Source: Myxococcota bacterium (GTDB lineage Bacteria; Myxococcota_A; Bradymonadia; UBA7976; UBA1532). From it: a DNA stretch of 37,007 nt. The notes below the pieces were generated by a model, which saw nothing but the letters and a program-made list of their open reading frames with translations, was not told the origin of the DNA and did not search any database. The stretch covers positions 1-37,007 of the forward strand of contig JAYZEG010000084.1 in assembly GCA_036337435.1 (NCBI GenBank). Direction: 5' to 3'. Of the stretch, positions 1 through 37,007 are shown in pieces. The position numbers were made by a program, and so were the translations under genes. Position 1 is the first letter of the stretch; every line of letters starts with the position of its first letter.

Positions 1-1602
1 AGTTCGATACCCCATGCCCTGGGCACTGTCTAACCAATACCGACTTCGGTTGGTGACCACCGTCTCGACCGCCTCACGATGCTCCGCCGAGGCACGCTCA
101 ATGCTCAAATACGCCAATAATGGGGGGATAATGGTATCTCCAACAAATCGAGGCAAGCTGAAGATGAGATCATCATCCCGAAAAGGCATGTATTCGATGA
201 ACGACTGGTCATACTGTGCGCTGCCGGTTGTCTTCAGCAGTTCAGCCGCAGCCCAAGCGTCCCAATAGGTCTCGTGCTCCCAATCCATTGGCCGATTGCT
301 CTCAGCCCAATCAAAGGCTCGAGTTGCGCTATTTAAAAGGTCCCTTGCGGTCCGTTCATCCCAATCCTTGTACGCCCGTGCAAGCTTTGAGGCGGCAATG
401 GAATAACGATATGATGCAAGTACACTGGATGCGTAGACATACGGACCGACACTGTCTACCCCCGACGGCATGCCACCGTCATTACGCTGCAAGAGGCGAA
501 AGAATTCGACACCCCAATGGGCTTCGTCGAGCACATCCGGAATACCGTTTCCACTCTCTGGAATACCAAGGTCATCCCTCGCGAAACGAACAGGGTCGAT
601 CTCGTACAGATCGACGAGGGCATCAACGACCGCCATATGTTGAATACGACGGTCATAATTACCCGCGTCATGGTACCCACCTGCAACCTCGAGCTGTTCC
701 TCTGTCTCCTCGTTTGGAATGGTGGAAAATGACGAAGATCCAGCAGTAAAACCATCGACCCCTGACCGCGCAATTGGATCTCCATAACGGCAGTCGTCTC
801 GAACAAAGTTTGTAAACGGCTCCTCGAGGGCCGTACCACACCGCTGATGGTAGAGTGCTTTAAAGACCGTGATAAACGCGTCATCGTAAACATTGGCACC
901 CACACGAAATGGCCAAGACCGACCGACCCCATGCCACACGATATAGAATTCGCCGTCATTCACGAGCTGGAACAAGTTCAACTCGAAAATGTTAGCCAAA
1001 CTGTAGTTGTTCATGTAGGCGTCTTCCGTACGCTGCTCAGCCGGTGCCCGAAGTTGCATCCTTGACGTCAAGACCACGGCACCCGTCGCACTATTGATAA
1101 CTGAAAAACGCCTTTCCTCCGGCCCCAACTCCATGGCTGGCATCGACCCCAACCAATAGCTGACATAAGCCCAACGGCCGAAGGCGTCCGGAAGGTAGCC
1201 GACCTGATTGACTTTGATGGCGGGCGACCAGTTTAAATCGGGATGATGGGTATACGTAAAGTCGTCTCCTCGATTTAATATTCCAAATTGGTAACTTGCA
1301 CCCAAAGCCAAGCTGCTTGGCAACTCCAGGACCACCTCGTACGTCTGGATACTTGGGTACGGTAACTCCTGAGCTTCGATGAGCCGCTCGGGCATCCCCT
1401 TTAGATAAACTCGGTTCGGATATGAGACCTGAGCGAAGTTTGGATCATCTTGGCTCACGACGGCGTAATTGTCTGGGTCGTCGCTCGGGATTTCTCCCGC
1501 AGGAACCACCAGTACAATATGTCTGGGCGAGACCACTCTCACGCCAGGATCAATCATAGGAGGACTCGCCAGTAAGACGAGTGCTGCAAGCATACTCGTC
1601 AC
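1..1602 (-). CDS. Glycoside hydrolase family 9 protein (CelD-type Ig-like N-domain + catalytic barrel), secreted; 3' end lies outside the window
   Basis: Not in the ORF track; I translated it by hand. The frame is open from GTG at 1602 (GAGGAGG Shine-Dalgarno just upstream; alternative ATG 1593) to position 1. It has a hydrophobic N-terminus MLAALVLLAS and the GH9 hallmarks IKVNQVGYLP, GVGRSWPFRV, ALYHQRCG, GGYHDAGNY, IPESGNGIPDVLDEAHW and WAAAELLKTTG. Confidence 0.92.
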   Translation of the reverse strand, partial: MTSMLAALVLLASPPMIDPGVRVVSPRHIVLVVPAGEIPSDDPDNYAVVSQDDPNFAQVSYPNRVYLKGMPERLIEAQELPYPSIQTYEVVLELPSSLALGASYQFGILNRGDDFTYTHHPDLNWSPAIKVNQVGYLPDAFGRWAYVSYWLGSMPAMELGPEERRFSVINSATGAVVLTSRMQLRAPAEQRTEDAYMNNYSLANIFELNLFQLVNDGEFYIVWHGVGRSWPFRVGANVYDDAFITVFKALYHQRCGTALEEPFTNFVRDDCRYGDPIARSGVDGFTAGSSSFSTIPNEETEEQLEVAGGYHDAGNYDRRIQHMAVVDALVDLYEIDPVRFARDDLGIPESGNGIPDVLDEAHWGVEFFRLLQRNDGGMPSGVDSVGPYVYASSVLASYRYSIAASKLARAYKDWDERTARDLLNSATRAFDWAESNRPMDWEHETYWDAWAAAELLKTTGSAQYDQSFIEYMPFRDDDLIFSLPRFVGDTIIPPLLAYLSIERASAEHREAVETVVTNRSRYWLDSAQGMGYRT

Positions 1603-1641
1603 AATCGCACCCTCCTCATGACCAACGCATCGTCCATCAGA

Positions 1642-4600
1642 CTACGGGCCAACAAAAGGCTCACCATAAATCTCCAATTCCGAAATACCGCCTCCACTCT
1701 CATTCCAAGAATCGACGTAGAAACGAACGCGATTTCCAATCTGGCACTCATCGAACTGAGTGGTGATCCAACGGAGTGCTGGCAGCTCTGGTTCACTGCC
1801 TTCATCGACTTGAGTTTCGACATCGCCGTTAAAGATTGAAAGTCGCCAGTCCGCCGTGGAGTAGTAGTGAGTCCCACTGTTGTTGGTATTCATCCAACGC
1901 ACCGAACAAATCCGATGGGGCACCATCAAATTGACCTCAACATGCCCTTGGTTTCGCGCACGCAGCAGCCAATAGTCGTAGGCAACATCTGACTCTTGCG
2001 CGCTTCGAGTTCCGTGATATGCGCCGTCTGTGACGCGCTGCGCGTTATAATTATTATTGTAAACAGACGTCCCTGTCGCGCGGAGCCCAGCCGCGACATT
2101 TTCGCAGTCTGGACACGTATCGCATGCGTCGCCGATGCCATTATGGTTGGTATCCAGCTGTGCTGCATCCGGGTCATCAGGGCAAAGGTCATTGGGGTCA
2201 GCAATGCCATCCCCGTCACTGTCTTCAACCTCGAACTCAAAACGAAAATAACGATGGCTATTTTGCGCCCCACTGATCCAGCGAGCCCCCAACCCTAGGT
2301 TCATCAACGGCCAATCAACATTGTTCTCGTGCCGGCCTGCTGCCGCATGCCGAGTTGTATTCATCCACACACCACGCGGACTCGATACATCCGATAAATA
2401 AACATCATCAGCGATCAGAAACCCAAAAAAGTTATTCACGCTCTCATCGGCAAATTCGAGCTGAACCTCAGCCCCTTCGTGCTCCTCTAATACCGCGAAT
2501 CTTTGCCATTCCAACGTCGTGCTGTTGGCAGCAGTCCAGCTCCCCAAAAGTTCAGCGCGGTCACCTGCTTCATCGAGCCGCCAGAGGCGGGCACACGTAC
2601 AGCCGCCTTCATGCCCATCAGCATAAGCACCACCAGCGAGTCGAAAATGAAGAAAGCCTCGGTCCAATGTAAATGGCTTTGAATACAAATGCCCGAGAGC
2701 CTGCGCACCGCCTTCAGACGACGTGGCCGCATACGTCCCACCCAAACCACCAATGACTTGACCGAAACTGCCCACTGAATCGGGTCGTACACCCCAGGCA
2801 TTCCCAGTGGTTCGCCACGCATCTTGGTCGGGCAAAGCTTCACCCAAGCCAATAAAGTCTGCTCGGTCTTCAAAGTCTCCAAGCTGAGTTTCCGCAGCAC
2901 CGAGGTTCGTCCCGTTCCAGCCAAAGTCGGCACGATCCGAACCCACCCAACCGCCACGGCCTGTGACGTGATGAAAGCCGAGGCCTAAATCCAGTGCTGC
3001 AACGAACTTACGTGAGACACTGTCAAAATCCCCTTCGATCGCAAGCACATTGGTTCCAATCCGCGGCGTCACTCTCGCCGCCTCCGCGACTCGGTAGCGA
3101 TTACCCCGAGTGACTTCTTCACCATTAAAATAGGCGACGTATGGGTCTTGAGAATCGACCTGTAACAGGCCACTCAGTTCCTCTCCCAAGCCGGTAATCG
3201 CGATATTATCGAGCATGAAGGTATAGTCACCTTGGCCAACCACCTCGAAGCGGATCACTACGTCCTCCTGGCCCGCGAACGCGCTCAAATCCTGTTCAAG
3301 TCGCTGATACCCTTCGGATGAACGACGCGTGTTATCGCCAAAGCGTGCAAGTCGAATCGTCTGCCGTAAATCTCTCGACTCCACACTCAGGTGCAAACGT
3401 TGGTTATTGGCCATCGTCAGGAAATTTGCATCCATCTCGATGCGAGGATTAACGACGTTGGTAAAATCCAATCGGCCACCTAACTCCAGAACCGACTGCC
3501 CTCCCCAACCGTTTTCGTCTCTAGTCGCTTGCGCCAGCAAGCCTCGGCTGCCATCAACCCCCACTTGAGGTACGACCGTCCAGCTCCCACTGACCGGATC
3601 CCAAAGTGAACCGTCTTCAAAGTCATCCAGGTTGAGTGCATTCAGGTTATTGCGGCTCGGGTCTTCAATCAGTTCAACGCGCTCGATTTCAACGCCGGCA
3701 TCGGCCCCCGCCGTCCCAGTTTCAACCAAGAACTCCAAATTAAGTGCGCGGTCACCACGCACCTGATTCAAGGGGATATCGAAGCGGTCAACAACACCAC
3801 TCTGACCACCGGCATTTGAACTTATCAGCGTGTACTGTCTATCTATAAACTCGAGCGGCTTCAACAGGACACGCAAGGCTTGACTCCTCGCCCTTAACTG
3901 ATAGCGAGCAAAGACTCTCAGCAGCGGGTTTCGCAAACCGGTCAGGTCGAACGAGCCAATCCTTACTTTTGCCTTACTCGCCAGAGGCAGATTCTGCATC
4001 GTTGTGACGAGCCGACCTCGGCCATTCACGCCTCGCACCACGTCCCAACCTTCCGTCAGCATCTCCACTTTGTCAGACGGAAAATCCACCGTGAACGGGG
4101 TCAGCACTGGTGGTTCTGGCCGCGGCTTTTCTTCAATGGCCAAACTATCCAGGAAGACGGCCGGATTGGCGTGTCCCTCATGATAAAAAATAAAGCGAAT
4201 CCGAACGTCTGGGTCTCCAACCTGTTCCAAAAGACTGATTTCCGATTTGGAGAACAGGGTGTTCCCGTCACCGCGCAGAAGCGCTTCCGTCTTGCCCGCC
4301 GCATTCTCCGGATCAATAACCACCTCAAGACGCTGTAATCCTCGCAATGCTGCGCCCGTCCTCGACCAAACGACCAGCCGTGGGTCGCGGGTCGCTCGAA
4401 GGTCGATTCCCCAGCGTAGCTCGATAATAGAAGTCCCCTGTTTAGCCGGCCCAGCGGGCAAGGTTGCCGCAAACTCTGGCGTCCAAGCCGGACCGCCAAG
4501 CGTCCAGCCGTTCTCAGCGACACGCCAATCCTCTAGACTGTCGAACTGCTCTCTAAACGGTATACCAACAGACGGCGGTCTCGGGTTTTCATCCACCGTA

Positions 4601-6681
4601 ATTTCGTCAAAGGACAGGCGCCCAAAACCACCTTGCCCGGTCATTCGAAAGCGAAGTCGAACACCATCCCGCCCTTCGAATCCCCTCAAATCGAAGGTGT
4701 AGAGTTCGTACCCGTTTGGGAGTGTCCGGTCCGCATTTCCAGACCCTACGACACGGAAGGAGTCGCGGAGATTACGATCCACGAATACGTCGACGAAGAA
4801 AGCCTGGTTCGCCTGTCGCCTGACCCAAAATGTCAGCCGAGGCCGCTCACTGCGCGTGAGATCTATTGGAGGCGAGTTGATGGCCACAATCTGCGTCCGT
4901 TGATTGTTCCCTTCGACAAGTCCGAAGTCACCTTCTTTAGCCGCCGACTCGTCGTACACCCATCGTCCACTCTGCTCCCACCCAGCAATGGGATTACAAT
5001 CGTCTACGCCGTCTTCACACTCGAAATCTTCATAGAAAAAGAGCAATTCGCAGACGTCTCCGGGAGGGCCTCCGAAGGTGTTCGCCTGATCCGCGTTACT
5101 CAAAAATGGACAATTGTCGTCGTCATTATTCACCAAGTCGCCATCAATATCATCGTCGCATCGGTCCCCAATGCCATCTCCATCGGCGTCATCCTGTGCG
5201 GGGTCGGGGATGCTTGGACAGACATCTAAATCACCGCATAGACCGTCTTCGTCGAGGTCGTTATCTCCATCGTTCGGGCACAAATCACACACATCCCCAA
5301 GCCCATCAGCATCGGTATCCAACTGGTCGGGATTTCTGAATCTCGGGCAGTTATCGGAGACATCACACACACCGTCCCGGTCCGGATCAGACCCCCCACC
5401 GAGCAGGCAGCCATCGCAAGCGTCACCTAAACCATCGCCATCTCGATCGCGTTGGTCTGGGTCTGGTACATCGGGACATAAGTCAATGTCATTACAGACG
5501 TTATCGCGGTCTGGGTCATTGGTCGCGTCCGCGGGGCAACGATCGCAGAAATCACCAAGCCCATCTCCATCGAAGTCTGCCTGTTCAGGATCTGCAACCG
5601 CTGGACACTTGTCGACTTCTCCACAAATCGAATCACCATCTTCATCATTGTTCAAGTCAAGCGGGCACAGATCGCAGCTGTCTCCAAGGCCATCCCCATC
5701 TAAATCAGACTGGTCCAAATTGGGAATATTGGGGCAGTTGTCTGCACCACCGCAAAAACCATCTTGGTCGCGGTCGTTGTCCCTATCGGTCGGACACGGG
5801 TCACACTCGTCACCCCGACCATCACCGTCCACATCATTTTGTTCAAGATTTGCGATATCCGGACAATTGTCTTCGGTTGCGCATAGCCCGTCCCCATCGA
5901 TGTCATCAAACATATCGGTCGGGCATGGGTCACAGACATTACCGAGACCATCTTGGTCGGTATCGGCCTGTCCCGGCTCCCATTCGAAGGGGCAATTATC
6001 GACTACATTGTCGACGCCATCACCGTCGACATCGGAATCACACTCATTGCCTATATTATCGTCATCGAGGTCTTCTTGCTGTGGGTTGGCAACCAATCGG
6101 CAGTTGTCGTCAACGTTGGCGACCCCATCGCCATCGACATCGACATCACATTCGTTGCCAAATCCATCGCCGTCGACATCATCTTGACTGGCGTTTAATG
6201 CATCTGGGCAATTGTCGTCATCATTATCAACGCCGTCTCCATCTCTATCTCGGTCACACGCGTCCCCACGGCCATCACCATCGAGGTCGCCAACTGCAAA
6301 CCGTGGGTCCAGAGGACACGCATCCTCGTCGTCAGCGATGCCATCGGCATCATCATCGTCGTCACACGCATCCCCGATGCCATCGCCATCGGTGTCAATC
6401 CGGAGTGGGTCCGGAACGAAGGGGCAGCCATCGGCTTCATCGAGGACACCATCGCCATCATCATCGTAGTCGCAGAGGTCGCCCTGCGAATCGCCGTCGA
6501 GGTCTTGCTGATCCGGGTTGTACACGGCCGGACAGTTATCTTCGGCGTCCGTTATGCCGTCATCATCGCGATCTAAATCGAAGCCGATATCAGGCTCTTG
6601 AGTCCCGGATGCGCCGCTCGAATCGTCACAGCCTGGCAGCAAGAATAAGATCAAAAACAATAGAAGACATTTACGTATCAT
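1642..6681 (-). CDS. Giant lipoprotein (1679 aa): thrombospondin type-3 repeats, four MAM/jelly-roll-like repeats, carbohydrate-binding-like modules and a C-terminal discoidin/F5-8-like domain
   Basis: Start moved to ATG 6681 (MIRKCLL), which overlaps the upstream stop as ATGA. Lipobox LLPG-C. It carries many DNCP..NPDQ.D.DGDG.GD.CD units and four ~150-aa repeats opening with (E/D)(D/Q)F(E/D) and containing IDL...P.L. The C-terminal VRFYVDSW...GGISELEIYG is typical of F5/8 type C domains. Confidence 0.88.
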   Translation of the reverse strand: MIRKCLLLFLILFLLPGCDDSSGASGTQEPDIGFDLDRDDDGITDAEDNCPAVYNPDQQDLDGDSQGDLCDYDDDGDGVLDEADGCPFVPDPLRIDTDGDGIGDACDDDDDADGIADDEDACPLDPRFAVGDLDGDGRGDACDRDRDGDGVDNDDDNCPDALNASQDDVDGDGFGNECDVDVDGDGVANVDDNCRLVANPQQEDLDDDNIGNECDSDVDGDGVDNVVDNCPFEWEPGQADTDQDGLGNVCDPCPTDMFDDIDGDGLCATEDNCPDIANLEQNDVDGDGRGDECDPCPTDRDNDRDQDGFCGGADNCPNIPNLDQSDLDGDGLGDSCDLCPLDLNNDEDGDSICGEVDKCPAVADPEQADFDGDGLGDFCDRCPADATNDPDRDNVCNDIDLCPDVPDPDQRDRDGDGLGDACDGCLLGGGSDPDRDGVCDVSDNCPRFRNPDQLDTDADGLGDVCDLCPNDGDNDLDEDGLCGDLDVCPSIPDPAQDDADGDGIGDRCDDDIDGDLVNNDDDNCPFLSNADQANTFGGPPGDVCELLFFYEDFECEDGVDDCNPIAGWEQSGRWVYDESAAKEGDFGLVEGNNQRTQIVAINSPPIDLTRSERPRLTFWVRRQANQAFFVDVFVDRNLRDSFRVVGSGNADRTLPNGYELYTFDLRGFEGRDGVRLRFRMTGQGGFGRLSFDEITVDENPRPPSVGIPFREQFDSLEDWRVAENGWTLGGPAWTPEFAATLPAGPAKQGTSIIELRWGIDLRATRDPRLVVWSRTGAALRGLQRLEVVIDPENAAGKTEALLRGDGNTLFSKSEISLLEQVGDPDVRIRFIFYHEGHANPAVFLDSLAIEEKPRPEPPVLTPFTVDFPSDKVEMLTEGWDVVRGVNGRGRLVTTMQNLPLASKAKVRIGSFDLTGLRNPLLRVFARYQLRARSQALRVLLKPLEFIDRQYTLISSNAGGQSGVVDRFDIPLNQVRGDRALNLEFLVETGTAGADAGVEIERVELIEDPSRNNLNALNLDDFEDGSLWDPVSGSWTVVPQVGVDGSRGLLAQATRDENGWGGQSVLELGGRLDFTNVVNPRIEMDANFLTMANNQRLHLSVESRDLRQTIRLARFGDNTRRSSEGYQRLEQDLSAFAGQEDVVIRFEVVGQGDYTFMLDNIAITGLGEELSGLLQVDSQDPYVAYFNGEEVTRGNRYRVAEAARVTPRIGTNVLAIEGDFDSVSRKFVAALDLGLGFHHVTGRGGWVGSDRADFGWNGTNLGAAETQLGDFEDRADFIGLGEALPDQDAWRTTGNAWGVRPDSVGSFGQVIGGLGGTYAATSSEGGAQALGHLYSKPFTLDRGFLHFRLAGGAYADGHEGGCTCARLWRLDEAGDRAELLGSWTAANSTTLEWQRFAVLEEHEGAEVQLEFADESVNNFFGFLIADDVYLSDVSSPRGVWMNTTRHAAAGRHENNVDWPLMNLGLGARWISGAQNSHRYFRFEFEVEDSDGDGIADPNDLCPDDPDAAQLDTNHNGIGDACDTCPDCENVAAGLRATGTSVYNNNYNAQRVTDGAYHGTRSAQESDVAYDYWLLRARNQGHVEVNLMVPHRICSVRWMNTNNSGTHYYSTADWRLSIFNGDVETQVDEGSEPELPALRWITTQFDECQIGNRVRFYVDSWNESGGGISELEIYGEPFVGP
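5050..6576 (-). repeat. Thrombospondin type-3 (Ca-binding DxDxDGxxDxxD) protein repeat array, about 19 units
   Basis: Counted by eye in the translation (NCPAV, GCPFV, ACPLD, NCPDA ... NCPFL). The units are diverged at DNA level, so this is an old protein-level array. Confidence 0.85.
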
Positions 6682-9600
6682 GGTCGTTGCCAACTCACCC
6701 TTACACGCTGCAACAACGGCAGCACATCATCACTCTGGCGGCTTAAACGTACTTCCGCCTCCAACCATCTGTTCTGTGGGGTATAACCAGACTCTAAATT
6801 TGCGGCGGGAATTCGATACGGACTCTCGAAACTTCGCCCGGACCAAGCCGCCGCCGTCAGGCCGGCCCGCGTCGGCGCCGTTCGAACGCGCACGTCGACA
6901 AAGGCACCATTGGGGATGGCACCATCCCAATTGATCAAATCCCAAATTACATCATCTGAGCCACCATCGACTCGCACACTCCAGCGGCCCGTGCTGAGCG
7001 TGATGGTCAAAAGCTGAATGCCCGTCATATCACTATACGTATACAGCGCGGGCAATCCCTCGGTGCGACACAGCTCTACACCATTGGTGTTGAAACGGTA
7101 GGCTCGACTGGTGCTGATGCCAAAAATGCCGCCCTCCGCATCAACTGCGACCCCCATGAGTGAATCGCCTACGGGCACAGTGAGCAACAAATCGCCGTCT
7201 GGATTGTACTTAAATAAAGCCCGGTCCTCCCATCCTGCTGCCCAGATATTGCCATCAAGATCAACTGCGATCCCTCGGGTTCGCCCGCGCCCAGAATGCC
7301 GAAACAATTCGAGTTCATGGGTTCGACCATCGATCCGGCCAACATATCCCCCTGGTTGCCACACGCCGTACCAGACGTTGTCTCGCTTATCGATGGCCAT
7401 TCCGTAGAAGGACACGTTCAAAAAGCTCTCCTGGTCGCCGTCCATGAGCCTTCCGTTACGGGGTACGATGCCAACCACAGAGCCATCGCGGGTGTCTACC
7501 TTAGTCGGTGAGCCCGCGATGCCCGACGTCCACAAGAACCCTCGGGAATCGACGGCCGCACCATAGGCAGGCGAGGCCAGCTGGACCTCTTGCAAGATTC
7601 GACAATCGGGGAAACCATCAGGCGCATCAGACGGGACGACCTCGTTCCCGCTGACACGGTATATCTTTGTTCGATCCCAGCTTCCCAACCACACGTTGCC
7701 GTCTTGGTCTAGCGTGACTGCCCGAACAGCGACCCCATTTCGCGACGTGCCGGTAATCCGAGCTCGACAGATGAGGCTGCCATCTCGATCGAGGTGAACC
7801 GCGTTGCCCTGGGTGTAGTCAGAGGCGTCTGCATCAGACCAGGCCCGATTTCCAACCCAAACACTGCCGTCGACTGCGACCGCCGTTCGAGACGGATAAA
7901 ACCCGTAGCTCGGGAATGAATCCATCACCTCACAGGTACGGGTGTTGATCTTGATGACTTCACGATTGTTTGTTGCTGCGACCCAAAGAACCGAATCCCC
8001 GGTTGCCTCAGCAGAGCCAAGAGTGAGCGCATTGGGGTCATCCGGTGCGGGCATTACATTTACCGATGACCCTCGCTCCCACTCATTTGCCTCATCAAAC
8101 TCAAGCTCGAAGCAGCTTTGACCGCAGAGGCCGCAGAAATTGACGGTTCCCTCGTCGACGAGGCCATCGCAATCGTTGTCCACGCTGTCGCACTCTTCAG
8201 CGGGCAGTGGGCCGCACTGACCACACGCGTTGCTGACACCTTCATCAACACGCCCGTCACAATCATTATCCGTACTGTCGCAAACCTCAGGCGGTGCCAG
8301 TCCACAGGTCCCACACGCGTTGCCATCAGCCGGATTTTCATCGACGACTCCGTCACAGTCGTCATCTCGCGCATTACACGTCTCTAACGTCGGCCCCACC
8401 CAGTCGCGGCAACCTGCTTCATCACCCTGCTGCAGCAACTGGCCTGGAATACATTGAAATTGACCATATCGACATTCACCGATGCCAGCGGTCTCAGGTG
8501 GGCCGCCGTAACACGGTTGAGGCGGCCCTTTCACGCAGCCACAGATCTCTTCAACCCGGCCATCGCAATCATTGTCTAGCCCGTCCCCACAAACTTCTTC
8601 CGCTTGTTCTGGTCTACACCCGCACGGCCCCCTGACGATCTCGTCGGTCTGACCATCACAATCGTCATCAATTTCATTGCATACCTCGTCACTGGGCACG
8701 CAGGCTTCACCTGGGCAGCCTTCGTCGACAGTCCCGTCACAATCGGTATCAAGCCCATCACCACAAACCTCGTCTGCTGGCAAAACTTCGCCTTGGCAGG
8801 CGGCCAATTGCCCATCTGCGCAATCGGAAAAGCCGCCACGGCAAGTCCCCACACCAAGGTGCTTCGGCAGCCCGCTGTAACACGGTTGTTGTAAACGCCC
8901 ACTGCAATCACAGGTCTCATCGATACGCCCGTCGCAATCGTCATCTAACCCATTGCCAAAATCCCCAATCGGCCCATCACAGCGCTCTCTCGGCGCTGCA
9001 CCGCATTCACCGCACGCATTGGTCTGCCCCTCGTCGATCAGGCCGTCGCAATCATCGTCGATTGAATTACATTGTTCTTGCCCAGGTAGAATTTGTCCCA
9101 CACAGCTGGCCCGTCGCCCTTCCGAACAGACCCAATAACCAGGACGACATGCCGCTACCCCTTTGCTCCCTGCCGGCCCGGTGTAGCACGATTCACGAAC
9201 GCTCTCTAAACACTGACATTCTTCGTCTGTCGAGCCATCGCAGTCATTATCGAGTCCATCACAGAACTCGTCCGGCTCGAGCCCGCAGCCGCCACAGGCA
9301 TTGCGAACGCCTTCGTCCACCTGCCCATCGCAATCATTATCTCTGAGATCACAGGTTTCGGCTTCGAGATCGCCACACCGGCCGCATGCGTTCAGAACCC
9401 CCTCGTCGGTCACCCCATCGCAGTCATCATCTGTACCGTTACAGAGCTCAGAAATCGGAGTCCTGGACTCTTCGCACGGTCCAAGCGCGCCATCTCGGCA
9501 TATCCGAAAACCACTTCGGCAGCGGCCCACGCCAACTGTCGCTTCATCGGCTGGGTAGCAAGGCACAGACTCGCCATCAGTACATCCACAGCCCTCATCA

Positions 9601-9914
9601 ACACGTTCATCGCAATCGTTGTCAAAAGCATCACCGCACTGCTCTAATTGACCAGTATTTGCCGATGCATGGCGGTCATCACAATCTGGGCCAGCCTCAC
9701 AGCCTTGCCCGTATCCATCTCCATCCAGATCGATACATCTCGCACCGGGGACATCAGAATCGACTTGTGTTTCGGGCATCATACGAACGCCCGTATCCGG
9801 GTCAATGGATGCACTGGGACCGGTTAACCCGCCGCCGCCGCTATCGTCACCAGAACAACTCCAAGCGAAGCCCAACACCAGGTTAATGAGAACGATTCTT
9901 ATTCTGTAAGACAT
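6678..9914 (-). CDS. Large Cys-rich lipoprotein (1078 aa) with MopE-related putative metal-binding repeats and a C-terminal Vgb/NHL-like beta-propeller
   Basis: Likely start ATG 9914 (MSYRIRIV, G-rich RBS upstream). Lipobox-like FAWS-C. It has 12 D-x-D-C-D-(G/E)-x-x-(D/E)-E units, propeller blades AVAVDGSVWV, LDQDGNVWL, AVDSRGFLW, AIDKRDNVW and AVDLDGNIW, and a YTYSDMTG motif. Confidence 0.85.
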   Translation of the reverse strand: MSYRIRIVLINLVLGFAWSCSGDDSGGGGLTGPSASIDPDTGVRMMPETQVDSDVPGARCIDLDGDGYGQGCEAGPDCDDRHASANTGQLEQCGDAFDNDCDERVDEGCGCTDGESVPCYPADEATVGVGRCRSGFRICRDGALGPCEESRTPISELCNGTDDDCDGVTDEGVLNACGRCGDLEAETCDLRDNDCDGQVDEGVRNACGGCGLEPDEFCDGLDNDCDGSTDEECQCLESVRESCYTGPAGSKGVAACRPGYWVCSEGRRASCVGQILPGQEQCNSIDDDCDGLIDEGQTNACGECGAAPRERCDGPIGDFGNGLDDDCDGRIDETCDCSGRLQQPCYSGLPKHLGVGTCRGGFSDCADGQLAACQGEVLPADEVCGDGLDTDCDGTVDEGCPGEACVPSDEVCNEIDDDCDGQTDEIVRGPCGCRPEQAEEVCGDGLDNDCDGRVEEICGCVKGPPQPCYGGPPETAGIGECRYGQFQCIPGQLLQQGDEAGCRDWVGPTLETCNARDDDCDGVVDENPADGNACGTCGLAPPEVCDSTDNDCDGRVDEGVSNACGQCGPLPAEECDSVDNDCDGLVDEGTVNFCGLCGQSCFELEFDEANEWERGSSVNVMPAPDDPNALTLGSAEATGDSVLWVAATNNREVIKINTRTCEVMDSFPSYGFYPSRTAVAVDGSVWVGNRAWSDADASDYTQGNAVHLDRDGSLICRARITGTSRNGVAVRAVTLDQDGNVWLGSWDRTKIYRVSGNEVVPSDAPDGFPDCRILQEVQLASPAYGAAVDSRGFLWTSGIAGSPTKVDTRDGSVVGIVPRNGRLMDGDQESFLNVSFYGMAIDKRDNVWYGVWQPGGYVGRIDGRTHELELFRHSGRGRTRGIAVDLDGNIWAAGWEDRALFKYNPDGDLLLTVPVGDSLMGVAVDAEGGIFGISTSRAYRFNTNGVELCRTEGLPALYTYSDMTGIQLLTITLSTGRWSVRVDGGSDDVIWDLINWDGAIPNGAFVDVRVRTAPTRAGLTAAAWSGRSFESPYRIPAANLESGYTPQNRWLEAEVRLSRQSDDVLPLLQRVRVSWQRP
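8110..9735 (-). repeat. Cys-rich array: 12 DxDCDG-type units interleaved with 4 CY-x(7-8)-G-x-G/A-x-CR-x-G modules
   Basis: Counted by eye in the translation of the 6678..9956 ORF. Confidence 0.8.
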
Positions 9915-10143
9915 AGCACCCCCGTCGACCGACAAAACCCGGTCAAAAGTCATCATACAAAAAAACGAATTTGCATCGACAGTTTACCGGAATCGACCTT
10001 TAAAATCTCATAATTATTTCGCTTTAATGGCCAGAGATAATTTGCGGTAAAACCGACGATGTCGGATAGGGTGGCCAGTTCGAACAACAGTGCCTAAAAC
10101 CCCTGTCATTACGGGCAAATTAGACCCGGTGTCTCAAGCTAGT

Positions 10144-12384
10144 TCATCGCGCTGAGAAAATGAATGGATAGACAATTTGCACACTGCCACCCTTCGGCTT
10201 CGGGAAGCGAAGCCCTCTAATCACCCTTAAGACACAAGATGCGACCTTTGCATTACCCAACGTGTTTAACTTGACGCGCGTCCCAGACACGCGGCCGTTT
10301 ACCTGGATAGTCCACTGGGCCGTCACTTTACCATTGAGCTTCTTTTTGCTTCTCATAAGCTCCTTCTCGTAGCAGCGCTGGATCCGTCCAGTGGCCCGAG
10401 AAATGACCCGAAAAACTTCTGCTTTACTCAATGAGCCTCGCACTCGAGCCAGAGCGCGGACGCTGCGTACTTTGCCACGGATTTTGCCGGCCCTGGCTCG
10501 ACCAGCCAACCGACCCGTTCCACCAGCGACGCCGCTCTTCGTCCCGACAACACCGCCTCCGGAGCCACGCGCAACGATTCGATCCCCGGGGCCACCTCGT
10601 GTCAGGCTACCCATGATGTTGGTGCCACTCTTGCCCTTCGCGTTGGCAACTGCATCCAAATTTGACCTTATCTGAGATAGGCTTGGTGCCGAATTGTCAT
10701 TGGCTTTCATCACCTGCTTCAATAGCGATTGCGCAGTCGATGCCCCCGTCGATCTTGCCCTTTTGATGCGCTTATTCAATTTCGAGCGAAGGTTATTGCT
10801 GATGACGGGTTTAGGCTCGGTGGTCTTCACCTTTTTGACGACCTTTTTCTTTTTAGGCTTTTTCTTTTTTTTCTTTGGCTTGACCTTCGGCTTTTGCTTC
10901 TTTTTCTTTTTAGGCTCCGGCTTCTTTTTCTCTTTGAGTTCATCGAGATTAATCTCGCGTGCGAAGAGTTCTTTCTCATCTATCTTCGTAGGAAGCTCAA
11001 CATTTGCCGTGATAAACATCGACGCAGCGATACCGAAACCGAAATGGCTTCCCAGCGAAATCATAATGCACGCCGCCCACAGTTTCCATGGCAACCGTTT
11101 GCCAATAGAGCGCCCACTGGTTCTCGCAGCCCGGTCAACTCGAATCCGATACGAGCTATTCTGAAAAGCAAATTCCGCTCGGTCGCCCACATCTAAGGAC
11201 AGCTGTCCGGATGCGGATTCACTTTGCCCAAGACGAAAATGCTCTCCCTTTACACCATCAGGTAGCGTAATCGTCGCCCCCTCGTACGACAGTTTGGCTA
11301 TGGTTCGCCCACCTTGAGCAAAACTATCTCCTGGATACAGAACGGTGACCGACCGGACGACACCAAACGCGACCTCCACCACCTCCAGAACAGGTGCCGA
11401 TTCAGGATCGCCGGTTGCATTGGTATCAGAAAGGGAGCCGAGCATTTCATCCAGTGAGAGTGGACCTCGAGGGCCCGCCTCTTGGGGACGGGCCAACGAC
11501 CCATCGGCGTGTCCTGCTGTTTTGGGGGGTGATTCCGGCGCAGGCTTTGGCTGCTCTCGAACTGGCACACCGTTGTAGAGTGCCGACAAAATAGAGACCG
11601 GGTCGTCGCTCGCCGACACCTCGTCCCAACGCTCGAGCCGGCTAGGATAGTGCGTCTCCAGCCAGCCTCTTATCTCCTCGTGCTTCTCGGCGTAGAGACC
11701 CTCGGTGCGCAAATGGTCTAAGCAATCCTCGGCGTCGGGAAAGCGCCCATCATTCATTTCATTAATGAAACCGACGAGGCCAGTCCATGAATCATCCCGC
11801 TGTGATGGCAGCAACTTCACCGCCGCGGCCGCCAAGCAGCGTAAATCTGAAACCGTAGTGGACAACTTGGAAGCACGGTGCGCTGCAACAGCACTCATTG
11901 GCTGCCCGACCAACTGACTAAAACCACTTACGCCGACAACGATATCATCGAGTCCGAACGGTCCATTGGTTTGGCCAGTTTGATGCAAGGTATCCAGCGC
12001 CGAGACGATATCGATGACAATCTGCCAAATCAGGAATTTCGGCAGGCTCCCATCGCCGCTGTAAACAGCTGACATATGAAGCTGCTCTAGACGTTCACTT
12101 GGCGTAAAAGCGGCGTAATATCCACCCTTTGCAACGGCAAGAACTCGCTCAAACCCAGGGTGACCTGACGCGATCGAGCGTTTCGTGGCCGCCTTGAAGA
12201 CTGCAGGCAAATCGCCAGCCAGTTCATCTTGAACCTCGTGATGAAGGCAGAGTGCGCCATCTTCGTTTCGAACCAACGACGTGATTAAGCCGCCCGATTC
12301 GTAGACGACACCCAAAATGTCAAAGGTGGATTCGCTCACTAGCGTCTCTTGCCCTTCCACTTCTTCTTTTTGCTGCGTTTCCAA
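10144..12384 (-). CDS. GltG-like / AgmX-PglI C-terminal (TonB-C-like) inner-membrane protein with an N-terminal degenerate kinase-like domain
   Basis: The C-terminus GSLSKAEVFRVI...IQRCYEKEL...GKVTAQWTI...CVLRVIRGLRFPKPKGGSVQIVYPFIF matches the AgmX/PglI/GltG C-terminal domain. There is a single TM segment (LWAACIMISLGSHFGFGIAA) and Lys/Pro- and Gly-rich periplasmic linkers. The start is uncertain: TTG 12384, GTG 12360, or GTG 12339 (coupled to the upstream TAG). Confidence 0.85.
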   Translation of the reverse strand: METQQKEEVEGQETLVSESTFDILGVVYESGGLITSLVRNEDGALCLHHEVQDELAGDLPAVFKAATKRSIASGHPGFERVLAVAKGGYYAAFTPSERLEQLHMSAVYSGDGSLPKFLIWQIVIDIVSALDTLHQTGQTNGPFGLDDIVVGVSGFSQLVGQPMSAVAAHRASKLSTTVSDLRCLAAAAVKLLPSQRDDSWTGLVGFINEMNDGRFPDAEDCLDHLRTEGLYAEKHEEIRGWLETHYPSRLERWDEVSASDDPVSILSALYNGVPVREQPKPAPESPPKTAGHADGSLARPQEAGPRGPLSLDEMLGSLSDTNATGDPESAPVLEVVEVAFGVVRSVTVLYPGDSFAQGGRTIAKLSYEGATITLPDGVKGEHFRLGQSESASGQLSLDVGDRAEFAFQNSSYRIRVDRAARTSGRSIGKRLPWKLWAACIMISLGSHFGFGIAASMFITANVELPTKIDEKELFAREINLDELKEKKKPEPKKKKKQKPKVKPKKKKKKPKKKKVVKKVKTTEPKPVISNNLRSKLNKRIKRARSTGASTAQSLLKQVMKANDNSAPSLSQIRSNLDAVANAKGKSGTNIMGSLTRGGPGDRIVARGSGGGVVGTKSGVAGGTGRLAGRARAGKIRGKVRSVRALARVRGSLSKAEVFRVISRATGRIQRCYEKELMRSKKKLNGKVTAQWTIQVNGRVSGTRVKLNTLGNAKVASCVLRVIRGLRFPKPKGGSVQIVYPFIFSAR

Positions 12385-12800
12385 GAACGCTGCGGTAACT
12401 TCTTCGCCTTTGTCTCGCCTTGCTTAATTTTGGTTTCGGCCGCCTTCCGGAGCCCCTTGGCTGCAGCAATTTTTGAGGCTTTCGGTTTATCGGCGGGACG
12501 CTTTAAAACCGGCCAAACAATGCGGTCTAACTCATCACGCTCAAGCTTCAACAGCGGTGGCAGTTTCCGAGGCACTCGATTGAACAAATAGACCGCACCC
12601 GCTGCGCGTTCGCCCTTGATAAGTCGGCCATCAAACTCCATCCGATTCGAACGGCGCAAAACGGGCCCTGCCGCCCCATCTGACGACGACTTCTTCTGAG
12701 TCACCGCATTGGTGGTTACAGTCGACTTTTGGGCATGTGCCACACCAGCCATGGTCATCAAACCGACGACCGTGATCCAATTCATTTTCATCAGACTCAT
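12339..12800 (-). CDS. GltF/CglF-like small periplasmic protein with a Lys-rich tail
   Basis: Signal peptide ending AHA-Q. The core MEFDGRLIKGERAAGAVYLFNR...LLKLER resembles the GltF/CglF pattern (idF....I.Ge....g.yl..R....f..Li..R). It sits directly before the GltG-like gene and has an ATGA overlap with the upstream gene. Confidence 0.7.
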   Translation of the reverse strand: MSLMKMNWITVVGLMTMAGVAHAQKSTVTTNAVTQKKSSSDGAAGPVLRRSNRMEFDGRLIKGERAAGAVYLFNRVPRKLPPLLKLERDELDRIVWPVLKRPADKPKASKIAAAKGLRKAAETKIKQGETKAKKLPQRSWKRSKKKKWKGKRR

Positions 12801-13303
12801 TGTTTCATCACCACCAGTCGTGTCTTGTCGAATCCTGCCTCGCGAGCGGAGCGTAGTACGAGATGAATCGCCCTATATTCCAAACGCTTGTCAGCCTGCA
12901 GCATGACAACAGATTCTTCGTCTGGGTTCTTAGAATTCCGCTGCCTCGCTTCTAAAATTGCGCTCAAAGCATCGACAAGCTCAGGAATTCGCTCCGCCTC
13001 GTAGTTCTCGGCGGACGGCTGTCCATTCTGAAAGTCAGTGATTCGTGTCGGTTTCATCTGTCGTGTTTCTTTATCAAGCGCATATAAAACAACGCCGTCC
13101 AATGTCACAGCCACGTTTGCCGCAGGCTTAAAAACCCCACGGGCACTGCTACTCGGCAGATCCGCATCGTCATTCTTTTTGAACTCGGTGTTCTCTGAGT
13201 CGAAATTGACCAGCAAAAACAAAAGAATGATCGTGAACATATCCAACAAAGAGGTGAGCATCAGCTTTGGTTTGGATTTACCCGAACGGCCTCGTATCTT
13301 CAT
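12797..13303 (-). CDS. ExbD/TolR-family motor subunit (AglS-like); TM aspartate retained
   Basis: TM segment LMLTSLLDMFTIILLFLLVNF, then LPSS and a C-terminal VMLQADKRLEY...AREAGF ExbD fold. ATGA overlap with the upstream ExbD gene. Confidence 0.9.
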   Translation of the reverse strand: MKIRGRSGKSKPKLMLTSLLDMFTIILLFLLVNFDSENTEFKKNDDADLPSSSARGVFKPAANVAVTLDGVVLYALDKETRQMKPTRITDFQNGQPSAENYEAERIPELVDALSAILEARQRNSKNPDEESVVMLQADKRLEYRAIHLVLRSAREAGFDKTRLVVMKQ

Positions 13304-13878
13304 TCGTCCCCTCCCCCATCAGTGCCCGCTCCATCCTCCGCATCAGGCTCAGCAAGATTTCGTTTGGTAAGGGACGAGACGGGAAAGAGTGGCTCGAACT
13401 CTTTGCCTTCCGCGGCCTGATCCGGCGGCAGTTTACGCTCGCGGCTCGCGTCAAGGACAGACACGACATCAGCGTAACGAGTCTTTGCGTCTGGGACGAT
13501 CATCACCGTATCGCTCTTTGGATACTCCAGTTTAATTTTGTGCAGGTGGGCCGTCAGCTTATCCAATGGGCGTTGACCGAACCCTCCCATCAGAGTGAGA
13601 TCGAGGCGACTGATCTGTTCCTTTGCTAGGCCATCGCCCGACCCGGATACACTCAACCGGTCAGGTAGAATCTCGATGCTCATTGTGACCTTGACATCCT
13701 TAGGCGGTTTTTGGTCACTCGCAGGCACGTTATCGGGGATCGACGTCGCAATGGTACCCAAATGGTAGAATGCTGCCCCAAGCATCAGTGCTGGAATCAG
13801 GATCACCATCAGGTTCATCACCGGCAGAAGGTTCATTTCTTCAGCCTCTTTACGCGCTTTTCGCCAATTATCGAGCAT
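13300..13878 (-). CDS. ExbD/TolR-family motor subunit (AglQ position); conserved TM Asp replaced by Asn
   Basis: TM segment EEMNLLPVMNLMVILIPALML and C-terminal TVMIVPDAKTRYADVVSVLDASR...LFP, typical of deltaproteobacterial ExbD/AglQ. It follows the ExbB-like gene. Confidence 0.88.
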   Translation of the reverse strand: MLDNWRKARKEAEEMNLLPVMNLMVILIPALMLGAAFYHLGTIATSIPDNVPASDQKPPKDVKVTMSIEILPDRLSVSGSGDGLAKEQISRLDLTLMGGFGQRPLDKLTAHLHKIKLEYPKSDTVMIVPDAKTRYADVVSVLDASRERKLPPDQAAEGKEFEPLFPVSSLTKRNLAEPDAEDGAGTDGGGDE

Positions 13879-13887
13879 AGACGTCGG

Positions 13888-14769
13888 CTAGGCCTCTGTT
13901 TCCCGGGAAACAAAGTCGTTGTTCCCCTCAAACACGGTCATTAGGTTGGTTGCGCCAGCTTCCATCTCGTTCATAATTTCTTCTTGTCTCTCTGACAGAA
14001 GGTGGTGGAAGAAGAGAAGTGGCACAGCCGCGACGATCCCCGCCGCTGTCGTGTACATAGCCTGAGAAATACCATCCGTTAGCTTTGCTTGTTTTAAGGC
14101 TGCAGGTACGTTTGGGTCGCCAAAAGCAGCAAAGGCCGCGATCAGGCCGAAAATGGTACCCAGCAACCCGAGAAGGGTCGAACTATTCGCCAAAAAGCTG
14201 AGTAGGCCTATTCTCTTGTTGAGGACGGGTAGCTTCTCTAGCATTTTGTCCTCAATGGCGGTCTCGATTTCTTTCCGTGGCCGGCAATTCGACGCTTTCA
14301 ACAATGCGATCTGAGCAACATCACACAGCGGGTGCCCCGAGCCTTTCTTGGTGAGTTTGACTGCGTTCAGGTAACGCTGGTCACCCCCTCCCTTTGCCGC
14401 GTTGGCGATCTCATCTTTAAAACTCTTAAAGTTCAACGACATCCCTCGATACAAGGTATTGCCCCGTTCTAAGAAGATGAACAACCCGATCAATGAAACG
14501 AAAAAGATAACCCACATCATTGGGCCACCATCGTTCATCATGGTCAGCAAGCCGCCCTCGTCCTCTTTAGGCACCGCCGGCTTGGGAGCCTCAGGTGCAG
14601 ACGCTGATTTGGCTGGCGCGGCCGCAGCCGGAGTCGGACTGGCGGCTGGAGCCGCTTGTTCTGGCTGAGCTGCTACTTTATCAGTTTTGGCCGCCCCGCC
14701 CTCTGGTGCTTGCGCGAGGCCCAGTGCTGGCAGCACCATCAGTGCGCTGATTAACGCCCACTTTTGCAT
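13888..14769 (-). CDS. MotA/TolQ/ExbB proton-channel protein (AglR-like) with a signal peptide and Ala/Pro-rich N-terminal extension
   Basis: Motifs GGPMMWVI...FLER, STLLGLLGTIFGLIAAF and GISQAMYTTAAGIVAAVP. AGGGGGA RBS before ATG 14769. Confidence 0.93.
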   Translation of the reverse strand: MQKWALISALMVLPALGLAQAPEGGAAKTDKVAAQPEQAAPAASPTPAAAAPAKSASAPEAPKPAVPKEDEGGLLTMMNDGGPMMWVIFFVSLIGLFIFLERGNTLYRGMSLNFKSFKDEIANAAKGGGDQRYLNAVKLTKKGSGHPLCDVAQIALLKASNCRPRKEIETAIEDKMLEKLPVLNKRIGLLSFLANSSTLLGLLGTIFGLIAAFAAFGDPNVPAALKQAKLTDGISQAMYTTAAGIVAAVPLLFFHHLLSERQEEIMNEMEAGATNLMTVFEGNNDFVSRETEA

Positions 14770-14818
14770 GTATCCCCCTGTTTTGCCGACAAGCGGCTCT
14801 CATATCCATGTTAAGTTA

Positions 14819-14837
14819 TGTCCGATTGTTGTCCGAT
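14819..14837. promoter_or_regulatory. Candidate regulator site: perfect 8-bp direct repeat TGTCCGAT with 11-bp period, upstream of the motor genes
   Basis: tgtccgat at 14819-14826 and 14830-14837 within the 122-bp intergenic gap, 50-68 nt upstream of the ExbB-like start. Confidence 0.35.
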
Positions 14838-14891
14838 ATGCTTTCGATGACAAGCCCATTCTTCTCAGTGTCGCAAACGCCCATACATGGC

Positions 14892-16829
14892 TCACTGAGG
14901 ACCGCGCCTTGGATAATGCACGAACTCTTCATCGAGCACATTAAGCATAGCACCGCTCGGCTCTCGCGTCGTCGGTGGCACATATCGGATCGGGACACTG
15001 GCCACACGGAACGGGCCGGCGGCTTGTGGCTGTGCGCTGGGTGCCTCGGCAAAGTATAACGTCAGGTCATTTTCTTCAGTCAAAGTCGGGATGAGTCGAA
15101 TGTTTCGAACGGTATAGCCCAAACAATGACGACTCCTAAAAACGACGCGGGTTCTCTCGGTATAGTCTCGCGGCGGCAATTGGGCAAAGTCGACCTCCAA
15201 ACGGACAAATCGTCCGTCGTCCCCTTGCACAGGCGCATAACTGGACGACGGAATTGTGTAAATTGTCCCCGTGTCCGGACTGAGGATAACCGGTGGACCC
15301 GCCTCTTCGTCGAGCGCATCCCACCAGCTCAAAGTTGCCGGCTCATCACCAACCGCCGCCGTATATAGAAACGTGCCAACACCAGCCGTAGACCCACCCC
15401 CCACGTGCAGAATGTTGAGGCCAGTCAATTGTTCGGGGCCATCTAAACTGGCTTCCGTTTGAATTCCTAAATCGTCCATTGTGTAACGATAAGCCGACCC
15501 GAGGCGAGCCGGCAAATCGGTGACCCTTGGGTCGGTATGTTCACGCACCTCATCGCCATTTGCGACACCGTCGCCGTCGTCATCTTCCACATCATCTCGA
15601 TTTAGATAGTCGGTCCCAAATCGGAACTCTAATCCATCGGGCAGCCCATCTCCATCTGTATCGACCATGGATGACTCCGTCCCCAAAACAGCCTCATCAC
15701 AATCAGACAGCCCATCTCGGTCGGCATCAAAGCTTGGCCTTTCGAGCTCAGAGCAGCTTTCAGGTTCGTCGGCAAGCAAAGGATCGGTGCCTGTCAGGGC
15801 TTCCACCATGTCTCCGATGCTATCGCCGTCTGTGTCCCCGAGCCGCGGATCTGTTCCTGCCCTTGACTCAGTTCGGTCGCTCAAACCGTCTCCATCACTA
15901 TCGGCGAGCATCTCCCCTTCTTCGACGACGGCATTTTGGTTGGTCACAATGAAATGCTTCGCCCTGAGTGTATTACGCCTATCGAATAACCTGATATCAT
16001 CGAGGTTCATTGAGGCCGACGTCTCAGCCCGTGCATAACGCCCACCCCCAACGAAGGCCATCCGCTCGTGAGTCCGCGCCGTCTGTGCATTCTCCTCATC
16101 ATCGGTCGATGCAGCGAGGTGCATCACGTGCAGTTCGAAGCTCCCAGCACCCGACTCTCCCGCCTGGTCCCGAAGAATCGCAACCCGGTTGGCATCAACT
16201 TGCTGCTGACAGAGATATTCAGGTTCATCGCCTGCGTTGCGGCAGCTGATGTCCCTCTCCGCACAGCAGTTTCGTCGGGAAACCAAGGGGACCGGTAATC
16301 CGGCGTTGACCACCACCACGACATACTGGGTCAGTCCTCGCTCACCGGCGGTGATATTTGCAAGGTCATCTTGGATGATATTGCCAGCGACTCTGATACC
16401 CTCATTGTAATCTCGGCAATAACCACCCTCTGCACAGGGTTCAGGAATCGACAACTGGTTTATCGCGTTAATCAACTCGCCAGGATTCCGGCTGAAAGCC
16501 TCATCGGTGGGTGCCATTTTTTTTGCTCTTGGACCGTATCCAACAACAGCGACACTGTATTCGGGGCGTTGAAGCACCGAATTGACCATATTGGACAGTG
16601 CAACGATTCGCTCACCCGCTGGATCGAACTCCGAATAAAGGTCCCCATTGGCTTGGTCAACAACGAAAACGACGCGCACAGGGAAGCGTGCGAGTTCCGG
16701 GTCTTCAGTGCAAACAACGCCTTTAACCGCAACTCGATTCGCCTCGATGGGTGGATTTCGCGCGTCGTAAAGACCCGCTTTCGAACACGCCGTTACCAGC
16801 ACGATGATGGCCAATCCTATTCGTCGCAT
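14892..16829 (-). CDS. VWA-domain lipoprotein with thrombospondin-like DxDGDG repeats (MtsD/CglB-like); degenerate MIDAS
   Basis: Likely start ATG 16829 (MRRIGLAIIVLVTA-C). It shares the G.VCT..P....FPV(R/K).lFVvD N-terminus with the two plus-strand paralogues and has multiple DSDGDGLSD/DTDGDG units. Confidence 0.82.
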   Translation of the reverse strand: MRRIGLAIIVLVTACSKAGLYDARNPPIEANRVAVKGVVCTEDPELARFPVRVVFVVDQANGDLYSEFDPAGERIVALSNMVNSVLQRPEYSVAVVGYGPRAKKMAPTDEAFSRNPGELINAINQLSIPEPCAEGGYCRDYNEGIRVAGNIIQDDLANITAGERGLTQYVVVVVNAGLPVPLVSRRNCCAERDISCRNAGDEPEYLCQQQVDANRVAILRDQAGESGAGSFELHVMHLAASTDDEENAQTARTHERMAFVGGGRYARAETSASMNLDDIRLFDRRNTLRAKHFIVTNQNAVVEEGEMLADSDGDGLSDRTESRAGTDPRLGDTDGDSIGDMVEALTGTDPLLADEPESCSELERPSFDADRDGLSDCDEAVLGTESSMVDTDGDGLPDGLEFRFGTDYLNRDDVEDDDGDGVANGDEVREHTDPRVTDLPARLGSAYRYTMDDLGIQTEASLDGPEQLTGLNILHVGGGSTAGVGTFLYTAAVGDEPATLSWWDALDEEAGPPVILSPDTGTIYTIPSSSYAPVQGDDGRFVRLEVDFAQLPPRDYTERTRVVFRSRHCLGYTVRNIRLIPTLTEENDLTLYFAEAPSAQPQAAGPFRVASVPIRYVPPTTREPSGAMLNVLDEEFVHYPRRGPQ

Positions 16830-17740
16830 ACGCCCCCACTCGGTACCAATTGGCAACGGCCGCTGACACACGTCTGCCCGACCACACATGTGACATTGCG
16901 GCACGCGCGGGTCAGTGCCAACGTCGCTGCTCCCGATGGCCGTATCTCACGAGTAACAACCACCACGCCATCGTTGAGCCCTTGCGCCCTTATCCACGTG
17001 TTGCCTTCACCCTCGGGTAGCGTTCTCGTCGCCCTGACTGTCGGCCCTTCAGGAACGGCGTAATCGAGTGGCATCCCGGCATCTGCTACACCGGCATCTC
17101 CCTCAACATTGACCCCCGCATCTGGGGGCGTCTCCGGCTCGGCAATGCGCTCCGGCAAACACACACGTGACGTCACGTTTTCATCATCAAAGCGGCTGCG
17201 TTGGACACAGGAATAACCTGGTCGGCACCCGTTCCCAGGTAATGCATCGAGATCACATTCTTGAACGCATGCCCCATCGGGCAGGGCGAGGCCACCAATA
17301 CAGAAAACCGCTGGTGTGCCAGCTCGGTTAGGGCATGTTCTCGCGCATTCTAGGCTACAATGGCCGCGGGGATACCCCGCGTCATCCGAAAAGCAAACCG
17401 CGCGAGAGTGTCCACACTCGCTCGAGTCCATACACGGACCACCCAACCAGCCCGCATTCACGCCTGGATCTTCGACCACGGGATCTGCGCCCATGTCGCC
17501 CGTTGGCACCTGGATCTGTGTTTGGCCACCATCGGGAATGGCATCAGCCTGTGGGAGTACAGCCAACTCAAATACGCCTGTCCATGCCTCCGTGCGGTCT
17601 TCATTCAATACGGTCAATCGCACTGCTTGAATCTCATCTGGGACAACCAGGTCGCCACAGATCTGGACCTCGGTGCCAGACGTGCTCGACTCCGAGCATG
17701 CGCTCGCCAGCATCGCGATTATGAGTACATATCGTGTCAT
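16817..17740 (-). CDS. Cys-rich lipoprotein of unknown function (myxobacterial Cys-rich module)
   Basis: Lipobox LASA-C. Module GGPCMDSSEC...C...GYPRGHCSLEC...C...C...GACVQEC...GCRPGYSC, with DAG-rich linkers. Confidence 0.78.
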   Translation of the reverse strand: MTRYVLIIAMLASACSESSTSGTEVQICGDLVVPDEIQAVRLTVLNEDRTEAWTGVFELAVLPQADAIPDGGQTQIQVPTGDMGADPVVEDPGVNAGWLGGPCMDSSECGHSRAVCFSDDAGYPRGHCSLECARTCPNRAGTPAVFCIGGLALPDGACVQECDLDALPGNGCRPGYSCVQRSRFDDENVTSRVCLPERIAEPETPPDAGVNVEGDAGVADAGMPLDYAVPEGPTVRATRTLPEGEGNTWIRAQGLNDGVVVVTREIRPSGAATLALTRACRNVTCVVGQTCVSGRCQLVPSGGVCDE

Positions 17741-18006
17741 GCCCCCAGATTACTTGCGACAGCATCCTCAGTAAACAGCATTCGACATGAGGACATCGGC
17801 TCTGGCATGGGTCACACCGTTCCTGACCCTCCAACTGCGCTTTCGTGACCAAATTTTCGAGTGAATTGGACTCCGCTTCTTTTTCAAACCATGGCGCTGG
17901 AAAAAGACAAAATACCAGGGTAACATTGCCGTGGACTGACAGTGCGGGTAGGGCTCTGTCACAGTCTGTCGGGGCAATCCACGTGAGATGAAGGGGCGAA
18001 AAGGTC
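17741..18006. promoter_or_regulatory. Divergent promoter region between the two arms of the locus
   Basis: 266-bp non-coding gap between head-to-head genes. It has A/T tracts and an imperfect inverted repeat at 17925-17978. No clear -35/-10 or sigma54 match was found. Confidence 0.55.
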
Positions 18007-20259
18007 GTGTTTAAAGAGGGCTGCAGCCGTCGAGTAAACCAAGAGAGAGCCGGTTCGCCTTGGTTAAACCGGGCGGTGCTCTTAGGTGTAGTTGTCGCCT
18101 ATTTAGCAGGCTGTTCCAACGCCGGGATAGAGCCGATACCTCCAGCACCACAAGTGCCTTTGGACAATTTGCTGCGCATCTCGGGTGAGGTTTGTACAGA
18201 ACCACCAGACATCACGCCATTTCCGGTCAAGCTGCTTTTCGTCATCGACCAGTCGGCTTCGCTGCAATGTACCGATTCGACATACCGACGGTTCGACGCG
18301 CTCCGACAGGTCATCGATGATCTTCTCCCCTTGCCCAACGCTTATTTCGGTTTCGTCGGTTTCGCATCATGGTCTCGAAAGCAGCCCTTCACGAGAAACC
18401 AGGATGAGATTAGACCGTTCCTCGATCCAGCCCAGGGCGAAGGGCCTGCGACCGATTATCAAGGGGCACTTGCATCTGCTTTGCAGATGCTCGAACAAGA
18501 TATGCTCGACTCAGGTCCGGCGCAGAGGGCCCGGACCCGATATGTTGTCGTATTTGTAAGTGACGGAACGCCAGAGCCGCGTTGCAATGCAGGCTGTGAG
18601 GACGACAACCGCACCTGTGCCGATGGTGTAGATAGCGACGGCGATGGTTTGGTCGATGCCAGCGACCCGGATTGCGCTGATTTAGACGACAACAGCCTCA
18701 GCCCTGACAATTTGTATGCCGTTTGCAATACCGACCGCGAAATTCCCGAGGGTGTTTATGTCGATATGGCCGGGCGGTGCCCTGAATATAACCAACCGCG
18801 ACAAATCATTCAGCGTGTCGAGGAACTGCGAACACTCGAACTGCTGTACTCAGCTGGGGAAGTCATGCTGAATTCGGTGTTCATCTCGTCTCCACAAGAG
18901 GTGGTCGAGGAAGCATGCCCAAACGCCCAAGTGGACTTCGGCTATAATGTCGACGCCGCCAAGGCACTTGTGTCCGAGATGGCGCGCGTGGGTGGTGGTG
19001 TTTTCCGCGACGTAAATGTCGCAGATGGCAATGCGTCCTTTCTTGATTTCGACTTTACGTCACTCCGGACGCCGTACCATGCAACGGGTTTCGTCGCCTA
19101 TAACCAAAATGCCATATCCACCACCAATGGCCTGATCGCTGACACAGACGCCGATGGTCTCTCGGACATTGAAGAACGGACTGGGGGCACAAACCCCGAA
19201 CAGGCCGACAGCGATGACAATGATGGCTACAGCGACCTGTTCGAGACGCGCTATCGACGAAGCGGCTTTGACCCCCTCGACAGCACAATCCCGGCATTGA
19301 CCTGTGGGGACCCCGTGGACAGTGACGGGGACGGGCTTCATGATTGCGAAGAAGAGTTTCTGAATCTAGATCCCCGAAATCCAGATACCGACGGAGACCA
19401 AATCTTGGACGGTCTTGAGCTCCGTGCCGGGACCGACCCGGCCTTGCAGGACGCCGATCGAGATCCAGATTACGACGGCATCATCAACCGAAGCGAAATA
19501 CAGGGCAATACGAACCCAAATGTGGTCGATGGCGACCGATTTCAAAAGGAGCGAGTTCGCTACACCCTCACCGACCGCGGTGACCAACCGGTTCTCAATA
19601 GAGAGACCGGCGAGTTGGAAGAACGCCGCTGCTATGATTTCGATGTGCAACGACTCGAACTCGTTGTGACAGAACAAACCCGCGACCGTGGCCGTAACCG
19701 AATTTTTCTACACGTCTACGGGCAACCCCTCGGTCTCTCTGGCTCGCGCGCCACAATTCGCCAAGCCTGCATCGAGGTGAAGTACCCGGGAGAAGGGGTC
19801 AAACGCCCGGAATCAGGTCATGTAGATGTGTCGCCTGATGGGTATACAGCGATTCGGACGGGGTTAGAGTCTCCTCTGGACACGATCCGCTCGTGCACGG
19901 GATTGGACGACATGATTAGGCCGGATTTGGAAGACCTTGTGGATACGTGTTTACCTGTACGGCAGCTGGTCGGCAGGGTGCTTTTTCATCGGGATGAATT
20001 GGTCGAACTCGTTCGGCGTTATTACAACCGCGATTTATCTCTGGCGATTCCAGACATCCCATCGGATTTATTTTGGCCCATTGAAATCTTTGATCCCGAT
20101 GAACACTGCCTGAGAGCCTGGGAGCTGGATCGCGTCAGTGACTTTATGGAGATCCTCGCGGACGCCTGTCAGCGATGCCAAGAGGATGCCGCTGTGGACG
20201 CAGGTGCCGAAACCACGCCATCATCGAACGACGCGGGCCTCACCGAGGATGCGGAATGA
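18007..20259 (+). CDS. VWA-domain lipoprotein with thrombospondin-like repeats (MtsD/CglB-like); intact MIDAS
   Basis: Lipobox LAG-C. MIDAS residues VIDQSAS / PATDY / FVSDG. DTDADGLSD, DSDGDGLHD and DTDGDQILD units. The GTG start at 18007 is approximate. Confidence 0.86.
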   Translation: MFKEGCSRRVNQERAGSPWLNRAVLLGVVVAYLAGCSNAGIEPIPPAPQVPLDNLLRISGEVCTEPPDITPFPVKLLFVIDQSASLQCTDSTYRRFDALRQVIDDLLPLPNAYFGFVGFASWSRKQPFTRNQDEIRPFLDPAQGEGPATDYQGALASALQMLEQDMLDSGPAQRARTRYVVVFVSDGTPEPRCNAGCEDDNRTCADGVDSDGDGLVDASDPDCADLDDNSLSPDNLYAVCNTDREIPEGVYVDMAGRCPEYNQPRQIIQRVEELRTLELLYSAGEVMLNSVFISSPQEVVEEACPNAQVDFGYNVDAAKALVSEMARVGGGVFRDVNVADGNASFLDFDFTSLRTPYHATGFVAYNQNAISTTNGLIADTDADGLSDIEERTGGTNPEQADSDDNDGYSDLFETRYRRSGFDPLDSTIPALTCGDPVDSDGDGLHDCEEEFLNLDPRNPDTDGDQILDGLELRAGTDPALQDADRDPDYDGIINRSEIQGNTNPNVVDGDRFQKERVRYTLTDRGDQPVLNRETGELEERRCYDFDVQRLELVVTEQTRDRGRNRIFLHVYGQPLGLSGSRATIRQACIEVKYPGEGVKRPESGHVDVSPDGYTAIRTGLESPLDTIRSCTGLDDMIRPDLEDLVDTCLPVRQLVGRVLFHRDELVELVRRYYNRDLSLAIPDIPSDLFWPIEIFDPDEHCLRAWELDRVSDFMEILADACQRCQEDAAVDAGAETTPSSNDAGLTEDAE

Positions 20260-22052
20260 TTCGTTATGTTCTCATCGGACTCATCCTCGCTGGGTGTAGC
20301 CGGTCAAAACTGGAACTGATTCCGCCAGATCCACCGCCTCCGCGCGACGATAAGATCACCATCAGGGGTGAATTCTGCACCAGATCACCGAGCGAACTCG
20401 CCTTTCCGTTACGTGTTCTCTTCGTAGTCGACGTCTCCGATAGCATGGCTGTCACAGACCCTCCGGACGGCGAAACAGGGGAAAGTCGTCGGGTATCCGC
20501 TGTACGCGAAACATGGACTCAGATTCTAGATGACAATCCATTCGCAAAAATCGGTATCCTCCCGTTTTCGAGTAACGCACAATCGAGGACTCCCGTTATC
20601 GGTGAGAATGAGCTCCCGATCTCTTATTTTACCCGCAACGTAGATACCTTGGAGACAGCAACGCTGGCACTTCAAGAAACCGAACGAACCACCAACTACC
20701 TCAACGCACTGGATGAATCCTACTTTGAAATCCGGACCGAGATGCGCGAAACCAGTCAAGAAGACAGACAGCGAAGCCGCTACATCATCATCTTCTTGTC
20801 CGATGGGCTACCGGACGACGGCGGAACCACAGGTCGACAGCGGCAGGGAGATGCCATCGTTGAAACCATCCGGCGCATGCGGGACTTAAAAAACATTTTT
20901 GGGGTACGCGAAATCACACTTCACACGGCCTACATGGCGAGCGACCAAGGCTCATTGGCCGACGCCCCTGCCGAAGCCTTGTTAACGCGCATGGCCAATG
21001 CAGGTGCTGGCAGCTTCCGAAGCTTTGCCAGTGGCGAGGGGCTTGATTTTCTGCAATTGGCGTCGTCCAGCTTGAAGCGGCTCTTTACACTGTCCTCGCT
21101 GGTCGTTTTCAACACGCAGATGGTCCGCGATCGCGCACAAATCCCCGCTGAGACGATCCCCTGGTTTGATTCAGGCGCTTTTAAGGATCTCGCATCCAAC
21201 GATGCGATCGATTGCTCAGACCCATTGATCGACACGGATGGCGACGGGCTCGCCGACCTGATCGAGGCTCGAATTGGTACAGATCCCAGCGACCCGGATA
21301 CCGATGGTGATGGCCTACGTGACCGAATCGAATGGAATTTGGCGATTTCAGGGCTTGACCCGTTGGACCCGACAGATGCAGGTTGTTACACCCCGCGCAC
21401 GGTGGATGAGGAGCCCGACTGCACTGACGATGATGAAGACGGGCTATGCGACTGCGAGAAGAATGCCGGAGGACGATGCATCTACCCTGATTCCGACGGT
21501 GATGGCCTCAATAACTGTGAGGAGATCTTCATTGGGACCAGCCAAAGTAGCGTCGATACAGACGTCGATGGCCTGCCGGATGCTGTCGAGTACCGGTTTC
21601 AGACCGATACTGTAACCAAGGATGCGATCGGGGACCTCGATTGGGATCTAACCCCGAATGGCATAGAGCTTAGAACAGGGGGCAATCCCCAATGCGATGA
21701 CGCGGATGTCCGAAGTCGTGTTGCATACGATTATCAGATCAGTGAGCAGCAATCGGTCGATGAAACCATGTGTTATCGATTTCGGGTCGGCGGGGTTACC
21801 CTATTGCCGACGAGTGGTGATGAGGCACTAAATGGACTCGGAAAAGGCCGCAATCGAATCCTCGTCTATGCCGGAGAACAATCGTTTGATGAACCGGACA
21901 CCTTCGCAGGATGGCGAATCGCCTGCCTCGAGGGCACCTACTCCGAAGAGCTGGACAGAAAGACGCCTCTTTCCGGCATCGTAAATTTAAAGGATGAAGA
22001 CTTTGTTCCGTCAGAAGAGTTCGACCCTTCCAAGTGTGTTAATCGCCCTTAG
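20256..22052 (+). CDS. VWA-domain lipoprotein with thrombospondin-like repeats (MtsD/CglB-like); intact MIDAS
   Basis: Start ATG 20256 overlaps the upstream TGA (ATGA). Signal MIRYVLIGLILAG-C. MIDAS residues VVDVSDS / TTNY / FLSDG, plus DTDGDGL repeats. Confidence 0.86.
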   Translation: MIRYVLIGLILAGCSRSKLELIPPDPPPPRDDKITIRGEFCTRSPSELAFPLRVLFVVDVSDSMAVTDPPDGETGESRRVSAVRETWTQILDDNPFAKIGILPFSSNAQSRTPVIGENELPISYFTRNVDTLETATLALQETERTTNYLNALDESYFEIRTEMRETSQEDRQRSRYIIIFLSDGLPDDGGTTGRQRQGDAIVETIRRMRDLKNIFGVREITLHTAYMASDQGSLADAPAEALLTRMANAGAGSFRSFASGEGLDFLQLASSSLKRLFTLSSLVVFNTQMVRDRAQIPAETIPWFDSGAFKDLASNDAIDCSDPLIDTDGDGLADLIEARIGTDPSDPDTDGDGLRDRIEWNLAISGLDPLDPTDAGCYTPRTVDEEPDCTDDDEDGLCDCEKNAGGRCIYPDSDGDGLNNCEEIFIGTSQSSVDTDVDGLPDAVEYRFQTDTVTKDAIGDLDWDLTPNGIELRTGGNPQCDDADVRSRVAYDYQISEQQSVDETMCYRFRVGGVTLLPTSGDEALNGLGKGRNRILVYAGEQSFDEPDTFAGWRIACLEGTYSEELDRKTPLSGIVNLKDEDFVPSEEFDPSKCVNRP

Positions 22053-25000
22053 TCTGTTTTGGGCCGGCTGCGCGGCGGAAGAGCAACAAACCCAGCAAAT
22101 GCAGGTGGACGATATGGCCCCACCTGGACCCGTGTGTGACTTTGACGAATCGGATGGATTGGACTCGGCCAAAACCATCGCGCCAGGCACCCCGCAAGAG
22201 GGTTTTATTTGCCCAGTGGAAGACCAAGACTGGTTTTCCTTCTCCACTGGGACCGATGACCGCGTCGTCGTTCAATTGGAGATGACGTCTGCAATTTCTG
22301 CAGTGAGCCCAAGCTACGGAATTGTGAACAGTGATGGAGACGCCGTAGCGACCGGCTCAAATCAGGCCGGTGTGGCATCCGGCACGCATTGCGTGGAACC
22401 GGGCCGCTATTCTATCGTCGTTCGCGATTCGAGCAATGCGTATCAAGATTTACGAAATCCCTACCGAATTTCTATTGAGACCGGACGCGAACCAGATGAA
22501 CATGAGCCTAACCAGGATCAAGCGACTGCGACGCCACTGGCTCCGGACGTCGCCAAATCAGGCTTCATCGCCTGCGATGGCGATGCAGACTGGTACGCCT
22601 TTGAGATCCCAGGGCGGTTCATCGTAACCATCGAGCTGACCATGGACCTCACAACCGTGCAGCCTCGAATTCAAATGTTAAATTCGGACGGAGAGTTAGT
22701 CCAACAACTGGAAAACAGGGGGGCCTCACGGGAGGCCACGGAATTGATTAAAACCGTCTCAGTCACAGAGGCGGGGCAATATTTCTTTAAAGTCACCGAT
22801 GCATCCGGACGAAGGGCTGATTCAGACGTCCCTTATCAAGTTCGTTTTTCTCTGACCGAGGATGCGGATCTCAATGAGCCCAACGACAAGAATGTCGATG
22901 CGACCCCAATTGCGGGCCTGACCTGTGGTGAGGACTGGACTGACTGGGTAGAATTTGAAGGCACTTTTGGCGTCGCCGGCGATGTTGATTGGTTTCGAGT
23001 GCCTTTGACCGGCTGTGATCCAGGTCTCATCGAAGCTGAAATTCTTCTCAATACCGATGGCCTTTCGCCGGAGGCCGCAGCGGGCCTTCAAGCCGCCATA
23101 GGCATGGTTCGGCTCCACGGGCCATCAACCTGCGAGGATAATGCGTCTTGCCTGGGGCTGAATGCAGCATGTGAGAACGGGTGGGGCTGTGCCGGTTATG
23201 GCAACCAATGCATCAACGGTCAATGCGCAGGGACGGGCGAATGTATGACAGAAGGACAGTGCGGTGCACTACAACTGCAGCGTGCATACGACCCATCGGG
23301 CCCACCGCTGGAAGATGGCACACCGGCACCCCACCGCGCACTTATCTCCGCCCCCATCTTTGGTGATGAGGTGCTCTACCTGCGGGTGAGCGACTTTGGT
23401 GGAGACACGGCGGCCCCTCGTAATCCATATCGGCTCCGTGTTCGTACACGCGCCGAACCAGATCAAAATGAGCCCTCCAACGTCTACATGCCGGACTCTT
23501 ATCGACGGAACCAGCCGGTGGGTCTCAACCGTGCCATCGCTGTACGCAGCAGACAGGTGCCGGTCCATCTTTGTGGTGGTCAAGCACCGACTGACCCGTG
23601 CCTAGAAATGCAACCGGCATGCAACAATCAAGTAGACGACGATGGCGATGGACAGACCGACTACCCGTTCGATCCGGGTTGCAGTTCTTGGACTGACGCC
23701 ACGGAAAACGACAGCGACAATCCACCCCAATGCGCCAACGGGGAAGATGATGACCTCGATGGAGAGATCGATTATCCCCTCGATCCAGACTGTACAGCCG
23801 CAAGTTCAAGACGAGAACGAAATCCAAGCTGCCCCGCCGGTGTTGATCTTCGGCGTATTGCCGATGACCAGCAAATTGTGATGGGTGACCTCGACCAACT
23901 GTCAGAATTTGGAGGGTCTTGTGGGGGGGCCGGAGGGCGCGAGCGGGTGTATGCACTGCGGGTTTCCTATCCGAGCGAGGTCACTGTGACCTTGGACGCA
24001 CAATTTGATGGGGTGGTCTATGGACTCTATAATTGTAGTCGCGACAGTGAAGAAATTGGATGTGCAGCCAATGGACAAGAACTCAACTTGGTTTTTGAAG
24101 GTCCGGGCATCTATTTCCTTGTCGTCGACTCAGTCGACGGAACTGGACCCTTCACATTAAATATCAACCGTCGAGTCACGGTCGAACTCTGCGATAACGT
24201 CATGAAAGACAACCATGACGCCCAGGATGGTGGCGTTGGGACGCTCGATGCGGGTCTAATGACAGATACAGGACCGAATAACGACGTGGACGCCGCCATA
24301 GAGGATTCAGGACAACCGGCCGTTGATGCAGCACTTGACCTTGACGCCAACATTGATCTCGATGCGGGCGTACCGCCGGACCAAAACGTGCCAGTGGCCG
24401 ACAGCCGACTAGACCAGAGCCCTCAGGATTTAGCGGCTGAAGACGCAGCACCCAACCCATTGGATCAAGATCGCGGAGCTGCGCATGATGCGCAGCAGAC
24501 GGACATAGGCTCGGCACCGGATGCCGGGGCTCCCACCGTGGATGCGGGCGAGCCCCCACGGCCACCCATCGAGTTTGTCAATCACTGCTGCGGTACGGAG
24601 GAGTCGGACTGGATTGAAGGCTCTATCTCCTACGAATACGACCAGGATTGGTATGCCTACCGACACCCTTGCCCGGGTGAAGACTGCATGGTTCGGATCG
24701 TTTTTCAGCTAGACGGCGGTTCCGTTGATCATCTGATGCAAGTCTACACCGGCAATAGTCTATGGTTCGATACGGTCATCCCCGTTCAAGAATTACCTAT
24801 GCATCCCGCGAGTTCTGGACGGTTCGGTGGGCTAGAGCAAGGTGACCAATGTTTCTATGCATTTTCAGGGCACGGCAGCGAACGCGGCGACTATCTGTAT
24901 GTGCTGTCAATCCGAGACCTGCTGCCCGCTCGAGACTGGAACCCGGATCAGAAATATCGGTTTTGCGTCGAGAAAATCGCTGATGGATGCCATGAACCAC

Positions 25001-25053
25001 CGTGTCGACGGGTCGAAGTCAATGAAGAAGTGGAGGAATGCAGTGCACGTTAG
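21994..25053 (+). CDS. Large lipoprotein with PPC-like beta-sandwich repeats and Cys-rich modules (MtsF-like)
   Basis: Lipobox WAG-C. Repeated EPN...A...G.I....D.DW(F/Y) units, two C.N..DDD.DG..DYP.DP.C units and a long DAG-rich linker. The MtsF-like label rests on position after the MtsD-like genes and on recalled architecture. Confidence 0.72.
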   Translation: MKTLFRQKSSTLPSVLIALSLFWAGCAAEEQQTQQMQVDDMAPPGPVCDFDESDGLDSAKTIAPGTPQEGFICPVEDQDWFSFSTGTDDRVVVQLEMTSAISAVSPSYGIVNSDGDAVATGSNQAGVASGTHCVEPGRYSIVVRDSSNAYQDLRNPYRISIETGREPDEHEPNQDQATATPLAPDVAKSGFIACDGDADWYAFEIPGRFIVTIELTMDLTTVQPRIQMLNSDGELVQQLENRGASREATELIKTVSVTEAGQYFFKVTDASGRRADSDVPYQVRFSLTEDADLNEPNDKNVDATPIAGLTCGEDWTDWVEFEGTFGVAGDVDWFRVPLTGCDPGLIEAEILLNTDGLSPEAAAGLQAAIGMVRLHGPSTCEDNASCLGLNAACENGWGCAGYGNQCINGQCAGTGECMTEGQCGALQLQRAYDPSGPPLEDGTPAPHRALISAPIFGDEVLYLRVSDFGGDTAAPRNPYRLRVRTRAEPDQNEPSNVYMPDSYRRNQPVGLNRAIAVRSRQVPVHLCGGQAPTDPCLEMQPACNNQVDDDGDGQTDYPFDPGCSSWTDATENDSDNPPQCANGEDDDLDGEIDYPLDPDCTAASSRRERNPSCPAGVDLRRIADDQQIVMGDLDQLSEFGGSCGGAGGRERVYALRVSYPSEVTVTLDAQFDGVVYGLYNCSRDSEEIGCAANGQELNLVFEGPGIYFLVVDSVDGTGPFTLNINRRVTVELCDNVMKDNHDAQDGGVGTLDAGLMTDTGPNNDVDAAIEDSGQPAVDAALDLDANIDLDAGVPPDQNVPVADSRLDQSPQDLAAEDAAPNPLDQDRGAAHDAQQTDIGSAPDAGAPTVDAGEPPRPPIEFVNHCCGTEESDWIEGSISYEYDQDWYAYRHPCPGEDCMVRIVFQLDGGSVDHLMQVYTGNSLWFDTVIPVQELPMHPASSGRFGGLEQGDQCFYAFSGHGSERGDYLYVLSIRDLLPARDWNPDQKYRFCVEKIADGCHEPPCRRVEVNEEVEECSAR

Positions 25054-26446
25054 TCAACAAATGGGCATTTATTTAAGCCTCATCTTGGCGGCCACTGCCT
25101 GCTCTGGCAGTGGTGAAACAACAGCAGAGCCCGTTCCAGACATGGGCACGCCAACCAGTGTAGACCGAGGGTCAGCACCGCCAGTGCGGGAACGACCCTG
25201 GACAACCGGCACCGTGGAAAGTGGCGGGACAGGCCAGCAGCCCAGCTTGGCCGTCTCCAACAGCGGAACCATTGGCGTCGCCTACTTCCAATCGAAAGGC
25301 GTTACCGGTGAAGCATGCACCGAAGTCGGTGATGAAGCCGGCGTGCCCAACAAAACCGTATGGACAGTGCGCTACGCCCGCTTAGCAGGAGATGAATGGC
25401 GCGCCGAAACGGTCCATGAACCGCTCTTGGTCGGCACGCCGGTCGGTGTCAGCTTACGCTACGATGGCGATAGCACACCGCACGTTGCCACGATGACAGG
25501 GGAACCAATTGAATTGCTGCGGTACTGTGGTGCCAACGATGTCGGCCTGCTCACACCGGGCGATGATGGATGGGAGCTCGAAACAGTTGTCGCAGAAAGT
25601 AACGAAGCAGCAAGTGGTATGCCAGCAAGTGATTTCGGGTCGGTGGTTGGCTACTGGCCTGGCCTCAGCTTCGATAATGATGGCCAACCAGCCATCGCAT
25701 ATCGAGATGTCCATGGGGGCGGCCTACAGGGTGATGACCTCACTCGCGCCGACATGGAGTTTGCATGGAAACGGAATGGCACCTGGCAAAATATACCTGT
25801 CGACATAGGTGAGGGTGCAGGTGATTTCAACCAAGTGGTTTTCGATGTGGATAATCGGCCCGTTATTCTCTATTCGAATCCCGTTGAGCAACAATCGGCA
25901 GATAAGCTAGGCCTCTGGATCGCACGTGGAGACGCCACCGGAGAAGAATGGGAGAAGACGCGGTTGTTTGAGGGAAAAACCTCGGAGCGTCCCAGCATTG
26001 CTCGGCATCCCGAGACGGGAGACCTTTGGGTCAGTTTTTACAATGTTGAGGAGGCGCGTCCGTACATCGCTCAATGGACTGCAGGCAGCCCATTTTCTGA
26101 GTGGACACTGACCGCCCTCGGGGATCCCCGGTATGTGGAAGGCGAACATCCATCTATCGCCATCGATGAAAATGGATTTGTCAGCGTCGTCTGGTATCGC
26201 TGCGTACGAATCGGCCAAGGGTCCACATGCGACCCACAAGACGATGGAATCGTATTTGCCTGGTTCGTGGACGACGAATGGCTCACGGAAGTCATCGACG
26301 ACGGCGAAATGGGCTTGTGTGGGCGATATCCGAACCTGGCTTACGGGCGTGACAATCGAGCGGTGGTTGTCTATCAATGTGCCGCGCGCTCTGGGGACAC
26401 ATTTGAGTTTGAGCTACGGTATGCACGACGGAAAGAGCTCAGATGA
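25043..26446 (+). CDS. Lipoprotein, probable beta-propeller, function unknown
   Basis: GGAGG RBS at 25032-25036 precedes an in-frame GTG at 25043. Lipobox ATA-C. Repeating PSLAV/PGLSFD/PSIAR/PSIAID/PNLAY blades with W..E.V motifs. Confidence 0.78.
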   Translation: MHVSQQMGIYLSLILAATACSGSGETTAEPVPDMGTPTSVDRGSAPPVRERPWTTGTVESGGTGQQPSLAVSNSGTIGVAYFQSKGVTGEACTEVGDEAGVPNKTVWTVRYARLAGDEWRAETVHEPLLVGTPVGVSLRYDGDSTPHVATMTGEPIELLRYCGANDVGLLTPGDDGWELETVVAESNEAASGMPASDFGSVVGYWPGLSFDNDGQPAIAYRDVHGGGLQGDDLTRADMEFAWKRNGTWQNIPVDIGEGAGDFNQVVFDVDNRPVILYSNPVEQQSADKLGLWIARGDATGEEWEKTRLFEGKTSERPSIARHPETGDLWVSFYNVEEARPYIAQWTAGSPFSEWTLTALGDPRYVEGEHPSIAIDENGFVSVVWYRCVRIGQGSTCDPQDDGIVFAWFVDDEWLTEVIDDGEMGLCGRYPNLAYGRDNRAVVVYQCAARSGDTFEFELRYARRKELR

Positions 26447-26883
26447 TACGGTTTGGATTCATCATAGGTTTGCTGTGCACGGCCCTTGGATGCGGGAATG
26501 ACGAGACCACGTCGGACCTAAGCGGCAGCGTCAGCCGCGTATACAGCTTGTCTTTCGACACGACTCGGTCGCTCATGACTGAAGACGAGCTGGCCATCCA
26601 ATACATCGATAACGGGGCCGTTATCCTGCAAATTGTTATCAACCGCGGACAAGTCGGCGAGCTCGAAGCAGGGACGTATGATCTCGGCATGGTCGGAACG
26701 GTGGTCGGGGATAGGCCAGAAGCCTCGCTCCCTGATTTTGTATCCGGGCAGGTCACGCTGAGCACATTTTCCAACTCGGACGGCGCGGCCATCGAGGGAT
26801 CTTTTGCTGCAACTGTTGAGACGAGCAATAATCAATACTCGGTGGTGGGCCAGTTCGCAAACCAGTTGACTTTGGTGCCTTAA
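26443..26883 (+). CDS. Small beta-rich lipoprotein, function unknown
   Basis: ATGA overlap with the previous gene. Lipobox ALG-C. Ends in the IEGSFAATV...VVGQF beta pattern. Confidence 0.75.
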   Translation: MIRFGFIIGLLCTALGCGNDETTSDLSGSVSRVYSLSFDTTRSLMTEDELAIQYIDNGAVILQIVINRGQVGELEAGTYDLGMVGTVVGDRPEASLPDFVSGQVTLSTFSNSDGAAIEGSFAATVETSNNQYSVVGQFANQLTLVP

Positions 26884-28079
26884 TTACCTGCGTCTACACC
26901 CGCATCGTTGAAACCACCATCCCGCCCCTGCTCGGACTCCAGCTGGGCTTCACCCTCTAGGCCGCAGGACAAGCTCGCGGTAACCAACCGGCCATCGGTG
27001 CGCTCAATGGTCAATTCCCGGCCTTGGGCCGCGATGTGTCGTATGCCTCCACCGAGAGAAAACCGTTGAGAGACAACCGGCTCATCGAGCGACGATGTAT
27101 CGACGATAATGAGTTCACCGTCGTCGGTGACGACCATCAGCGTCACCGGATCCGATGCATGAATGAGCTTGACATCGAGGTCTTCCACAATGCGCGCGGT
27201 GCGACGCACAGAATCACGGGTGGCTTCCAGTATACCGAGTCCCGCCCCCGCCTCATTGATGGCGACGAGCCGGCCAGCGGTCGTGATGTCATCGACACGA
27301 CCCGATGTTTTAATGGTTGTCTCACTCAGGATCGGCGTTGACGGGTCAGCGACATCAACGATAGACACGCCCAGGAGCCCGTCGGCGACCAAGAGCCTAT
27401 CGCCAGAGACCACGAGGGTATTTGCCCGACCCAAGGTGTCTGTGCGCCCGACTCGCATCGGGAAAATCCCATTCCCGAGATCAACGATTTCAATCCCTTT
27501 AGCATACAACGCCAGGGCGACGGTCTGTTCTGAAAATGCGATAACGTCTCGAATTTCATCACTTGACCGGTATTCGCTCACCCTGCGCCCAGTCGAATCA
27601 AGAATGTACATCCATCGCCCCGCTCTAATCACGATCCCACCATCGTAGAAGTGTGCACCGGCATGGGCACCTTCGTCCTCGCCGAGGGGGTAATCGAGAA
27701 GCCTTCGAGTCGGTATCCGCTCGACATCCCACACTTGAGTGCCAAGTATCCCTCGAGCCAGGTAGACCAAGTCCCCCGCTCTCTCCAATGAGACCACGCC
27801 CTCGGGCGAATCCATCAACTCAACGACCTCGACCTCAGCAGAAATGCGCTCATACTGGCACACCCCTTCGACGCAACGGTCTGAGGTGCAACTGCTCGAG
27901 TCATCACAATCGGAGTCCTCAGAACAACTCGGAACAAAGGCATCCATATAAGCGTCAGACACAGCTTGATCGACTGCGACGGCGGCATCCTCACCCGACA
28001 CGTCACCGGACGATTTTTCGCATCCTAAGAGACCGAGAATGACGACAAAGCAGATAAAATAAAAAGAGGGGTTCGGCAT
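26880..28079 (-). CDS. LVIVD-repeat beta-propeller lipoprotein with a short Cys-rich module
   Basis: Lipobox LLG-C. CSEDSDCDDSSSCTSDRCVEGVC module. Blades GIEIVDL, GVSIVDVADP and LIIVDTSSLDEP. Confidence 0.82.
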   Translation of the reverse strand: MPNPSFYFICFVVILGLLGCEKSSGDVSGEDAAVAVDQAVSDAYMDAFVPSCSEDSDCDDSSSCTSDRCVEGVCQYERISAEVEVVELMDSPEGVVSLERAGDLVYLARGILGTQVWDVERIPTRRLLDYPLGEDEGAHAGAHFYDGGIVIRAGRWMYILDSTGRRVSEYRSSDEIRDVIAFSEQTVALALYAKGIEIVDLGNGIFPMRVGRTDTLGRANTLVVSGDRLLVADGLLGVSIVDVADPSTPILSETTIKTSGRVDDITTAGRLVAINEAGAGLGILEATRDSVRRTARIVEDLDVKLIHASDPVTLMVVTDDGELIIVDTSSLDEPVVSQRFSLGGGIRHIAAQGRELTIERTDGRLVTASLSCGLEGEAQLESEQGRDGGFNDAGVDAGN

Positions 28080-28129
28080 AAGACAGACTTTGTTTATACT
28101 CGCTTCAATCCTTCAATATTTGAGACTAT

Positions 28130-28723
28130 ATGATGCTTCGACGTATCTTGCTAACCATATCGTTCATACTCCCCATTACAGCTGCCGCAGAATCCGTTCT
28201 GCCAAGCTTAGCGGTGCAGAATCGACGGTATACTCAAACCCATGAGTTTACCGCTGTTTTAGGGCATCTACCGATGGACGCCTTTACGAAGGGCGTGACA
28301 ATGAGTGGAGCGTACACGCTTCATTTCAACGACCTATTCGCTTGGGAAGTCGCACAGTTCTACTACAGTTTTGGCGTTGATACAGAACTCGAGAGCGAAC
28401 TTCTCGCTTTCGACTTGAAGCCAACCCCATTTGAGCGCGTTGAGCAGTTTGTCACCAGCAACCTGCTTTTCAAGCCACTGTACTGGAAAGGTGCTTGGTT
28501 AAACGACAGGCTCGGATACGGAGAGTTTTTCTTATCTGCTGGTGGTGGATACGGCTGGTTGACACGCACCCAAAGACCGGTCCTGAGTGCCGGTATTGGC
28601 TTTCGAGTTTACCTTCATGACTATGTGTCGATGCGATTTGACCTTCGGGATCTCGCATTTATTGCCGAAAATGACACGCAGAACGAATTATGGCTTGGCT
28701 TGGGACTTTCACTTTCACCATGA
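28130..28723 (+). CDS. Myxobacterial-type outer-membrane beta-barrel protein (GltA/GltB/GltH family-like)
   Basis: Signal peptide ending AAA-E. Motifs AVQNRRY...HEF, P.DAFTKG...GAYTLHF...AWE, FKPLYWK, GIGFRVYL...RFDLRD and a terminal LGLGLSL strand. It precedes GltC/GltD-like TPR genes. Confidence 0.85.
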   Translation: MMLRRILLTISFILPITAAAESVLPSLAVQNRRYTQTHEFTAVLGHLPMDAFTKGVTMSGAYTLHFNDLFAWEVAQFYYSFGVDTELESELLAFDLKPTPFERVEQFVTSNLLFKPLYWKGAWLNDRLGYGEFFLSAGGGYGWLTRTQRPVLSAGIGFRVYLHDYVSMRFDLRDLAFIAENDTQNELWLGLGLSLSP

Positions 28724-30129
28724 TGGGCTTCAGATATACGATAATCGGTCTGCTCTTACTTGGCTGCGCCGGTACAATACCGCAGAATCGAGAGTTAGCA
28801 TTCGTCTATGCTGTCGATCAGCTCCAAGCGGGGCGGCCGGTCGCCGCCGCGAGTGCTGCCTGGCAATATCTTCAGGGCGCATCACCTGAAGATCCTCGAT
28901 ATGATCGAGCCCAGAGACTCCTCGCTCGTTCGTCGGAGGAATTAGGGCTCAGCTATGCGGCTGCTCAATGGTATCTCGATATCGCTCAAGGGCGACGAGA
29001 CCCTGAATTACTCGCAGAAGCCGTACGAGGACTTCAGTCTATCGTCGAGTCCGGAGCCTACGATGAAGATGCGCTGGTCGATGGCTACCTGGCGTCAGCA
29101 GAGATCACGGGTCTGCCAGCGGATCTGCAGGCGTTCATTGCTTACCATCAGGGTTTAAGGGACGCGCGCCTGCTTGAAAAGCGTTGGTCAAAAGACAACT
29201 TTAACTCGATTAATAATGCCAGTGCGTACCGGGCGGATGCTCGCTATGTCGATGCCGTTCAATCGGTTGCTAAGCGAAAGATCGATGTCGCATTGACCAA
29301 GCTTGAAGAGCTGGAAAAGGTGACGCCTATTCGGCCGGAATTATTGACGCAAGTCCGCCGTAGTCTGGCCCGGCTTCACAGTGCGAAAAAGAATCACTCG
29401 GACGCCTTAGAACGGTACGAACTTCTTCGGCAGGAAGCCCCTGGCGACCCCGAACTCTTACTCGAAATGGCATGGGTCCATTATGAGCGGGGCGATATTC
29501 GCCGAGCCCTGGGTTTATTACTCGCCCTCGATGCGCCCATCTATGCGGATTTGATTGCACCCGACCGATTTTTACTCGAAGGCCTGGCCCTACGCAGGCT
29601 TTGCCAGTTTGGTCCCGCACGACAAGCTGCGACTCGACTGAGGGCAAAGCATGGTAAGGCATTGGACGATCTCTACAGCGGTGTTCAAGCCATGAATTCC
29701 AAGGCGCTCAGAGCGGCGGCGCGCAGACGGACAGCAGTTAAAACTCGCAGTGCCTTTCAGCGAAAAGTCGTCAGCGAAGACAATCGGCTAAGGACGCTCG
29801 CGTTCAGCCCACCACTTCGCGCTCATTTGACAGCCATGTACGCGCGGGGCAAACGGGAGGCAACACGCGGACTCGATGAGGCGTTGGTTGGTGAAATTGA
29901 CAGCCTCGCTGAAGAACTTCTTGCCGCTGAAGAAGGCGTCAATCTGATTCTTCATGAGCTTGGCGTGGGGCTACTCCGTGGCCGTGAGCGATCCCCGGGC
30001 CCTCCGCTTTACCCAGCGCCGGTCGTCACAACGGGCGGCCGAAAGGCATTCTTCAAATTCCAGGGTGAATTCTGGACGGATGAACTCGACGATTTAATCG
30101 TAGTTGGGGAAGACCGATGTATCGAATAA
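28720..30129 (+). CDS. GltC-like TPR lipoprotein
   Basis: Start ATG 28720 (ATGA overlap). Lipobox LLLG-C. TPR helices, LLEMAW...RALGLLLALDAP, and C-terminal FKFQGEFWTDEL...C resembling the GltC W.F.GE(Y/F)W.DEL motif. Confidence 0.78.
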   Translation: MMGFRYTIIGLLLLGCAGTIPQNRELAFVYAVDQLQAGRPVAAASAAWQYLQGASPEDPRYDRAQRLLARSSEELGLSYAAAQWYLDIAQGRRDPELLAEAVRGLQSIVESGAYDEDALVDGYLASAEITGLPADLQAFIAYHQGLRDARLLEKRWSKDNFNSINNASAYRADARYVDAVQSVAKRKIDVALTKLEELEKVTPIRPELLTQVRRSLARLHSAKKNHSDALERYELLRQEAPGDPELLLEMAWVHYERGDIRRALGLLLALDAPIYADLIAPDRFLLEGLALRRLCQFGPARQAATRLRAKHGKALDDLYSGVQAMNSKALRAAARRRTAVKTRSAFQRKVVSEDNRLRTLAFSPPLRAHLTAMYARGKREATRGLDEALVGEIDSLAEELLAAEEGVNLILHELGVGLLRGRERSPGPPLYPAPVVTTGGRKAFFKFQGEFWTDELDDLIVVGEDRCIE

Positions 30130-33100
30130 TCTCCACGTTTTTGATGCTCAGCTTTATCGGCTGCGCCGCGCCCAATACAGAGCTGCGTGATCAACCACAA
30201 GTAGAGCGGCTGCGAATCCAGATAAGCAAGGCGCGGAATGCGATCGCAGAAACCCGTCGGGCCATCGCCGAGGCCAGGGGTGCCCCCTATGTCGTCGAGC
30301 TCTATGTTCGACTCGCCGAACTACTGGGTGATGAAGCACGCTACCATTATCAAGTGGCATATGAGCGTGAACAACGGTCAGGAAAAACACTTCATGTACC
30401 GCAGGTGCGGTTTTTGAAAGAGCAAGCGATCGGCATCTATACTGAAGTGCTGGCCAAGAATCCCGGTACGCCACTTGCCCCACGCATTCTATTCAACATG
30501 GGACAGGAACAACGCGAGTTAGGGAATTACAAGAAAATGCGAGCGGCCCTCGAACGGCTCGTCAGCGAACATCCCAATTCAAGCCTGCGCTACGAAGCCC
30601 TCTTGATTTTGGGCGATGACCGCTTTGATCGAAGCAAGCTCGAGGAGGCCGGCAAATATTACGCTCAAATGCTGACCGGCAACCTGAATCGAATGACGGG
30701 TCTCGGACATTATAAGTACGCCTGGGTGATGGTCAATCAGGCGAATTGCAAGGCGGCACTCACTCATTTTCGAGACGCAATTATCTCCGCGGAGAAATGG
30801 TTCGGGCGCAAAAATGCGACCGTCGACGAGAGTGCGACACAGTCAAACCTCGATGTACGTCGCGAGGCACTCGTTGACTTGGTCTATTGCTACACACAGG
30901 AACACAAAGACAAAGGTGTCCTCAAGTACCTGCGGGGGCTTGCATACAGTCGGGGTGCATACGTTGCCGCATTGGAGCGACTCGCCGACCGGTTGGGGAC
31001 ATTGGATGCAGCGGCGGGTGCCCTCAAAGCTGGCCGTGAACTCTTGATCCTCGGCACCGACTCACCGAAGCGGGTCGACGACGCACGTATGCTTTATGCG
31101 GCGATTCAAAAGACTAAGGATTTTAGCCAAGTAGGTCGCGATGCTGAACTGATTTCGCGCGCGTTTCTGCGCCAAATCAGGAGGCCTACGGGGGCTGATG
31201 AGACTCGAGAACGCCTAGAAACCGAACTTGAGACCGTCCTGGCCAACGTCGGTATTTTGGCACAAAAAAACATGAACAAGCTGAAGAAAGGCACCGCGGC
31301 GAGAAACCAGCTTGCGGTGGAGATCGCAAAAGCCTACCAACTTCACGTCAGAGCATTTCCGGACAGCTCCCAAAAAGGGGCCATTCTTGGAAATCTGGTC
31401 GATGTCTTAGTTGAATCAGGAGATGTCTTTGCTGCGGGACGCAGTGCGATCCAACTTGCGGAACATCTCGCGAAAGGCACCGACCAGGACAACGCCTGGT
31501 ATGATGCTTTGGTCAATTTCCAGAAGACACTCCGAGGCGAATCGACTCGAATGCAACGCGTCGTCGCTCGAGCCGGTCTTAGAAAGGCTGGGCGGTCCCT
31601 GTTAGCGAGTGCCTTGGCACCCGAACGTGCGAGAAAAGTGAAGTTCGCAGTCGCACAAACCGACTATGACGAAGGGCGTCATCGCGTTGCCATCGACCGC
31701 CTGAATGCAATCGCATTCGAATATCCGGGCACACTTGAAGGAAATACGGCGGTCAACCTCGTTCTCGATTCATTTAAAATCGCCAATGACTATTTGGGTT
31801 TGATTAGAGCAGGTCATCGATTTATGGCCGCAAGCAGCCCTGTCCAAGCGAGCATCAAAGCGGAAATCCGACCTATTGTTAAGAGTGCTGAACAGTTTCA
31901 ATTGGACGAGCTCGCCCTCGCCGCCGCTGGCGTAGACGGCGGAGATGTTACTGGCGACCTTGAAAAATTTGCTGAAGCCTATGCAGGAACAGCCTTAGGC
32001 GAACGCGCGGTCATCAATGCGCTCTTGGCGGCCCGAGCATCTGGCGACAGTAAGACGCTCTATCGCCTGGCTGCTGAGTTTGAAGAGAAATACCCAAAAT
32101 CCAAGCAGCTATCAGCGATCCGCTCCACAATCGCGCGTACGGCTGCGTCTCGCTACGAGTTTGACCAAGCCGTCAAGTACTTTGCCACTGCGGCCGCCGT
32201 TCCAGGGGCACAGCGTGTCCCATTGTTCATTGCGGCTGGTCGTCTCAAGGAACAGCTTGGGGACATCAGCGGTGCAAAGAGCACCTTCAAAGCAGCCTTC
32301 CAGGCCGCCGACACAACGGCTGCTAAAAATAGTGCCATTCAACCCCTGGCCAAGCTGTTTGAACGGCAAGGTCAATACCGGAGTGTGGTGACCACCATCG
32401 GTCCCCTCGGTGACGAAGCTGATCCTGAGAGCTTGGCCTATCTAGGGATTGCACAAATTAGAGTGGGTCAAACCGATGAAGGCGAGGCGACATTACAACG
32501 CGTCTTGGATGGAGGCAGCACGGTATCAACAGAGGCTCGCTCACGAGCGCATTTCGGTCAAGCTGAAGTCTTCCTGAAAGCCCTGGAGAGCTTCGACCCT
32601 GGTGAAGACCTCGAGACGATTCAAGAGTTAGTCACCCTTCTCGAAGTCACAGAACAGGCGTACCTGAAAGCAGCTCGCGAGGGTGATCCGACATACACCG
32701 CAGCGTCTTTTGGACGACTCGCTCACGTCTCAAAGAAGACGGCCGCGCGAATGCGAACCATCAAAATTCCAACGGGGACTGACCCCGAAATGGCAAGTGC
32801 CCTCAAAAAGGGCTTCGCTCAACGCGCAGATGTTCTCGATAAGCAGGCCACCGAAGCGTTGGCCGCCTGCGCAGAACAAGGCTGGATTCACTACAATTTT
32901 AATCCCCTGGTCAGGGCATGCTTAAAGGGAGAGGTTCCGAAAGCGAATGCGGTCCGGTTTGATGTTCTCAAACCCCGGAGTACCACTCAGGCTCCGGCAG
33001 ACCTGGAAGCGTTAAGGGTTCGGCTTTCAAAGAACTCCGAAGACCTCGATGCGCTACGTGCCATCGGTGTGAGCTTCATTAAAGCTGGAGACTACCACGG

Positions 33101-33353
33101 TGCACGCCTGGTTTTCGGGGGGGCAGCCCAAATCGGCGGCGGCCCTATCGAATCTAATTTGCTTGGGATCGCCAGCTATCGCGCAGGTGACATTACCGGT
33201 GGCCTTGATGCGTTCGCGAGAGCGGCAGCAGGCGGCCTCACCACCGGCCGTGACAACTTGGCTAAAGCTCTTGAAGAGCAAGGCCTTCCGAATGCGGCCG
33301 CAGATGCAAAGAAGCGCTATCCTGGCGGTCAGTCCGGTGGCATGCGATTATGA
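30117..33353 (+). CDS. GltD/AgmU-like large TPR lipoprotein with an extra C-terminal TPR segment
   Basis: Lipobox FIG-C. RLAEL..DEARY, AIGIY..VL...P, HYKYAW...N and RREALVDLVYCY, plus the C-terminal Y.KAA..GDP...AA....L...IP.G..........A..L...A.EA...C block typical of GltD. Confidence 0.78.
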   Translation: MYRIISTFLMLSFIGCAAPNTELRDQPQVERLRIQISKARNAIAETRRAIAEARGAPYVVELYVRLAELLGDEARYHYQVAYEREQRSGKTLHVPQVRFLKEQAIGIYTEVLAKNPGTPLAPRILFNMGQEQRELGNYKKMRAALERLVSEHPNSSLRYEALLILGDDRFDRSKLEEAGKYYAQMLTGNLNRMTGLGHYKYAWVMVNQANCKAALTHFRDAIISAEKWFGRKNATVDESATQSNLDVRREALVDLVYCYTQEHKDKGVLKYLRGLAYSRGAYVAALERLADRLGTLDAAAGALKAGRELLILGTDSPKRVDDARMLYAAIQKTKDFSQVGRDAELISRAFLRQIRRPTGADETRERLETELETVLANVGILAQKNMNKLKKGTAARNQLAVEIAKAYQLHVRAFPDSSQKGAILGNLVDVLVESGDVFAAGRSAIQLAEHLAKGTDQDNAWYDALVNFQKTLRGESTRMQRVVARAGLRKAGRSLLASALAPERARKVKFAVAQTDYDEGRHRVAIDRLNAIAFEYPGTLEGNTAVNLVLDSFKIANDYLGLIRAGHRFMAASSPVQASIKAEIRPIVKSAEQFQLDELALAAAGVDGGDVTGDLEKFAEAYAGTALGERAVINALLAARASGDSKTLYRLAAEFEEKYPKSKQLSAIRSTIARTAASRYEFDQAVKYFATAAAVPGAQRVPLFIAAGRLKEQLGDISGAKSTFKAAFQAADTTAAKNSAIQPLAKLFERQGQYRSVVTTIGPLGDEADPESLAYLGIAQIRVGQTDEGEATLQRVLDGGSTVSTEARSRAHFGQAEVFLKALESFDPGEDLETIQELVTLLEVTEQAYLKAAREGDPTYTAASFGRLAHVSKKTAARMRTIKIPTGTDPEMASALKKGFAQRADVLDKQATEALAACAEQGWIHYNFNPLVRACLKGEVPKANAVRFDVLKPRSTTQAPADLEALRVRLSKNSEDLDALRAIGVSFIKAGDYHGARLVFGGAAQIGGGPIESNLLGIASYRAGDITGGLDAFARAAAGGLTTGRDNLAKALEEQGLPNAAADAKKRYPGGQSGGMRL

Positions 33354-33955
33354 GTGGGAGATTAACCAACATGATGAATACGCTCTCCAAGGTTTTCGGT
33401 TTTGCCTGCCTCATGGTCGGCTGTACGGGCTTGAATGTCGACCGATTGTCGTTGACGGATCCGAGGCTCCCAGTCGATGCCCGCCGATGGGTCGCAGATG
33501 CAGAGGACGCTGTGGTCATTTCTCGCGCCAAACGAGACGAGGCAGGGCGTCTCTTGAAAGCGGTGCAATCATCTCTAGAGAAAACACTTTCGGCACCCGC
33601 CTTCGACGGACCTCAAGGCACCACGGCAAAGCTTAAACGTGAACAAATGGCCTTGTCACGGCTAGATGCTGCCACGGCTGCATTGAGCCTAGCAGACGCG
33701 GAGCTGGGCCTGTCCAAAGCGCGTTTGAGGCTTATCTATGCTGAAACGGCAATGCGACAAGACATCGCTGTTTACAACATGCCCCCACTTCAAGCCGCTG
33801 TCGACCAAGCGTTGAGTGCCGTCGTTGCAAATCGCGACGCCCATCGGCGCGCTCGTGAAGCTGAATTAAAGGCCGCTGATGAATGGTGGTCGGCGTGGCA
33901 GTCTTTGGCAGCCAAAAAGGGTGATACTCGTCCCTTCTGGACACAGGCGGATTAA
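33350..33955 (+). CDS. Alpha-helical (coiled-coil) lipoprotein, function unknown
   Basis: ATGA overlap with the TPR gene (alternative ATG starts about 21-24 nt downstream). Lipobox MVG-C. Ala/Leu-rich helices. Confidence 0.75.
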   Translation: MSGRLTNMMNTLSKVFGFACLMVGCTGLNVDRLSLTDPRLPVDARRWVADAEDAVVISRAKRDEAGRLLKAVQSSLEKTLSAPAFDGPQGTTAKLKREQMALSRLDAATAALSLADAELGLSKARLRLIYAETAMRQDIAVYNMPPLQAAVDQALSAVVANRDAHRRAREAELKAADEWWSAWQSLAAKKGDTRPFWTQAD

Positions 33956-34539
33956 TGAAACAGACTTTTGGATTGATACTCGCTTTTGGTGCTTTAGCCG
34001 GCGTTGGATGCGGCGGTGAAGAAGACGACTGCACGGGGGCGGTCATAGAGCAAAGCACGACAGCTCTACAATTCGGCTCGCTCGCCATCGGGGGCGCTCG
34101 TAACGTTCAGGGAGACCTCAGCTTACCCGAGAGCCGAACCGTGTTTTTGAAGAACCGCTGCGGCGCACCGCTTGTGGTCAGGAAGGCCTGCCTCATCGAA
34201 AATGGACACGATGGAGACGCCAACGTCGCGGCCTTTTCTCGAGAATATGAACCCGGCCTAGACCTGCCCATTTCTGTCAGCCCAGCGAAAGATACTGCCA
34301 TTCGATTGACCTTTGACGTAGACACCCCCAATACTGATTTATCTGACAACGGAGAACCTGACTTCAACCGGTCGAGTTTGGTGGTTTTTTACAACGCCTC
34401 GAATTCTGCTGCAATCGCCATCCCCGTTTGCGGCCGGGCCATCGAGTCGGTTGACGAGGCGTCGGCCGGTTCCGGCCCGTGCGAATTGCCCAACGATTTC
34501 GATGCCAGCGCGATAGATGAAAGCATATGTGGCGACTGA
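33955..34539 (+). CDS. Lipoprotein with an Ig-like (ASH/choice-of-anchor D-like) beta-sandwich, function unknown
   Basis: TAATG overlap. Lipobox GVG-C. Pattern LQFG...SRTVFLKN.CGAPLVV...LPISVSP....IRLTF. Confidence 0.7.
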   Translation: MKQTFGLILAFGALAGVGCGGEEDDCTGAVIEQSTTALQFGSLAIGGARNVQGDLSLPESRTVFLKNRCGAPLVVRKACLIENGHDGDANVAAFSREYEPGLDLPISVSPAKDTAIRLTFDVDTPNTDLSDNGEPDFNRSSLVVFYNASNSAAIAIPVCGRAIESVDEASAGSGPCELPNDFDASAIDESICGD

Positions 34540-34985
34540 TAGTAGGATTCATATTGGTGACAGGGTGCCAGACCCCCGAAGAGGAATTCGCGGCTGGTCG
34601 TCTTGAAAAGCTTTGTGACGGAGCCATCCCGGTGTGCTCGGTACAAGCGGCTTGCATTGTCGATGATGCTGACTATCTATCCGCCCGTTTTCCTGGCGGT
34701 CAACGTTTCGTGATTCAGTCCAACGAGCTTGACACAAAAGCTGTTGTCCGTTTGTACTTTGAGGAAATGATTTTCCCAGGAACTGAATTTCAACTCAAAC
34801 TTTATGGCCCTGGATGCGCAACCCTAGAAACGCTCCAAGTCCTCGACGTCGACTTATTTGAGCGGGCTGGGGACAACCGCATCGTCGAGTTCTCGCTGCC
34901 CGTCGAAGAGAGCGGTGACCATCTGCTCGAGGTCTACTCCGACATGGCCGCATCCTATCTGCTTATCGTTGACTTAGAGCGATAA
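34527..34985 (+). CDS. Small Cys-containing lipoprotein, function unknown
   Basis: Signal MWRLIVGFILVTG-C. 13-nt overlap with the previous gene. Last gene of the arm. Confidence 0.75.
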   Translation: MWRLIVGFILVTGCQTPEEEFAAGRLEKLCDGAIPVCSVQAACIVDDADYLSARFPGGQRFVIQSNELDTKAVVRLYFEEMIFPGTEFQLKLYGPGCATLETLQVLDVDLFERAGDNRIVEFSLPVEESGDHLLEVYSDMAASYLLIVDLER

Positions 34986-34993
34986 GGCTGAGT

Positions 34994-36487
34994 TCAATCC
35001 ATGACCGGCATAACAAAATCAGCACCCGCGCGAATCCCCTCTGGCCAACGCGTGGTCACGGTCTTCAGTCGGGTATAGAATCGAACGCCGTCGTGCCCAT
35101 GCACATGCTGCACACCAAATAAGGAATTCTTCCAGCCGCCAAAACTGTGAAAAGCCATGGGCACAGGGATAGGCACATTCACGCCGACCATCCCAGCTTC
35201 CACCCCGGATGAGAAGGCACGTGCACAATCACCATCTCGGGTAAAAATAGAGGCACCATTTCCGAATTCATGGCCATTAACCAATTTCAATGCAGCATCG
35301 AAATCAGGAACCCTAACAACACAAAGGACTGGTCCAAAGATTTCTTCACGGTAAATCCGCATCGATGGGTCAACGCCATCGAAGAGACTCCCACCCAAGA
35401 AGAAGCCATGGGGCATGCCATCGATGTGTAGCCCTCGACCGTCGACGACCAAAGTGGCCCCCTCCATGACCCCGCTCTCCACATAATCACTTACGGTGTC
35501 GCGATGGTCAGACGTGACGAGAGGCCCCATGTCGACATCGTCATTGATTCCAGGCCCGATTTTAAGGGCGTTCACTCGCGCAGCGAGTTGTTCAACCAAC
35601 GCGTCACCAACGCCTCCAACCGCAACAGCGACCGAAATCGCCATGCAGCGTTCGCCCGCAGAACCATAAGCTGCTCCCACGAGCGCATCGACAGCTTGGC
35701 CTAGGTCGGCATCGGGCATGACGACAAGGTGATTCTTTGCGCCACCAAGTGCCTGAACGCGTTTCCCGCGTGCACTCCCATCCCGATAAATGCGTCGAGC
35801 GATGGGCGTCGAGCCAACAAAGCTCAACGCCGCCACCCTTGGATCTGTAATGAGGGCGTCAACAGTCCCCTTGCCGCCATTGACTACATTAAGAACACCT
35901 GGTGGCAAGCCAGCCTCCGCGAATAATTCAGCCATTCGAACCACGACGCTCGGGTCCTTCTCACTCGGCTTCAAAATAAAGGTATTTCCACACGCGATGG
36001 CAACTGGAGCCATCCACATTGGGACCATCGCCGGAAAATTGAATGGCGTAATTCCAGCACAAATCCCGAGCGGCTGTCGCACAGAATATGAGTCGATTCG
36101 ACGACCCACATTTTCAGTAAACTCGCCTTTCAGTAGGCTCGGAATCCCGCAGGCAAACTCGACGACTTCTGTCCCCCTCAAGACGCCCCCACGGGCATCG
36201 CTTAAAACCTTACCGTGTTCCAGGGTAATGAGCCGAGCCAGCTCATCTCGATGCTCATCTAATAGGGCCTTGAATCTGAACAGCACACGCGCGCGCTGCA
36301 TGGGCGGCGTCTGGCTCCACTCTGGCAGCGCACGTTGGGCCGAATCGATTGCGAACTCGACGTCTGCTTGACTGGCCAATGCGACATAGCCAGAGACCTC
36401 ACCCGTCGCTGGATTGAAGACTGGCTGCCGCCCTTCAGGCGTGCCTTTAAAGGGCTTGTTATCGATAAAATGAACGATCTCACTCAT
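34994..36487 (-). CDS. mmsA: CoA-acylating methylmalonate/malonate-semialdehyde dehydrogenase
   Basis: Likely start ATG 36487 (MSEIVHFI). Motifs [51 protein letters not shown] (catalytic Cys), EEIFGP and [16 protein letters not shown]. Confidence 0.96.
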
Positions 36488-37007
36488 CACTCGATTGCTC
36501 CATGACATCAAACCCCGCTTGCTCTATAACCCGGCCGAGGACGTCGGTGGCAACCCGACCTTCAATTGTCGCCAAAGCCAATTCAAGGGACACATGAGCG
36601 GATTTGACGCCGTCAATGCCTTCTAAGACTCGAGTCAGGCGGCTTGTGCACCCACCACACGTCATACCACCCACATGAATTTTAACGATGTCATTAGATT
36701 GATCCATACGCCTCCCCTTTAGCCACTGTCGAAGATCACCAAAAGCAAAACTGGCCAGCAGGCACCCCATGACCCCTGAAGCCAGCAAGCTCATAATAGA
36801 TTCTGAATGCATGTGGTGACCAGCAGCACCGGCACTCCCCTGCCCAATTACGTGCTCAAAGGCCACCCCTAGAGAAAGACTACCAAGGACTATACCAACT
36901 AGGTAATTTTTGAGGTTAGGGCGGCCGTGGGTGCGATAAACAGCACCGTTGGTCGCCACTTTGGTCGCCGGCCCGGCCATAAGAAAGACCAAAGCGGCCC
37001 CCAATGG
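36480..37007 (-). CDS. Permease (DUF318/ArsP_1, SO_0444-like) with a C-terminal heavy-metal-associated domain; 5' part lies outside the window
   Basis: [13 protein letters not shown] permease motif, a His-rich loop GHHMH, and the HMA motif GMTCGGC...V.SA.V.L. The frame is open to the window end. Confidence 0.82.

Follow-up and report, generated by a model that had tools for sequence, protein, structure and literature searches.

A G5-mts-type gene cluster with its own ExbB/ExbD motor in an uncultured marine myxobacterium

What is the purpose of a locus in which a proton-channel motor, Glt-like envelope genes, and VWA/TSP3 surface lipoproteins are all encoded together? The window analyzed here is the whole of contig C84 (37,007 bp), one of 95 contigs in a 4.38-Mb MAG that is 87% complete and derives from an uncultured marine myxobacterium. 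ORF calls and Pfam and NCBIfam searches recovered all of the gene content listed in the original prediction. Most neighboring genes overlap by 1 to 16 nt (more when the longest ORF is used), and 14 products have a lipobox-like Cys after the signal peptide when read directly. The right boundary had been placed correctly at 34985, since synteny with the same-genus genome G151 stops after the gene at 34527-34985. The interpretation offered at the time, a distinct Agl-Glt variant, holds only in part: the locus is orthologous to the Myxococcus xanthus G5 and mts genes and does not constitute a separate new variant.

Correspondence to the G5 and mts genes of M. xanthus

The mts locus of M. xanthus, a set of genes for cell cohesion, was reportedly described by Zhang et al. 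in 2007. As a reference we used G451, an M. xanthus-type genome recognized by its MtsD (1353 bits, cut-off 800) and GltG (1093 bits, cut-off 650) and by ORF lengths equal to those published (MXAN_1327, 1089 aa; MXAN_3004/3005, 173 and 193 aa; AglRQS, 245/162/194 aa). The original prediction held that mts lies apart from the glt clusters in M. xanthus, which is wrong. In G451, mts directly and divergently adjoins the G5 cluster of Glt paralogues, and the published locus tags agree with this adjacency, MtsC being MXAN_1334 and G5 being MXAN_1327 to MXAN_1331 (Luciano et al. 2011, PMC3169522). The window has the same two-arm divergent layout, and best hits between its genes and the G5-mts genes are reciprocal. 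Identities are only 25-40%, and no window gene reaches the NCBIfam equivalog cut-off for MtsD, GltG, or GltC. Judged from sequence, the locus is a gene-for-gene orthologue of the G5 cluster plus the adjacent mts locus, with GltD/C/B/G/F-like genes, MtsB/D/E/F-type genes, and three flanking genes all matched.

The adhesin module begins on the forward strand with g11 (18007-20259), an MtsD-type VWA and TSP3 lipoprotein (VWA_2, 38.4 bits; TSP3_bac, 41.3 bits; MIDAS DQSAS) that has 833 homologues at E<=1e-5 and scores 143.5 bits against the NCBIfam MtsD model (cut-off 800). Next is g12 (20175-22052, forward), an MtsE-type VWA and TSP3 lipoprotein (Pfam VWA_2; MIDAS DVSDS). The two match MtsD and MtsE of G451 at E of about 1e-40 (phmmer). 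In a VWA tree of 24 rows, g12 groups with the M. xanthus-type MtsE (SH-aLRT 93), and the sister placement of MtsD and g11 gets no clear support. Is there a third such lipoprotein, as originally proposed? The MtsB-type TSP3 lipoprotein g09 (14892-16904, reverse; start probably Met at 16829; TSP3_bac, 53 bits in Pfam) has a VWA-like domain but neither a Pfam VWA_2 match nor the DxSxS motif, its MIDAS being degenerate (DxAxG). It is nonetheless a full-length paralogue of g11 (hhalign probability 100%, E 3.4e-73, 526 columns), so that the count of three stands with this qualification. By phmmer it finds the ORF in the MtsB position of G451 (E 2.5e-43), and it groups with the M. xanthus-type MtsB in the same tree (SH-aLRT 99). 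In both organisms the D and E types carry a MIDAS and the B type does not.

The C-D-E-F order of the mts genes is conserved. Behind g12 lies g13 (21994-25053, forward), a Cys-rich lipoprotein of the MtsF type that carries a PPC/galactose-binding-like domain (PPC, 23 bits); it matches the ORF behind MtsE in the M. xanthus-type genome, the MtsF position (phmmer E 1e-12), and its Atlas neighbors have PPC, MopE, and GBD domains. The conserved beta-propeller protein g14 (24842-26446, forward) matches a 571-aa M. xanthus-type ORF downstream of mtsF (E 2e-18). The small conserved lipoprotein g15 (26443-26883, forward) weakly matches a 169-aa ORF adjoining the MXAN_1327-type gene (E 1e-7). The last conserved gene, g22 (34527-34985, forward), encodes a small lipoprotein of the Mts module that matches a 225-aa ORF after mtsF (E 1.7e-19); it is present in 25 of 58 related loci, and the G151 copy is 84% identical. 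Where there is enough flank, g12 is kept in 48 of 49 loci, g13 in 36 of 37, g14 in 31 of 34, and g15 in 29 of 32. On the opposite strand, the LVIVD-repeat lipoprotein g16 (26880-28079, reverse; LVIVD, 31.5 bits in Pfam) is confined to close relatives (3/58 loci; G548 and G151). The first gene of the motor arm, g10 (16817-17740, reverse), encodes a 307-aa Cys-rich lipoprotein with no Pfam or NCBIfam match. It occupies the position of mtsA in M. xanthus, with no sequence similarity to mtsA detected, and has homologues upstream of an MtsB-like gene in L011, L031, L038, L061, G176, G013, and G427. Unlike M. xanthus, the window's genome has its true MtsC orthologue on another contig (C10), and MtsA was not found in it.

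The forward arm ends with the Glt-like B-C-D genes, which in M. xanthus lie behind F-G. The small outer-membrane beta-barrel g17 (28130-28723) is of the GltB/MXAN_1329 type, described as GltA/B-like in the original prediction (OMP_myx_plus, TIGR04565, 71 bits, cut-off 60; E 8e-27 to the MXAN_1329-type ORF), and the TPR lipoprotein g18 (28690-30129) is of the GltC/MXAN_1328 type (E 3.6e-52; GltC model 36 bits, below the equivalog cut-off). Both are reciprocal best hits. The 1078-aa GltD-like TPR lipoprotein g19 (30117-33353) is an orthologue of the G5 GltD paralogue MXAN_1327 (phmmer E 7.9e-96, 30% identity across 682 aa), scoring 313.6 bits against the G5 copy of G451, 44 against the nfs-site copy, and 33 against the glt-site copy. 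In a GltD tree of 15 rows, the G5 clade, consisting of g19 and eight copies linked to Mts or to a motor, the MXAN_1327-type gene among them, is separate from the G1/G3/G4 clade (SH-aLRT 100 each). Two small lipoproteins, g20 and g21 (33350-34539), accompany the GltD-like and GltG-like genes, having homologues beside g19 or g04 in G176, G013, G427, G554, G548, and G151. All five genes are on the forward strand. Profile searches found no GltE-, H-, I-, J-, or K-like gene within the cluster, which upholds the absence of GltI and GltJ noted originally, and the M. xanthus G5-mts region lacks them too.

Overall, the components largely branch as direct orthologues of the G5 and mts genes, the exceptions being the motor and the kinase-like transducer. 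Because the Glt- and Mts-like genes are orthologous in this way, the outcome that the original prediction had itself named as contrary to it is largely the one obtained. What stands is that the window holds a Glt-type set equipped with a motor and VWA/TSP3 genes of its own, distinct from the canonical-type set elsewhere in the genome.

The motor and its transducer

What, then, is new relative to the M. xanthus region? It is a built-in motor and the kinase-like N terminus of the transducer. The motor genes all lie on the reverse strand. The proton-channel subunit g08 (13888-14769) is of the ExbB/TolQ/AglR type (MotA_ExbB, 81.7 bits in Pfam) and has an N-terminal extension resembling a signal peptide. 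It is followed by two ExbD/TolR-type subunits, g07 (13300-13878; ExbD, 48.3 bits in Pfam) and g06 (12797-13303; ExbD, 48.7 bits). While g06 retains the transmembrane Asp, with LTSLLDMFTIIL in 14/14 orthologues, g07 has an Asn at the place expected for it. The PVMNL motif of g07 occurs in 13 of the 16 orthologue N termini listed and appears as PFMNL in one; the other two are overlong ORFs in which the motif is not reached within the 60 residues shown. Mts-linked ExbB proteins, g08 among them, form a single clade apart from AglR and M2 (support 99/99, or 81/96 with G499 added). The ExbB/ExbD/ExbD motor thus stands outside the AglRQS (M1) and M2 lineages. This clade has no member in G451, and no motor lies next to the cluster in the genomes with a true MtsD (G451, G518, G443, and G540).

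The transducer g04 (10144-12384, reverse) is of the GltG/MXAN_1330 type; it combines a kinase-like domain in the cytoplasm with a transmembrane helix, a linker rich in Lys and Pro, and a TonB-C-like domain. Its AgmX/PglI C-terminal domain (NF033768) scores 97.9 bits (cut-off 40), and the NCBIfam GltG model gives 105 bits (cut-off 650). Among M. xanthus-type proteins, g04 scores highest against the G5 GltG paralogue (93.7 bits, E 3e-29), the other three paralogues giving 55.6 to 80.9 bits. A Pfam search of the g04 N terminus found no match; the G176 orthologue matches Pkinase at 55 bits. The MXAN_1330-type protein has an FHA N terminus instead. Ahead of g04, in a conserved place, is g05 (12339-12800, reverse), a small exported basic protein of the GltF/MXAN_1331 type. 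MXAN_1331 is a gltF homologue according to the supplement of PMC3169522. Against the MXAN_1331-type ORF, g05 itself reaches only E 0.003, while its orthologues in G427 and G013 reach 8e-11 and 6e-10.

Conservation of the modules and their neighbors

The system is made of three modules, namely the Mts adhesins, the motor with its transducer, and the GltB/C/D-like genes, which recur in MAGs of Myxococcota and Bradymonadia, sometimes joined and sometimes at separate places in one genome. In support of the original prediction, linkage of the Glt/motor and VWA genes is conserved in relatives. The motor turns up in 16 of the 58 related loci. Among the 24 whose flanks reach 8 kb or more upstream and 9 kb or more downstream, 9 have the motor, 8 have g17/g18, and 15 have either. 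In the complete genome G176, the three modules lie together in a stretch of about 25 kb, and the window's g11-to-g22 order is repeated in G548 and G151. In Myxococcia, mts adjoins G5 in five of the six contexts fetched (G518, G443, G540, G492, and G499), the sixth (G521) having mtsB, D, E, and F only.

Could the Mts operon and the Glt-like/motor genes be separate systems that are often adjacent, for example through shared regulation or a shared envelope destination? The modules occupy two sites in each of G013 and G427 (in the latter, about 5.6 Mb separate the motor and Glt genes from the Mts module) and are split, within the 30 kb fetched, in G549, G550, G551, G552, G553, and G555. When eight "Mts-only" loci were extended by 7-20 kb per side, motor and Glt genes appeared in one (G554). 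Clusters of the Myxococcaceae type have no motor. Moreover, an M. xanthus mutant with a polar insertion in MXAN_1327 glides and twitches at wild-type level (PMC3169522, section 13, Fig. S5 legend). Because this insertion left motility intact while mts genes are reported to affect S-motility, G5 and mts may not be obligatorily coupled in M. xanthus. Against independence, the motor adjoins a g09-type gene in 13 of the 16 motor-bearing loci, and this MtsB-type gene lies within the motor operon in G176, G013, G427, and G499 as well. The mts-G5 adjacency has survived many rearrangements, being found in Myxococcia as well as in the class of the window, and all seven genomes searched for the three modules have them (the window's own, G176, G013, G427, G548, G554, and G499). 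Independence is on balance unlikely.

The genes downstream of g04, in the same direction, tell another story. They encode a GH9 protein cut by the contig end (g01, 1-1602; GH9 and CelD_N in Pfam), a 1683-aa giant TSP3 lipoprotein without a MYXO-CTERM tail (g02, 1642-6693; TSP_3, 211 bits), and a giant lipoprotein with MopE repeats and a propeller (g03, 6678-9956; MopE, 147 bits), all on the reverse strand. This arrangement led to the original view that the locus is a new Agl-Glt variant with a glycan-directed payload for attaching to or processing glycan surfaces, a view to which the galactose-binding-like domain of g13 and the fold of g14 also lend themselves. The AF2 model of g14 (mean pLDDT 79.6; all-beta over residues 120-534) has Photorhabdus propeller lectins as its top Foldseek matches (E 4e-12, TM 0.64-0.68), then sialidases. 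Beta-propellers match each other generically, and the lectin match is therefore only a lead. As for the cargo, none of the 58 related loci has a GH9 homologue, only two have g03-like genes, and in G548, the closest of the relatives that have a long contig, the stretch past g04 holds no counterpart of g01-g03. Only g03 has a conserved placement, and only within the genus, adjoining g04 in G151 at 83% identity. The three genes are probably neighbors, not core parts, so the cargo fails as a conserved component. With the core orthologous to G5/mts rather than a new set, the glycan-directed reading is improbable.

A putative machine for cohesion

Starting from the orthology, gene content, three-module conservation, and motor lineage observed, we suggest, with a probability of roughly 60%, that the locus is the organism's copy of G5-Mts and encodes a PMF-driven Glt-type envelope machine serving VWA/TSP3 surface adhesins for cohesion. 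How might it work? By analogy with Agl-Glt and Tol/Ton, for both assembly and the direction of energy flow, a g08 ExbB pentamer and an ExbD heterodimer (g06 with the transmembrane Asp, g07 with Asn) would turn proton flow into movement. This would be taken up by g04 through its kinase-like domain, single transmembrane helix, long linker, and TonB-C domain, and relayed across the periplasm to the GltD-like scaffold g19, with g05, g18, g20, and g21, ending at the small barrel g17. The outer-membrane platform could then position, expose, or load the surface lipoproteins: g11 and g12 with their MIDAS VWA and TSP3 domains, the MIDAS-less g09, the Cys-rich g13 with its PPC domain, the propeller g14, and g15/g22. 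MtsC, a MYXO-CTERM TSP3 protein encoded elsewhere in the genome, probably cooperates with them. The output, again by analogy, would be regulated adhesion (cell-cell or cell-surface cohesion), not gliding.

Why not gliding? The Agl-Glt focal adhesion machinery (G1, G2, M1, and CglB), as modelled in PMC11761067, is built from similar parts: its motor is TolQR-like and its transducer TonB-like, GltD/C TPR proteins form its scaffold, and it has a small outer-membrane barrel and a VWA lipoprotein adhesin. In addition, g09, g11, and g12 weakly match the NCBIfam CglD model. The cluster might thus be an alternative engine of surface motility with CglB/CglD-like lipoproteins. However, the window's genome has a separate canonical-type set, for which the original prediction had suggested a check, contig C28 carrying GltC/D/E/F/G and contig C74 a GltI-like gene. 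The cluster lacks GltE, H, I, J, and K, every part tested is of a different paralogue lineage, and there are several VWA/TSP3 proteins where the Agl-Glt machinery has CglB. In M. xanthus, moreover, the G5 mutant glides normally (PMC3169522), and mts is reported to have no action in A-motility. A gliding role is very improbable.

Other relatives bear comparison with the proposed cohesion machine. The Agl-Nfs spore-coat machinery (G3) is also a repurposed Glt paralogue set in a single cluster (PMC3169522), but it borrows the AglRQS motor, has no adhesin genes, and has an NfsD distant from g19. "Core complex" (Group B) and expanded Bdellovibrio sets also have motor, GltG-, GltD-, and GltC-like genes in one locus (PMC3169522, supplement 1), from which the window differs by its additional Mts module and by a separate motor lineage; the genome's own core-complex-like set, G4-like genes with an M2-like motor, is a separate cluster at C63:8907-20759. 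TolQ-like motors with vWA transducers (Williams-Jones et al. 2025, PMC12204202) also pair a 5:2-type motor with vWA proteins encoded beside it. There, vWA proteins with an inner-membrane anchor take the place of TonB/TolA, while those of the window have lipoboxes and are accompanied by g04 as a separate TonB-like transducer.

The G5 and mts genes of M. xanthus matched here are neighboring, little-understood gene sets. The presence of a dedicated motor in a cluster of their type suggests that a gliding-type envelope machine drives cell-cell sticking in these organisms.

Gene content and the M. xanthus G5-mts locus

The window contig belongs to a MAG of 4.38 Mb in 95 contigs that is 87% complete, and its genes form two divergent arms. 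The minus arm (17740 to 1, − strand) opens with g10, encoding a Cys-rich lipoprotein, and g09, encoding a TSP3 lipoprotein. There follow an ExbB and two ExbD genes recognized by Pfam (g08, g07, and g06; 12797-14769, −), g05, encoding a small exported protein, and g04 (10144-12384, −), whose 746-aa product carries an AgmX/PglI TonB-like C-terminal domain (97.9 bits against a cut-off of 40). A gap of 187 bp separates g04 from g03 (6678-9956, −), which encodes a MopE/propeller protein and is followed by g02, encoding a TSP3 protein of 1683 aa, and by g01, a GH9 gene cut by the contig end. The plus arm (18007 to 34985, +) consists of g11 to g22, except for g16, an LVIVD protein gene on the opposite strand. 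It encodes two VWA+TSP3 lipoproteins (g11 and g12), a PPC/Cys-rich protein (g13), the products of g14 (24842-26446, +) and g15, an OMP_myx_plus barrel (g17), two TPR lipoproteins (g18 and g19), and three small lipoproteins (g20 to g22). Fourteen window products have a lipobox-like Cys. ORF listing, Pfam, and NCBIfam bore out every item in the gene inventory of the original prediction, and NCBIfam returned nothing useful at E<=10 for g05, g10, g14, g15, and g20 to g22. A scan of 9500-18500 gave 3 promoter-like sites, against 4.6 +/- 2.2 in shuffled sequence, and 13 terminator-like sites, against 8.7 +/- 2.7. The stretch at 34994-37007 (−) holds a CoA-acylating methylmalonate-semialdehyde dehydrogenase gene (693 bits, over the cut-off) and the C-terminal part of a gene for a Cu/Zn-efflux-type protein with an HMA domain, both unrelated to the cluster. 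The dehydrogenase gene is absent from the corresponding site in G151, a genome of the same genus.

Which of the known Glt-like clusters does this locus correspond to? M. xanthus has the paralogue clusters G3 (nfs), G4 (MXAN_1919-1923), and G5 (MXAN_1327-1331), together with the motor M2 (MXAN_3003-3005) (Luciano et al. 2011, PMC3169522); the functions of G4, G5, and M2 have been open since then (PMC3169522). According to PMC12475490, MtsC is MXAN_1334, and the mts locus therefore abuts G5. The original prediction had assumed that mts stands apart from the glt clusters in M. xanthus, a premise contradicted both by these published locus tags and by the layout of our reference, G451, a complete M. 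xanthus-type genome found via the class of genome G423. There, a single strand carries the G5 genes, arranged F-G-B-C-D, and six mts-type ORFs diverge from them. The reference contains a true MtsD (1353 bits; cut-off, 800) and a true GltG (1093 bits), and its ORF lengths are identical to the published ones. The MtsD cut-off was reached in 68 of 121 genomes, a count that includes the unpublished G508 (67 of 120 without it), and neither the MtsD nor the GltG cut-off was reached in any of 301 genomes of the window's phylum group. Myxococcus was likewise not found among ten hand-picked genomes or in a class sample of 151.

Nearly every window gene has a G5-mts homologue in the reference by phmmer. 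On the G5 side, g19 matches the MXAN_1327-type gene (E, 8e-96), g18 the MXAN_1328-type gene (4e-52), g17 the MXAN_1329-type gene (8e-27), and g04 the MXAN_1330-type gene (3e-29); the tie between g05 and MXAN_1331 runs through intermediates only. On the mts side, g09 matches at the MtsB position (2.5e-43), g11 and g12 match MtsD and MtsE (about 1e-40), and g13 matches at the MtsF position (1e-12). Both g22 (2e-19) and g14 (2e-18) have homologues among the ORFs after mtsF, and g15 (1e-7) matches an ORF adjoining the MXAN_1327-type gene. We named MtsA, B, E, and F ourselves by gene order around MtsC and MtsD, the two for which NCBIfam models exist. The GltD-like g19 scores 313.6 bits with the G5 copy, 44 with the nfs-site copy, and 33 with the glt-site copy, and it is the reciprocal best hit of the MXAN_1327-type gene. 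A GltD tree of 15 rows resolves two clades, G5 (with g19) and G1/G3/G4 (SH-aLRT, 100 each), and the window gene is orthologous to MXAN_1327, as in a G5-type cluster. Reciprocal best hits also pair g18 and g17 with the MXAN_1328- and MXAN_1329-type genes. The window thus combines GltC-, GltB-, and GltF-like partners without GltE, H, I, J, or K, none of which has an NCBIfam model match there, and this too is the G5-type composition. A tree of VWA paralogues (24 rows) groups g09 with MtsB (99) and g12 with MtsE (93) and leaves the relation of g11 to MtsD unresolved inside the D+E clade (99). MtsB-, MtsE-, and MtsF-type genes are therefore all present, as in an mts locus. Because g11 (143.5 bits) and g12 (133.4 bits) miss the 800-bit cut-off of the MtsD equivalog (NF047639), MtsD-type orthology rests on gene order and trees. 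No MtsA-type gene matched the M. xanthus-type query in the 87%-complete genome. The window differs from Agl-Glt in that g04 scores 105 bits against the GltG equivalog (cut-off, 650) and g18 36 bits against the GltC equivalog (450), in its lack of GltI, J, H, and K, and in a motor that lies outside the AglR branch. Together, G5 and mts form a single conserved supercluster.

What about MtsC, the MYXO-CTERM TSP3 protein? No gene for it lies between 17740 and 18007, upstream of the MtsD-type g11. Among related loci with enough flank, 41 of 50 encode a TSP3 protein of ~450 aa directly upstream of the g11-type gene, and 40 of those 41 proteins have a MYXO-CTERM-like Cys...basic tail. The window's own genome encodes its MtsC orthologue elsewhere (C10:30968-32332); it has 454 aa and a MYXO-CTERM-like sorting tail and is 54% identical to the protein of related locus L011. 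As a candidate for MtsC, g02 was rejected: it reaches 454 bits against the MtsC cut-off of 350, but the score is repeat-driven and g02 has no sorting tail.

Conservation, shuffled modules, and a dedicated motor

Homologues of g11 number 833 at E<=1e-5, and 58 related loci were retrieved with an alignment of 12 of them. The linkage, whose recurrence the original prediction proposed to check by synteny, is found again in relatives (some of the 58 loci; G176, a complete genome; G548; and same-genus G151). The 58 loci come from MAGs titled Myxococcales, Myxococcota, Bradymonadales, Polyangia, Sandaracinaceae, and others. Four cluster-bearing records (L047, L050, L059, and L062) are titled Enterobacteriaceae or Rickettsiales, which probably reflects mislabelled bins, not gene transfer. 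ORFs of the relatives come from a simple script and have uncertain starts, and the genome samples are non-exhaustive. Behind g11, in loci with enough flank, g12 is present in 48 of 49, g13 in 36 of 37, g14 in 31 of 34, and g15 in 29 of 32. In a sample of 301 genomes from the window's phylum group, g11 has a patchy distribution, with matches at E<=1e-60 in at least 24, a lower bound because the phylum-scale search scores 3 candidates per genome; G151 was scored without a g11 match yet carries the cluster. Within the family, G5-type GltD is present in G151 (76% identity) and was not found with the same query in G061, G111, G241, or G096.

The motor is present in 16 of the 58 loci in two arrangements, either divergent, as in the window, or colinear (g11...g15-g09-g22-ExbB-ExbD-ExbD-g05). 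Where the flanks span at least 8 kb upstream and 9 kb downstream (24 loci), the motor is present in 9, g17/g18 in 8, and neither in 9; eight of these last nine were followed outward for another 7-20 kb in each direction, and motor and Glt genes then appeared in G554 only. Complete genomes show where the parts can lie. In G176, all modules fall inside about 25 kb. In G013, MtsC-like, g11 to g15, g22, and g17 to g20 genes lie at 2.11 Mb and g10, g09, motor, g05, g04, and g21 genes at 2.35 Mb. In G427, the Mts module is at 1.71 Mb and the other two are together at 7.36-7.38 Mb. The system therefore consists of three modules that are shuffled but retained. Of the 16 motor-bearing loci, 13 have g09 adjoining the motor, as do G176, G013, G427, and G499; G554 does not. 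Within the Myxococcia, G518 and G443 have colinear mtsA-F, two or three further genes, and then F-G-B-C-D with no motor, and G540 resembles the reference in layout, whereas the 4.35-Mb genome G499 has a motor linked to the cluster. A dedicated proton motor is part of the supercluster in most examined lineages outside the Myxococcaceae type; the G5 clusters of G451, G518, G443, and G540 have no motor genes, unlike the window with its ExbB and two ExbD genes.

The window motor has MotA_ExbB and ExbD domains, with Pfam matches over the cut-off, and a transmembrane Asp, as expected of a 5:2 motor; its proteins do not reach the TolQ, TolR, ExbB, or ExbD equivalog cut-offs of NCBIfam. The Asp is kept in g06 ('LTSLLDMFTIIL') and in 14 of 14 orthologues. 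Its position in g07 (13300-13878, −) is occupied by Asn, in contrast to the Asp of M. xanthus-type AglQ, AglS, and both M2 ExbD proteins. Among 16 listed g07-type N termini, 13 read 'PVMNL' with the Asn and one 'PFMNL'; for the other two, the listed residues stop short of the motif. The first ExbD paralogue of a second motor in the same genome (C63:17635-18303) likewise has Asn.

ExbB trees of 31 rows and of 25 rows, the latter adding G499, G013, G427, and G554, gave the same result: an Agl-like clade (support of 99/98 and 99/95, respectively) with AglR as the first branch inside it, and within it a clade of Mts-linked motors (99/99 for 18 rows in the 31-row tree; 81/96 for 17 rows with G499 added). 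None of the eight ExbB-family matches in the M. xanthus-type reference falls inside the Mts-linked clade, and this genome therefore lacks the motor. Could M2 be the missing G5-Mts motor? Its ExbB is the best match of g08 in the reference (40% identity), but the trees put M2 outside the Mts-linked clade, with the motor on C63 (93/91 in the 31-row tree, not resolved in the 25-row tree), and we rejected it.

Sister Glt sets, transducer, adhesins, and neighbouring genes

Does the genome also hold a canonical agl/glt set, as was asked when the locus was first described? It holds a canonical-type Glt set, with GltC/D/E/F/G at C28:107149-115646, and a GltI-like gene on C74. A second cluster (C63:8907-20759) unites G4-type GltC/D/E, an M2-type ExbB/ExbD/ExbD motor, and a G4-type GltG; its GltD-type protein scores 668 bits with the MXAN_1922 type, its ExbB 193 with the MXAN_3003 type, and its GltG-type protein 256 with the MXAN_1923 type. 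G4 and M2 are apart in M. xanthus and together here, an arrangement that points to the orphan M2 motor as a part of G4. A further A/C/D/E set lies at C24:5288-12691. With the sets on C28, C63, and C24, the genome thus has a family of four Glt-like sets, of which the window is the G5-Mts one.

Among the G5-type proteins, g04 differs at its N terminus. M. xanthus G5 has a GltG-like protein with an N-terminal FHA domain; the window's g04 shares the TonB-like C terminus, whereas its N terminus has no FHA or other Pfam match and is kinase-like, and its G176 orthologue matches Pkinase at 55 bits. Read directly, that orthologue appears to be without the HRD and DFG aspartates in its kinase-like domain. 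In place of such a domain, the MXAN_1330-type protein shows FHA matches. In g04-type transducers (10144-12384, − in the window; L092:1732-4641 in a related locus), a phospho-reader thus appears to have been swapped for a pseudokinase-like module.

Among the adhesin-like proteins, the MIDAS motif DxSxS is present in g11, g12, MtsD, and MtsE and absent from g09 and MtsB; despite this, g09 is a full-length paralogue of g11. A profile search of the g09 family against the PDB gave two weak leucine-rich-repeat matches only. The g14 product, conserved but assigned to no family, is a predicted beta-propeller (mean pLDDT, 79.6), and because its first ~114 residues (1-114) are of low confidence, the true start may lie downstream of the longest-ORF start. 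Its best Foldseek matches are propeller lectins (the fucose/O-methyl-sugar lectins of Photorhabdus), followed by sialidases, a fold-level lead only.

The original prediction also counted glycan-directed cargo genes, g01 to g03, as part of the system. This did not hold up: none of the 58 loci has a g01 homologue and 2 have g03-like genes, with 10-kb flanks that reach these positions only in part, and in G548, whose gene order matches that of the window from g04 to g22, the next 14.7 kb past g04 contain nothing like g01 to g03. In same-genus G151, g03 (83% identity) is kept and adjoins g04, where the contig ends. We treat g01 to g03 as putative lineage-specific neighbours. The g03 product belongs to a large family of Cys-rich surface proteins. 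The genome also encodes a full-length g03 paralogue of 65% identity (C61:22788-26018) and many weaker relatives.

A proposed adhesin machine

How might these parts work together? By analogy with Tol/Ton and with the AlphaFold-based Agl-Glt model of PMC11761067, the motor would energize g04, which would engage the GltD-like scaffold g19 together with g05 and g18. These in turn would engage the barrel g17, which would serve the surface VWA/TSP3 lipoproteins and MtsC. Cohesion is the likely output, because citing papers ascribe to mts a role in cohesion, S-motility, and development in M. xanthus and M. fulvus. An M. xanthus MXAN_1327 insertion mutant shows normal gliding and twitching (PMC3169522), and this, with the modules unlinked in several genomes, argues against obligatory coupling. 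In the literature searched, which includes neither the original mts paper nor much of the subscription literature, we found no published link of mts with G5 or with a motor.

We give a probability of roughly one in three to the full proposal, namely, that G5-Mts adds a fourth functional class to the Agl-Glt-type machines, that it is ancient and motor-driven and extends from the window's class to the Myxococcia, that it puts VWA/TSP3 adhesins on display or under tension for cell-cell cohesion, and that its own ExbB-ExbD-ExbD motor is ancestral and was lost in the Myxococcaceae. If this is true, that loss means that the mts cohesion phenotype of M. xanthus should require G5 proteins together with a motor recruited in trans, either AglRQS or M2. 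By the same reasoning, G4 would be the set that the orphan M2 motor serves. For M. xanthus, the supercluster offers a concrete and inexpensive hypothesis, in which a Glt-type machine drives cohesion. The system also occurs in natural "complete" versions, some of them in complete genomes (G176 and G013). The tasks taken on by a single envelope-motor design, gliding and spore-coat assembly among them, probably also include adhesion.

Follow-up and report, generated by a model that had tools for sequence, protein, structure and literature searches.

The stretch of DNA analysed here (37,007 nucleotides, in the following the window) carries on its minus strand a gene (10144..12339) whose product combines a pseudokinase, an FHA-like domain, a transmembrane helix, a Lys/Pro-rich linker, and an AgmX/PglI (TonB-CTD-like) domain. 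The longest open reading frame opens with a TTG at 12384 and encodes 746 aa, but the likely start is a GTG at 12339, which gives a protein of 731 aa. This GTG overlaps the stop codon of the upstream ORF by one base (taGTG), and its Val is also the first residue of the homologues P0002 and P0003. All residue numbers given below refer to the 746-aa frame (minus 15 for the 731-aa form). A syntenic orthologue of 730 aa is found on the metagenome contig L017.

The ORF directly upstream (12339..12800, minus strand; 153 aa) has a signal-peptide-like N-terminus and a Lys-rich tail; family searches, including Pfam and NCBIfam, returned no match, and it is conserved in L017 as an ORF of 158 aa. It is preceded by two ExbD/TolR genes (12797-13303 and 13300-13878, minus strand; Pfam ExbD, 48.7 and 48.3 bits) and by a MotA/TolQ/ExbB proton-channel gene (13888..14769, minus strand; Pfam MotA_ExbB, 81.7 bits), that is, an ExbB-ExbD-ExbD order upstream of the focal transducer with overlapping ORFs. 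Elsewhere, the window encodes a GltC-like TPR protein, whose match to the GltC model is weak (36 bits vs a cut-off of 450), a 1078-aa TPR protein, and an OMP_myx_plus barrel. In one metatranscriptome run, two small contigs of at least 99 % identity map to 10806-10971 and 13341-13474; as these could stem from DNA carry-over, no expression is claimed for the locus. In this uncultured marine bacterium, the focal product would link a proton-driven motor to the outer envelope.

Fold and catalytic site of the N-terminal domain

The N-terminal domain (residues 17-272; 11569..12336, minus strand) was analysed with AF2, Foldseek, VIA-align, and a family profile. Its bilobal kinase core (approximately residues 17-231), with a beta-sheet and alphaC in the N-lobe and helices in the C-lobe, is followed by three extra C-terminal helices (235-271) with a conserved W241-L242...R249...W253 motif. 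A first-pass annotation of the DNA had proposed a kinase fold here from a handful of short strings (GHPGFERVL, GYYAAF, ERLEQL, LIWQIVIDIVSALDTLHQTGQTNGPFGLDDIVVGVSGFSQLVG, SDLRCLA...KLL, and RFPDAEDCL), all of which are indeed present in the minus-strand translation of 10144-12384, and had placed it at 11630-12340, an interval that spans the kinase-like core. Structural modelling bears this out, and the likeness to kinases greatly exceeds what chance would give: the AF2 model of residues 1-300 reaches a pLDDT of 89.2 and a pTM of 0.83, the fold being a prediction built from an alignment of 10 sequences. Foldseek returned at least 500 PDB matches at E ≤ 0.001 for this model, with protein kinases making up all of the matches listed, and in VIA-align 1000 of 1000 chains scored at Z ≥ 8. 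The best VIA-align match is SPAK (5d9h_B; Z 21.1, rmsd 2.9 Å over 229 residues), and further matches include the pseudokinase STRADalpha (Z 19.6) and PknB (Z 18.8). When the family profile A1 was run against PDB sequences, SPAK was again recovered (E 6.2e-5), and 58 of 60 among the matches listed are kinases or pseudokinases. The predicted Hanks-type (ePK) kinase fold of the N-terminal domain is thereby confirmed at the level of the model. Searches of the N-terminal 270 residues against Pfam and NCBIfam gave no match, the Pfam result being empty even at E = 10.

Nothing of the canonical catalytic apparatus is left in this fold. The position of the beta3 Lys (VAIK) is taken by His48 (12241..12243, minus strand), as judged by a MAFFT alignment with two canonical kinase domains of P0024, and the column is variable across the family (H/L/V/Q/A). 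Ala66 (12187..12189, minus strand) stands at the position of the alphaC Glu, where all family members have Ala or Gly. N140-G141-P142 (11959..11967, minus strand) replaces HRD according to both a HMMER alignment to SPAK and MAFFT, the catalytic-loop Lys has become Gly144, and the catalytic-loop Asn has become Asp147. DFG is replaced by G160-Q161-P162 (11899..11907, minus strand; AF2 model and alignments to SPAK with HMMER and to P0024 with MAFFT), and the short helix that follows bears the family signature SA(V/L)AAHR. The Gly-rich loop is replaced as well, the activation segment is approximately 26 residues shorter than in P0024 and has no APE, and the alphaG region is approximately 30 residues shorter. 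Beyond HRD and DFG, whose loss had been noticed at first pass, the beta3 Lys and the alphaC Glu are gone too, and little remains of the activation segment. In line with this, the domain does not reach the gathering cut-off of Pfam PF00069 (Pkinase; 31.7 bits), and the locus is absent from the 54 Pkinase matches of the genome, 53 of which exceed that cut-off.

The domain is therefore a pseudokinase, a kinase fold without catalytic motifs, and presumably does not bind nucleotides. In two relatives (P0009 and P0012), an Asp stands at the DFG position; judged from sequence, there is a remote chance that this residue and Asp147 may support metal or nucleotide binding in some members. The bacterial GLW pseudokinase family, defined in a published account by GLW in place of HRD and a poly-Leu/Trp stretch at the beta3 Lys (PMC12599244), was ruled out as a home for the focal protein, which has NGP and LCLHH instead.

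From the FHA-like domain to the periplasm: comparison with GltG

The pseudokinase is followed by a linker (residues 273-330; 11395..11568, minus strand) modelled with low confidence (pLDDT 52-69). It is conserved and rich in Thr and Ser (LSDTNATGDP), contains a Thr (T321) that is invariant in alignment A4, and ends in the conserved stretch LSLDEMLGSLSDTNATGDP.SA. Next comes a beta-sandwich of about residues 331-419 (11128..11394, minus strand; AF2 pLDDT 84.5) that adjoins the membrane helix. Its best Foldseek match is the FHA domain of APLF (E 0.036), with 0 matches at E ≤ 0.001. In the wide VIA search, 3poa ranked first (Z 6.5), FHA appeared in the title of 15 of the 26 best rows, and the FHA entry of FhaA (3oun) was among the matches (Z 5.6). 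The GR, SxxH, and NG motifs for phosphothreonine binding are missing. By its modelled fold, the segment 331-418 is a degenerate FHA-like domain. A joint complex prediction of the pseudokinase (16-290) and the FHA-like domain scored 0.00, which is no call for or against binding.

The single transmembrane helix (residues ~434-460; 11005..11085, minus strand) coincides with a hydropathy peak. A membrane helix at residues 331-350 was also considered and rejected, as the hydropathy peak at that site corresponds to beta-strands of the FHA-like domain with pLDDT values above 90. On the periplasmic side, a Lys/Pro-rich linker, in which Lys accounts for 32 of 90 residues, and a Gly-rich stretch (10432..11004, minus strand) lead to the AgmX/PglI (TonB-CTD-like) C-terminal domain (10153..10431, minus strand), which scores 97.9 bits against NF033768 (cut-off 40). 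The TonB models stayed below their cut-offs (TIGR01352, 19.3 vs 27.1 bits; PF03544, 14.3 vs 24.6 bits), and the GltG equivalog NF033760 gave about 105.1 bits against a cut-off of 650, in a match restricted to residues 479-745. Together with the TolQ/ExbB gene and the two TolR/ExbD genes upstream, the AgmX/PglI match upholds the original proposal that the kinase-like domain is fused to a GltG/TonB-like energy transducer.

The closest described counterpart is M. xanthus GltG (PglI, MXAN_4867) of the Agl-Glt gliding machinery. According to the cited descriptions, GltG is likewise bitopic: an FHA-like domain lies beside the membrane helix, and the periplasmic part consists of a long disordered linker and a C-terminal AgmX/PglI (TonB-CTD-like) domain. 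GltG is also associated with a TolQ/TolR-type motor (PMC3169522, PMC11761067), and GltC-like and GltD-like TPR proteins are encoded near the focal gene. The focal FHA-like domain corresponds to the 'central FHA' of GltG, and the strength of its FHA matches is similar to that described for GltG (PMC11761067). In the same account, the predicted binding partners are the cytoplasmic face of AglR5 for the central FHA of GltG and GltI for its N-terminal FHA (PMC11761067). The focal central domain has a deletion where paralogues carry a 'tIG' strand. The focal protein further differs from GltG in that it shares an operon with its motor genes, which immediately precede it, and in that the canonical N-terminal FHA domain (GltG residues 1-114) is replaced by the 255-residue pseudokinase, with no Pfam or NCBIfam FHA match anywhere in the focal protein. 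The first-pass reading that a dead kinase has taken the place of the phospho-binding input hence stands for the N-terminal FHA position, but not for the FHA-like domain (331-418), which is kept beside the membrane helix; one module has been swapped rather than the whole cytoplasmic part.

Relatives, distribution and selection

The pseudokinase family is rare. An exhaustive phmmer search gave nine matches among 1.84 billion representatives, and one of these, the repeat protein P0011, is similar solely in the WL..R..W stretch and of doubtful kinship. A word-based homologue search returned 1 protein among 6810 candidates. Pattern searches with A5 yielded 31 pattern matches in genome contigs, 0 of which were confirmed, and a single confirmed case among 224 in metagenome contigs, namely the near relative L017. 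With profile A1, 20 of 401 genomes of the phylum match at E ≤ 0.001, strongly only in G000 and G001; the scan scored two candidates per genome and missed weak relatives such as G016. At least four of 10 weak A1 loci that were inspected by eye have canonical Gly-rich loops and resemble ordinary kinases.

Relatives of the C-terminal domain show that N-terminal modules are swapped. Among the 11 closest, three carry the focal pseudokinase and three more a second kinase-like N-terminus; at this position the closest relatives have the pseudokinase, a second kinase-like domain, TPR, or nothing at all. The second kinase-like lineage (P0015-17) gave an hhalign E of 0.0023 against the focal family (probability 12 %, 56 columns), and its profile A3 reached PDB kinases at E 0.2-2 only; in view of these weak scores, the kinase-like call for P0015-17 rests on a MAFFT alignment and on Atlas feature scores of 0.95-0.97. 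Other versions reside in the same genome as the focal gene: C28 is a canonical GltG paralogue (FHA, 66 bits; GltG model, 352.6 bits) located in a GltC-GltD-GltE-GltG cluster, and C63 is a GltG-like protein without an N-terminal module, encoded beside TolQ. A third paralogue, C49, is of a type similar to P0025, a Pkinase and TonB_C protein with the degenerate motifs YHG and GFG. An Atlas cluster of 81 members, to be taken as a lead only (score 0.88), combines Pkinase (100 % of members) with TonB_C (81 %). P0025 and the Atlas proteins combine, as the focal protein does, a kinase-like domain in the cytoplasm, a single membrane helix, and a TonB-type domain in the periplasm; unlike it, they are detected by Pfam Pkinase and TonB_C, and no FHA-like domain was noted in them. 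Pairwise BLASTP of the focal N-terminal domain against C49 revealed no significant similarity (E 0.19), and a recent duplication from this pseudokinase paralogue was rejected on that basis.

Among the folded domains of the protein, the pseudokinase evolves fastest, with 75 % identity to the L017 orthologue vs 89-100 % for the others. It is nonetheless conserved under purifying selection, as shown by a dN of 0.17 with saturated dS in the same comparison. Identity falls to 46 % in P0003 and about 28-37 % in P0009 and P0012, and the family signature motifs are retained down to approximately 30 %. The reading frame is intact in the window, L017, P0002, P0003, and P0012; in G001, a genome of the same genus, the frame of the pseudokinase part differs from that of the remainder.

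At first pass, the architecture had been noted as not known from described systems. Searches of the literature on pseudokinases, gliding, myxobacterial kinomes, and Pkinase plus TonB_C proteins found no paper on such a fusion, and the term TonB does not occur in a review of bacterial pseudokinases from 2025. In the portions covered, published accounts of the M. xanthus G3-G5 paralogues (NfsG and others) name no kinase-like domain. As far as these searches reach, the fusion is thus unpublished, yet it is not unique, as P0015-17, the C49 paralogue, and P0025 illustrate.

Proposed role and alternatives

In the only such system that has been studied, the motor is joined to a regulatory platform through GltG and GltJ, whose cytoplasmic heads are FHA and ZnR-GYF, respectively. 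On balance, we favour the reading that the focal product is a GltG-type transducer of the adjacent TolQ/TolR-type motor, in which the pseudokinase is a non-catalytic docking or scaffold module in place of the N-terminal FHA domain of GltG. Such a bitopic, TolA/TonB-like transducer would belong to the motor whose genes precede it. In the periplasm, its AgmX/PglI domain would attach to components of a Glt-like envelope machine, either periplasmic ones or ones in the outer membrane. The TolQ pentamer would be contacted by the membrane helix together with the neighbouring FHA-like domain, and the pseudokinase would bring in a cytoplasmic partner, or react to one, and in this way position or gate the motor-transducer unit. 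From the adjacency of the genes we infer the contact with TolQ; the scaffold role of the pseudokinase and the identity of any partner are likewise presumptive. The Glt-type assignment of the cluster is weak because of the low scores against the GltG (105 vs 650 bits) and GltC (36 vs 450 bits) models, and the cluster may instead be an ordinary TonB-type uptake system.

Dead kinases on membrane proteins have precedents. As described, the T7SSb scaffold EssB/YukC is a monotopic membrane protein, a pseudokinase in which the motifs are degraded and the activation loop is reduced (PMC12599244). Its cytoplasmic kinase fold, like the focal domain, lacks the Gly-rich loop and the three catalytic motifs and retains little of the activation loop (PMC12599244), a likeness that is functional and architectural only: EssB belongs to another machine and phylum and has neither a TonB-like periplasmic domain nor an FHA-like domain in cis. 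MviN (Rv3910, ActPs3 family) also presents a dead kinase on an integral membrane protein of the envelope, with a function tied to FHA (PMC12599244). In MviN, by contrast, the pseudokinase follows a flippase-like protein at the C-terminus, FHA is supplied by a partner in trans, and the motif replacements (VALT, Lsidhpsr; PMC12599244, Table 1) differ from the focal ones.

MviN also offers the precedent for the alternative that fares best, though we regard it as unlikely, in which the focal protein is a phospho-regulated adaptor: the dead kinase or the linker would be the substrate of an active Hanks kinase, and phosphorylation would create an FHA docking site or free an intramolecular contact. 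The pseudokinase tail of M. tuberculosis MviN is described as being phosphorylated by PknB to recruit FhaA (PMC12599244), the many Pkinase matches of the genome supply candidate kinases, and the Thr/Ser-rich linker with its invariant T321 is in keeping with a phosphorylation site. On the other hand, the FHA-like domain available in cis is devoid of the GR, SxxH, and NG motifs, and no kinase or PP2C phosphatase gene was found within the window.

Less probable still is a role in dimerisation, in which two pseudokinases would meet back to back through their N-lobes, as seen with PknB, MviN, and YukC, and join two transducers or motor units. The back-to-back dimers of MviN and the stabilisation of homodimers by the EssB/YukC pseudokinase (both PMC12599244) speak for it, as does the presence of PknB-type kinases among the structural matches. 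There is little to recommend an atypical enzyme that still binds nucleotides or has taken on a non-canonical activity such as the AMPylation or glutamylation known from SelO or SidJ: repurposed pseudokinases are on record (PMC12599244) and conserved polar residues (Asp147, His134, His169-Arg170, and Asp180) lie near the former active site, but the Gly-rich loop, beta3 Lys, alphaC Glu, HRD Asp, and DFG Asp are all replaced, the beta3 column is unconserved, and ATP binding is described as nearly always absent when all three motifs are lost (PMC12599244). Finally, a decaying remnant of an active kinase fusion without present function, for which one might invoke the lowest conservation among the folded domains and the split frames in G001, is very improbable given the low dN, the confident and compact AF2 model, and the signature motifs and intact frames of the other relatives.

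To return to the transducer with a docking pseudokinase, the variety of heads among its relatives and the coexistence of FHA, headless, and pseudokinase versions in one genome point to modular, lineage-specific inputs, and the input to such motors seems to have been swapped between lineages. More speculatively, and with a clear risk of being wrong, the combination of a kinase fold, one transmembrane helix, and a TonB/GltG-type domain might define a general, undescribed class of signal-gated transducers. The dead kinase would then act as an allosteric switch: phosphorylation or a cytoplasmic regulator would set it, and its state would govern the coupling of the TolQR-type motor to the transducer. 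The cytoplasmic control of Tol/Ton/Agl-type motors and transducers matters for gliding motility, spore-coat assembly, and envelope transport. The bacterial pseudokinase field lists seven families, none of them with a TonB-type output, and the focal protein adds a new family in a mechanical context. If the broader idea were true, cytoplasmic signalling would directly control the delivery of force to the outer membrane, and one motor-coupled chassis would accept FHA, pseudokinase, TPR, and ZnR/GYF heads as exchangeable inputs.

A kinase fold with lost catalytic motifs

The focal gene is the final member of a co-directional gene set on the minus strand that also comprises a MotA/TolQ/ExbB gene (13888–14769, 81.7 bits), two ExbD/TolR genes (the first at 13300–13878, the second at 12797–13303) and a small ORF of 153 aa (12339–12800). 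In its longest form, the focal ORF runs from a TTG at 12384 to the stop at 10144 (746 aa, the numbering used here for residues), and its translation contains all strings quoted in the first-pass annotation. The product is likely 731 aa long (10144–12339), since the GTG at 12339 shares one base with the stop of the 153-aa ORF (taGTG) and the homologues P0002 and P0003, as well as the syntenic orthologue in the metagenome locus L017 (730 aa), start at the same Val. The 153-aa ORF matches no family; its N-terminus resembles a signal peptide and its tail is rich in Lys. It shows translational coupling to the focal gene, is kept in L017, and may encode a GltF-like protein that partners the TonB-like domain in the periplasm. 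The TolQ/ExbB-like protein carries an N-terminal extension of ~80 residues (signal-peptide-like at its start, then Ala/Pro-rich), after which the MotA_ExbB domain occupies residues 159–270.

Pfam returned nothing for residues 1–270, even at E = 10, and the locus is absent from the 54 Pkinase matches of the genome. The first-pass annotation had read the N-terminus as a kinase fold, and its proposed check with AlphaFold and Foldseek indeed yielded one. Searching 1.84 billion representatives exhaustively with phmmer yielded 9 matches to the domain at E ≤ 0.001, eight of which were aligned with the query and P0002 (alignment A1). The AlphaFold2 model built from A1 (residues 1–300; pLDDT 89.2, pTM 0.83) has a kinase-like order of strands and helices, and Foldseek found at least 500 PDB matches, all at E ≤ 0.001; the matches listed belong without exception to protein kinases, M. 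tuberculosis PknB and PknI among them. With VIA-align, 1000 of 1000 chains reached Z ≥ 8, the best being SPAK (Z 21.1, rmsd 2.9 Å, 229 residues), while the pseudokinase STRADalpha scored Z 19.6 and PknB Z 18.8. Independently of the model, the A1 sequence profile retrieved SPAK (E 6.2e-5), and 58 of the 60 PDB sequences among the matches listed are kinases or pseudokinases, the other two being acetolactate synthases. Model and profile thus identify the N-terminal domain as a kinase fold, followed by three additional helices (235–271) with a conserved W241-L242...R249...W253 motif.

The active site was mapped by aligning the domain to SPAK with HMMER and, with MAFFT, to both canonical kinase domains of the protein P0024. 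As the first-pass annotation had noticed, HRD and DFG are lost, N140-G141-P142 and G160-Q161-P162 standing at their positions. The beta3 Lys is replaced by His48 (a column not conserved in the family), the alphaC Glu by Ala66 (Ala or Gly in the whole family), and the catalytic-loop Lys and Asn by Gly144 and Asp147; the Gly-rich loop retains its first Gly alone. The activation segment is ~26 residues shorter and lacks APE; a short helix in its place bears the family signature SA(V/L)AAHR. The alphaG region is ~30 residues shorter. The alphaF Asp is retained (Asp180). The domain does not match the GLW pseudokinase family, in which GLW stands at the HRD position (PMC12599244).

An FHA-like domain and the AgmX/PglI C-terminus

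Residues 331–418, a second cytoplasmic domain, are modelled as an all-beta sandwich (pLDDT 84.5), whose likeness to FHA domains is weak but consistent. Foldseek gave no match at E ≤ 0.001, the best matches being FHA domains (E 0.036–0.3), and an independent search of 48,161 chains placed 3poa first (Z 6.5, rmsd 2.7, 78 residues), with FHA in the title of 15 of the 26 best matches and none reaching Z 8. Unlike the N-terminal FHA of the paralogue on contig C28, which is canonical, the domain lacks the GR, SxxH and NG motifs; a deletion also falls at the site of the 'tIG' strand in the central domains of the paralogues. GltG likewise has a 'central FHA' just ahead of its transmembrane helix, which was detected at Foldseek E ~1e-2 and is predicted to lie at the cytoplasmic face of the AglR pentamer (PMC11761067).

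A single membrane helix (~434–460) follows, and the C-terminus is an AgmX/PglI domain (NF033768, 97.9 bits; cut-off 40). The GltG equivalog model scores only 105 bits on residues 479–745 (cut-off 650), and the TonB models score below their cut-offs. GltG (formerly PglI; GltJ was formerly AgmX) acts with the AglRQS motor as its TolA/TonB-like partner (PMC3169522). Also encoded in the window are an OMP_myx_plus barrel, two TPR proteins (one weakly GltC-like, one of 1078 aa) and several TSP3/VWA proteins of the MtsC/MtsD/CglD type. On both sides of the motor operon (1642–9956 on the minus strand and 14892–25053) lie genes for giant secreted proteins, among them a 1683-aa TSP3-repeat protein (454 bits, MtsC cut-off 350), a 1092-aa protein with MopE repeats and a beta-propeller, and three TSP3/VWA proteins with sub-threshold MtsD and CglD matches. 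These proteins could be adhesin cargo of the machine.

Module swapping and distribution

The source genome is a MAG (4.38 Mb, 95 contigs, completeness 87 %) with 11 AgmX/PglI-domain matches, 8 of them exceeding the cut-off. It carries two further Glt-like gene sets, on C28 and C63. The C28 protein combines FHA, central domain, TM and C-terminal domain (GltG model, 352.6 bits) and sits in a GltC-GltD-GltE-GltG cluster with a GltD-like GltD member (C28:108000–118506). The C63 protein (465 aa) lacks an N-terminal module, its locus (C63:14000–26000; GltE-like, TolQ, two small ORFs, GltG-like) adjoining a polysaccharide export gene; those on C62 and C24 are GltJ-like (ZnR and GYF). From these domain orders, the pseudokinase stands where GltG carries its N-terminal FHA, so that the replacement proposed in the first-pass annotation stands, although the FHA-like domain beside the membrane helix had been overlooked.

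A 571-aa paralogue on contig C49 (14330–16045; L009:4331–6046) has a degenerate Pkinase domain (34.2 bits; HGA at HRD, GFG at DFG), after which come a GYF-like stretch, a single TM and an AgmX/PglI-like C-terminus with weak scores (23–27 bits), an architecture shared with the homologues P0022 and P0023. It looks like a GltJ-type protein with a pseudokinase replacing the zinc ribbon, and it shows no significant pairwise similarity to the focal pseudokinase (E 0.19). The 11 proteins that come closest to the focal protein in their C-terminal domains comprise three with the focal pseudokinase (P0002, P0003, P0012), three with a second, more distant kinase-like head sharing the WL..R..W helix (P0015–17), two with TPR heads (P0013, P0014) and three short forms. 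Both TPR-headed proteins are from metagenomes (TPR_19, 28.9 bits in P0013) and continue with the FHA-like, TM and AgmX/PglI chassis. In the C-terminal domain tree, the forms headed by the pseudokinase, the second kinase-like domain or TPR cluster together (support 80/92, not starred), and the C49 protein is placed with GltJ-like proteins.

The focal family is rare: a single-protein search found it in 3 of 61 related genomes, and a profile search of the phylum gave strong matches in 2 of 401 (E ≤ 0.001 in 20 of 401). Related loci were sought in genome contigs, with no confirmed match, and in metagenome contigs, with one (L017). The focal and L017 pseudokinases share 75 % identity (dN 0.17, dS saturated), as compared to 89 % for the FHA-like domain, 100 % for the TM and 97 % for the C-terminal domain; by these sequence comparisons, the head is under purifying selection, yet the fastest-evolving folded part of the protein. 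The focal DNA is present in marine/seawater metagenomes of 12 studies, and RNA matches are too thin for an expression claim.

In a genome of the same genus (contig C8, L019), the orthologue is split over two frames: a 71-aa open frame with the end of the pseudokinase (P0010) terminates 2 nt into the start codon of another ORF (P0026, 479 aa), which encodes the linker, the FHA-like domain, the TM and the C-terminal domain, and the contig end falls inside the pseudokinase. The break could be a frameshift error, or the locus a split gene or pseudogene. In a divergent GC-rich relative from another genus of the family (contig C15, L016), HGA stands in for HRD, and the kinase-like head and the FHA-like/TM/C-terminal part occupy different overlapping frames (ORFs 604–2043 and 2–1525, minus strand).

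A putative docking surface

The first-pass annotation named no described system with this architecture, and our literature search, as far as its listings reach, gave no paper on a GltG/TonB-like protein that carries a Hanks-type pseudokinase. A 2025 review distinguishes seven families of bacterial pseudokinases and mentions TonB 0 times (PMC12599244), and the literature consulted on NfsG, among the M. xanthus G3–G5 paralogues, names no kinase-like domain. However, the general architecture of kinase-like domain, TM and TonB-type domain is not unique: the protein P0025 combines Pkinase (with degenerate motifs) and TonB_C, and Atlas clusters pair the same domains (scores 0.87–0.88; leads only).

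Precedents come from EssB/YukC, a membrane pseudokinase described as scaffold of T7SSb, and from MviN, where the phosphorylated tail of a pseudokinase recruits an FHA protein (PMC12599244); in addition, the GltI scaffold is the predicted partner of the N-terminal FHA of GltG (PMC11761067). By analogy with these cases, the focal pseudokinase most likely binds no nucleotide and would serve as a docking or scaffold surface at the cytoplasmic end of the motor-coupled transducer.
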